DNA of 62,476 bases, from the NCBI GenBank assembly GCA_004431415.1, contig QPMI01000696.1, positions 1 through 62,476 of the forward strand, given 5' to 3'. The notes below the pieces were generated by a model that saw only the letters and a program-made list of their open reading frames with translations, was not told where the DNA came from and did not search any database. A program made the translations under genes and the position numbers. Positions within the stretch are counted from its first letter, which is position 1. The number at the start of each line of letters is the position of its first letter. Of this stretch, positions 1 to 62,476 are shown in pieces. Source of the DNA: Cyanophora paradoxa CCMP329 (Eukaryota; Plantae; Glaucophyta).

Positions 1-3000
1 CGCCCTCAACGTGCGCTCCGGCCCGATCACGAAGCTTCAGCTGCAGGCCGCGGCCGTTGCCGGTCGCAGTCGATCTCTGACCGCGGGGCCCGGGCGCGGC
101 TGCGGGGCGTGCGCAGGGGGCGATCAGCAAGGGGCAGCTCTCCGCCATCTACCTCAACGTCACCACACGTGCGCCCGTCGAGCTTCGCTTCCTGCTTCTG
201 CCTCCTGAAGGCGGCGCTGAGCGGGCGCGCAGTCGGATCCGCGTCGGCAACGATCGGTTCGACTAGCTCGCTGCTGGCAGATCTAGATACGTGCCTCATC
301 AGCGCTCACCCGTTCCGGTCGCCTGCGCGCGCCCCCGGCAGTGAACATGGTGCCGGAGGTCACGAAGGGCTCCGGCCCCTTGCAGGTGCCTTGCACGCCG
401 GCTCCGCGCCTCTGCGCCCGGGCTTCTCGCCCGACGCCGGGGCGCGCGCGTGCGCAGCGCATCTGCGCCTTCCTCCTGATCCCGGAGGACGAGGAGATCG
501 TGGCCCAGGCCGAGCAGGTCCGCGCGCCCCAATGTCGCCCCGCTGGCCTCGTCCGAGCCTCCCTCGGGGGCGGCCGCAGGGCAAGGGCAGGAGCGGGCGG
601 GGCGAGGTGCCGGTGGCGCCGGCTTCGATGGGGTCGGTCTCGGTCTCGCAGGTGGCTCCCACCGGTGCCGCCTCCGCATCCGAGCGCTCGCGCGCCCCCA
701 GCACGGTCGACCTGGCGCGACCCACACCCCCCCCCCCCCCCCCCCCCCCCCTGCCCCCCCGACCCCCTCGCATCTGACGGGACGGGGCAGGAGGAGGAGG
801 GGCCGGCGGGGGCGGCGCGCCTCGCCCCGCGGACGGCGCTCGCGGCGCTGCGCGGCCTCGAGCGGCAGCGCTCCATGAAGCTCGTAAGTGATTCCATGAA
901 GACCAGGTGCCCCCCGCCCGCTCCGGCCTGACGCCGGGGGCAGAGCGCGCTGGCGGAGGGGGAGCTGGAGGGGGCGGGGCCGATGGGCGAGGGGCGGGCC
1001 GTGGAGGCCATCGAGTGCAGACGCGTCTCCTTCGCCTACCGCTCCTTCGACACCCGCATGGTGCCCCCCCTGCGCATCTCCGCTTTCTGGTCTGGTTACA
1101 GTCGTTTTTATGCAATGGCTTCTCGGTGTCGCTCGTGCAGATCCTGGACGCGGTGTCGCTGACGATCCGGCCGTGCACCTCGGTCTGCATCGTGGGCGGC
1201 TCGGGCTGCGGCAAGTCCACCCTCCTCGGCATCCTCATGCGCAACTACCGCCCCACCCACGGCGCCGTGCGCAACATTGCCCCCTGTGGGGAGCCTCGAG
1301 CGCGTGCCGGGGCGAGGGGCGGGGCGGGGCGGGCAGGTGAAGTACGGGGGCGTGAAGCTGCACAAGATCCCGCGCGCCGTCTGGAAGCGCCACGTCCGCG
1401 TCGTCCAGCAGGCCCGCCCGGCCCGGCCCCAGAGCTCCAGCCTCGAGCTCCCGCTGAGGCGCCGGGCCGGGCTCCCCGCAGAGCGCGTTCATCTTCGGGG
1501 CGACGGCGCGGGAGAACATCGCGATCGGCAAGCCCGGCGCCACCGACGAGGAGGTCGCCGCCGCCGCCCGCCTCGCCCAGGTGCCCCCGCCCCGCCCCGC
1601 CCCGCCCCGGCCCCCTCCGCCCTCTCCCCAGCCCGCCTTACGACGCTCCGGCAGATCCACGACGTGATCTCCGAGCTGCCCGAGGGGTACAACACCGTCA
1701 TCAAGTGCGCCCGCCCAGCTCCGGCGCCGCAAAGGCTGCCCGACCCCCTGCACCTGCCGCTGACTCGGCGGGGCGGGGCGGGACGCGGCGGGGCGCAGCA
1801 TGAAGTCGCTGTCGGGGGGCCAGAAGCAGCGCATCTGCATCGCGCGGGCCCTCATCGGCGAGCCCAAGATCCTCGTCCTCGACGAGGTCAGATCTGACCC
1901 GACCCGTCCCCTCCCCCTCCCCCCCCCCTCCTCCCGCGCGGGCGCCGAGGGCGGGCGTCTCTGGCGGGGCAGTGCACGTCGGCGCTGGACGCGGAGACGG
2001 AGCGGCGCATCAACGCGATGATCGAGGAGGCCTCCAAGCGCATGACCGTCATCCAGGTCACCCACAGGTCCGGCCCCGGCCCCGGCCCCGCACCCGCCTC
2101 GCTTCCTTTCGCCGCGCGCCGCCCGGCGTGACCTCGCGCGCGGGGTGCGGCAGGCTTGCGGCGGCGGAGAAGTGCGACGAGGTCATCGTCCTCGACAAGG
2201 GCCACGTCGTCGAGCGCGGTCCGCAGGCCCCCGCAGGCCCCGCAGGCCCCGCCCCGCTCCGGGCCCGCTCACTGAGGCACGCCCCGCGCGCGCACGCGCA
2301 GGCGCCTACGCGGAGCTGGCGAAGGCCGGCGGGCCCTTCAGCCACCTCCTCAGCCAGGCCCGCCCCCGCCCCCGCCCCCGCCCCCGCCCCCGGCGCCCGC
2401 GGCCTCTGAGCGGGGCGAGGGGAGCGCAGGCGGGGGAGTTCGAGGCGCCGCTGGGCCCCGCGCGGACGCCCGACGAGGTCGCCGCCCTCCTCCGCAGGTC
2501 CCCCCGCCCTCGCCCGCGCCCCGCCCCGCGGCGGCCGCCGAGGGCGCCGGGCGGGGCGCAGGTTCGACGGCTTCCACGAGGGCCCCGAGGACGCCCTCCG
2601 CGAGCTCGCCGCGAGCGGTGCCCCCGCCCCGCCGCCCGCCCGCCCGCCCCAGGGGCCCCGCGGCCGGCCCCGACGCGGCGCCCCGCCGGCAGCGAGCTTC
2701 GAGGAGTACAGGAAGGGGACAGCGTGTGCGAGCAGGCGTGCCCGCCCCGCCCCGGCCGTGCTCGAGCTCCCGCGTCAGGCCGCGCTGAGGGCGGGGCGGG
2801 CAGGACACGCCGGCGACGCACCTGGACCTCGTCCTCTCGGGCCTCCTCGAGAAGGAGCGCACGGGGCTCGAGGGCAAGTGCGCGCCCGCCCGCCCCGCCC
2901 CGGCCCCGCTCCGAGCTCGCGCTTCGGGTCCTGACGCGCGGCGCAGGCCGCACCGCGTCGGCACTCTCAAGCAGGTGCCAGCCCGCCCCACGCCGCCCCA

Positions 3001-4204
3001 CCCGTGCTCCGAGAGCGCGCCGGCCCGCAGCTGACGCGCGGCGCGCGCGCGGGTGCGCAGGGGGAGCTCAGCGACGTCGGGAACCTGCTGCTCGCCCCGG
3101 CCTCCTCGCAGTTCTCGGTGCCGCCCCGCCCACAAACCTCAGAGATCCGTGTCCGAGCTCGCGGCCTGACGCTGGGGTGCAGGGCGAGGCGTCGGGGGAG
3201 GGGCGGGCGCCGTGGAACCACCACTCCCTCCTCGCCGCCTCAGACGCCCGCCTCCTCCGCCTGCCCCTCCTGCACGCCCCGCCCCGCCCCGCCCCGCCCC
3301 GGATCTCGGCGCCCCTGATCGCGGGCCTCTCCGGGCAGGGCGGTGAACCGGTACCTGCGGGGCCTGACGGCCGCCGAGCTCGCGCGGGCCTTCCCCCACC
3401 TCGAGTGCGCGCGCAGCGCAGATCGCGAGCAGGGCGCCGCAGCTTCATTTGCTGACGTCGGGCAGGGAGGGCCGCCGCGCGCTCTACAACTGGAAGCGCG
3501 GCCGCGTGCAGCTCGGGAACCAGGTCCGCCCTCTCTGCCCCCCTGCGCCGCGGATGCCGACGAGCGCGAGCGCCGCGCGGCAGCTGGCGTTTGTCGCGGC
3601 GGCGGCCGGCCTGAGCGCCCACTCTCGCAAGGGCCCCGACCCCGGCGCCCCGGCCGAGGAGGAGGGCCCCGCGCCTCCGGCCCCCGGCACCCCGGCCGCG
3701 CCGTCCGCCGTCGAGGCGCTCGGGGGCGGAGGGGCAGCCGCGGGGGCCGCCGCGGAGCCGGTGGCAGCGGCGGCAGTGGCGCCGGATGCGGAGGCGTGCG
3801 AGCAGGCGCAGCAGCAGCCGCCGGCGCCGCCCTCGCGCGCGGCCGGCCCCCCGTCGGCCTCCGCATCCGGTGGGACCTCGGGGACGGCGCCCGCCCGCGC
3901 CCCGCGAGGCGGCGACGGGCCCGGGCCCGGGCCACGCCCCCGCCAGCCTCCCCCCGCTGGCAGTCCACGCGCGGCACCTGCCCCCGCTGCCCGGGCCGCA
4001 GCCCGCCGCGCACGCGCCGACGCCCGAGGCTTCGTCTGCGCTCCTCAGGCCGGCCACCCTCGCCCCCGCCACCCTCGACCATGGCGGCCACCCCCACGAG
4101 AGAGACGATCCCTCTCACGACAAGCGGGAGTAGCCTCTCTTGCACCTCAGTCAGCAGTCAGCTGCAGGTCGCACACTGATCATGATCATGATCATGAGCC
4201 ATAG
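1..4204 (+). CDS. ABCB/HlyB-like ABC exporter (5' part outside window) with C-terminal cyclic-nucleotide-binding domain; many introns
   Basis: Spliced exons give Walker [10 protein letters not shown] (~1195-1221), Q-loop VVQQ|SAFIF, ENIAIG, signature LSGGQKQR, Walker B ILVLDE|CTSALD and H-loop VTHR|LA. They continue F...[37 protein letters not shown], a cNMP-binding pattern. 3' end uncertain. Confidence 0.85.
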
Positions 4205-5184
4205 CTAGCAATAGTGTGCACGTGCACGACTACGGACTGCTGTGCACGGAATGTAATGCCACTCCCGCTTGCCGTGGAGCGCCTTGCGATCGCTCATCTC
4301 GCGACGCCGCGCGCACACTGTGACAACAAGCAAAGCCTGCAGCCGGGGCCGGGTACGTATACGCGGCGGCGCGATCGCGTGATAGGATCCGGAACGCGAT
4401 TGCGAATCTGATTCCAAGGCTGAACTCGGAACATTTGTCGCCCTCAATGCGGTAAGCGTCGAGGGCCGGGGGCCATTGTATACGTTCCCTTCGAATTCAC
4501 AGCAATGGCCCTTCACATTGTATTGGGTTGCAATTGTCCGGGGACAGGCCTAGGGGTATCCTGTTGGCCATGGGGGGGGGGGGGGGGGGGGGTTGGAAGG
4601 CGGTTGGGAAGGGAGTTGCGGTAGTGACTCATGATCAGTGACACAGAGGAACCTCTGGGCGCGTCGCGCAATTAAAATATGCAATATTGATTGCTTATCT
4701 AAATTGGGCTTAGAGGGCCTCGGCCTCTAGATCTGAAAAAGTAATGCCCTGGGCTCTTTTTTAGCCGATGATCATGATCTGATAGTACTGTACTAGTTCT
4801 GTACCGAAGAGTGCGCAGGAGTGCATTATCATAGTAGTATAGCTGGAATCAATTGCAATTATGTACAGTCGGATTCTTGATCTACAACAGGCGATCGATC
4901 GGCTCGATCGCGAATCTGAAGGCAGCAGCTGCAGGCACCAGGCTGAAGAAAAGAAAAGAGTGCCACGGTGCCCGCCTGCAGCTAAGACAATAAAAAGGAG
5001 ACGTTCACTCGGGCTCCGACCAACGCGGCAACGTCGTAAATTCTATCGACGTCGGCCAATTCTAATTATAAATGTGGGCAGCGAGCCCCTAAGACTACAT
5101 TTCGAGTGTTATGAAGGAAAAGTGCCGCAGTGCGGCGAAGTATTAGGGCTTCGATTTCGGAGGAGGCGGGTCTGGCGCCTAAGT

Positions 5185-6104
5185 CTAGAGAAGGTGGGAG
5201 GCGTCGGGCTCGGGGAAGGCCAAGGCCAAGTCGCCGCCAAAGGCGGAGAAGTCGAGGCCGCCGTCGCCGTCCACAGCCGCCGCGTCGTCCGCCGCCACGC
5301 CGCCCTCCTGCCGGCGCGTCAGCCGTCCGGGGCGCCGCGGCGGGGCGCGGCCGTCCGGGTCGGGGGGCGCACGTCAAAGGCGAGGCCGCTGTCGACGCCG
5401 TTGGCGTCGACGCCGTCGGCCGAGTAGGCCTGGACCTCGTCGTCCACCTGGAACAATTTCATCGTGGAGGAGCGGTGGAATCCCATCTTGGGCTTCGAAG
5501 TCGTGCTGCGGTGGCGCCCGAAGAGGCTGCGGCCGCGGCTGGAGGAGCCCCCGCTGCTGGGGCGCGCGCTGTTCCAGATGCCGCGGGAGCCGCCACCCAG
5601 GATGCCGCCACCCAGGAGGCCGCCCAGGAAGCCGCCGGACTTCTGCGGGTTGCTCGGCGCGAACGGGCCCTTCTCGTAGCCATGCTGCTTGCCGTAGTAT
5701 TTGTTGTAATCGATGCCTAGAGCGAATACGAAGGGGCGCGGCAGGGTCAGCGGTCCGTTTCGCGGGGCCGGCGCGGTGAGAGGCGAGGTCGCGCACGACC
5801 GCTCTGCTCCTTGTGCACGAGAGCTTCGATCTGGTTCGGTGTCATGTACGTCGGCTCGCCGGTGAAAGGGTGCATCCTGCGCCGGATCAAGTCATGATCA
5901 GCAGATCTACAGGTCACAAAGCACGCGGGCAGAGGGCGAATTCGAATTCGAAGCGAACCGCATGCCCGGCATGCTCGGATGATCGTACTTGTTGCCGGTG
6001 TACTTGTGGCCGCCATAGGTAGCCGCGATGCGGTCTTCCGCCGCGTCCAGCGAGTCGTAGCGCCACGAGTCGCGACCGGGCCGGGAGTCGAAGCTACCGT
6101 CCAT
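5185..6104 (-). CDS. Unknown protein, acidic-tail family member A
   Basis: Four GT-AG exons splice in frame: MDGSFDSRPG...GIDYNKYYGKQHGYEKGPF...GGFLGGLLGGG...VDDEVQAYSADGVDANGVDSGLAFD|EGGVAADD...PEPDASHLL*. An upstream exon is possible. Confidence 0.7.
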
Positions 6105-8615
6105 GTCTGGATCCGAGGTTGGCGACGACGATGTCAGTGCACGCGGGAAGGCTAGGGCGGCGGAGATCCCACGCAGCGCCTACCACTGTAGTATAGTACG
6201 TATACGGATGGCCTGACGCGGCGTGTGCCCACTGCCCAGTCCCCACTGAGTCGCACTGACTCTCAGTGTCCGACGGTCCCCAGTGAGTCCCCACTGACTC
6301 CCCAGTGACTCCCCACTGCCCAGTACTAGTACTACTAGTAGTACTGTAGTAGTACAGTGGCAGTACTAGCTGGCACTGCTGGCACTGCCCACCACGGCCA
6401 GTGTGGCAGTGCCCACAGGGCCCCACACTGTGACACACTGACGTACCGCGGTATTTTGCTCTCAGAGTCTATGGCCAAGTGGCGGGCCGGGCGCCGGGTT
6501 TTAAATTAAAACGCGGTAACTTACTAGGTTTTTGAGGCTGTACATGTGCAGCTGCGCCGTGCGCACTGCGGCCGGGCACCATGCGCGACACATGCGCATG
6601 CCATGATGCGCATGCATAACATGAATCCGCTGATGATCGATATCCTGATCATGATGCCATGTCCGGTGATCAGATCAGATCCGGTGATCAGCCGCGCGGC
6701 CCGCGCCTGTTCTGGGAAAGAAAAGTCTGGTCAAAACGGACTATCGAAAATACAAAAAGAAAAAAGCGCGTCACCGTCCGATCACCGTCCTGGTCCGTCC
6801 ATTCCAAAAAAACCCATCTGCATATATATATAACAGCATGGGCCACGAAATTAATATTGGCACGAATCCGGCGACTCGACGTACGGCGACTCGTCGGCGA
6901 GTCACTGAGAGCTCGAGTAACTGAGCAGTGATCTTAGAACCTTAAATACTATTATAATGCATTATAATAATGTTTATTACTGGATATCAATATTAAACGG
7001 GACACTGATCATGAGTCGACGGCCGCGCGCCGGGCCCCGGGCCCGGCGGGCGACTCGCCGACTCGCCGAGTCGCCGATCGCGACTCGCGAGTCGGCGAAT
7101 TCGAATTCGAATTCCGAGTCGAATTCGAATTAATATTCGAACTACCAGTGTCTACCACGGAGTCTATCGCTACGTACGTATACGGTACTCCGGTACTAGG
7201 TACGTACTACGGTAGTACGTTACTGTACGTACCGTATCGCGTAGTACCCCGCGCAACTGCCCAACGACGAAGGCTCGAGCCTCGAGGCTCGAGCTCGACG
7301 GACCCAGGAGACTCGCCTAAGAGTCGACGTCGGAATTTTGACCCGGTAATTGATCGAAATTCGGAATTATACAGAAACAAATTAAACCTCCGAGGCTCAT
7401 GAAAAAAACACTGATGAAGATCAAGTAGAACCGTTGATTCGAATTCGGCGTTGAAGCGTGGAGTCCGACGTACGGTCGCCGTTGACTATTAATTTTTTAT
7501 ATTGCAATTGGTACAATAACATGATAACCAGGTACTACTAGGCTATACAGTCTATACGCCGCTACTAGGCTAGTATACGGGTAACGCCGTGACGTGATGC
7601 GGGCCATGCGGCAGTGCAGCGGGCCAGCGGCACTGATGCCATGACGAATCATTGATGATGCATTATGTGCGGTGATGTTTCACGTACGCGACGACTACGC
7701 GTACGGCTTTTGCACGGTACTAGGGTAGCCTGACGGCTGCCTGAGTCATCGATATCGATACTAGTAGCCTTAAATTTGCACGGTCGCTGGGCCCGCGCCG
7801 GCCCCGCGGTAGCCTTTTGCACGGTAGCTTGTGCACGTCACGGTGCACGTGGGGGTGGTTATCGAAATATAACATATATAACATATGGTGCCATAATAAT
7901 AATATAAAATAATGGTGATCTTTAGCACGGTATACCGACGATAATACCGTATACGTACTAGGCGGGAGCCTCGGAGTCTAGGCCTAGCTATAATATATAG
8001 TATAGGCTGGCGCTAGTCACACTGACTCATCAGTAAGTGCTGGGCCACTGCGCTAGGCTGCCAGCCGCTGCGCAGCAGTTGCAATCCAACATGTCAGCGC
8101 TAGCGCGCCGCCTCATGATCAGGCCCGCCTGCAGGCTGGCCATGGCTGCGCATGCGTTGCTGGTGCCGGCGCCGGCGACGTCCGACGGCCGACGGGCCGG
8201 AGCGCGCGGCGCTCCAACGTTAACGTTCGCACTACTTCGCAGTACACACGCGCGCGGCATCGAAGCACGCGTACGTATATCCCCTCAAACCTCTCAGTAT
8301 CTAGCTATAGCTATATATAGTATTCGTGGTCCCGAGTCCCGGGTCCCGAACTCCCGGCCGCGGGCCGACGGACACGCAAATTCGCAGCACACGCCGCGGC
8401 GCGCCTATACGTTTATATATACATACACATATATAGTGCGAGTCCTGGCCATGGAGCCCCGGCCGCGGCGGACGGACGGCGCATCTGCATGGATGCGCAG
8501 CTAATTGCGGTCTGCTTTGCAGATCTGTAGCTAAAGCCTCGGAGCTACGAGCCAGTCGAAGAACCATTCGGAATTCACTAAACGCCAAATCCGAAGCAAA
8601 CCAGGCGCGCTATCG

Positions 8616-11600
8616 ATGGGTCTCTTCAAAAAGCTAAAGCGGGTGAGTTCGGCCGCGGCCTCATCATCGCGCGTATAGCCTGCCGGCGCCAACCGCCCCA
8701 TCTAGATCTGAAGTGCACACTCGCAGAAATTTAAGAAGGTTGGCAAGAAGATTAAGGGCGGGCTGAAGAAGGTGATTTCCTGAGTGCATCTGCTCGCGGA
8801 TCGCGTTATCTCTGAGAGTGTGCGCGTGCAGGTTGGGAAAGGATTACAGAAGGGCGTGAAAGCAGTCGGAAAGGGAGTTTCCATCGCCATGAAGAAGACT
8901 GGTATCGCAAAGGTCCGAATCTTTCAAGCTCCGGAGCCCCCTTTCATTTCCTGTCCCCTCCCCTCCCCCCCCCCCCCCCCCCCCCCCACCCCCCTTCCCG
9001 GCTCACCTCGACGCGACCGGCCACATGCGCATGCACAGCTATCGATTCAACGGTTGGAAGGGCACGTCATATATCTGTATATAGGCCGCTGTGTATTAAT
9101 ATCAATGCGATGCGACGTCCAATTATCCAGACACAAAACCTTCTCGAGCTCCTCCTTCTCCCCCGGGCCCCCAACCCCCCTCCCCGCACCCTCATGATCA
9201 TGCATATGATCAGCTGGACCGTCCCGGTCATTCTACCTGAGCTCATTCGAAACCCCCCTCCTCCGCAGGTCCTCAAGGTCGTTGGGAAGATCCCCGTCAT
9301 CGGCGGTGCGCGTGACACGGGTACCCCGCCAGCACGCGTTCTCACGCGGCGGCGCAGGCCTGGCCAAGTCGGTCACGGGCGTCGTGAAATCCATGCGCTC
9401 GGGCAACGTCAAGGGCATCTTCAAGCACGGCTTCTCCCTCGCCACCAGCTTCGGCCCCGGCGGTCTCATCAAGAACGCCGTCGTCGGCGCCGTGAAGGGT
9501 GCCCCCTGCTTTCATTTGCGATCGGTTTCCCCGCCGCGCCCCCTCCGACCCCGCGCGACGTACAGCGGGGGTCAAGGCGGGGGTCAAGGCCGGCGCGAGG
9601 GCCGGCGCGAAGAAGATAGCCTCCCGCAGCGCGAAGAAGGTCGGATCGAAGGTGCGCCCCTCCCAATTCCAATCCCCCCGCCCTGCAGCTGATCGCGAGG
9701 ACCCCGCGGCCGTCTCTAATTATTTAATATGAATTTTGCTCCCTCAGACCGCCCAGAATTCGAAGGCCGGCTCAAAATGGGGCAAGGCCGGCTCAAAATG
9801 GGGCAAGGTCGGAGGCAAGTTCGCGAAGAGCAAGCTGAGCGGCAAGTTTGCTAAAGGCAAGCTGAGTTCGAAGGGCGGCGTGAGCAAGCTCGCGGGCAAG
9901 GCCAAGCCCCTCTGGGCCAAGCTCACCGGCGCCGGCCGCTCCAAGCCCGGCTTCAAGCCCGGCAAGTTCAGCGGCACGTTTGGGCGTGCGGCGAAGGCAG
10001 GCCTCAAGGGGGCGGCGAAGCAGGGCTTGGGCGCGGCAAAAGGGTACGCGCAGGAGCAGGCCGCCGCGCGCTTCATGGGAGAGGTCCGGTCGCCATCCCC
10101 GCGGCTCCAGATCCCGGCTTGCTGCCTGTGACCTGACTCTCGGCTCTGCGCAGCAGCACGACGGCTCCAACGGGTGGGCCCAGGGTCAGAAGGGGTTTGC
10201 GGAGGAGCAAGCCCCGGGCCAGCAGCCGCCGCAGGAGGAGCTGGCGCCGGGCCAGCAGCCCCCGCAGGAGGAGCTGGCGCCGGGCCAGCAGCCCCCGCAG
10301 GAGGAGCTGGCGCCGGGCCAGCAGCTGCCGCAGGAGGAGCTGGCGCCGGGCCAGCAGCCCCCGCAGGAGGAGCTGGCGCCGGGCCAGCAGCTGCCGCAGG
10401 AGGAGCTGGCGCCGGGCCAGCAGCCCCCGCAGGAGGAGCTGGCGCCGGGCCAGCAGCAACCGCAGGAGAAGCTGGCTCCGGGCCAGCAGCCGCCGCAGGA
10501 GGAGCTGGCGTCGGGCCAGCAGCCCCCGCAGGAGGAGCTGGGGCCGGGCCAGCAGCCCCCGCAGGAGGAGCTGGCGCCGGGCCAGCAGCCCCCGCAGGAG
10601 GAGCTGGCGCCGGGCCAGCAGCCCCCGCAGGAGGAGCTGGCGCCGGGCCAGCAGCCCCCGCAGGAGGAGCTGGCGCCGGGCCAGCCGCCGCCGCAGGAGG
10701 AGCTGGCGCCGGGCCAGCAGCCCCCGCAGGAGGAGCTGGCGCCGGGCCAGCAGCCCCCGCAGGAGGAGCTGGCGCCGGGCCAGCAGCCCCCGCAGGAGGA
10801 GCTGGCGCCGGGCCAGCAGCCCCCGCAGGAGGAGCTGGCGCCGGGCCAGCAGCCCCCGCGGGAGGAGCTGGGGCCGGGCCAGCCGCCGCCGCAGGAGGAG
10901 CTGGCTCCGGGCCAGCAGCCCCCGCAGGAGGAGCTGGGGCCGGGCCAGCCGCCGCCGCAGGAGGAGCTGGCGCCGGGCCAGCAGCCCCCGCAGGAGGAGC
11001 TGGCGCCGGGCCAGCAGCCCCCGCAGGAGGAGCTGGCTCCGGGCCAGCAGCCCCCGCAGGAGGAGCTGGCGCCGGGCCAGCAGCCCCCGCAGGAGGAGCT
11101 GGCTCCGGGCCAGCAGCCCCCGCAGGAGGAGCTGGCGCCGGGCCAGCAGCCGCCGCAGGAGGAGCTGGCGCCGGGCCAGCAGCTGCAGCCCCCGCAGGAG
11201 TCCAACGCTCGCGAGCCCACTGCCGTGGGCCGGGACTGGGATCCAGAGAGCGCCCGGGCCGGAGGCGAGCAGCAGGGCTGGGGCGGGATGCGCGGCCACG
11301 GCGAACCGCAGGAGAGCAGCAGGCCGAACGACGACCACGGCAGCGTGCGTTCGCCACCCGCCAGCTGCAGGAGCCCCCGGCGCGCGGGGCGGCGGCTGAC
11401 AGATTAGACATCGGTTCGTGCGCAGCGCGAGCGGCTGATGTGGCGGAACGTCGACACGGGGCGGGCGGCGGTGCACCTGGCGGAGGAGGTGGCTCCCCGC
11501 GTCGAGGAGTACGACGCGGCGGGGGCGCTCGCGGCCGGCCCGGAGGAGGCCGGCGCTGGGCCGGCGGCGGGTGCGGAGGGGTACGAGCGGTACAGCGCGG

Positions 11601-11845
11601 CGGGGCTGGAGGAGCTGGATGCGGGGGCGGGGGCGGGGGCGGGGGCGGGGGCGGACGAGGGGGCCCACGGCCCCGGCGAGCTCGACGGGCACTCGGTGCG
11701 GCGCGGGCCCCCGCGGGCCTCCCCAGCGCCCCCCCGGCCCTGGAGCCGGCTGCTGAACTTGGGTCTGACGCGAGCACAGGAGGGGGACATGTTCGGCTAC
11801 GTACACGCCCACAGCGCCAGCCATTTACTCCTCGCCCTCTGCTGA
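8616..11845 (+). CDS. Unknown protein, family member B: cationic amphipathic Lys/Gly N-terminus, Gln/Glu/Pro repeat, acidic tail
   Basis: Phase-compatible exons give MGLFKKLKR|[15 protein letters not shown]|[15 protein letters not shown]...([11 protein letters not shown])n...[16 protein letters not shown]...|[21 protein letters not shown]. Confidence 0.75.
10214..11200 (+). repeat. Coding 33-bp minisatellite, 29 complete units plus a partial one, encoding [11 protein letters not shown]
   Basis: Unit ccgggccagcagcccccgcaggaggagctggcg is repeated head to tail from 10214 to 11170 with few substitutions and no spacers. Confidence 0.95.
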
Positions 11846-12880
11846 CTCCGCGCACGCAAGGAAATTGTCTTTCATTTACTTCTCCTTGATCAAGCTGCAA
11901 AGAGCGCCAGATAGATCGCGAAGGCCGAGGCCGTTGCGGATGCGCCGGGAGAGATGCGCCCAATGAATATATATGCTAGGCCTATATATATATATAGCTA
12001 GCGTTGGTGGTCTCTCTGGTCCGGCTGCGGGAGAGCGGAGGCTGCGGGAGAGCGGAGTCCGCGGCGGTCAGTGCACGTGCCACGGTGTATGTAGCTGTAC
12101 GCCTTGCAATTAATTTATTAATATTGGGGCGGGAGAAAGAAGCGCTGGGACCGCGAATCTCGATCGATATCGACGCCTAGGCCCAGCTATAGGCCTATAT
12201 ATAAAGCTACCACTAGACCGGGGGGGGCGCATTGCAAGCTGCAAGCATTGAGCTGCATGCGCACAAGCGCCCGCGATTCGAATTCGTCCAGATCTGGATC
12301 CGGAGGCCTAGGCCCTGAGGCCCTGAGGGGCGCCGGCGGCGCGGGATCGGGAGGGGGTATCGGAGGCCGAAGCATGTGCATGCGCAGGGGGCCCGCGGCC
12401 GGGAGATCTATAGCTAGCTATATAGATGCCATATAGCATATGCATCGCGTTCAACGTGCAACCGATCCACCGGACCACCTGCCCGGGGTATATCGAAAGC
12501 AGGCCAAGGGCGCGGGAAGCTTAAGGGGGCACGAGAAATTACGTGTACGTATAAACTTGAAACGCGTACGCCTGCAAACGACGCGGCCCTCGATCTCGGC
12601 GACCCGTCCGAGGCTCCGGATCCGTGCTAGCTCGCCCAAGCTTGAGGCCCCAGCTGCAGGCCGGGCGGCGGGCCCGGCCGGGCCCGCCGGCGCCGGCCCC
12701 CCGGTCGCCGCCGGGGCCGGCCCGGGCGGGGCCCCTGGGCCCTGGGCCGCCGGGGCCGATGAGTCGGCGATGATATCGATCTATATACTGATGTTAACGT
12801 TGGACTCGGACTCTTCATGCTTAAGCTTGCATTATAAATTTTACAACTCTCAGGTCATTATACTAACTATACAAAGCTCA

Positions 12881-13500
12881 AAGCTCGTAGATTGAAGGCC
12901 CCGTCTTCAAAGTCACGGCCCGGATCAGCTGCAAACCGCAAGCTGGGATCTATAGCTAGCACAGCTGGTGGTGCACGGTCACGCCGTCCGTGCAAGCGTG
13001 CGCGCCGTGCCCGCCCTCCTGCGGCGCCGTTGAGCCGACGGCCGGGGTACGGCATTCCGAGGCGGGGTACGGCGCACCACGGCGGAGTAGTTCTCATCGA
13101 CAAGGCCCATGTCGACGTCGTGGTCGGCATCGGCTGCCAAGGCGTCCGACGGTCAGGTCGGCCGCGGACCGGCGCGGGGCGCCGCGCTCGAGCGCACCAG
13201 CATCGAAGGCGCCGCCCGCGCCGCCGTCGTCGCCTACCGAGTTGACGTCCGCATCGGCCTGCGAGTCGTCAGAGTCGGAGCTGCGGATCCGGAGGCGTGC
13301 AATCGAGTTATGAAGCGCACGAAAGCGGAGTAGGGGGTATAGGACTCGTCCGCCGGCGCCCCATTGGGGTCGTCTTCGGCGACGATCATCTTCTACGGGC
13401 AGGGAAGCGGCGTCAGAAGGCAACAAGGAGGGCTGGAGGGCGGGGTGCGCCGCACCTCCTGGTCCTGATGCTCGTTCTGCTGCGGCTCGTCCTGCTGCGG
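12881..13500. repeat. ~620-bp near-identical duplicate of 16731-17350 (3' exons, introns and 3' UTR of genes C and D)
   Basis: Direct comparison shows only a handful of substitutions. The ORF track gives identical translations for 12892..13245 and 16742..17095. Confidence 0.95.
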
Positions 13501-14771
13501 CTCGTTCTGCTGCTGCTGGCCATGGTTGTTCTTGATGAAGCTCAGGCCTGACTTGGCGCGGCTCTTCATAAAGGAGCCTCTTCCTTGCTTGATGGACGTT
13601 AAGGGCAGCTTAAACTTGAATTGCTTCGTGGCGCCTCTCGATATTCCTCTACCCCCGAACTTGTTATTGACTTTCTGCTGAGCGAATGCGCCCCCCTGCG
13701 CCCAAATTCAGTCGGCCGGCGGACAGACCGTAGCGCGCGCGGGCCAACCTTTTCAATCCCGAAGCTGAGTGCCTTCGAGGCTATCCCCTTGAGAGTCCCC
13801 CCGCCTTTCGATCTCTCAAGGCGCGCTTGCAGTTTCTGCTGTAAGGTTTCGCTCCCCTGCGCGCGCAGTCAGTCGGCTGGCAGGCACGGCAAGGCGGGGG
13901 CCGACCCTCTCCACTCCGTAGCTCAATCCTTCCTTCATAGCTTTTTTCCCAGCCTCTTTCGCCATCTGTGCCGTGTTCGCGTTAGTTCCGGCGTTTATAA
14001 TTAAGCGCGCGATATCGATCTGATCACATAATCATGATGCATATGGAATCCGCACCCCGCCTAGCGTCGATGAAGCGGCCCTCTGCGCGAACTGCCCCAC
14101 GGCCGAAGAACCGACTCTTGACGCGAGTTGGCCCAGCGCGGAGGACGCCATCGAGCTCGAGACCGAGCTGGCCTGCGCAGAAAAGACAACAGATCTAGAT
14201 GAGAAGCTTGTAATTAAGACGTTGAGCGGGGCGGAGCGTCAGATACACGCACGGCAGACGACACGGTGCCCGCAACGGAGCCAGCCATCGAGCCGACCTG
14301 GGATCGAAAGATTATATTCAATTGCAATGATTTCTCGATTTCTCGAACGTGGCTCACAGTCGACGCAACGGAGCCAGCGACGGAGCCGACCTGGAATCGA
14401 GGGGTGAGATGCCAGGCGGAACGTGGATGCGCATGCGGTGATCGTAACATGGCGCACAGCGGACGCCGCGGAGCCAGCGGCGGAGGCGACCTGGGATCGA
14501 GGAGTGAGTGTTGCGTTCGGAGGGCTAGGAAAAGCGGGGACAGCACGAACAGTGGACAAAGCTGAGCCCGCGACGCCCGCGACTGTGCTCGCAGCCGACG
14601 TGGCCTGCGAGGGCAAAAGTTGAGCTCGAGGGCCGTCCGACTCCGAGCAAGCACAATGATATCGCGCACCGCCCCGGCGGCGGCAGAGGCGACCTGCGCG
14701 AAAGGATGGATGTCGGTCGGAGATGCACCACGGACGCGCGCGGGCGGACGCACACTGAGGACGGGACCCAT
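12956..14771 (-). CDS. Unknown protein, family member C (Ala/Ser/Gly N-terminus, basic middle, Gln-rich and acidic tail)
   Basis: MGPVLS followed by micro-exons VASAAAGA, VASAASTVAGVAGSALST, VGSVAGSVAST..., then QQDEPQQNEHQDQE|KMIVAEDD...YTPYSAF|ADAD...ENYSAV|EGGHGAHACTDGVTVHHQLC*. Confidence 0.7.
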
Positions 14772-15189
14772 CGTTGCTCAGCAGAACGCGGCCCAAGAAC
14801 GTTAACAAGTGCACGTATACGTATTCTGGCTGAGCTGCCTAAGCGTCCCGAACATGTGAGCTCGAGCAGCTCTGCAGCTGGCCGGCGCTGTGCGGTGGCA
14901 GCTCTGCCCCTAGCTATAGACCTGCAGCTACGTATACTCTGCAGTAGCTACTGGTACTGCGGTAGTGTGCAAAGCTGCGGCTGCGCCGCGGTGCCACGCG
15001 TACTACGTATACGGTACGGTGCGCGAATTCCGAATACTCAGTACGCAGCTTCGAAGCTTGGGCCGCTGGCTCCGCTGCCCGCCGTATCATACGCCACACG
15101 AGTGAGTCGGAGTGACACGACGTCGACGTCGACCGTCGGAGACGGTCGACGTCGGACCCACACCTACCGTCACTCGGCGTGTAACACTT

Positions 15190-15577
15190 ATATTTACTGC
15201 GCCACAAAAAAACAATTTCTGCGCCGGTTACTAAGTTAGCGCTTTAATTATACTGCGCTACCAAATTATAACTACAGTCTACATGCAGCGCGCGCTGCCA
15301 ATTGCAAATTACCGCGCTAAAATGTTTTAATTTGTAACGCAGTAATTGTTTTTTTGGTGAATTACCGGCCACAGCCTCTAGTGTAATTTGGTAGCGCGGT
15401 TTGATGCGCCGGTATATCTCGAGCTCACCCCGGCCGTTGGCGAGTAAATAATTCATTAATATTTTCCACGACGATGGAAGTTAACGTTAACGTTATCATA
15501 TGCATGGAAGGCGGTAATATTAATTTGGCAGCGCAGTAAATTTTTTTTTTTGGTGAATTACCGGCCACAGTCTCTAG
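15190..15577. repeat. AT-rich repeat, possible non-autonomous transposon end
   Basis: Direct repeat (t)n ggtgaattaccggccacag(c/t)ctctag at ~15350-15380 and ~15545-15577. The word atttactgcgc and its complement gcgcagtaaat recur in both orientations. Confidence 0.4.
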
Positions 15578-16805
15578 ACACCAGCACTGCGGGGGCTGCC
15601 CAGGGGGCATAAAGACAAAAAAGCAAAATAACTAAGACAAGAGCACGAAGAAAGATAAGACAAAGAGCCAAAATCGACAATAAAAAAGGAAAGACACAGA
15701 GCTCGAGACAGATCGATAGCGAGAAGAGACGATAAATCGAGCAGATCTAGGGACAGAGGATAACTGACACGAAGAAGAGCCAGAGCTAGAGATACCATCA
15801 ATATCAGAAGGAATTACATCACTAAGAAGCGGGGGACAAAATTGAGAAAGATAAATAACAGGAAGAAGACAAGTAAGAGGAACAACAAGACGACATGGAG
15901 GCGGAGGCGAAGCAGGACGATGCGAAAGGGCAGAGCTACGGCACGAGGTCGAGGAGGACACAGGAGGCGGAGCAGGCGGATCAAGAGCAGGCAAAAGGAC
16001 AGTCAAAGGAATCACTAAAGCCGGCCAGGGTCGAGGCGGGCAATCGAACTGCAAACGACGGCGAACAACAGGTCGAGCACGAGGACTATAGCTAGTATTG
16101 AAACTAACTCTAGCATCAACACTACGATCAGAATCCGAACCAGACCGAACTAAACTAGAAGACGAAGAAGTACGCCGGCGCCGGCGGGATACGATCGCGA
16201 CCAGCGAAGCAGAAGACGCAGTAAATTTTAAGCGCAAATCGGGCCCAAACATTTGGAACGCGCTAATTTAATTCTGACGCCGCGGCGCGGAATTTGCATG
16301 CAAGCTCGCCGTGGCCCGGCCGACGCCTTCTCGGCCCTATAGCTATAGCTACCCCCCCTCCGCCCCCCCCTCCGCCCCGCCAAGGCTATCGAGGGCGGGA
16401 AAGACGTTACAGCTAGGAAGCTTAAGTCTAAATAAAGTCTACGGAGAGCCCCTCCCGCCCCCCCCCCCCCTTCCCCCCTCCCCCCCCTCCCCCCGCCGTC
16501 GCCGTCAGCACCGGGCAGGCTAGCCCCCGCGGGTGCCCCGGTCGGCTGGGTCTCGTTCTTGTACATCTACAAGAAAACTTTTAAATTGGCTGTCTGACGC
16601 TATGGTTCAAGGAAAACGAAAAAAGGTCCTTAAGCTTGAAGTCTAAACATGTACAGAGAAGGTCTTTCGAAGAATGATGAAGGTCAATCTGAATAAAGAA
16701 GTCCCATATGCATCTACGTATACGTATACAAAGCTCGTAGATTGAAGGCCCCGTCCTCAAAGTCACGGCCCGGATCAGCTGCAAACCGCAAGCTGGGATC
16801 TATAG

Positions 16806-18193
16806 CTAGCACAGCTGGTGGTGCGCGGTCACGCCGTCCGTGCAAGCGTGCGCGCCGTGCCCGCCCTCCTGCGGCGCCGTTGAGCCGACGGCCGGGGTAC
16901 GGCATTCCGAGGCGGGGTACGGCGCACCACGGCGGAGTAGTTCTCATCGACAAGGCCCATGTCGACGTCGTGGTCGGCATCGGCTGCCAGGGCGTCCGAC
17001 GGTCAGGTCGGCCGCGGACCGGCGCGGGGCGCCGCGCTCGAGCGCACCAGCATCGAAGGCGCCGCCCGCGCCGCCGTCGTCGCCTACCGAGTTGACGTCC
17101 GCATCTGCCTGCGAGTCGTCAGAGTCGGAGCTGCGGATCCGGAGGCGTGCAATCGAGTTATGAAGCGCACGAAAGCGGAGTAGGGGGTATAGGACTCGTC
17201 CGCCGGCGCCCCATTGGGGTCGTCTTCGGCGACGATCATCTTCTACGGGCAGGGAAGCGGCGTCAGAAGGCAACAAGGAGGGCTGGAGGGCGGGGCGCGC
17301 CGCACCTCCTCGTCCTGATGCTCGTTCTGCTGCGGCTCGTCTTGCTGCGGCTGGCCATCCACTGGCGTCTGCTTCTGGGTTTGCTGGTCGAGGACTCGGA
17401 ATTTGAAGGCCTGCCTCGTCACGGCTTTCCTCGGTCCTGGACCCCCCTTCGCAGTCTTCGGAGGTACCGTCCCTTTCGAACTCATGAAGCGGTTCAGGCC
17501 CGACGGGACTTTATTTGGTCCGGCTGCAGCCGCGCCCCCCTGCGCCCAAAGTCAGTCGGCTGGCAGGCACCGCAAGGCGCGGGCTCACCTTGGCCGCTAT
17601 CTGGGCCAGAGCGGAATTCGAAGGGCCAGCTAATTTTGGCGCAGGCTGGTCCGGGGCGGGAGCCTGTCCTTCCTTCAAGCCTGCTAATTTTCCCAAGGCC
17701 GGATTGACCTTGCCAGCGAGGCTGCTGCCCTGCACCGAAACGATGAATGAGACTGAGAGCGGAGCTGACAATAGCATGCACGCATGCGCACGATCGTTCT
17801 ACTCCCTCCCCCTCCTCCTTTACTACTTCCTACTTTCTGTGCGATGAATTGCGCCTGGGAGAACAGGTCGTTGAACTCGAGAGGGAAGTGATTCCGGGCG
17901 GAACATAGCGTGCACGCACAGTAGACAACGCGGTAGACACGCCAGTCGAGACTAGAGTGGATGTCGAGATTCCGCCCACAGCCCCCGCGACCGCGCTCCC
18001 GGCCGCGCTGGCCTGCGCAGGCGGGAATCAGCTGCAGGGTCCCGGGGCCGTTCCGGGTGGAGGCAAGAGCTGCAGCTGAGCTCACCGCTGCTCCGGCCAT
18101 CGCAAAACCTGCCCCGACCGCTCCCGCGGCCGCCGACGCGGCGGAGGAGGCAGCAGAGGCAGCGACGGCCGCGATGGCTAGAATGGGACCCAT
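16806..18193 (-). CDS. Unknown protein, family member D (paralogue of C)
   Basis: [36 protein letters not shown]..., a basic middle, then PQQDEPQQNEHQDEE and the same 3' exons as C, ending GVTAHHQLC*. Confidence 0.7.
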
Positions 18194-19874
18194 GGCTTAA
18201 GGATTCAAAGCTGCTGTCGCGATGTCCGACGCGGCGGCGGGCCGGCGGGCTCAGCGGCTTCGTGCAAGAAAGCGCCTAGAGCTGAACGCTAACGAGCTGA
18301 ACGTAGAGCTGAACGTGCAAGAGGCGGGGGCCGCGGGCGGATCGGGGGCGCCCTAGGCCTGGTTTGCCGACTTCTAGCTGAAGGCTGCGGCTTGGCGGCG
18401 AGGACGTGGCTGATGAGTCTTAGGCTCTTAGCTATAGATCTAGAGCTGCGCATGCGGCGGCGAGGCCCCTGCTGCCCCTCACGGGTGCGGGCGGACGTCG
18501 ACCAGGGAATCCGGGATATCGATCGGCGGGTCTGGCGGCCGGGCCCGGGGGCGACAGCGCCGGCAGGTGGTCGATGCCACTGACTCGATGGTCGTACTAC
18601 GGTACGGCGTACGCGCGTACCGTAGTACGGAACGGTACGGTACCGGTAACCGCGGCCGGTATCATGATCATCGGGTATTACTAAGTTACTACTAGGCTAT
18701 ATATATATATATATGATTAGTGGGTGGCACTGGGTGCATCATGGCCAGTGATGGCATCATGATAATGATAAAAATGATAATGATGTGATATCACATTTTG
18801 ATATCATGATACGGGACCCCCCCTCTATCACGCTCATCATAATGGTGACATCACGACCCCTCAACTCGCGTCTTTCGCCTTTCCAAGTGCTCTGTACAGT
18901 GCTATATCACACATAAACAGCTTCTGGTGATGTTAAGAATGTTATTAGAGGCTCTGGAGAGCCTCTGGCCGCCTCGGCAGTACTATGCATGTACCCCCAG
19001 GTCGTCACCCTGGGTGGATTTCTCATGATCTCTTGTCATTCGGACCCCCAGATGCTTTAACCCAGCATTGGTATGCTTAAGAACACGATTCTGCTCCAAA
19101 ACAGCAGGTTCTACAGCGCAGAAAGGGCACTGAGGTGTCTGATGACGCGTCCGTACCCCCTTCCCTGTGATATCAAAATGATCATCATGATGGTGATAAT
19201 GATGTGATAATGATGACGATTTTGGGGGACCTATCATGATGACATCACTGATCATGGCATCGCAATGATGGCATGCCATGATGGCATGATATCGATGATG
19301 CGCACCCCGGCGGCACCCGGCCCTGATACTACCCGCCGGTACCCGGTAGTCTCGATGAAGGCCCCGGGCCCTTCATGACTGAAGTTCCGAGTCAAGTTCC
19401 GACTCGGCGAAATTAACCGAAATTAAGATACGTAAAAAAAAGCTTGATCAAAACGCGTACGCGTACCGTAGTACTAGTACGCGCGTTGATGCGTATACGT
19501 AATTAATATTTATTTTTCAAGTCAATCGCTTATAATTAAAGCTTTGACCAGCTAGCCGCTGAGTCGGCGCTGAGTCGCTGACTCATGATCAGTGAGCTCA
19601 TGCAAGCTGGCCCAGTGGTTAACTGATGATGATGGCTGGCATATGCATTGGCTGGTTAACTGAGCTCGGCGATTGATGCCAGTGCCACCGTGGCCAGTTG
19701 GTGATGCCACGGCCCAAGGCCCACGGTCCACGGAACCCGGGTCCGTGGCACTCCGTGCCAGTGCACGGATGCCCATGCCATGAATCCCATGCCATGATGA
19801 TGGCCATTGCTTAATTAATATTAGGCAGCTTAGTGCTGGCGCCGGGCCCGCGGCGGGCACTGCAGGCGCTACTA

Positions 19875-20089
19875 CTGTAGGACGGCTTAAATTGCCGTGG
19901 TGAAAAATTGCCGAATTCGCCCAAACCGGAATTGCCGTGGTGATAAATTGCCGAATCCAGACATTCGCTCTATGGGGGCCTCGGAAACTCTCTAAACCCC
20001 ACAACATTGCCGTCCCTTAAAATTGCCGAATTCGGCCTCTCGGCAATATACGGCAAAATAAAACGACGGCTAAAAAAGCCGTCCTACAG
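19875..20089. mobile_element. MITE (Tc1/mariner-type, TA target duplication)
   Basis: TA|CTGTAGGACGGCTT...AAGCCGTCCTACAG|TA; 215 bp; internal aaattgccg repeats. Confidence 0.8.
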
Positions 20090-20139
20090 TATACTAGTCA
20101 GTGTAGTAGTCACTGAGTATACTACTAACTTAGTAAGTA

Positions 20140-20366
20140 CTGTAGGACGGCTTTTTTAGCCGTCGTTTTATTTTGCCGTAAATTGCCGAGAGGCCGAATT
20201 CGGCAATTTTAAGGGACGGCAATGTTGCTGGGGGGGTAGGGCTAACCGGCCGCTTTTGTATGGCGCCATAGAGTGAATGTCTGGATTCGGCAATTTATCA
20301 CCACGGCAATTCCGGTTTGGGCGAATTCGGCAATTTTTCACCACGGCAATTTAAGCCGTCCTACAG
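20140..20366. mobile_element. Second copy of the same MITE family, inverted orientation
   Basis: Same TIR and TA flanks. It is the reverse complement of 19875-20089 except for a short divergent centre. Confidence 0.8.
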
Positions 20367-21163
20367 TAGTGTAGTACTATGGTAGTCCTCGGCGACTCCT
20401 CGCTGACTCCTCTCGGTGACCCGGGTCACGGGCCGGGTGACGCCTGGCAGGGCCTAAAAACTTGAACTTCGGAAACAAATTTAAAACTTGAACTTCGGAA
20501 AGCTATAGCTAGCCGCTGAGCGTCACGGCCGCGGCGTGCAGCCGCGGCCGCTCGAGCTCCGACCGCGAGGCTCGCCTGCAGCAGCAGTGCAGCTACTGTA
20601 CTAGCCTAGTAGCGGCTACCGGCCCACGGGCCAGTGCCGGCCCTGCCGGGCGGTGCGCGAGGCACCGCGACCGCGGCGCCTACGTACGCGTATACAAGAC
20701 TCGTGCAGGCTGGTGCAGCCCCGCGACTTGCGGTCCGACCCGGCCAGTGCGGCCACCTGCGGCCGGCCCGCCGCTGCCAGGCTGGTACGCGCGCGCGCAG
20801 AGTCGCCGCAGAGTACTAGTCAGTGCAGAGTCACTGCAGACTCGCAAGTCGGTGGCACGATCATCGGATTGTCCAGCCTGGAAAGCCTGCGCATGCAGCT
20901 CAGCAGCGACTGTCATCCACTGAGTCCATGTCATCGGATCGCATACGTATCTCGTAATCAGCGACTCATACTGTAGCCTAGTATCAGTCTGCATGCAGCC
21001 TGGCGGGGCCGGGAGGCCTTGGCCGCTGGCGGCGAGCCGGCGCCCGATCGAGAGGTTCGACCGTACGCGTATACATGCGCGCGGGCGTTCACGAACTTTT
21101 CTCCAGGCGCTAACGAGCGGCAAACGCGCGCGCAGGTCAGCGTCCATCGAGTTTCCAGAGTAC

Positions 21164-21747
21164 ATGTACACGAACGGCAGGAAGCAGTGTCCAGTGAGAT
21201 GTGTCCGGGCAGCCGTAGTCGCGGCCACCACGGTCCTCTTGCTCGCCGTCGCCGCCGCAATCGTGTTCGCATTCGGCGTCGGCGGCAGTTCGGGGGTGCC
21301 GGGGCTCCGCCAGTCGCGACCGCCGCAGGCAAGCCGGGCCGCCCCTGGCTCTGATATGGATCCCGAGCTCGTCAACCGAGCCACGGCCGCCGCCGTTGCT
21401 AACGGCGGCATCTCCGTCAGCCTGCTGCTCCCTGCCGGAGACCTGATGGTCTCGATTCGAGCCAACATATCCATGCCGCCCAGCAGCGAACCGTCCGCGT
21501 CCAAATATTTCTGCCGGGCTTACCGTCTGGCGGGCACGCACCTCACCAGCCTCTACCACGCCACAAGACTCCACGGTCGGGTCCTGTCGCGCCACCTCCA
21601 CCACGTGCGATATTGATATTAATGAATATTATATGCAGCGCCTCCGCGACTCACGCGAACGACACTGACGGCCGCCGGTTCCTGCAGATGCTTGTGTTCG
21701 GTTGCCTTGCACCGATCGAGCAGTGGCGCTACGAGCGGTATTAGTGC

Positions 21748-21778
<31 letters not shown>

Positions 21779-23543
21779 AGATTGAGCTCCCCTTCCCCTC
21801 TTCCTGACTGAGAAAGATCATCGGATCGCGTTTCAGCCCATGCGCAGAGATGGAAGACGTCTCCTGCTGGCGAGCGCTGTACTTCCTCTGCCTTTTCCAC
21901 TCGTTTTTAACACTTCGTTCTGTTTTTAAAAGGACGATTATTGGGGGTACGGCGGACGTTTCTGTCGACTCGGACTTTTACCCCACGGCGGGTTCGCCGA
22001 TCTCAAACCCGGGCCTGTCTGCCCTCAATGCCCATCCCCGCCTGTCGTGCAGGGATGCCATTCGGAGTAGGAGCCTACGGAGACGCGTACGTTGCGGTCA
22101 TCCAGCAGTGGCACTGTGAGCAGCACTAGTACTGATGCCACTCTCCTCCGAAATTAAACTTTGTCTTTACTCGGCGGCAGATACCTACACGCAGAACGAG
22201 GTTGGCTTGCTGGACCATAGCGGTGCTCCCCATGGCCAACGCCGCAGCATGCGGCGGGGCGGCCTTGGGCCCCGTCTAACGTCTGGCCCCCCAATGCACA
22301 GGAGTGGATTTAATCCTCACGCCACGCTTGCGACCCCACAGCGTTGGCTCTATCGGCCTCTGGCGCGCGACATGCCTATCCGCATATTAACCCTTAAAAA
22401 ACATTACTGATTTGCGGATGTCTTCAGGTACCCGCACAAATATCACGCGGTCAACGGGACAGCAATCGCGGCAGAGGTGTCCGCAGGAATCATCCCCCCG
22501 CTTCCCAGGGCCATCATCGAAGCCTCCGTGTGTCATAAACCCCGGCTCCGTCTTCTACCTGCTCATCCCAAAAGCTAGCGCTGGTTCCTTCTAAACGATA
22601 CACCCCCGATCCCTCCCGCCCGCCCTGCCGTTGAGTACGTCGGTGTGTATTTGCTGGGCGCTGTTGCTCGCTTCCAGTTGAACCTTCTGAACGGGCGCGC
22701 AGTGACGTGTCCTCCCCTGGGCCTTGGTCCCCTAGGCTATGGTTCCACCGACTCCGTGAGCGACCTACTGACTCCCTCGCACCCCAGCCCACATCCCGCC
22801 AAACTAAGCCCATTATTCAGTTGGAATATGCTGTGCCTCCCGAGGGGGCCAACATCACCCACGTCTGGCCCCGTGCGCTGTCTCCCACTGCGCTTCCGGC
22901 GCAACTACGTATACTCGCCCCCGTAACTCGCCTAACAGACATGCACCTCACCGGATCGAGAATCTGGGCCGAGCTTTACAGGCTGGACACGAGCAACGAC
23001 GGCGACGGTGAGCCTTCGTCATTCATTCAAACGCATCTGGCGACCCGCTTGCGTGGCGCGTCTATGCGCAGGACGGTGGCAATACGTGCGGGAGGTGTAC
23101 CGCTGGGACTCTTATTTCTTTCATGGGCAGGTGCACCGACTCTGTATTGCTGCGATGTTATAATCCTGAGCTTGTCCGTGGTAGCGTTTTTTTGAGCTTC
23201 CGGATCCGATCTTGATTCTTCCCACGGACCGGCTGGTCCTTCATTGCGAGTGAGTGGGTGCCTCTTGAGCTTCCGAGGATTGACCCCCCTTGCCAGATTT
23301 AACTCAATGAATCGGACCAAGCCGACCGTCCTCGGAACAGGCATCCTCGATGAGATGTGTACGATATTCTTTCAGACGGTCCCGCGGCTCCCATTCGCAG
23401 CGGTAGAGCCCCTGGCAAAGGCGCGGGGGGTCGACCCCCTCATTGCGGTCGGCATGGGATCGGTTAGTTTCGGCGGGGTCGTCGGCTGGCCCCAGCTCGA
23501 ACCCCTCCTCGTCGACCGGCGCCCCGTCGCCGGGCGCAGATAA
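21164..23543 (+). CDS. Copper type II ascorbate-dependent monooxygenase (DBH/MOXD1/PHM superfamily), N-terminal membrane anchor
   Basis: Hydrophobic anchor AAVVAATTVLLLAVAAAIVFAFG; YFCRAY; LHHV (CuH His pair); GMPFG...VIQQWH|YTY...DHSG (third CuH His); HMHLTG (CuM HxH); ILDEMC (CuM Met). Start uncertain. Confidence 0.8.
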
Positions 23544-24257
23544 AATCCAGTCCCCTTAAGCTTGATTGCAAATTGTATGCTTCGCGCAGTTTCATTTTTC
23601 CGAAGTTCCGGTGCTATTGATGCTTTTTTCCTAGATCGCACTGCTGCTGCTTATTTCTCATCGCACTGCTGCCTGACAAATGATTCAGTACTGTGATTGT
23701 GACGATAACGCTCGTTTAGCGCAGCTGCAGGATGGATGCGTATGCAGGGCCGCCACGCATCTGAATCGAGGCTGGGTCACAAGGGCTGGGGAAATTCACA
23801 TATTTAATTTGCATTCGCCGAGTCGTGCGATCGATCCGCGCGCATTCGCGCGGGGTACCGGTTCAGAAAGAGGGGGTAGGGCTCGATTGGTGGGGGGGTC
23901 ATCCGGCAGTGTGCCAGATTTGCACACTGCCGGAGCCGGGGCCGGGCCATATGCATTTGGCGCGTGCACCGAAAGCAGCTTAAACTCCATAAGTTGCGGT
24001 GCGCCGTCGCGGCGCATGCGCATGCATATACCATCTCCGGGGCTCTCCATGGCCACCAGCTGAAGTGCAAACCGAGCACGCAATTGAAGCATGTCGGTTT
24101 TCAGACCCGAAGCTACAAACTTGCAATTGAAAAAGGAGGGAAATATTGAAGGATCCCGGAGAGGGAAAGAGGGAAAGCCCGAAGTGTACAGCAGAACGCG
24201 CGGGGGGAAGGAGGGGAGGCGGGGGGGGGGGGGGGGGGGGGGGGGGGATTATGGAAT

Positions 24258-25472
24258 CTACAGGAGATTGTGCCCTGCGTCGCCGGGGTACGATGCCGCG
24301 AAGGCGTAATCTTCGTACCCGTCCGCCCCAGCCACGTCGAGCACCCCGTACGCGTCAGCGCCCGCCTCGGCATCATCCTGGTCGTTATTGAGAGGTTCAG
24401 CTGAGAGAAAAATGCCTGGCCTCGGACGCACGAAAAAAGGTGCATCGGCCTGCAGCTGGTCGAGCTGCGACGCGTCGACGGTGTAGGTGTACGTGTCGAG
24501 CATCTGGGGCTGCGTGCATGACTGTAAATCGCGAGAGCCTTCACGAATTGCAAGCGAAGGGTACCGGTACCGCGGCCGCCGATATAGCTGCCTTCGGAAT
24601 ATTGGCGACGGACTTCAACCAACCCTCTGCGATCCAGTTCGGGCCCTCCGGGTAGTTCGACGCCAGGGGCAGGTGTCCCTGGCAGCGGTCTGACGTTCGG
24701 CTATGCGCGGTCAGGGTCGCATAATCTAGAGAGCAGACCGTGTAGCAGCCGGGCTTCAGGCGATCAGTGCCGTCCGTGGCGAAGCGCGACCCTTTCGGGC
24801 AGCACATGTACGTTTTCTATGGAGAAGAGGTTAGCGGTTTATGCGCAAAAACGTAAAGATCTAGGCAACTGCGCCGAGAAGAAGAGATTGCTATTAATAT
24901 TGCACCTTGGCGTACGAGAAGAGAACCTTCTTCTGGGCGAGCCAGCCCTTGGCCATGTCGGGGGTGCCGACAAACCAGTTCGACCAACCGGGCCTCGTGT
25001 AGAGAAACACGGGCTGGCCGTCCATACGCACCGGGGAGACGACCTATCGCGTGGTCGCGTGTAAGCGGCGGCGCTCATGTGCACGGGCAGCGCTAGCGCG
25101 GCGGCGGCCGCGGGCAGCGGGCGGCGCACGGCCACTGGAGTGTCGAGCGGGGTGCCATCCGGCGCTGTGTGATCAGTGCAGCCGCTCTTCTCTACGTTGG
25201 GGGCAAGTCTTGTAATCTCTGCGTGCCGCCAGTGCGTCAGGGGTGAACGAAAACGGCAAGGGCCAGAGCACGTCCGACGGTCGCACTCTGGATGACCGTG
25301 GCGAGCGACTGGCTTCTGGGGCCGTCCGTGAGCTGCGCGGCGGTGCCACCGAGTCAGCTGTGAGAGGCGTCGGCTGCAGCTTGCGGCGCACGTAATCCAG
25401 GTCATGCGGCGACTTCAGCTTATTCTCCTCGACCGCCTTCACGAATTTGAGATACATGGCCGGGCGCTGCAT
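24258..25472 (-). CDS. Unknown protein, family member E (globular-looking N-terminal domain with Cys/Trp, acidic tail)
   Basis: Spliced: MQRPAMYLKFVKAVEENK...GWSNWFVG...YMCCPKG...PQMLDTYTYTVDASQLD...DAYGVLDVAGADGYEDYAFAASYPGDAGHNLL*. Confidence 0.65.
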
Positions 25473-25732
25473 GGTCGCGTGTATGCCGGTATGGTACTAG
25501 GTGCAACGAGAACGTGAGACCGGCCGCGGCCCGGCGGACTCGGGACGCGTACGCGTGCCACCGTGCCACGGTACGGACCGTACGGTGGGCCCGGGCCGGG
25601 TACGGTGGGGCCGGGTGGGCCGCAGAAGCTTTTAAGCCGCTTGCCGCAGTGCCGGCGAGTTGCCGGCCGGGCGACTCGGCGAGCTCGAGTTGCCGCCGCT
25701 CACTAAGTCAGCGGTTCAACGGTTGTGCTTTA

Positions 25733-25968
25733 CTGGAGAGCTAGAAATATTTAGTGGGTTGCATATTTATAGTACTAAAAGTTTTTGGGCGATCTACTAA
25801 ATATTTCCCGCCTGCCGATCGCGAGAATTTGTAGGGGTAGCCCCGTCTCCGCCATACAAAAGCCCTGCCAAGACCGACCTACTAAAGATTTACGTATACC
25901 AGCCGCTAAAGTGGCAGTTTTGGCGAAATACTAATTATTTTCCTGTACTAAATAAACTAGTTCTCCAG
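25733..25968. mobile_element. MITE with TA flanks
   Basis: TA|CTGGAGAGCTAG...CTAGTTCTCCAG|TA (one mismatch). It shares the internal word gccatacaaaagc with the MITE at 20140 (reverse strand). Confidence 0.65.
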
Positions 25969-26941
25969 TAATTTAAAATTTTCATGCAAGCGGCGCGGGC
26001 TGCGCGGCGCTGCAGCCAGTGATGTTATTCCAAATTAACCGAAAAACTGCCCATTCCGGGAATGATTCCTGGAATATTCCTAGTAATTATAAGATCATCG
26101 GATTCCGAATTCTTTATTGTTTTGTTTCTAGAATTTTAATCCCCGGGGGCCGGGGACCGCGGCCGGGCCCGTATGATTTTCTATCCGATGATCCGATGAT
26201 CATACCGTAGTACACGCGTACCGCGCACCCGGCCCATACATGAACCACGGTAACTATAGTACCGTGACGTGCTACTAGTATATGATCGCGGCGCCATCGC
26301 GCCAGCCCGGCGGCGAGGCTTTGGACTCCGGGAAATCATTATATTTCTAATTATTTGATATCGGATCCGGCCGGCCGGCGCCAGTCTCGCCGGCGAGTGA
26401 CCGCGAGTCGCCGCTAGATCGAGGGCAACGATCATGAAAAAAAGCTTGATCAAAACGGTTTGATAAAGATTGCCTGCACTGCGGCATGCAGCTGCCGCAG
26501 TGCCGGGCGGCCCGGGCCACTGCCGGCCCGGCCCGGGCCAGCGCTAGCCGCTGATCATGATCGCTGCCATGGCGGAACATGCCCGCGGCCGCGGCCGGCG
26601 GACTCGGCGGAACATGCGGCAATATTAATTTAAACTTTGAAAATAAATTGCAAAGCGCGGCTCCCCAGGCCCGGAGTCCGGCGCGGCGGCACAGCTGCAT
26701 GCGCAGTACTGTACACAGTGTACAGTACAGCTGCCCGGTAGTGACACAGCGGCACAGCGGCGCGGCGTGACTACTAGTAGTAGCCGCTGAGCGTAACTAG
26801 CGTTCCGCCGCTCTTACAGCCGGCGCCGTCCAGCCTGGCAGCTCAGCGGCTTGCAAGCCAGCAGCTGCGACGCCACGCTAGCCCGGAGCCGTTGCAAGCC
26901 GTGTCGAAGTCAAGCTAACCTGCAGCTGTGCAGCAGCCAAT

Positions 26942-27853
26942 ATGGGTGGCAAGGTGCGACGAGCCTCTCGAGCTCGTTCGAGCGCTTCTTACCGCGGCCG
27001 CCTGACCAAAGCACAGCCGTCAGTCCCGAAGCCGCCGCCGCCGCCACAGTTGAAATTTGGGTGCGCATGCATGAAGGAGAAGGCGGGCTGTTTGTGGTCA
27101 GTTACGTATATATTGCGCAGTTTCATTTGCATGCGAGACACGGCATGCACGACGCAAGTCAACCCACAAATCATCTTCGACTCTACGGTCCCTGTCAACT
27201 GCCCCCTCGACCAGTACCGCACGACGCCGTACCACGAGCAGTACCTCGCGGACTGCAACAACCAGAGGGAAATGCTGGCGAAGTGTTGGGAGGCCGGTGG
27301 CAAAGCGGTCGCGCAGTACGAATACTGCAATGGTGGCTACAAGCCGGTGCTGTCCCAAGTCCGCTCCAACTGCAACACGCTCGTCGAGGAGAGCGGGCGC
27401 ATTGGCCAGAGGCCCGGCAAGCATACGGCCGCGTGCGATCGGAACGGAAAGCCGATAGACCCAGAGTCTCTCAAGCCCAAGCTTAAGCCCGCTGCCAGCA
27501 AGCCCGGCGGCCGCCCTCGCGGCAGGCCCGTCCGGACGATCCGCGGCAGGCCCAGAGACCTCGACGACAACCTTCAAGCCGTGCGTCCCGCGCGCGCCCG
27601 CCGCCCTTGCCCCTTTGAATCCGACCTCGCGCTGCAGCACGACAACGACGACGGGATCGTGCCGTACGCGGTGGACGGGGACGGCGACGCGGCGGCGGAC
27701 GCGGCCGATGTCGACGTGCAGCTCGGCGGCCCCGCCGCCGACTTTGAGGGCGCCGCCGCGGACGACCTCGACGCGAGCGCCGCCGCCGTCTTCGGCGCCG
27801 AGGCCGCCCTGGACACCGACGGCGGCCCCCTGCACGCCCACGCCCTCCTCTAG
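26942..27853 (+). CDS. Unknown protein, family member F (Cys-rich domain, basic linker, acidic tail)
   Basis: MGGK|PSVPKPPPPPQLKFG, then an 8-Cys region, then GRPRGRP, then |HDNDDGIVPYAVDGDGDAAAD...DTDGGPLHAHALL*. Confidence 0.7.
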   Translation: MGGKVRRASRARSSASYRGRLTKAQPSVPKPPPPPQLKFGCACMKEKAGCLWSVTYILRSFICMRDTACTTQVNPQIIFDSTVPVNCPLDQYRTTPYHEQYLADCNNQREMLAKCWEAGGKAVAQYEYCNGGYKPVLSQVRSNCNTLVEESGRIGQRPGKHTAACDRNGKPIDPESLKPKLKPAASKPGGRPRGRPVRTIRGRPRDLDDNLQAVRPARARRPCPFESDLALQHDNDDGIVPYAVDGDGDAAADAADVDVQLGGPAADFEGAAADDLDASAAAVFGAEAALDTDGGPLHAHALL

Positions 27854-30559
27854 GCGCTCCTCTGCCGCTTGCAATTGTACATATGCATGCCTCTGACCGC
27901 GAATATAATTAATTCTTCTTTTCTGCTCACACTGATGAATAATGATTTGATGTTATGATCATGTCCTCTTACCGCAGTGCGGGGCGGGGCGGGGCAGGGC
28001 GGGCATCCTATACGAGATTCGTGGTACGGTGGCCAGTGCCGCTCGTAATTTTCCGCCCCTGCATGCAGCTCGAGCTCCGTGCCCATCCGTCTAGATCTTG
28101 GCTGCATCCGCCGCGGCCGATATCTAGATCCAGGCGCAACAAAACGGCGCCATAGGCCGAGATCAGATTCGCGGAGGGGTACATCGATATCAGGAGGAAT
28201 TCGAATAGAAGGCAGCAGGGGGCCGTCTCAAGCGACGGAAGCGCCGCCGCCGCGCTCGCCCTGAACCGCCCCCCCTTCGTGTGACGCCGTCCGCATGCCG
28301 TGGTCGCCACTGAACGCGCGGGCTGCGCCGCCGCGCCGCCCAGTCGCCACCGCCGCCGCCCACGCGCCGAGGCCGCCACTGAAGGCGCGGGCCGCGCCGC
28401 CCAGTCGCCACGGCTGCCGCCCGCGCGCCGCAGCCGCCATTAAAAGTGCAAACTGCGCTGCAGCTGCCCCACCCCCACCGCCGCCGCCCGTGCGCCGTTT
28501 CGGGGGTTAAGGCGGCCGCCAGTGCGCTCAGAGCGGCCGGATCGATATCCGGCGCCGAGGCTGCGGCGGGGGGTAAGAGGAGGGAGGGGGTTGCGGAGAT
28601 AATACACGGACCCGTCTCGAGGTCGAGGGAAGGAGGAGCGGGGAGGGTAGGGCCGCGAGAGCGTCGGCCGGGCCGCGGACGGGCTCGGAGGCCGCCGAGG
28701 GCGGGGTCGAGGCGACGCGCGCACTGAAGCCGCAGGATCCGGAGGCCCGAGGGCTGCAGAGGGGGTACGTATACCGGAGCTCATCACTTCCTCGCCCACA
28801 GCGCCCCCGGCGTGTCCAGGCGCCGGCCTCCAGGGCGCGAGGAAGCGAAGAAGCGCGGAGGCACGGCCGACGAGGAGAGAGCCTTCATCTGTGGCTGCGG
28901 CGCGTCTCGTCGAGGGGTCGGGCCGGGCGGGCGGGCCGTGAGGCGCCCGCCGCAGCCTGCGGGCGGCGTCAAGGGGGGAGGGGAGGGGCGCCGGCTCGGA
29001 GGGGTACCGCAAACGTGCGTCGGCTAGGTTAGGCCTACCAGCACCTGGGCGAGAGACAGCTCCTGAGCCGGCCCGCGGGGTTGCCCGGGGTACAGGTCGA
29101 TGGGGAGGGCGGGGCGCGCTCTGCAGGGGGAAGGCACGTTTGGGGGTCGGAAGGGCACGTCACGTAGAAAATTGGTATATGTGCCGTGGTGTACCAATAT
29201 TAATGCGACGTCCACTTTTGCCAAAAAAAAAAGGGGGGGGGGGGGGGGGGGGCGCGAGAGGCGGGCACGGGAAGCGGAGCTGGTGCGGGAGAAGCCGAAG
29301 GACCTGCGGCCCTGCGGGCGCGTGAGGCGGGGAGGAAGGGGGTCAGCCTCCGCGCCGGTGTGCGCACCGATTTTTACGGCGCCGAAGAGGGGAGTACGTA
29401 TACTAGTGGGGTCCGGCCGTCCCCGTCAGGTTGAGCGAATTACGAAGGCACTGTACATGTGCTGGCTGAGCCGAGAGAAGCCCCGGCGGTGCAAGGGACC
29501 GCGCAGCGGAGCCGGCGCTGGGGACGTGCACGCCAAGGGCGCTGCGGGACGTCAGGCGTCGGAGGGGGAGGATCGCCGAGCCACGCCTACGAGAGCCCGG
29601 CCCCCCTTGCCCTCGCTCGCTCCCGTTGCGCTTCGGGGGGCTGGGCCCGCGGCCGCTGGATCACGAATCGAAGCTGCAGGGCGCCAGGCACTGCGGCAGG
29701 GCGCGGGTCGCGGGGGGAACCGCCGGCGCCGAATCGAACCTCGCCCCAGCGCGGGCCGCGCGGCCGCGCGCGTTAACGTTGAGTCCGCGCGCGTGGACCT
29801 CCCGGAGTCCCGTGTACGCGCGCAGCCCGCCACCAGCAGAGCTCCAGCTTGCTGGCAACTGCGACTGGCTCGCGGGGCGCTGGTGCGCGCCGGCCGCGGC
29901 CGCGGAGGGCCAGAAATTATAGCGAAGATCGATGTCTAGAGCGAGCGCGCGCCGCGGCCGCAACAAGGAGGTCGCGCCGGCGCGCCCTCGCGCAAGCTAG
30001 CATCGCGCGTGAGGTCGAATGAGCGCCGCCATAGCGCCGCGGGCGTGCGAGAAGCGGTCAGCTTGCAGCTAGCGCTGCAGCGCGCGGAAACTTGAGCGCG
30101 GGCGGCCGGGCGCCAGGACCTCTGTGTAGCGTGCGCCGCGATTCGCGCCATGGGCGACCCCGTGCGCCCGCCCGCCCCCTCCGGATCCACCCCCCCTGCC
30201 CCGACCTGGACCGGCTCGCCGCGCGCTGCGAAGCCGAGGCACAAGACAACTCTCATCATGATCAGCAGCCGCGTCACTCTACCCCTCCCCGGCTGCTCCT
30301 GGTGCTCCAGTTTCACACCTCAGCGAGAGCCAGAACCTCGCGATACGCGGATCGTGGACAGCACGCACGTGTTTCACCAAAGGCGCGGACCCGCGGCGCC
30401 CGGGTCCGAAGAATTCGGCGAGCGGCCCCGCGGCCGCCGCCCGAGCGGAGCCTCGGAGGGCGCCACCGGCTCAGCGCGGCGCTCGACGGAATAAAGGGCC
30501 TGTGCGGCTCGTAGATCCGTCCGTTCGGCCCCCGGCCCCCGCTGCGGCGCCGCATGCAT

Positions 30560-32083
30560 ATGGAGCCGCGTCCGGAGCTCGAGGCGCTGAGGCTGGATGC
30601 GCTGGACGGGGTGCGCGGTCTCTGTGCCCTCATCGTCGTCGTCGGCCACCACCTCGTGCGCCCAACTCGCCGCCCGCGCGCCGAACCCGCCGACGTCGAC
30701 GTTAACGTTGACGCGCTCGAAGCTCTACTGGATCCTCGACCGCGGCGGCCGCGGGCCGGCGCTCGCCCTCCTCGGCATCGACTTCCTCACCCCCGTCACG
30801 ACCTTCATCGCGGCCAGCGGCTTCACGCTCGCCCTCGTCCACCCTTCCACCCCCTCGCGGAGCGCCTTCTTCCGCAAGCGCTTCGCCCGCGTCGCTCCCA
30901 TCTACTATCTCTCTCTGATCCTCGCTGCGGGTCCCCTCCTCGTGTATCAGCCTCGTGACGCGGCGAGCAGCGTACCCCTGACGCTCCTGGCGCTCCAGTC
31001 CATCCCCTGCCTCGGTATCTTCTGCTACCCCTCCGTCCTCCTGTACCCCCTGACGCCGCGATCGCCAGTCGGGAACGCGTTCAACGCTCCGCTGTGGACC
31101 GTCTCCGCCCTGTTCATCTGTGCGGTCCCCTCTGTCACTGACGCAGCTGTACCCCTGATGGGCCGCAGGCTACCTCCTGTACCCCTGGCTCATGGACCGC
31201 GTGAGGGACTTGCCGGCTCGCCGGGCCCTCCTGCTCGCCGGGCTGCTCTGGGGGGGTACAGTCGCCGTCGCGGTGCTCTTCCTGGGTACCCTCGGCCTGG
31301 GCCCCGGCCTCTTCCTGCACGCGTTCGTCGGGTTCCGCGTGCCCCAGTTCGCCTGCGGGGCGCTCGCGGGCCTCTGGGCCCGCCGGCGGCCCCTGCCCCG
31401 ACCGACCCTCGCCGCCGAGGCCTGCACCGCCGCCTTCCTCCTTGTTCGCCCCCCCCCCCCCCCCCCACATCATTTTTAAACATTAAACAGTACCCCCCCC
31501 CCGACGTCGACGCCCCGCGCAGGCGCAGCTCGCGGTGGTCGTCCACACTTACCTCGGGGGGAACCTCGTCACCTGGACCTACTACGGTACCCCCCGCGGC
31601 CGTCCGGGTCCCGTACCCCCCCCCGACCCCCGCCGCAGTGTACCTTGCGGAGTTCGCTCTGCTGCCGGCGGCGTGCCTCTGGTTCTGGGCCCTCTGCGAC
31701 CCGCTCTGCGCGGGCCCCACCCGCCGCCTCCTCGTCTCCCGCCCCCTCCGCTTCCTCGGCGCGGTCTCGTACCCCCTCTACTGCCTCCACTGGCCTCTCC
31801 TCGTCCTCCTCGCGTGGGCCGCCGCCGGCTCCGCCTCTCCCGACCGCGTCGTACTTTACGACTTCGGAGGCCTCAAGGTGCCCCCGCCGTCCCCCCGAAC
31901 CTCCCAGAATCATAAGGCTGTACCCAGGGCTGGTACTTCTTCCCATGGTGGTCGCTCCCCCTAACGACAGCGGCCTGCGTCGCCGCCGCGTGGGCCGCCC
32001 ATAGGCTCGTAGAGGTCCCTGCGCGACGCGCCCTCTCTCCTCCCCCTCCCCTTTCGAGCTCCCCTTCTAGATCTCTCCCCTGA
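30560..32083 (+). CDS. Acyltransferase family 3 (OafA/NolL-like) integral membrane protein
   Basis: LDALDGVRGLCALIVVVGH, FIAASGF, FFRKRFARVAPIY, PLWTVS, RFLGAVSYPLYCLHWP, HRLVEVP. Confidence 0.85.
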
Positions 32084-32775
32084 CTGTCTCTATCACACCT
32101 CCGGAGGGGCGTTTTGATGAGGAGGAAAGAGTGAGGTAGGAGCGAGGGGAGAGCGGGAGGACCCGGGAGAGACCGCTGAGGTGGGGCGGAGGAAAGAGTG
32201 AGGTGGGAGCGAGGGGAGAGCGGGAGGACCCGGGAGAGACCGCTGAGGTGGGGCGGAGAGAGACATGGGAGATGGGAGGAGGGAGGGAGACGTCTGTGGG
32301 GGAGAAAAGAATTCAAATTAAAGGGAGGTCTAGAATTCGAAGGGAAGAGAAGTGGAGCCTCGATCGCGAGCTCGGAGCTCGAGGGGAGGGGAGGGGAGGC
32401 GAAGGTCCGACGGTCGCCGCCGGGCTGCATGCGCAGCTGCAGCTGCAGCGCTAGCTGGCCCCGCGGTCGACGTCTCCAGCGCGCCGGCGCCGCAGGCCCG
32501 GGCCGGCCGCGGGCCCCGCCGGGCCGGCGCCGGCGCGGGGCCCCGCCGGGCCGCACATATGCATGTACATGTACACATATGCATACGTATACGCACTGCG
32601 CCGGCCCCGCAGCGCGTATACGTATGCGCGCGCGCGCAGTGCACGCGCGCGCAATTGCAATTGCGAACTGCAGCTAGCGCTAGCGCTAGCGCTGCATGCA
32701 GCTGCGCATGCGCCGACGACTTCGCCGAAGAAGAACGGCTGCGCCGAAAACCGGCAAAAAAACATAAAGCACAAA

Positions 32776-33629
32776 ATGACCAGCTTCGCCGTCAGCTGCA
32801 TCGTGGCGAGCCGGCCGCAGCAGTCGCTGGCCTCGACGTCCGCCCGCAGCCAGGCGCCACGCGCCAGCGAGCTGGCCTCGGTTCGGCGCGCACGGCACGT
32901 CGGCTTCGAAGCGGCTCGGCCAGCTGTGCAGTTCAGCTGCGAAGCGAATGCGCAGCCTGAAAAGCCGAAGAAGATTCCGCGCCGGCAGTGCGCTCCACGA
33001 CGCCGCCTGCAATCAGCCCTCGCTGATTCTTCTGCGTGATTTCAGGCAGCAGCGCGAGCGCGACCGCGCGATGAAAGAGGTGCGAACTATTGCGAGCAAA
33101 GAGCACGGCGCGCTTAGCTTTGCGGCGCGGCCTCGTGCGCGGCCGCGGCTCGAAGTTCGACTGCCCTTGCGCAGGTCTCCGTGACCAAGCCGGCGAAGGG
33201 AGCGAAGAGTGCGCCGCCGCTCCCTTTTCCCGTCGGCTCCGAGCGACGGCGGTCCAGCCTGCGGGGGCGGGGCGGCGCTGACGGGGCGGGGCGGGGCAGG
33301 GGCGGAGGTGCCCATGGACCCGGAGGAGGCGGCGTTCAAGCGGCAGTTCGAGAAGGACATGTGGGACAACGAGAGCCTCAACTGGCTCGCCGAGGTCGTT
33401 CGCCTCTGGCCCAGTGCGCCCCGCGCCCGCCCCGGGGCCCCGCCCCGCCCCTGCCCGCGTGCGCCTGACCGCGCGCGCTCCCGCCCCCTTCCGCCGCAGT
33501 TGTCATCGTCGCCATGGTGGTCGTGTGCGCCCCCGGCCCGCTTCTACCCGTCCTTTTCCGGCCTCACGTACCCCACCGCGCAGCGCCGGCATCGTCGCCG
33601 GCCGCTCGGGCTACCAACCCCTGCAATGA
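32776..33629 (+). CDS. Small putative plastid-targeted protein with C-terminal hydrophobic segment
   Basis: Ser/Ala/Arg-rich N-terminus MTSFAVSCIVAS; exons MDPEEAAFKRQFEKDMWDNESLNWLAE, VVIVAMVV, AGIVAGRSGYQPLQ*. Confidence 0.5.
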
Positions 33630-33706
33630 TGTGCCCCCCCCGGCGCCGCGCCCCGTGCACGTGTACCCTTCGGGCGCCGCGTTCAAATGCGAGTCGGCGC
33701 CGCTCC

Positions 33707-34981
33707 TCATTCGGATTCGGCGGGGGCGAGGGCGGGGAGCTCGCGCTCGAGGGTGACCTGAAGCTTGGCGGCGACGGCGGCGAGCCAGGCGCGGTCCTGG
33801 GGCGTGTACACGCGCGCCGTGTCCGTCCCCGCCACGAGGCACGCCTGCGCGCCCATCGGCTCCACCACCACCCCCTGCGTCCCCCGGGGCAGGAAGCTCT
33901 CGAACTCCGTCCGCGCTGCCGGCGCGCAAGGCTCGGCGGGGCGGGGGCCGGGGGCGCGGCGGGGCGGGGTGGGGCCGCGGGCGGACCGGGGTACGGGCGG
34001 AGGTCGGGGAGGGCGAGCTCCTTCTGCATCTTGAAGGCGAGGCCGAGGAGGGAGCCGACGGCGACGTCCCCCGAGGGCCCCAGCACGCCGGCCCGCAGCA
34101 CGCAGCGGCCCCGCACGCCCTCCCCCTCGCCCCCCTCCGGGTCGCACCAGACCACCACCGACCTGCCCCGCCCGCCGCCCCTCAGCCGAGCGCGCTCGCG
34201 GGCCGCGCGGGCGGGGGCCGGGGCGGACCGGGCGGGGGTGTTGGCGAGGACGGCCTGGGCGGCCCAGCGGAGCTCGCGCTGCGCCTCTTCGGAGAGCGAG
34301 GCGTCCACCAGCGTCCCCTCCTCGCCCTCCAGCGCCACAGGCGCCTGCCCGCCCGCCCGCTGCCCGCTCGGAGGCGCGCGGCGGGCGGCGGGGGGCAGCG
34401 GGGCGGCGGCGGGGCTGACGGGGGCTTGGGCGATGACGTTGATGCGGAGGACGCCGCTGAAGACGAGGAGGAGACTCGAGAGGAGGGCCGCCTCGTCCGA
34501 GCGCGACTGGCTCGTCACGAGCGTCGTCCAGTCCGTGAAGAGCACGCGGTTCGCCGCCAGCATACCCAGGCACGCGACCCCCGCCGCCAGCGGGAAGCGC
34601 CCGTTCCGCGAGCCCTCCCGCACGAACTCCACCACGCGCCCCGCCAGTCCGCCCTCGCCCGCGCCGTCGCCGGCCGCGAGGGCGACCCACGGCGCCGCGC
34701 TGCCGCGGCCGCTCTCGGGCCAGACCGTGCGGCGTGCGGCGGGGGCGAGCTGGAAGGACCGCCAGGCGCGGAGCTGGGAATGCCTGTCGTCCGCTCTCGC
34801 CCTCCTAGCGCACGGGCACACGTGCTGCGCGCGTGTCAGGCACGCGCGAGGCGACAGCACGGCGCGCTCGCACCGAGAGGCCAGGACCCGCGTGCGGGCT
34901 TGCTGGGGCTTCTAATGCTAGCCGGCGCCTAACCGGGGCGCCGGTGGGCACGGTGGGGGCGGAAAACGCGAGGTCGGGCAT
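33707..34981 (-). CDS. CCB4: Cofactor assembly of complex C subunit B (CCB2/CCB4 family, CCB4-like), cytochrome b6f heme ci biogenesis
   Basis: LAANR...SQSRSD...ELRWAAQAVLANT..RSVVVW...LPDLRPYPGRTEFESFLPRGTQGVVVEPMG...GTDTARVYTPQDRAWLAAVAAKL matches the family pattern as I recall it. Confidence 0.8.
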
Positions 34982-35020
34982 CGTCGAGAAGTCGCTCGTA
35001 CCCCAAATTGATCTCTTGGA

Positions 35021-35950
35021 ATGAGCGCTTTCGCCGTAGCGCCCGTCGGCCTCCCTAGCCGGAACGGTGGCTTCGTGCAGAGGTCTTCGGCCGTGTCGCT
35101 GAAGCCCCGGCCGGCCCTGCAGCAGTTGCGGAAGACGTTCGAGCACGCGTCGCCGTCGAGCAGCCGGCCGCAGTTCGAGTACGCGCGCGCGGAGAAGAAG
35201 GGATTCGGACGTGCGTCGGACCCTCGAGCGCTGCGCCGCTGACCCGTGCTGGACCTCCCGGCTAACTCGTGCCGCAGCCAAGAAGAAGAAGATCGAGGAT
35301 AAGGCACGCCGGGCTTGCACGAGCGAGACGCACGCCGCTCACGCCGGCGCGCAGGCCGCGGAGGCGCCGGAGGAGTATGGCGCGGCCGCCTCGCCGGAGC
35401 CCGTGCAGGCGGCGAGGGAGCGCGCCCCGTACCAGGGCCTCCCGCCCGTCGTCGCCGACCGCATGCTGAAGCGCATGCTCTCCTTCGCCGGTGCCCGCGC
35501 CGCCGCGCCCGCCCCGCCCCGCCCCGCCCCGCCCGTCGCCCCGCTTCCCCCGCGCGCGGCGCTCACGCGGCGGGGCGCGCAGCGCCGCCGCTCGTGTTGG
35601 GCCTCTCCTCGTTCCCCATGTACTACCTGCTCATCAAGAAGTTCAACATCGAGTTCGAGCCGGTGCTCCCCTTCGCCACCTCCTCCTTCTGCTTCGGCTT
35701 CGCCATGGTCGGCATCTCCTACGGCCTCCTCTCCGCCTCCTGGGAGCCCAAGATCCTCGGCTCCTGGCACGGGTGCGCCCGCGCGCGCCCCCCGGCCCTC
35801 CCCGGCCTCCTCGGCGCCGCCGCCCGGCCCCCTGACGCCCCCCGGTTCGGGTGCAGATTCGAGCAGTTCCAGAAGAACTCGTCGATGCTGCCGCAGATGG
35901 TCAAGGAGTTCTTCGCGCAGCAGCCCCTGCGCGACCAGGACCTCGACTAG
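35021..35950 (+). CDS. PAM68: PAM68 family photosystem II assembly factor (DUF3464)
   Basis: Transit peptide MSAFAVAP..., KKGFG, LPPVVADRMLKRM, two TM segments, GISYGLLSASWEP..GS..G.EQFQKN. Confidence 0.88.
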
Positions 35951-36329
35951 GCGCCCCGCCCTGTGCCCCGCCCGTCTCCAGCGAGCGCAAGCCGGCCGCC
36001 AGTTCCAATGCAGCCGCGCGCGGGGGGGGTGGGGGGTCGCCGGCGCCGACGTGCAGCCGAGGCGGCAGCGGCCGCTAGGGCAGGCCGCGCCGAAGAACAT
36101 GGCCATGGGACGGGCCCGGGCCCGGGCGGCCCGGCAGCTCGCACCTCCCGGCCTTCGCATCTAGCCCCGGGCGCGTTTCGGGCGCGCGAACGCTGCGACT
36201 CTACATACCATTCGCGGTTGCACGCAGCCGGGCTGGCTGCTCGAGAGACATCCGCAGGGAGGGGCGGAGGCGGCAGGGCGGCGCGGCGGGGTGGGCGGGG
36301 CGGGCGGGGCGGCGCGGGCGGCGCGGGGC

Positions 36330-37391
36330 TCAGGAGCCGGAGGCGGGGGCGGCGAGGGCGCGGACGCGGTGCTCGAGGGCGAAGACGTGCTCGTCCTGCG
36401 CGCCGAGTGAGGGGCGGGGGGGCGGGGGTCGTGGGGCGGGGCGGGGCGGGCGCGCGTGGGCGGCGATGGAGCGGAGGAAGGCGGCCAGGCGCAGCAGGTA
36501 CTCCGCGTTCGGACCCGACGGGCCTGCCAGGCTCAGGGGCGGAGCGGGGAGGCGGGGCGGGCGGCGGGGGGGCGGGGCGGGGGCGGGCGCACCGGCGGCG
36601 GAGTGGATGGTGCGGGCGATGGCGTCGAGGTCCGCCTCGCAGTCCCCGCAGCGCGCGCACGCCGGGCCCGCGTAGTTCGCGTTCTCCGCCGTCCCCAGGT
36701 ACACCAGCGCCTGCCCCGCCCCGCCCGATCGGCCGCCCTCCGGCAGGCCTCGGGCGCGGACGGAGGGGTACGGCGCACGCCGCGGACGAGGGGGTGCTCC
36801 GAGTGCTCGTGGAAGACGTCGGCCGTCGCGCGCACGTACCCCCCCTGCGCACGGGGTTCGCGATCGCGGGGTCGATGGGGTAAGGTCTGGACGGGGACCT
36901 TCTCGCGGTAGTCGAGGGCGGAGAGCACGCGCTCGGCGTCCGCGGCGTCCACCTCGAAGGCCACACCCCACACCTGCGCCCCGGGGCCCCCGCCCGTGAG
37001 CCCTGCCCTGGCTCCGTCGGGAGCTGGGCGCTGCCGCGGGCGATGCGCACGCGGGAGGCGGGGCTTGAGTCGGGGATAAGAGTCACGACGCGGCCCTGCA
37101 CTTCCGGTCGGCGAGTATCGATGTGAGCGGCGGCGCCTAGGCCTCCGAGCTCGAGGGCGCTGCGCTGGGGGCCCGGCGCACGGGGGCGCCTGGCACGCCA
37201 CGGTGGTCTGTGCTATGCTGCCAGAACCGTCTCCTCCACCCCTGCGCCACGCCGCGCGGTCAGCGGAGCGCCGCCGCCCGTCTGGCCCGCACGCAAGCAG
37301 CCCGCACCCGAACGAAGCCATGCACGGACGAGCGGAAGGGAAAATCCGGCCTCCAGCACAGGCTCCCATAGCCGAAGATCCAGACGCTCAT
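36330..37391 (-). CDS. chaC: ChaC glutathione-specific gamma-glutamylcyclotransferase
   Basis: MSVWIFGYGSLCWRP, RRFWQHSTDHRG.PGAPGRVVTL, VWGVAF, LDYREKGGY, GPSGPNAEYL. Confidence 0.92.
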
Positions 37392-37751
37392 TTCGAATTC
37401 CTTCAAGTTTCAGCGCTCTGCGCTCAGCTGCTGCAGCTATTCGACGGCGCAATGTCGCGCGCAGGGCTCGCCGAAGCCAGGGTGGCGCCGCAAACGCGCG
37501 GAAACCAGTCAAGAGATGCCTGGCCTCCGCTTCGTGCCGCTGGCTTGCGCCGCCGGGCGGCCGCGCACGACACTCACTGAGGGGCGCGGCCGTTCGTCCC
37601 GGCGACGGCTCTTTTCAACCCCGCCGGTTCGCCTGCGCCGCAGGAAGCCGCTCTCCGAAGCCTGCGCTGACCAGGGGCGGGATGCACTCTTTGAACGCGT
37701 ACCCGGCGAGCGACTTGCTGCTAGCGGCAGCGCTCGAGGGGCTCAGCACCG

Positions 37752-40700
37752 ATGGGCCCGAACAAGGGAGGAGGAGCCAAAGCGCGTGCTCTTAAGAAGG
37801 CAACGCGCGATGCGAAGAAGGGCGGCGGGCCCGCGCGCGAGCCGGATGCAGGTGAGCCTGTACGAAGCGCGTGGAGCGCTGCGAGGCATGCGCCCGTTCC
37901 GCTCGTCAGATCTGACCGCTCGGGCCCGCTCACCAGGTGGCGGCCGTGGAGGGCGCGGGGGGCGAGGGCGCGGGCGCGGCAGCGGTCGAGGGCGCGGCGG
38001 CGGCGGGCGCGGCGGCGGCTCGAGAGGGGCCGCGGAGGTGGCCGCGGCGCGGGAGGCGATCGGGGCGGCTTCGGCGGAGGCCGCGGTGCCGGCGCGGATC
38101 CATTCGCGGGCGGGAGCTCGCGGCTTCGCGGAACGGACTTCCTTCCATCTGCAGCAGTCATTGCGAAGCCGGGGAAGGACAGCAAGCTGCACAGGGTGCG
38201 CCGGGCGCCTCCCATTCCGCTCGCGTCGCCGGCGCCGCTGACCGCGCCGCGGGGCGCCAGGTTACGATGTCGGATTCGAACCAGCGGATGATCGAGGAGC
38301 TGCTGCTGAAGCTGAACGGCGGCACGGTGCCGCCGGCGGTGGCGGAGGCGCAGGCGGCGCGGCCGCGCGCCGCCGGGCGCGGGGCCTTCATCGCGCAGCG
38401 GGCCGCCCCGGGGCCGCCAGCGGCGCCCGTGGCGCCGCACTACGCCACCCCGCCCTCCGGAGACGTGGAGGAGGACGATTTCTGGGGCGAGGAGGATGGG
38501 GAGGGAGAGGGGGAGGAGGGGGAAGAGGAGTGGGACGAGGAGGGCGAGGGCGAGGAGGGCGAGGAGGGCGAGGAGGAGGATGAGGAAGATGACGAGGAGT
38601 ACGACGAGGAAGAGGACGAGGAGGACGAGGACGGCGAGGAGGGGTACGAAGAAGGGGAGGGGGAGGGGGAGGAGGGGTACGTGGACGGGGTGGCGGGGCC
38701 GGTGGAGGAGGAGCGGGCGGAGGAGATGCCGGCGGACGCCCTCTACGACCTCCTCTCCGGAATGGTGCCGTACCCCCCTTCCATCCCACCTTCCTCTCCT
38801 CCCAGCGAGCGGACGGTTACCCCCCTCGGCAGGGCTTCCCGGCGGAGCTGGTGGCGGAGGCGCTGGAGGAGGCGGGGCGGCGGGCCGGCGGCCGCGCCCT
38901 CCTCGAGACGGCCCTCGACTACCTGTGCGCACCCGCCCCGCCCCGGCCGGGCCCTGCCGTGCGGGCGGGGCCCGATGCATGCGGGGCGGCAGGGAGCGCC
39001 GCGTGAAGGAGCTCGAGGCGGCCCGCCCCGCCCAGCCCGCCCCCGCCTCCTCCTCGTCCTCGTCCGCCCACGCCGCCCACGCCGCCCACGCCGCCCCGGC
39101 CCCCGGCGTCGACGACAAGGCGGTGCGCCCTCTGCTTCGTCCCCGATCGGACCGGCGCCCCGCCCGCGCGCTGCCGGCCGGTGTCGAGGCGGGCGGGCGG
39201 GCGGGGCGGGCAGGTGGAGAGGATGGGCCGGTTCGGGTTCAGGCGGGCGGAGTGCGCGGCGGCGCTCGCGGCCTGCGGCGGCGACGACGACGCCGCCCTC
39301 GAGGGCCTCGCCCGCAGGTGCCCCGCTGGCGGCCCTCGCCCGCCCGCTCGCTCGCGGCCCGCGGGGCCGCCGCTCAAGCGGGGCCGCCGCGCAGCCTGGC
39401 GGCGGCGTCGCTGGCGGGGCCGTGGGCCCTCCCGCCGGGCCTCGCGGAGGCAGAGGCGGCCGCCGAGCGCGCCGACGAGTGCACCGCCCTCGAGGTCAGT
39501 TTCCCGCCGCCCCCCGCCGCCCCGCCCGCCCCCGCCTTCTCCGCTCAGCCGACCCGGCCGCGCCCCGCAGTCGATGTTCGGCCCCGACTTCTCCTCCAAC
39601 GCCGACGGCACCCGCCTCTGCATCAAATTCGGTGCGCCGCCCCGCCCGCCCCCCGCCCCCGCCCCGCCCTTTGTGACGGGACGGACGGGCGCGGCAGATC
39701 ACGACGCTGTACGAGGCGCTGCAGGCGAACCGGCGGCTCCCGGCCGACCGCTTCCTCATCCTGCCCCTCCACTCCACATTCTCCTCCGCCGAGCAGCAGA
39801 AGATCTTCGACCGCCCGCCCCCAGGTCCGCCCCTGTTCCGGGCCCCCGCTCGCATACGTAGCGGGGAGATCCAGAGCGTTTGATGGGCGCGCGAGCTTAG
39901 ACCTACCGCGTCTCTTCCCCCCCGCGTCTCGCGTTCCCGCCTCCCCCGCTCTGCGCGGCGCGGCTGGCGGGCGACGGGGGCGGCAGGGGTACGCAAGATC
40001 GTGATCGCGACGAACATCGCGGAGACGTCGATCACGATCGACGACGTCGTCTTCGTCATCGACAGCGGGCGCATGAAGGAGAACCAGTACGACCCCGCCA
40101 ACAACATGTCCGCCCTCGTCGAGGCGCGCGTACTCGCCCCCCGCCGCCCCCGCACGCCCCCCGCCCGGCCCGAGCCGGTTCTTCAGACGTGGATCCCGCG
40201 GGCCTCGGCGCGGCAGCGGCGGGGGCGGGCGGGGCGCGTGCAGGCCGGCCACTGGTGCGGCCCGCTGGGCCCGGCCCCGCCGCCCCGCTCCGCATCGAGG
40301 CCGCGCGCTCACCTCTCCACCTCAGCTTCTACCTCTTCACGCGGCACCGGCACGCCCAGATGGCGGACTACCAGGTGCCCGCCGCCCGCCCCGCTACAGC
40401 TACAGCTGCCACCCGAAGCAGCGCCGCCCGCCCCCGCCCACCCGCGCCCGGCGGCAGCTGCCGGAGATGGCGCGGGTGCCGCTAGAGGAGCTCTGCCTCC
40501 AGATCCGCCTCCTCGACCTCGGCTCCGTCCAGGCCCGCCCCGCCCGCCCCGCCCCGCCCCCGCCCCGCCCCGCCGGGCGCGAGGCGGGGCCGGGACGCAG
40601 GAGTTCCTGGCGAAGGCGGTGGAGCCGCCCCCGCCGGCCGCCGTCCAGCGCGCCCTCCGCACCCTCATCGAGGCCCGCACCGCCCGCCCGCCGCCGGTCG

Positions 40701-41925
40701 GTCGCGCCTGAGGCGGGGCGGGGCCGGCGCGGGCAGGTGGACGCGCTGCGGGACGAGGGGGCGCAGGAGCTGACGCCGCTGGGCGTGCACCTCGCGGCGC
40801 TCCCCGTCGACGTCCGCATCGGCAAGATGCTCATCTACGGCGCCGTGCCCCGCCCCGCCCCACCCGCCCCGGCCCCGCCCGCCCGAGGCGCCGGGGATCG
40901 AGTCCGCCCCGGGCGGCAGGTGTTCGACTGCCTGGACCCCGTGCTGACGATCGCGGCGGGGATGGCCTTCCGCTCGCCCTTCGTCTCGCCCATCGAGGCC
41001 CGCGAGGAGGCCGACCGCGCCCGCCGCGCCCTCGCCACCGGCTGCTCCGACCACCTCACCCTCGTCCGCGCCTACGACGGCTGGATCACCGCCCGCCGCG
41101 AGGCGCGCCCACCCCTCCCCGCGCCCCGCGCCCCTCGGCAAAGGGGCCCCCCCGCCCCGCCCCCCCGCCCCCCCTCCTCGCTCTGAGCCGGGGCGCGGGG
41201 GCCTCGGCAGGGGGGGCGGGACCGGGAGCGCCAGTACGTGCGCGACAACTTCCTCTCGCCCAACACCCTCCGCATGATCTCCGACATGCGGTGCCCGCCC
41301 CCGGCCCCGCGAGCGTCTCCAGGCGCTGACCGCCGCCGCCGGCGGGGCGCCTCAGGCGGCAGTTCCGCGAGCTGCTGGCCGAGATCGGCTTCCTCCGCCG
41401 CGGCGGCCGCGGTCGCCGGTGCGCCCCGCCGCCCCGCCCCGCCCCGTCGGTTCCTTCGCTGACGCCGGCCAAGGGCCCCGCGGCGGCCTCGGGGGACGGC
41501 GAGGCGGGGGACGGTCTGCTGGGCGCCGAGGACGGTCCGCGCCCCCCGCCCCGCCCCGCCCCGCGCCCCTCCGCCCTCCAACGCGGCGGGGCGGGGCGGG
41601 GCGGGCGGCAGGCGGCGTGGACGACGTGCTGGGCGATGAGGAGGCCCCCGAGGCCGACGCCGCCTCCTCCGCCGCCTCCGCCGCCGCCGCCTCCAACGCC
41701 AACGCCGCCAATGCGCGCCCGCCCGCCCGCCCGCTCCCCTGCCCGCCCGGCGGCCTCTGAGGCGGGCCGGGGCGGGGCCGGGCGGCGGCGCGCAGGAGCG
41801 GATGATCAAGGCGGTGCTGGTGGCGGGCCTCTTCCCCAACGTCCTCCGCGTCGAGCCTCAGACCGGCCTCCAGGCCCGGCCCCCGCCCCCGGGCTCCAAC
41901 CAGCGCTGGCAAGGGCGCGCCCCCG

Positions 41926-41959
<34 letters not shown>

Positions 41960-42811
41960 CCCCGCAGCTCGAGCCGGGCGCAGGCCGTTCGTGCTCAAGG
42001 ACCGGGAGGGGAACGTCGCCCTGCACCCCTCCAGCGTCAACTACGGCGTCGAGAAGGCGCGCGCGGCTCGGCCCCGGCAGCCGTGCCCCTCCGGGCCTCT
42101 GACGGGGGCGGGGCGGGGCGGGGCAGGGCGTGGACGGCAAGTGGGCCGTATTCCAGCAGAAGGTCAAGACCTCCCAGGTGCGCCCCGGCCACTGAGAGAG
42201 AGTGCCCCGCAGTCGGTCCTAGATCTTTGTTGCGAATCCCAGCCGAGAAGCCCCGGGAAGCGAGCCCATCATCTATCTCTCTAGTATCCAGCCATGCACC
42301 TTAGCAGACGCTCGAGCCTCTAGTAAAGCTGAGGCAAAGACGCGGGGGCCGGGGCCGACGCCGACGGGGCGGGGCGGGGCGGGTCTGGGGCAGGTCTTCG
42401 TGCGGGACCTGACGGCGGTGAGCCCGTACGCGCTGCTCCTCTTCGGTGGCAAAGTCGCCGTCCGCGGCGGCTCCGGCGCCGCCGTCCCCGTCGAGATCGA
42501 CGGCTGGATCCGGTCCGCCCGCCCCCGCCCGCCCCCCCGCCGGCTGGAGGGTCGCGCCCGAGGCGAGCGGGGCGGGGCGGCAGGTTCGAGATGGAGCGGG
42601 GGGTGGCGGTGCTGGTCCGCGAGCTGCGCGCCCGCCTCGACGCCCTCCTCGCCGACAAGGCCCGCCCCTCCGCCCCGCGCCCCGCTCGCGCCGCGCCGAC
42701 GGGCGGGGCGGGGCGTGGGGGCAGATCGCGCGGCCGGGGATGGACGTGGCCGCGACGCCGGCGGCCCGCGAGGTCGCCCGCGCCATCGTCCGCCTCCTCT
42801 CCACCGAGTGA
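37752..42811 (+). CDS. DEAH-box RNA helicase (DHX57/DHX29-like); RecA1 domain missing from this sequence
   Basis: RG-rich and acidic N-terminus; UBA-like VERMGRFGF...[15 protein letters not shown]; ILPLHS; [22 protein letters not shown]; [12 protein letters not shown]; HA2 (LTPLG.HLA.LPVD..IGKML); C-terminal OB region (LHPSSVN). Confidence 0.85.
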
Positions 42812-44105
42812 GGCCCCCGGCCCCCGCCCGTGCCCCTCGAGCTCTATCCCCTCGTTGGCCCCGCTCAGGCCCCCGGCCTCTCTTCGAATTCCCCGTTATT
42901 TTTGCCTGACCTTCGGGTCGTCTCCCTGTATCCCGTCCGACGGTCGCCGTCCGGTCCTGCGGGCCACCTCATGACCAGTAGACGCCCATGACTATAACTC
43001 ATGATCAGCAGCTTGTGCCAGCCTGTAGCTAGCGCCATGACTACGCCCTTCTTCCAAGACTCTGCTGCTCCGGCCTGCGCACCAGGCGCAGCGCGAGCTC
43101 GAGAGCGTGCGATTTTGCAACTCGATGTAAATAGCTATGGCGATCTTAAAATTAGCTCAGCTCACTTCACGCGTGCACTACAGCACTTGGAAACGGCCAG
43201 GGGCCCCATAATAAGTGTTCTCATCGCAGCCTGTTGATAGCAGATGGCCGCGGTGGCGTTGCTGTATTCTAAATAAGATCGGGCTCTCGAGCTTTAATGA
43301 TCATGATATTGCGCTAGCGCGCGCAGGCGCATGCTCATGCGCCAGCGCGCGCAAGCAGTCGACGCGGCCGCAGACTCGGGGCCTTTCTTCGGATTTCCGA
43401 GGTGGCGGCGCTGCGGGTCGGCGACGTAATGCCGACCATTTCATCCGGGGACCCTTCGAAATTCCGGTGCCCGTCGCCCACTCCAAGGCCGATGTCGACC
43501 AGCTGCAGGCGCGGCACGGCGAACACTTTAAAATTTTCTCGTCGCCTGGGCCGGGCGGCGACATCGTGGTTTTTATTTTGGATCTGAAGCTACTACATTC
43601 AGCAACGTTAACAGATCTAGAAAAGCGAACAAAATATTATTAGAACTGCTGCAATTATGAGAGAGCGAGCAGAGCGGCGGCGAGGGTCGCGAGCGCGTTG
43701 CAGCAGGCTTGGAGCAGCGTCGATCCCTGCGCATACAGGCGCTGCAGCTCAGCGACTGACAGCGAGCGTCCAATGCATTAAAGACTTCACGAATCCGAAA
43801 CCTGAATCCGGAGCGCACCAAGTAGCTATAGGTCGCAGATCCAGTCAAAAGCGGGATACTTCCGACCCCGGAGCCCGAATCGGTCCATCTGAAAGACTAA
43901 CCAAGGCGCACGAGAAGGTTAGACGCTGATTGGAGGTCAGAGTTCGGGAAACCCACACACGTTTTCCAGTTCGAGCGGCGCGAAACGCGGTGGGGTTTCT
44001 GTGCTCTGGATCTTCAAGTTGTACTAATATCGCGTTTCAGAATGCATCGAGACAAAAAAGAGCTTAGTCTCGGCTCACGCTTTTGTTGGAAGTGAACTGA
44101 AGTAG

Positions 44106-44390
44106 CACACATAGTAAAATGCGGAGTTTTAACCCTCGGCTTATCTTAATTGATTTTGTTGATATATCTCGTATATTCTATTTCAATCAATCGATAATCT
44201 GTGTATATCTTATCGAATATTCAATTATTTCGATTATTTTGTATTCTTTTTGATATTTTATCGTAAATTTCTCTTATTTTCCGATTAGTCTTACTGAGTT
44301 AATCGATAATCTGTATATATTTCCGAATAATATAACTGAATCTCAATTAGATCTTGCCTCTGGTTAAAACTCCGCATTTTACTATGTGTG
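44106..44390. repeat. Perfect 29-bp inverted repeat at the host/virus boundary
   Basis: cacacatagtaaaatgcggagttttaacc (44106-44134) and its reverse complement (44362-44390). Confidence 0.95.
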
Positions 44391-44631
44391 ATTGGTCTAA
44401 AAGTTAATTGATTTAATCGATATTATATTCATGTACTTTCTCGATTAAATTTAATTAAATTTAATTCATTTAATCGGAAACATATCGCTAAACTCGATTA
44501 AGATCCATAAATGATTCATTTGTTTATATTAACAAATAGATCTCTTATTGAATTCAATCGTAATTATACATGAAACTTATATGATTTTATCATTGTTTTG
44601 TTGAGTCTAAGGGGGGACCCTTAGGAATTTG

Positions 44632-44734
44632 GGTGTCACAGGTGTCACAGGTGTCACAGGTCAATCCCAAGGAAAGTCCTAGTGAGAAATTGATTTTTAA
44701 AATCCACGGGATAGACCTGTGACACCTGTGACAC
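44632..44734. promoter_or_regulatory. Iteron-like palindromic element A (candidate replication origin)
   Basis: 3x GGTGTCACA, an AT-rich core, then 2x inverted TGTGACAC(C). Confidence 0.55.
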
Positions 44735-44986
44735 AAACCATATTCAGTAAGGACCTCATATATTGTGAAAATCTCAGTGTTAGTTGGTGTAGTTGATTCA
44801 AAAAATGCATTTTATACTCTGATTCATTGTTATTTCCTGTGAAATTTGAGTCAACTCAACCCACTTAGTCAACCCTTGCATTGAATTCGTAACAAAATCC
44901 ATATACTATCGATTAATATGAGTCAACCTTGAGGCCACTTTAATTATAGGGGGAATCTTGGGCAGATGCTTATTAGATGCTATTAA

Positions 44987-46372
44987 TTAGCTAGTTTTGG
45001 TCCTTTCTCTTAGTGTTCTTTGAGGTTTAGGGGCTGTATATGACTCCTTAGTAGTCTGAAAGTCATTATACCATCTTTGGCTATTCACTTCTGAAAGTTT
45101 CTGTGTTCCTGCTATAGTGAGCTTTTTGAGTTCCCTGTTAACTTTGCCAGCCTTCTCCTTTCTAGCCTCTATCAAAGGCTTATCTGGGACTTCATTAGCA
45201 GCTTCTATGCCCTCTCTCCTTATAGAAGCATCAACCCTAGCTTCCTCTTTAGCTTGCTCTAAGGCATCCACTGTAGGGGTTTCCAGATACTCAACTGCAT
45301 TCACAGGCAACAGCTCATGGAAAGCAAACCTGTTATCTATGATCTCTCCAGTGGGACTCTTTAGCTTAAACTTAAAGCCTTCTCTACTATCAACAGTGTA
45401 AACCATCCTAGACCAATTGTTACCCTGTTTAGCAAATGGGTTCTTCTCTACTTTCACTCTAACAAACATGCCAGGCTGCATGGTATCAAGATAAGCTATT
45501 GATTTCTTGAATCTTTCATCTTCTAATCCTACTATATACCTATAATGCTCCTCTGTAGTTTCACCTGGCTTCATCTTAGTAGCTGAGTGAACTGTATTAT
45601 TGTAATTAAACTCAATATCACCCAACACATCAAAGAATCTAGCTGTGTTATTAGCTATGCAATAGTTTGTGATCAGTCTCTTAATCTGCTTGTTAAAGGC
45701 TTCAATTCGACCTTGGCTTCTATGGTCAGCAGTTCCACTCACTTGGTGTTCTATGAATTTACTAGATAAATACTCCTGGAATATTCGATTTTGGAATTCA
45801 CTCCCAGCATCTGATTGAACTTTTACTATGGGTCTTGCCACTCTCATTTCAAGCTGTTTAAATGCAGCTAATGTAGTGAGAGCTGATTTATCCCTTATAG
45901 GTATGATATACCCAGTTCTCAGTGTAGATTCCATTGCAGTCATAAAGGTATCATAGCCATTGTTTTGTTTCTTATAAGCTGGGAAAAAGAGCAAATCAAT
46001 CACATAGGTATCAAGGGGTTGCCTAATTGGGACCATGGGATCTCTCTTCCTAGATATAGCAGGTGCATTGATCTGAACAACTTCTTGTTTTTTATAGAAC
46101 TCTTGCAACTGCTTATAGGATTCATCAGGTAACTCAGCCCTCATAGCTTGAAGCCCTTTGTAACCAGTTCTCACATCATAGAATCTCTTGGCAATCTTGC
46201 TGGTTTCTTTCACTGCAATAGCAACTGGGATCTCTACTGGGACAAGCTCTTTCATCTCTGACTTTTTTACAATTCGAGATTCTCCCTTTTCCTCCTTGGG
46301 AACTGTGATAGGCAGTAGGTTACCTTGTAGTTGCTCAGTGGTTCTCCTAACTATTCTTCCAGTTGCTGGCAT
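44987..46372 (-). CDS. Retroviral-type (rve) DDE integrase of the Polinton class
   Basis: YVIDL, QSDAGSEF, SQGRIEAFNKQIK, YNNTVHSATKMKP; intact 461-aa ORF. Confidence 0.92.
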   Translation of the reverse strand: MPATGRIVRRTTEQLQGNLLPITVPKEEKGESRIVKKSEMKELVPVEIPVAIAVKETSKIAKRFYDVRTGYKGLQAMRAELPDESYKQLQEFYKKQEVVQINAPAISRKRDPMVPIRQPLDTYVIDLLFFPAYKKQNNGYDTFMTAMESTLRTGYIIPIRDKSALTTLAAFKQLEMRVARPIVKVQSDAGSEFQNRIFQEYLSSKFIEHQVSGTADHRSQGRIEAFNKQIKRLITNYCIANNTARFFDVLGDIEFNYNNTVHSATKMKPGETTEEHYRYIVGLEDERFKKSIAYLDTMQPGMFVRVKVEKNPFAKQGNNWSRMVYTVDSREGFKFKLKSPTGEIIDNRFAFHELLPVNAVEYLETPTVDALEQAKEEARVDASIRREGIEAANEVPDKPLIEARKEKAGKVNRELKKLTIAGTQKLSEVNSQRWYNDFQTTKESYTAPKPQRTLRERTKTS

Positions 46373-46375
46373 CTC

Positions 46376-49300
46376 TTAATTAAAAGGAACAGAATTAATA
46401 CCATCTGGTAAGATGTATCTCTTTGCATCAAAGCAGTTTAGGGCAACCCTTCTACTCACAGTGTCTATTATTGTGTGATCTGCCCTTCTTTTCTGCTTTG
46501 CAGTCACAGTCTTGCTGATACCTGCAAATAAACACTGTTTAAAATCATTAAATTGGAGTTCCTCAGTTGAAGTCCCAGAGAGCTTACTCCTCTCAATCTC
46601 AGCAGTTCTGAAACTGTAAACTTTAGCTCTCAGACCCACATACTCCAATATAGCAGAGCCAGGCATTTCATTTTTGTATTTACCTGGGGTCATTCTGGAA
46701 TCACCTCCAAGGTCTAATGCATAGGATATATTCTCTATATCTTTTTGTAGGGTCTTAGATTCGATATATAGACAAAAGGAATCAGTATCATGGAACAGTA
46801 ATTTGGCTTTGGACCATTGGGACCTTATAGTATCATAGAAGAACTGGTAATTATGCAGTTTGGCTGCATCCAAAACATAAGCCCCAATTGCAACAGGCTT
46901 ATCTAGTTTCACATGTTTTGTGTAAAACTCAAAGGCAACTGCCCTTTCACTTATGGGACTTGTTGATTTCACCAATGGGGAAGCTGCATATTTCATAAAT
47001 AGCTTCTCAGTGTTGGCAATCTTAACCACAGATCGACCTCTACATGATTCAATGCATTTCCCATAGATTGAATTATTCATGAGCTTATAGAAATCAGCCT
47101 CGAATTTATTCACTGCTTTCCTTCTCATATCAGTATTCAGCTCAATGTAGGGTTTCATTACAGGAGCCACAGTAAATGATAGGACCCTGTGAACCTTCTT
47201 TAGTTTCACACCTTTAGCTAACATGTATTGTAGAAGAGGCTCAGAAACTACATAGTTGGTCACAGAACCAAAGGTTGCAGTTAGCTTAGGGGTTTTATCA
47301 AGCTCTTCTCCTGAGAGATCCAATAGGCTTTTTTGATATTGTGATAATTCGGCATATTCTACTATTTTCTTGTTAATAATTAGAGGGAAATCACTGTGAT
47401 CTAGAAACAGCCTAATTGGGTAATCCAGATCAACTTCTAGGAAACTGGATCTGTTATCTTGTGGGTTGAATTCGGTCTCCATCTAAAATCACCAACTGGG
47501 ATTGGCTGACTCAAACAGTAGCCATACAAGTTGTTAGCATCAAACAGCATAATATGGGAGTTCTCACCATCAGCCTCAGCATACCTACAAGGCATTGTTG
47601 CAAACCCACCCCTGATTCCCTCTCAACAAATTCGTATTGCTCTACATCACTTATAAGCTCTATTTTTGCCTTGGTGGTCCTTAACATAGCATCCCAAGAT
47701 AGCCCAGGTGCAGATACATAATGAACTGGGTCAAGTCCATATACTGAGTGTGAAAGCCTTCTAAAAGCCTGGAATTTGTTCATTAACTCAGTCACATCAG
47801 CAGCTCCGAAATCCATGAAATTGCTTGCATCAATGAACTTGTAAAGACCCCATTGCAATGAAAGGTATTGATCAAAGTTTTTCGAAAGGATTTCGATTCG
47901 CTTTTTATCACCCATGCCTGCTATTTTTCTGAAAATGAATGTCCCACAGTCATCCATTTGGTCAACAACCACTGCAACTTTGGTTTGCTTTGAGATTCTC
48001 CTATGGAGATTGCAGTTTCTGCATGCAGGAGCAATATAATTGCCTGTGTGATGATCATGATCCCTGCATTTGAAGTTCTCTTTGGTGAACCTCTCACTGC
48101 AAAGGTAACAGTGTTTAGTAGCCTTGTAAATTGCTTTCTGCTCATCTGTGAGTTCATTCATGGGAATATTGGTAAACAGGAAATCGATCAGCTCTCTTGC
48201 TTTGGATTCCAAGCATTCAAACAGATCTCCCATTGGATCCTGCCCCTCAAATCGAAAATCTTGAACATCTGCCCCAGTGACTATTCTAAGGTTGACTGCT
48301 GAAACTTCCCTCTTGGATTTCGATGCATCAATGGGGATGCTTCTATGTTCAATCTTGCAGTAGACCACAACAGGAAGCCAAACAGTTTTCCTAAGGTTTT
48401 TGAGTCCAAACTCTATGGTGGTCTCAGGTTTAGGGGTGATTCCCTTTGAGAGTCTCCAATCAATGCATCTGTTTGAGTCCACATGAGCAGTGAGTTTAGC
48501 CTCAGACCTGAATCGAGATAAGCATGTGTCACAGTAGTGTAACTTTTGATCCTTGGTTTTATCAAGGGCAACTCTGAGAAGTCTTGAAAGGGACATGATA
48601 GTAATATAGTGACCATTCCCTTCATCATCATGAATGAGCATGAGATTAATCTTTTGCTTTCTGCCTGGGTTGCTGGATTGATGCAGGGGATAAATAACCT
48701 CTCCATCGATTCCAAATATATTAATGCTAATGCCTGCATTTTGAGCCTCGAATTTATCAATTATTTCAGCATCACAGGCAACAGGGAATGGGATATTGTC
48801 GAAATTGAGAGCCAAAGGATTGTATGTGGTTGGTGAGTATTTCCATTTGCGATATTGTGTAAGCTCACTTCTCTTGTGGGAATTTACATCTTTCCTATGG
48901 ATCCATGCCAAAATGGCATTTTCAAAGCAAGAATCATCAATATTTCGAATATTCACTGTGGCTCTCTTGGCTGCAATTGATTCTGGTGTTTTAACATAGC
49001 AGCCACCAGTTGGAGCATAACTCATAATAGCTACTCTGAGCATTTCGATTCTCTCAAGTCGATAGCTATCAACCACATTCATCTGCTCCTGACACATTTG
49101 GGCTGCTTTATTCAGCTCAGTTCGAATATTTCTCGATTTAGTTAATACAAAATAATCGCTGTAAATGTATTTCGATATCCAAACCTGCGGATTGCTGACT
49201 TTAACGAACTTGCAGATAAACGATAAGCGAACCTTTATTGCCCTGAATTGATCCAGACTATCCCTTAAACGTTTTGGTAGAGAGGTTGCAATTCTATCTA

Positions 49301-49619
49301 AATATTCAATCACATCTACAACAACTTCCCTTCTGGCTCTGTATGTGAGCCAGCGATATAATTCATTCATGGCTGTGCCATCTTCTGCCTCTGGTTCTAT
49401 TTGCCTCAGGCGATCGAGTTCATCAAGAGTTTCAACTTTATCATAGAGGTTATTGGCTTTTCTGGTTAATTTTGCTAAAGTGGGTCTGCCCCTTGAAATA
49501 AATCCGATTTCCCGGTCATATTCAGCCTCTGTGATTTCATGGGCTGCATACAGTGTTCCCAGTAATCCCATAAGTTCCCATTTCTTCTCTCTAATGAGTC
49601 TGTTGCTAATTCGGGGCAT
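46376..49619 (-). CDS. polB: Protein-primed family B DNA polymerase, split by two 1-nt frameshifts near 47620 and 47480
   Basis: Restoring one G in each of two G runs gives ERGIRGG...FDANNLYG (motif A). Also KLMNNSIYGK (B), HDTDS (C), YVGLRAKVY, YGLDPVHYVSAPGLSWDAML. Confidence 0.92.
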
Positions 49620-49730
49620 AGTTCCTAACTTGTTCCTACTAAAAGGGGAGGTTTTAAATGGGGATATTCCGAACGCAAAAATTTGATGAAAACTACTTAA
49701 AGAAATATCTTCTATATATATAAAAGGACA

Positions 49731-50534
49731 ATGGCAGAGAACAAAGCAACATCTTCTCTGGAACGCTTGAAGGCTACATTAATGTTTCTTTGTGGATCTA
49801 ATAACTTTAAAGACTTTGTCGCTTTGGGGAGAAGCAAATATATGAACTCTTTGTATTTGAAACTTGCAAAGTATGATTTGACTCACGAAAGCCTTCCTCC
49901 ACACTCAAACAGCTGTGCTTGCAAGCATCATATTGAAGAACAATGCTACATCTTGCATGTGGATAAAAAGATTGTGGTTCTTGTTGGCAACTGCTGCATT
50001 AAACGATTTATGCCAAATGGTGCAAGGAGGGAAGATATATGCAAGAAATGCGGAGATCGACATAAAAACCGTAAGGATAATTTCTGCAATAAGTGCAGGA
50101 TTATCATAAAGGAGGAGGAATTGGAAAGAAAAAAGCAAATCCAGAAAGAAGCAGAGGAGCGAAAGAAACAACTTGAATTAGAAGAAAGAGAGCGAAGGCA
50201 GAGAGAATTAGAACAAGAAAGAGCAAGGAATAGACATGCAGTTAATCTTTTCCTGATTTGGTGCAACCAGTTCATTCCAAAAATGGATAATCTTCGCAGA
50301 GATGATATAGAGAGGTTCAGAGAGGGTAGATCTGCATTGATTGAAATGTATGCAGAACTCAGTACAACAAACACATTGGTTGCTGGGTTTCAGGTGCCTT
50401 TTCTTAAAAAAGATATCGCAAAAGGATTAGATTGCAGATGGAATAAGGACAAGAAAACATGGGAGACCTTGGAAATCGAACCATTTGTAGCATTGCTTTC
50501 GAAGCAGCTTTCGAAGAAAGATCCAAAACATTGA
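49731..50534 (+). CDS. Cys-rich viral protein with coiled coil and C-terminal DUF5710-like motif
   Basis: CACKH...VGNCCIKRF...CKKC...CNKC; E/K/R-rich coil; VPFLKKDIAKGLDCRWNKDKKTW. Confidence 0.6.
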   Translation: MAENKATSSLERLKATLMFLCGSNNFKDFVALGRSKYMNSLYLKLAKYDLTHESLPPHSNSCACKHHIEEQCYILHVDKKIVVLVGNCCIKRFMPNGARREDICKKCGDRHKNRKDNFCNKCRIIIKEEELERKKQIQKEAEERKKQLELEERERRQRELEQERARNRHAVNLFLIWCNQFIPKMDNLRRDDIERFREGRSALIEMYAELSTTNTLVAGFQVPFLKKDIAKGLDCRWNKDKKTWETLEIEPFVALLSKQLSKKDPKH

Positions 50535-51727
50535 TGACCATTGCCAAAAATCTTAAACAATCAGGATTTCGCAAATCCCTTCTGACTGACTTGGTCCCAC
50601 TGCTGAATGATGATGAATTCTTTGAGAAGATTGACACTGTACCATATGTGATTGGATTCGAAAATGGTGTATTTGATCTGACAACTATGACTTTCAGAAA
50701 GGGGAAACTGGAAGATATGGTGAGCAAGACTGTGGGTTATGACTATACTGAAAATGTAGACCCCAAGAAAATAGAGCATCTCAATCAGATTTATAAAGAG
50801 ATTGTGGATGATCCAGCAGAGCGAAAGTATCTTCTGGCATCCATTGCAATTGCTCTTAGTGGATCAACTAAATCCCAGAAGTTCTATATGTGGACTGGTG
50901 CTGGTGCTAATGGTAAATCACTTGTTCAGGAATACTGCAAACAGATATCTGGTCGTTATTACAGCCCTCTCGAAATATCCTATTGGACTAAGCCTAAAAA
51001 GAACTCATCAGAGGCTACTCCTGAACTTGCCAAACTCCTTGGAAAGCGACTTGTATTCAGTAATGAGGCTGAAGATGGTGATAAACTGCAGATCTCCAAG
51101 ATTAAGGAGGTCACAGGTGGAAATGAAATGACTGTGAGAGCCTTGTTCAAAGATCCAGTTATCCTCACTCCAATGTTTCAAGTTTACATTACAACTAATG
51201 ACAATTTGACTATTAATAAACCAGACTTCGCAATTCAAAGAAGACTTTCATACCAGAGATTCAACAATATTTTCAGAGAGAAGCCAGAAGCTGGTCAGAA
51301 GAAAGCTGATCCAACTCTGTTCACACTTCTTCACAATGATGATGAGTATAAGATGGCTCACATGAAGATATTACTGGATATGTGGAAAAACAAAGAGGTT
51401 GAAGAGATCTTAAGAAGTCCCCCTCAATCGATTATTGAACAGGGAATTAACTTTATAGCTGAAAATGACAAGATTGGTGAATGGCTTCGAGATAATTTCG
51501 AGGTTACACATAATGCTAACGACTTTGTTTCCAGTGATATCATTTACAAATCATACAAAAGTGTTGATGATAAAGTTGAATGTGTATCTGTGATGAAAAG
51601 AGTAAGGGAAATCTTCAATGTTAAATCAGAGGTTAAACGAATTCATGGAACCAGAGCAAGGGGCTACATTGGACTTCGAAAGATAACAAGGGTTCAAGAA
51701 GACAATGGAGAGGATGTTGAATATTAA
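50534..51727 (+). CDS. D5/P4-like superfamily 3 helicase without primase domain
   Basis: D5_N-like IGFENGVFDL...FRKG; Walker A GAGANGKS; LAKLLGKRL.FSNE; IKEVTGG..TVRALF; winged-helix-like end RGYIGLR. The frame is open from 50447, with an ATG at 50459. Confidence 0.9.
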   Translation: MTIAKNLKQSGFRKSLLTDLVPLLNDDEFFEKIDTVPYVIGFENGVFDLTTMTFRKGKLEDMVSKTVGYDYTENVDPKKIEHLNQIYKEIVDDPAERKYLLASIAIALSGSTKSQKFYMWTGAGANGKSLVQEYCKQISGRYYSPLEISYWTKPKKNSSEATPELAKLLGKRLVFSNEAEDGDKLQISKIKEVTGGNEMTVRALFKDPVILTPMFQVYITTNDNLTINKPDFAIQRRLSYQRFNNIFREKPEAGQKKADPTLFTLLHNDDEYKMAHMKILLDMWKNKEVEEILRSPPQSIIEQGINFIAENDKIGEWLRDNFEVTHNANDFVSSDIIYKSYKSVDDKVECVSVMKRVREIFNVKSEVKRIHGTRARGYIGLRKITRVQEDNGEDVEY

Positions 51728-51787
51728 ACAAAACGATTAATGATTGATTTGTATATGTAATTTTTATAGCCTTACTGGAAATGGTGT

Positions 51788-51918
51788 TGTTCACAGGTGT
51801 CACAGGTCCATCCCAGGGAAAGTCAAACATAAAAAATGATTTTGAAAATCGGTGGGATAGACCTGTGACACCTGTGACACCTGTGACACCTGTGACACCT
51901 GTGACACCTGTCACACCT
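51788..51918. promoter_or_regulatory. Iteron-like palindromic element B (candidate replication origin), just downstream of the helicase
   Basis: 2 TCACAGG units, a core similar to element A, then 5x TGTGACACC plus one variant. Confidence 0.6.
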
Positions 51919-51984
51919 ATCGAAAAAGACCAAAATTTGACAAGAATACTTAAGGCTTACTTGATTGTGTATAGTGAAGACAAA

Positions 51985-52206
51985 ATGGCAAAGACTCTTG
52001 ATGAGATGACCATGACTGAGTTAGATAAATGCATAAAGCATGGAGATATTGGAGCATATATCGAAATGTCACAGAGATTGATAGGTTACAATATGTATGC
52101 AGCTAAACCAAAGAGAAATAGATCAGTTAACATTCACATTACTGTTTCAGTGTCTGAGAATGCAAACAAAAAACAACAAAAGCATATTTACAAAAGTTAT
52201 CTGTGA
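51985..52206 (+). CDS. Small hypothetical viral protein
   Basis: MAKTLDEMTMTELDK..., preceded by acttaagg..tatagt. The longer predicted ORF simply reads through repeat B. Confidence 0.4.
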   Translation: MAKTLDEMTMTELDKCIKHGDIGAYIEMSQRLIGYNMYAAKPKRNRSVNIHITVSVSENANKKQQKHIYKSYL

Positions 52207-52519
52207 CTTGATTGCAAGTATAAAGCCAATTCCTTTGTATATATTTTTATAGCTGCCTCAGTAGCATACTGAGACCGCTTTTTCTCAATTTTCTTATAGA
52301 CCTGGGTTCCATTGCTACTATCAGTTGGCAAATAATATTTAATCGGTCTTCCTCTGGGTCTCTGCTCCTCTTTTTGGGCTTTTCTGCGATAATAGGATGC
52401 CAGGGCTTGCTGCTTTTATACTCTCTATATTCTGGTCCTCTCTATATCGTTTCTGCTTTGCTAGAATGTGTCTAATAGCACCCTCAGTTAAAGGCTCATC
52501 ACTGGTAAACTCGATCAAA

Positions 52520-52792
52520 CTAATTGTATCCTCCATTAATATTTGCTGAGAAAACGTTTTCGCCTGGCAAAGAACTTCTCCTTGGATACTCCTGTTGCTC
52601 ATATGTATACTCTGTGGGGTCTGCTGGCATTGACTCCACTGAAACTGTTGATCTCCTTCTCTCTCTTGCTTCTGAGGCATTATCCTCATTATCTGACATC
52701 TCAAACTCCACTGTTGTCTCACAACATCCACTGTGGCAATTGCTCACCACATGCAGACTGAACATCTCGAAGAACTTTCGTATTATGTCCAT
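52520..52792 (-). CDS. Small hypothetical viral protein, Cys cluster near N-terminus
   Basis: MDIIRKFFEMFSLHVVSNCHSGCC..., with an AT-rich upstream region. Confidence 0.45.
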   Translation of the reverse strand: MDIIRKFFEMFSLHVVSNCHSGCCETTVEFEMSDNEDNASEARERRRSTVSVESMPADPTEYTYEQQEYPRRSSLPGENVFSANINGGYN

Positions 52793-52921
52793 ATCTCTAA
52801 TAAAACAGAGATAATTAAAGCCAAACTCGTCTTTATATACTGTTGGGGCAACTCCTTTTCTACTTCAGCTTTGGTGGCACCAGGTTCAATGGTTCCCTTT
52901 TGGTTTTTGTTTTCATTTCAT

Positions 52922-53544
52922 CTACTGCCTGCTCATCGATTGGTTCTCTTTCTTAGCAATAAACTGTTTATCTGGGACACCAGTGATTCCCATTTTATAA
53001 ACTTCCTTTCGAAGCATCTCCTTTAGCTTGGCTCTCTCTTTCTTCTCAGTAACATACTGCTCCAAAGCACTGGATTTGGCTTCCAGATCTTTGAGTTTAG
53101 CAGTCATCTCATCCCATTGAGCCTTGGGAATTCGATGAATATTTTGAGTGGGAGCAGTCTTGTATGTGACTTCACCAGCCATAGACTGAATAACCTTGTC
53201 TGATTCTTTACTAAGACCCTCACCTTTGCGAGCCAGTGAAAGATCTTGCAAGCCTAAACCTTTGTCATCAGCAGCCCCAATAATTCGCCTGGCACCCTCA
53301 GCAACAGACTTCATCTTTGAGGCTTCAGGTGAAATGTTGAGTTGGTCACTGGTTGAAGCCTGTGGGGCTTTGTCATCAAATGATTCCTCATAGGCAGCAT
53401 TGAGGGGGTCTTCTTGTTGTTGAGAGGGCTTCACTTCATTCATACCATTGAATTTCAGTGGGTCTGTGTTAATGGATCCATTGTTTCCACACCTGAATAG
53501 CCAACAGCCCCAGCTGGGATCCCTATCTTTCGTTTGGGAGGCAT
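52922..53544 (-). CDS. Hypothetical viral protein (frameshifted; likely start MPPKRK)
   Basis: 173-aa ORF plus an upstream ATG at 53544 preceded by taataaagataca. Confidence 0.45.
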
Positions 53545-53572
53545 TGTATCTTTATTAGAATGAGAGATAATT

Positions 53573-54352
53573 TTATAAACCGCGTTTATATCGCATCAAT
53601 TTATTGCTATGGACTTGGCTTTTCACTTCTTTGGGGGCTTCCTCTTTCTCTGGTGGTTTCAGTTCATCTTCTTTCTTTTTTGGCTTCCTGTGGAAGCGAG
53701 GAAATGGGAAATCTTTCACAAGCTCAGCTTTATCTACATAGTATTTAACTGAGTAGTTTGCAGAGGACCAAATGATATACTGATAGGAGTGAACATACTC
53801 TTCAAACATCTTGTAGAAATCCTCTTTATTTCGCATTATATTGTATTCTTCCTCTATGGCTTCCAGTTCTTTGCGATTTGCAGCACTTAGAAACATTGCA
53901 TAATCCGAATTTACTCGAATAGTCGAAGAGACTTTTCTTAGCTTTGTGTGATGCAGATAATGGATATTTTCGAATGGCGACCTCTGGAATACAGAGATCC
54001 GATTATTTTATCCTTGTGAGATCGACTATCTCATTATCGATTAAATCATCTAAAACCACACACAATTGGTTAACAGGTTCACCTTTCTCTATTTTCTCTT
54101 GCCTCTCATCTAGCAATTTAGCAATGTAAGGGGCATCCCATTTTCCCAGTTGCAGTGTTGCCACTTTATCCAGAAATGATTGAAGCTGGTTCCACTCACA
54201 ACTAATACAACATCAATCTTTTTGGCATCATGTAATTGCTTTAACCAATACTTTACAGCTTCTGATTTACCAGTTGCTGATTTTCCTATTGCCAATACAC
54301 GAAATGGTGGTTCTATCATTTCACCAGCCACAAATTCATCCAAATCAGTCAT
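53573..54352 (-). CDS. A32/FtsK-HerA-like genome packaging ATPase (several frameshifts)
   Basis: Walker A GKSATGKS, Walker B CVVLDD and SRGRHSKISIICITQ...IRVNSDY, spread over successive frames. Confidence 0.88.
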
Positions 54353-54417
54353 TGTTGTATATCTTTCTTAATAAAGACATATAAAAATAATGCAGGGAGA
54401 CTGAAAATCGTAACAAT

Positions 54418-55786
54418 CTATAAATTAATTCTGCGTAAACCATCTTTGTCGACAATAATAAAGCTATGCATGAGAGCGCGAACATTAACATCGATTACCT
54501 TATCTGAAGGCATGTAGAGGGTGAGGAATGAAGAGGAGGAATTTGTTAAATCAACATAACCAGACTGGGCAATATTTCGAATCGCCTTTTCTCCATCAAG
54601 GCAGAAAGGCAATCCTGAAAGGACATAGCGATCAGCAACCTTATCCATGTTAGAGCATTTGAAGGCATCAGCAATTAGCTCAGCACCTTTGAGTAGGGAA
54701 ATTGGCTCAGTGGCAAAAAGTCGCTGACCATTTATTTCAGTTGTAAATGTTATGTCTTTGGAGTTGGCATAGGTCTTAAGAACACTGTGGGAGCCATTGG
54801 ATTTGTCAACAGTTGCATTATCACGAACTGAAACAAGCAGAGCATATACAAGACCTGAGATTTGAGAGAGGTTAATTCGATTGGGTTGGGCATTGCCCTT
54901 AGCAGGGAAAGCAATAGCATCAACAAATCCAATATCAAGGGAGGGAATAGCCATGCCAGTAGTCTTAACTTTTTCAATTACAGTAGCGAAAAGCTCATCA
55001 GAAACATTAATAGCATGCATATAAAGGCGAGGAGAAGTAATTGAAATTTCAGGAGTTGTTGCACCAAGAGTAAAGTCTGTGATGTTTTGACCAACATTTG
55101 CCAGAACAGTTTCAGCAGGGGCAGTTCCAAGACCATCATCTTTTGAATAATCTACATCAGCTGCTGCAACAGTAAGACCACGACCACCATAGGAAGTTTC
55201 AACATAACCCTTTCCAGCATCCTTAAACCAAACAGTAACAACCATTTCACCAGATAAAGCACCAAGGGGAAGGTAGTGATTTAGCCAAGGCACAGGAATT
55301 TCAACAAAGAATGAGCCACCAAGGCGGTTGGTTCCATGAGCAGGGATGCCATGAACCATGCCCATTGATCGCTTCTTTTTAGCTAGTTGATCCTCCGAAT
55401 AATAGACCAGGGGAAATGAGCAAGGAAATCAGATGGAATATGGTAGGTGTAAGATCCATAGGTAATTTCAAGTCGCTGAACTAAAGCACCAACTGGGCGA
55501 GTGTATCCATTGCGAACTAGATCAGTATCACCAGCAAAAGTGATAGCTGGAAGGTCAAAAGCAAGTTCGAGTTTTCCACAGAAATTGTAGCGAGGTAGCT
55601 TGAAGGAAATGCGATTTCCTACATTATTTGTGAAAGTATTACTAGGATTCACAACAACTAGAACTGGCTTAGACTTGGATTCGAGACCAAGCATAAGGGA
55701 GTTATCCAGGAAAAAGGCTTTCGCCTCCTCTGGGTTGTTAGGGCTTCTTTCAGCGAAAGTCTTTGAAGAGTGGAAGTGATATCCAT
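54418..55786 (-). CDS. Double jelly-roll major capsid protein (frameshifted)
   Basis: ISFKLPR...LELAFDLP...LVQRLEITYG and VEIPVPW...YLPL.AL; about 455 codons; next to the ATPase and pentons. Probable start MDITSTLQ at 55786. Confidence 0.78.
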
Positions 55787-55839
55787 TATATTCTCTTTTA
55801 TTATACTGCAACATAAAAAATCTACCAATGATCCTTAAT

Positions 55840-56848
55840 TTATGCGAAGTTTGTAATAACTGGATAGGAAGGGTGAAGCTGCGACATTCTCATCTTATAG
55901 TATTCATAAACTGGGTCCCCAGCTGGCTCATCACCATAGCGAATTTCAAAGGTAAGATGAACAGGTTGACCTCGAAATCAATTGGTTCATTAACAGCATT
56001 CACAATATCAACCGAGAAAGTGGATAATCCAACCTTCTTATTATAGTATTTGTAAAGTGGATGAGCCTCTGTCGAATTGTAAACTACATGCTCACCATAA
56101 TCTTTGTCAGGGACCACTATTTTATGGAAGTAACCAGTCAGGAGACCATCCCCACATTGCACCAGATCACCCAGCTCCTTTACTCTCACAAACAAAACAC
56201 TGTCCCTGGTCATTTCAGGCTCAAATGAAGATATAATACCGTTTACTCGAGTTCCAGTAAAGATTCCATCAGTGAGAGCATCATAGACCTGTGATTTGAT
56301 TGGGGAATTACCATATCTTCCAGGATCAAGACCAAGCAGTCTACCTGAACTCAATAGCTTTTGAATTGTTTGCAGGTTTGGATTTACAGCAAGTGAGAAA
56401 GCCAGGTAAAACTTTTTTTCGGAATGGAATACTATTCGTTTCAGTGACTCATCCCATTTGCAGCGAACAGATGGTTTAGGATTTCTGTCATTAAACTTTT
56501 CATTTATAACATTCACCAGCTGTTGGTGGTTTTGAATGGGGGTTTCGCGATTTACAATGAATTGTTTCCATTGTTCAAAATCAGCAGCTGGGCGAGTTGT
56601 TGGAATTCCTGTAATTCCAGCTCCCGCAAGCTCTTCAGAATAGTAAATACTAAATGAATTGTCGATTGTTACATCTCCTACTTTGGTTTCCCCACTCACC
56701 ATAGGGATGCTGTTATAAAATTCGGCTGAGACCAGTCTCACAGCCCTCACATTCTCATAAGTACTGGGAGTCTAGCCACAAAGCTTGATGTGGGACCATC
56801 ACCAGAGATTGTATTAAATGAGCTAACCTCGATGTAATCCACAGGCAT
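55840..56848 (-). CDS. Minor capsid (penton-like) protein 1
   Basis: YIEVSS...F...L...YENVRAVRLVSAEFYNS at the N-terminus; VDIVNAVNEPIDFE(G)QPVHLTFEI at the C-terminus after frame repair. Confidence 0.7.
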
Positions 56849-56877
56849 TCTTCTTTTATCTATATTTATATATTAAA

Positions 56878-57806
56878 ATGAACCGGCTCGTTAATATTGA
56901 TAGCAGGGATAGAAGCCAAGGACAAAATGAAAACTCTTACAGGGTCACCCTCACAACTCCAGTAGAGAGACCAAGGGAATGCAGGGTTCTATATGCAGAG
57001 ATTCCAAACAGCATCTATAACAGTGTGGGAACTGATCATCTAACAGTTCAGTTTAATTACCAAGATGGTTCATATAACCAAGTGATCACACAACAAGTGT
57101 ATCCCCTTCCCAGTGGCTACATCAATCAGGGTCATTTTGGGGTAACACACCCTTATAATTATGGCTGAACTATTCAAGCTTCCAAACCATTGCAGGCAAA
57201 ACAGTAGCTTTTGAGTTCAAGATATTCTATAACCCAACTACCTATAAAGTGGAGTTTTACAGTAACCATGAGTTTCGTTTTATTGCAAGCAACCAGAGAA
57301 TAGGGAAGCTTTTGGGTGTAAGTTCTACTGAATACACCAATGGTATTATAGCACTCCTCCTGTTGTGGATCACCCTATCGACCTGAGAACCTGTTAAAGT
57401 ATGATGGCAAACCTATTACACCTGATCACCCAGCATGGGGAACCACCTTTTCAGGACCCAGACTCTCATCTAAGCCCTTGCATATTATTTTGACAGCAGA
57501 AAGATGTCTGATATGAATGCTGAGCAGTATCTATACATGCACATTAAAGAGCTTGCCCCTTTTGCCAGCAGACACAATATAGTTCCGAAATCGCAACCAC
57601 ACAACCAGGGGGCAATCCTTAGATTGCAATTGAGTAAAGATATAGGTGGCTATGTTTACCATAGTGGTGAGCATGCCGAATTTATTCAAATAAATGACAG
57701 AAACCTGGTGATAAGGGAACTCACAGTTGAGTTTAAAGATTACTTTGGTGAACTGATTGATATGAATGGAATCGATAATTCTTTTCAGTTGGAGTTTATC
57801 GAATAA
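56878..57806 (+). CDS. Minor capsid (penton-like) protein 2 (frameshifted)
   Basis: LVNIDSRDR...YRVTL...AEIPNSIYN and LTVEFKDYFGELIDMNGIDNSFQLEF. Confidence 0.78.
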
Positions 57807-59343
57807 AGGCACCTGTAAAGTCAACTCTCATTGTGGGAGCATTCACATACACAAGGGGATAAATGCGAATATATTTAATTCTGAGAGAAAAACCTATGTA
57901 AAAAGCATCCTTGATGCTGAGAGGAAATCCACTCAATAGAGCCACATCACCTGAGTTGTGAGCATTGTTAATGTTCTCACAGACATATATTTTGTTTTGC
58001 CCATCTGATCGAATAAAAGACCAGTTGATCCCATCAGTGGATGTTGCCACATTGAAAGTCTTAATAAAAGCATTGGTGTCCCCTGAACCATAGGCAATAA
58101 CAGAGGAGAGTTCGAAAGTATATGGGAAAGCAACTTGAAGGTATTCAGTGGGGGTTTCCCATATCTGCTCAGGAGCATAGGCTCCAGCTTCCCAGCCAAA
58201 TGCTGAAGGTCTAGCCATGAAAGGCTCTTTACCTGTCACAGAGGATGAGGCAGTGAAGGCATCATCTGCAAGCTGATACCAATTTGCATCCAAAGGAGGT
58301 GATGTAGTGAGAGTGGATGAGATGTAAGCCTTTGTAGGGTTCTTTAATTCATAGTTTGCTACTAGAATGCTGCAAAGCTTATTAATCATATCATTGTTTG
58401 CTGCTATGTATGTTTCAGTGAATGCTAGCATATCTGGGATCTTAGAAGTGTCATCAAGGGAGCTTACTATGTGATTTGGAAGTGGACTGATAGCCTATAG
58501 TATCTACCATAATCTTGATCATAGTTGTAGGGTAACAACTCCTCCATCTTATCAAGGGCAGAAAGCTCACTTGCAGCCATGAGCATGTTAATCAATGGGC
58601 TTCCATCTGTTGAGGCAATCCATGAGAGAATGCCCCAGCTGTTCACAGTCTCATAAGCATAACCCACATAATCAGACTCTAAATGTGGGTCCACCTCACC
58701 ACAGAGATACTTATTACTATTATATCATCATCATCACTGTAAATCTTCTTTGCATGGCTGTAACCACACACACTGGGATTATTGTTTCCCGAAATGGCAC
58801 CATCAATGAGACAGACAATACTCCCGATTGAAATCAACAATGCTTACAGGAGAGAAATATGTAGGAGCAGCAGAAGTAGCCCTAGCAGCAATCTTACAAG
58901 GCATAAAGTTGTAGTTGTTGTCATTTGTGATAAATATTGGTTTCATATTCTGAGTATCAAAGGATGTAATCACAATGTCCTTTAGGGAATCCTGTATTAG
59001 TGATTCACCAGTAACTGAATTAATTGCAGTCTCCAAGGTCCCACATCATATTTTGTATTAAAAAGGGCATTTTCGATGATATTTCGAGGATTTGCGAAAA
59101 TCAAGGCAGTTGAGTTAGGTAAATATTGTGTAAATCGTTTGCTGTCAGTTTAGGTTCACCTGGTTTATCAGGATGCCTGATATTCAAACCTATTGCAATG
59201 ATCCACCAGTGGAAGTTCCACTTACAAGATCCACAGATCGATTACTCTTCTGCCAGTTCGATTTTCGATTTCTTTTAGCAGCCTGGTTATGATAATGCCC
59301 CTTGCACCCCGCCAGAAAGACTTAAAACGACCTTGAGAGGCAT
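57796..59343 (-). CDS. Patatin-like phospholipase fused to a C-terminal F5/8 type C (discoidin) domain (frameshifted)
   Basis: After frame repair: VLSLSGGGARG, DLVSGTSTGG, ARATSAAPTYF, LIDGAISGNNP. Then EYLQV.F...STDGINW...KYIRIYP....PTMRVDF. Confidence 0.8.
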
Positions 59344-59386
59344 CTTTTACTTATCAGGAATTTTATAAATCCATATAGTAAAAGCC

Positions 59387-62300
59387 ATGAGCTTCAATTA
59401 CCCACCAAATCTAGAAACCATTCAAGATGATAATGCAAGCAGCACCAAGCATGTGAACTTTGATAATATTAAAGTAAAGGGTTCAGTTTCAATTGACACA
59501 GCTCTGATAATTCATCAAAGACTCAATCAAGGGAGCATGCTTTATCTGTGAATCAAACCGATCAGATAAGGAGGAAGTCAGTGTAGCTTTTAGCTTGGGT
59601 AATGTGAAAGCAAACCAAGTGGCAGAGATCAAAGCAACAAGAAGGAGACCTAGGAAACTAAAACCAGTGGCACTCATCCAGATATACCTTCCAGGTTTGA
59701 TAGTGGTCGTTTGGTTTTCAATGTTCAAGATGAGCAGGGCAAACAGAACACAGCTTTGCGAATTTACAATGAGGCAGCACTGCAAAAGCTGAGGTCCCCA
59801 AGTATTGCAAGTGGGTCCCATTGCCAACACAAATCAGGTCTCCTACACAAATGATGTCTACCCAAGGATATTACATATGACTTTGCAAGGAATGAGCCTT
59901 TTGGGTTCTTTACTCCAAAAGATGTCCATCAAAAAAAGCCATCAATTACAATCAACAGTAGCCCCAGTCAACCAGTAGCAATCCATTTACATCCTGATTT
60001 AGTCGAAATGGATAGGCACCTTTTGCCTTTGTATAGCAATGTGAAAGACCTTGGAATTCGAACCAGGCAATGGCGAAATATCCATGGCAGTAATGTGTAT
60101 GCAAATGGTGAGAAGCTTGTAAGTGAGAAGACCATAAGAGAGATCTTTTGAGTATTATGGACCTGTCCCAGTTCCCTTCCTCTTCCATGGGATCCACCGG
60201 ATTTAACACCAAAGAAGCAGCTGGAAGAGAATACACAGCAACTGAAGATGTAGCCTTTGGGCAGCATATTGTTAGTTGGGAGCAAGTTCGCAATAAACCG
60301 ATAATTGAACCCAGAAAGCAAATAGATGAGCAGTATTACCTCCTGAAGTCGATATTTTAGAGCTTGATGAATATCAATTCGTTCCAGATGAGGAGGAGTA
60401 TTTACCAGATGGTTTGACCCACAAGAATATGAATATGATCAGTATGACCCCAATGAGGAGGAGATACTACCAGATGGCTTAGATCCTCAAGAGTATGAGT
60501 ATGAGCAGAACTATGAACCTGATGAGAGTATTTACCAGATGGTCATGATCCACCAGTTGTTGACTATGAGCAACCTTATGAACCCCATGAGGAATTATTA
60601 CCAGATGGATTTCGACCTGAGATCTGGGAGTTCTTTCCTGATTATGAACAAATTAATAATAAACCTGCAAAGTATCCCCAGAGGATCACAATCATGATTG
60701 GGATGAGATCTTAGGCAAACCTCAAAAGTATCCACCAGAGGATCACAGGCATGATTGGGGTGAAATTGATGGATACCTACTGAGTTCCCACCAAGCAAAC
60801 ATGAACATATTTGGGATGAGATCAATGACAACCAGAATTTGCAAAGGTAGAGCCTCTTGATAACTTGGGGTTTCTCTTTACCAGACTTGCAATGTCCCTG
60901 AAAGAATCTTTTTGAATGAACACTATGTACATGTGAATGGGACACTTGCGAATTCAGCTATGAGAGGACCACTTCATATTAGGACATTACCAGGCTCTTA
61001 TGAAACCCCACCTGAACCAGGAGCAACCATACCAAATATCTTTGTGTCAAGCTACATGGAGGCTGACATTCCCACAGATACATTCAGAGTCCCAACAGAC
61101 CAGCAACCTACCAAAATTACAACTCTGCTATACAGGTTCATGTAGCAGATGTAAGCAGCTTAGATGGCTCAAGACAATGATAGTATTCAGTCGAGATAAT
61201 ATTCCTACATTCCCATAGTGGGAACTGCAAATGATAACTATGGGAGGCAGAGCTTGCATGGATTAAAACAGATTATGTGGGGTTCTGGAAGCTAATCAGA
61301 GGATGGCTGCAAAAAACATACACAATGAGAACATTTCGAGAGTGGTCACAGAGGATTACTTACTGCAGTAATCCTTGTTAATTTTGTAACCCTTGCTATG
61401 CTTGATCAATTTATTACAGAAGCTGAACTTGCAGCAGAACTATCCAAATATCTCCCTCTTGTGGGTGGACAATCACAGAAACCTCACAGTTAATAGTAAT
61501 ATTTACAGCAGCAATATAGTGACCAGCAACCTAAAAGTAAATGGAATCCTCACAATTGGCTCTTGCAATTTCAATACCATGAATCAGGTTTACGAAGAAT
61601 GGTATGATGTCCCACCAAGCTTTGATCCAGCATCAAATATCTCGAACTGCATTTTTGCTTGGAAGGCATCAGGAGTACCAGGTCAATCAGCAATGTATAC
61701 AACTATAGTAAGCAGAGTCCCGAATTCAGTGTTCAGACTTGTTTATCTACGGAGCCAGTTCTATTACACCAATCCCGAAATCAACAACCAAATTAGTGTT
61801 TCAAGCCCAACAGGTACTTTTTATGCATATACCTCAGCTACAAGGACTATTGATTTTTCAAATGGGCTTACATTTTTCTTTGTGGGAAAATATCATCCAA
61901 CAACCTCTTCTATGCAAGTTCATTTGAGACTTTACAGAAGCGCCTCTCCATCACGATATTGTTATTATGGGGCAACATCTTCTACCGCTATTGGAATGAA
62001 TCAGTTTACTATTAATGGAGTATCCCAAACCCGCCCAGTTATTACGGTTCCTTCTTTAATAAATACATGGTATTACACTGACCAAACAATTACTTCTAGC
62101 AGCTACACAGTCGGGTTAAATGGAGTAGATATTCAAACACTTGTAGGAACGAATTATCTACCAGATAATACTGTCAATCATTTCGGATTTGGTAATATTG
62201 TGAATGGTGGTATTTCCGAGTTGATTGTTTTCAATAGGGCTTTGACAACTTCTGAAAAGAATGCTGTGAGGTATTACATTCAACAAAAATATGGATTCAC

Positions 62301-62476
62301 TCATACCCAGACTCTGAATATTTACAGAGGATTAAAAATAACCTCACCTGATACTGTAATAGATTACCTTACAGTTACAAGCAATGCAAATTTACCACAT
62401 CATCCAACCTCTAATGTGGTTCAAGGTTGGATTCAAAATCACACTCACACAAAAGCCCAGATTACAGATTTTGACC
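59387..62476 (+). CDS. Long fibre/spike-like protein (or run of such genes), heavily frameshifted, continuing beyond the window
   Basis: Acidic (Y/I/L)LPDG.DP.EYEY repeats (~60390-60620); WDEI..KP.KYPPEDH.H repeats (~60625-60830); LamG/ConA-like GGISELIVFNRALTTSE...YIQQKYG (~62200-62295). Confidence 0.6.

Follow-up and report, generated by a model that had tools for sequence, protein, structure and literature searches.

[quoted passage not shown] In Tetrahymena, a C-terminal module shared by Grt/Igr proteins is sufficient for targeting to mucocysts (PMC3824020), organelles that Cyanophora also possesses (PMC6704402). The nitroplast uTP of Braarudosphaera bigelowii is a C-terminal extension thought to act as a cleaved, post-translational targeting signal (PMC12176269). 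Here, we describe six neighboring genes, A to F, that form a real family with a shared acidic C-terminal tail; they lie in Cyanophora paradoxa contig tig00021759, the 62,476-nucleotide window analyzed (Table 1). The family is undescribed, an orphan family of unusual architecture. No paper that we found mentions the contig, and the supplement of the genome paper covers only another of its genes. Likewise, the literature searched yielded no description of a glaucophyte mucocyst cargo or secreted defense protein family.

Table 1. Genes and sequence features of the locus, with positions in the window.
Feature	Position	Strand	Model (aa)	Description
ABC transporter (ABC-B exporter) gene	1-3.9 kb			Upstream of the cluster
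Gene A (g23418)	5185..6104	(-)	229	4 exons, 229-230 aa; public annotation agrees
Gene B (probably g23419)	8616..11845	(+)	758	10 exons; joined model from this analysis
33-bp tandem repeat in B	10201..11183	(+)		About 30 copies; 11-aa Glu/Gln/Pro unit
Tail block of C	12879..13502	(-)		Four tail exons, introns, and 76 nt of 3' UTR
Gene C (probably g23420)	12956..14771	(-)	327	14 exons; model and RNA contigs
Tail block of D	16729..17352	(-)		624 bp
Gene D (g23421)	16806..18193	(-)	296	9 exons; same as public protein; RNA contigs
Gene G (probably g23422)	21164..23543	(+)		Between D and E; tail absent
Gene E (g23423)	24258..25472	(-)	241	8 exons, 241-247 aa; public annotation
Gene F (g23424)	26942..27853	(+)	243	4 exons; same as public protein
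Acyl_transf_3 gene	30.6-32.0 kb			Downstream of the cluster

The gene models, built from coordinates, are all open from ATG to stop, and the six stop-terminated ends lie where the original prediction had put them. The D and F models are identical to EukProt proteins (g23421.t1 and g23424.t1, respectively), that of A departs from g23418.t1 at a single residue, and that of E differs from g23423.t2 at two internal junctions only, neither in the tail. The prediction had also held the family to be invisible among open reading frames because of its introns. In fact, F is visible as a 303-aa open reading frame, and A, D, E, and F are present, unnamed, in the public proteome. Splicing, originally read by hand, was compared with RNA contigs mapped to positions 11200-16650. 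These bear it out for C, a well-expressed gene, where 13 of 13 introns are exact and a full-length 1339-nt contig is present in two runs from two studies, and for the tail of D, whose introns are spliced identically; spliced contigs also carry an allele specific to D, together with its upstream exon and its 3' flank. Support for B is partial: coverage is weak, one contig begins at the last-exon edge (11779), and the last junctions are absent from the contigs. The E/F region is contained in RNA-like runs. Could the shared ends be an artifact of splice-site choice? The last junctions of B and the whole of A, which lack RNA support here, would allow it, but the RNA contigs refute it for C and D, independent annotation confirms A, D, E, and F, and the end of B is the same with or without removal of its last intron. 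We therefore regard such an artifact as extremely improbable.

The tails resemble one another most at their very ends. All six are acidic, with no more than one Lys or Arg in the last 60 residues of each, and all end in His followed by Leu-Leu or Leu-Cys. The strict form proposed for this ending, H-x-L-[L/C], holds for C and D (both H-Q-L-C), E (H-N-L-L), and F (H-A-L-L) but not for A (H-L-L) or B (H-L-L-L-A-L-C), the terminus of B being the five end residues of A plus four more. A looser pattern, H-x(0-4)-L-[LC], fits all six and is far commoner than in composition-matched shuffled C-termini (p = 0.0004-0.009 per gene by within-tail shuffling; product ~4e-14 over five independent genes, for a pattern chosen post hoc). 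Among 992 other frames in positions 1-44000 that run to a stop codon, 2 have such an ending; the readable neighboring genes have none. The expected Tyr-small-small motif is likewise present in every tail (shuffle product 4e-6, also post hoc). As predicted, the last exon begins in phase 0 with Glu-Gly in A, B, C, and D; the last intron is in phase 0 in all six genes, and the last exon opens with Asp-Asp in E and His-Asp in F. Elsewhere, the tails are weakly alignable when judged against composition-matched shuffles (B-E, p = 0.002; B-F, 0.02; A-F, 0.03), and 7 of 10 pairs have no significant similarity; B and E have a 12-residue stretch in common. A terminal motif kept on a tail that otherwise scarcely aligns is how a short recognition signal would be expected to look.

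The clearest view of the tail as a unit comes from C and D. Their 624-bp tail blocks are 98.9% identical on diverged bodies, and thus the tail has been copied as a module. Because this identity spans introns and UTR, it points to recent copying rather than to selection. Together with the terminal motif and the phase-0 tail exons, the copied block upholds the modular shared tail of the original prediction. The same copying is also consistent with a more skeptical account, in which the resemblance is due in part to history or convergence and the tails have lost any single common function; local duplication and gene conversion would then have produced two subfamilies, A/E/F (Leu-Leu) and B/C/D (Gln/Glu/Pro linker, Leu-Cys). 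Variation in the exact motif and the seven tail pairs whose similarity does not exceed that given by composition would fit such a history. However, the last residues are conserved despite divergence upstream, where neutral descent predicts otherwise, and the five residues common to the A and B terminal regions, as well as the B/E stretch, cross the subfamily boundary. We consider this account doubtful.

No described family had been recognized in the original reading, and we found none either, with no relatives or domains elsewhere. The long open reading frame of F matched only F itself among 5.8 billion proteins. From 1.84 billion representatives, a tail profile recovered nothing beyond A, F, and a bacterial repeat protein unrelated to them; the hits of a second tail profile were limited to A, F, E, and D. 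The post-repeat part of B had no match. Pfam, NCBIfam, and PHROGs gave no match for A, D, E, F, or the exons of B and C, which were searched exon by exon, nor did PDB sequences, the ESM Atlas, or the metagenome, viral, GTDB, and phage collections. Since such searches are insensitive to diverged low-complexity tails, these blanks are no measure of family size.

The bodies upstream of the tails are mostly unrelated, 160-240 aa long, and all basic, from +7 (E) to +62 (B), with A at +10, F at +13, D at +16, and C at +21. The tails range from -13 (E) to -77 (B, repeat plus tail), with A at -16, F at -20, C at -23, and D at -24, leaving net charges of -2 to -15. Charge is segregated in all six proteins (p ≤ 0.005 versus shuffles). 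With C and D taken together, ranking by body charge and ranking by tail charge agree (permutation p = 0.008, n = 5), a correlation that depends on the cut, as a cut at the charge maximum favors it and another automatic cut, with the B repeat assigned to the body, gives rho 0.7 and p = 0.12. It is the most basic body, that of B, which carries an expanded acidic repeat, contributing about -53 to -60. In composition, the A body is Tyr/Gly-rich and then Ser/Arg-rich, while that of B is Lys/Gly-rich and amphipathic, followed by the long acidic repeat and the acidic tail. C opens with a stretch of 87 uncharged residues (Ala, Ser, Gly, and Val) encoded by small phase-0 exons, followed by a basic middle, a Gln/Glu linker, and the acidic tail; D has an Ala/Gly/Ser-rich start with 73 uncharged residues, a basic middle, and the same tail as C. 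The E body contains Trp, Tyr, and Cys, and F consists of a Cys-rich core, a Lys/Arg/Pro linker, and an acidic tail on one phase-0 exon. Compared with their own shuffles, the bodies of B and C stand out as amphipathic (hydrophobic moment z = 4.3 and 2.8, respectively); the same comparison found no amphipathicity in A, E, and F.

A clear signal peptide had been thought absent throughout, and by a hydropathy heuristic this stands for A, B, E, and F; C is weak and D borderline. The uncharged start of D, together with a hydrophobic 8-mer (KD 3.0), makes a weak signal or anchor possible. The start codons of C and D are preceded, 1-2 codons upstream, by in-frame stops. No transmembrane helix was seen in A, B, E, and F (maximum 19-mer KD 0.7-1.4), with C and D reaching 1.4-1.8. 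These proteins might simply stay inside the cell, uncut, as largely disordered basic/acidic scaffolds or membrane-surface proteins, with the tail as an auto-regulatory segment or spacer and the motif docking on a common partner; the cortex, alveolar plates, lipid surfaces, and nucleic-acid condensates would be possible sites. Apart from the four proteins without signal peptides, this somewhat unlikely interpretation could draw on the Met-Gly starts of B, C, D, and F, which may be acylated, on the Ala/Ser/Val 11-residue exons of C, which resemble lipid-surface helices, and on the terminal Cys of B, C, and D, which might carry a lipid or, with neighboring His residues, coordinate a metal. Low model confidence (AlphaFold on single sequences, pLDDT 45-47) is compatible with disorder. 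However, the 8 Cys of F and 4 of E suggest disulfides and an oxidizing compartment, and the bodies are too dissimilar for one structural role. Nor are these proteins epiplastins or articulins, which have a medial Val-rich domain of acid-base dyads with VPV motifs (PMC6212826): that domain is absent, and the charges in all six models are segregated, not in dyads.

What, then, might the tail do? We tentatively favor a precursor role, at slightly under an even chance, in which the tail offsets the charge of a cationic cargo and is recognized by a receptor or protease common to the family. Exon shuffling would have joined a variable basic body, the cargo, to a portable acidic tail, yielding a precursor-type protein. 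The acidic part would bind and neutralize the basic body, keeping a membrane-active or nucleic-acid-binding cargo quiet inside its producer. One shared partner, a receptor or protease, would read the conserved free C-terminus and route the proteins post-translationally to a storage or export compartment, for which mucocysts are a candidate, and/or remove the tail and free the cargo. The cargoes of B, C, and D may use amphipathic helices to act on membranes, with defense or competition as the simplest purpose. For these three cationic, amphipathic proteins the suggested polymorphic effectors are plausible, and the suggested inhibitory propiece has indirect support in the balance of body and tail charge. 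The other suggested roles, as a sorting signal, in extrusome loading, in unconventional secretion, or as a RiPP-like follower, are conjectural; the A, E, and F bodies offered no functional clue, and the body/tail junctions contained no cleavage motif conserved across the six.

It is tempting to go further and propose a signal-peptide-independent route in Cyanophora, in which the portable tail with its His...Leu-[Leu/Cys] end both neutralizes its cargo and addresses it to an organelle of storage or secretion, for example the mucocyst, serving an extensive, shuffled set of orphans that are cationic and Cys-rich. This bolder version is in our view rather unlikely. With no signal peptide, the route would be one undescribed for Cyanophora. 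If true, Archaeplastida would gain a novel protein-sorting signal and a candidate effector system, and a tail that acts in sorting would give algae a C-terminal leaderless route beyond the few already known. Even if the tail were only a neutralizing propiece, it would still mark out cationic proteins, perhaps membrane-active, that have so far gone undescribed.

The neighboring genes suggest another possibility. G is not a family member; its sequence predicts a membrane-anchored copper monooxygenase of the DBH/MOXD1/PHM family. Its last exon resembles Pfam Cu2_monoox_C (E = 0.0015, below the curated cutoff), and His-His, His-x-His, and D-E-M-C copper-site motifs can be read in its exons. G, Acyl_transf_3, and ABC transporter genes interrupt or flank the six, as they would in a RiPP-like cluster whose tail is a follower recognized by tailoring enzymes, with the monooxygenase, acyltransferase-3, and ABC-B exporter supplying modifying and export functions. 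Yet G is N-terminally anchored and, by family precedent, lumenal, which would put leaderless substrates out of its reach, and its motifs look DBH-like more than peptide-amidating. The bodies are also far from short or repeated cores, and no shared promoter word separates the six genes from controls. A RiPP-like cluster thus seems very unlikely. Nothing indicates the adjacent Polinton-like element as a source of the family, since its open reading frames are AT-rich and intronless and have other ends.

How does the precursor reading compare with known systems? Acidic-cluster dileucine and Tyr-based signals, PTS1, HDEL/KDEL, and CaaX are all short motifs at or near the C-terminus with Leu-Leu, Tyr, or Cys, some following acidic residues. 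None of these consensuses, however, holds for all of A to F, which are also not transmembrane and not clearly luminal. PTS1 is a terminal small-basic-Leu/Met tripeptide in a basic context, whereas these ends (H-L-L, A-L-C, Q-L-C, N-L-L, and A-L-L) stand in an acidic one. None of the six has the penultimate Glu of HDEL/KDEL ER retention signals. CaaX prenylation calls for Cys at the fourth position from the end, whereas B, C, and D have it in the final position and the A, E, and F ends have none. The adaptor dileucines ([DE]xxxL[LI] and DxxLL) place Asp/Glu at a set distance before Leu-Leu in a membrane protein's cytosolic tail; only A fits [DE]xxxLL, and A, B, E, and F have no transmembrane helix.

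The precursors of class II defensins and AMPs are similar in placing an acidic C-terminal segment after a basic cargo. However, they have an ER signal peptide and one conserved small fold, whereas A to F have no clear signal peptide and mostly unrelated bodies, and no defensin or AMP family profile in Pfam matched them. Tetrahymena Grt/Igr proteins likewise join a variable N-terminal part to a common C-terminal module, and both organisms have mucocysts. Their module, however, folds as a beta/gamma-crystallin domain that sortilin recognizes within the secretory lumen, whereas that of A to F is a low-complexity tail, rich in Asp, Ala, and Gly, that ends in a short motif and matched nothing in Pfam. 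The uTP offers a parallel in an alga, as a C-terminal extension common to unrelated cargoes. Checked as an extension of this type, the A to F tails share composition and a terminal motif, with 3 of 10 pairs beating shuffles and a profile that finds only its own inputs. While uTP places alignable conserved motifs on recognizable enzymes bound for an endosymbiont-derived organelle, A to F carry a scarcely alignable tail on orphan cargoes.

The window is GC-rich, with many introns of 50-100 nt, up to ~44 kb, and AT-rich beyond. Our models of A to F, six clustered genes that each join a basic body (the cargo) to an acidic C-terminal tail, were all built from coordinates. The models of F and D agree residue for residue with the public entries g23424.t1 and g23421.t1. 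For A (against g23418.t1) the difference is a single residue, for E (against g23423.t2) it is confined to two internal junctions, and the tail is the same in both. The public numbering has one number free each for B, C and G, a copper monooxygenase gene within the cluster. The long ORF 26942-27853, used as a query, matched one protein, EukProt tig00021759_g23424.t1 (Cyanophora paradoxa), which places the window on contig tig00021759 of this glaucophyte. Body exons 25043-24906 and 24678-24592 of E have a common short Asn-Trp...Gly-Trp-Leu pattern, which suggests an internal duplication.

Features of the contig, in order of position; A to F are coordinate models
Feature	Position	Strand	Length (aa)	Body/tail charge	Remarks
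ABC-B type exporter, 3' part	1-3900	plus			upstream of cluster
A	6104-5185	minus	229	+10/-16	
B	8616-11845	plus	758	+62/-77	
C	14771-12956	minus	327	+21/-23	
A-rich multicopy element	15540-16220				between C and D
D	18193-16806	minus	296	+16/-24	
Self-complementary element	19871-20370				between D and G
G	21164-23543	plus			N-terminal membrane segment; all copper-site motifs of DBH/MOXD1/PHM family
E	25472-24258	minus	241	+7/-13	
F	26942-27853	plus	243	+13/-20	
Glycosyltransferase-61-like, by eye	28300-29600	minus			beside acyltransferase-3 gene; possibly broken
Acyltransferase-3 family gene	30570-32100	plus			downstream of cluster; Pfam E=2e-11
Compact housekeeping block, by eye	32770-43000				
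AT-rich intronless insertion	44100-62476				

The genes are real. RNA contigs from four runs (four studies), placed on 11200-16650, bear out the predicted splicing of C at 13 of 13 introns, with GT-AG ends, and in two runs a single 1339-nt contig spans the whole gene. Because an in-frame stop lies two codons upstream of its start, no leader is missing from C. D is also transcribed: its contigs carry the D allele, run upstream into D-specific sequence and extend into D's own 3' flank. Cover of B is weak, one contig beginning at the last-exon edge with the junction itself outside what it showed. Across 22500-28000, 26-33% of the sequence words occur in each of 14 probable RNA runs, where at most 22% is expected from a single gene and 21-42% from E plus F; since the observed share exceeds the single-gene maximum, two or more of E, F and G must be transcribed. 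From four other RNA-like runs of the same species the E/F/G words are nearly absent, and two of these runs belong to a study that also includes a run with 27%; this hints at condition-dependent expression or at another type of library. The A-rich element is strong in the RNA contigs, which show several variants of its sequence as well as loose ends; it is probably a repeat that is transcribed, or the end of a retroposon.

The original prediction described all six proteins as having no clear signal peptide. This holds for A, B, E and F, which have no signal-like N-terminus, while D may, from its sequence, start with a weak signal or anchor. The uncharged N-terminal stretch is 87 residues long in C and 73 in D, where the best 8-mer has a KD of 3.0 and a charged n-region is absent.

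A to F have a conserved free C-terminus, and their common end exceeds chance. A terminal H-x(0-4)-L-[LC] has a probability of 0.0004-0.009 per gene in shuffles of each last 40 aa, with a product of ~4e-14 over five independent genes; this pattern was set post hoc, after the data had been seen, and the margin is still large. Among the 992 other stop-terminated frames of the host part just 2 have this end, and every neighbouring gene end that could be read lacks it. Such ends are much rarer in shuffles, the comparison on which the original prediction had staked itself. An artefact of the chosen splice sites is a barely credible explanation of them. The stricter H-x-L-[L/C] first proposed fits C, D, E and F and fails for A, which ends H-L-L, and for B, which ends with A's last five residues and then four more. 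The Tyr-small-small motif, also foreseen, is present in all tails (shuffle product 4e-6, likewise post hoc). Only three tail pairs match better than shuffles (B-E, p=0.002; B-F, 0.02; A-F, 0.03), and outside the motifs this comparison finds the tails alike in composition more than in sequence. Two subgroups can be told apart: A, E and F, with Leu-Leu ends, and B, C and D, with Met-Gly starts, Ala/Gly/Lys-rich bodies, a Gln/Glu/Pro linker and Leu-Cys ends. As for the bodies, said to be unrelated save C and D, that pair is related (p=0.002), B-C is perhaps related (0.03), and the remaining pairs are indeed unrelated.

The tail is modular. The last intron is in phase 0 in all six genes, as are the majority of introns in B, C and D. 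C and D have in common a 624-bp block of 98.9% identity (12879-13502 versus 16729-17352), spanning four tail exons, introns and 76 nt of 3' UTR, whereas outside it their DNA matches over 50-60 bp only. From such a block on otherwise diverged genes it follows that a tail was copied recently, by gene conversion or exon shuffling, which is by itself no proof of selection. That the likeness of A to F is historical, with no function in common, we think quite improbable.

Charge is balanced as well. Every gene has a basic body and an acidic tail (p<=0.005 against shuffles), with 0-1 Lys/Arg among the final 60 residues. With the charge cut placed where the basic block ends, a choice that favours a body/tail correlation, body and tail charges rank in perfect order (p=0.008 for five independent genes); a second, automatic cut rule gives rho 0.7, p=0.12. 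Net charge stays within -2 to -15, a narrowness independent of the cut. B is by far the most basic and repeats an acidic unit of 11 residues ~30 times. Amphipathicity is above their own shuffles in the bodies of B (z=4.3) and C (z=2.8) and no higher in those of A, D, E and F; F has 8 Cys and E has 4. The best-supported reading, which we put a little short of an even chance, is cargo with a pro-tail: the acidic stretch would neutralise the basic body, a common receptor or protease would recognise the terminal motif, and this reader would route or activate the protein post-translationally. An uncut intracellular scaffold is somewhat unlikely. It is unlikely, too, that the tail is a leaderless targeting signal; if it were, the family would be categorically new.

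G is oriented head-to-head to D on one side and tail-to-tail to E on the other, matches Pfam Cu2_monoox_C below the curated cut-off (E=0.0015) and seems to have an insertion between its two domains; by analogy with its family, it probably faces the secretory lumen. G inside the cluster, the ABC-B transporter upstream and the acyltransferase-3 gene downstream would suit a RiPP-like cluster, but we found neither a link between A-F and these three genes nor a promoter word common to A-F, and the probable lumenal side of G also makes this very unlikely. The ATPase domain of the exporter is followed by a long extension, cyclic-nucleotide-binding-domain-like by eye. The ~500-bp self-complementary element (87% identity to its own reverse complement) is possibly a foldback or MITE-like insertion. 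Genes read by eye in the housekeeping block, all without the tail, include two plastid-targeted (one PAM68-like), a ChaC-like and a DEAH helicase gene. The AT-rich insertion, with 9-bp repeats at 44632 and 51861, is a Polinton-like element to judge from its ORFs, which by eye resemble those for integrase, PolB, helicase and capsid.

Homology, profile and domain searches, exon by exon for B and C, found no relatives of A to F beyond the locus. Tail profiles of the kind proposed for finding further members recovered their own inputs alone. Searches of all these kinds are weak on diverged low-complexity tails. Structure predictions were too poor for use. Present but unnamed in the public proteome and unmentioned in the literature searched, the family is undescribed, as originally suspected. 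Its logic resembles known precursor designs. Tetrahymena mucocyst proteins (PMC3824020) and the nitroplast uTP (PMC12176269) place common C-terminal address modules on variable cargo, and in class II defensins an acidic propeptide at the C-terminus serves detoxification as well as targeting (PMC3922462). A to F seem to belong to none of these three systems: they show no clear signal peptide and no match to a defensin or crystallin domain, and their extension barely aligns. The closest working model for their tail is the class II defensins, with an acidic propeptide that combines detoxification and targeting.
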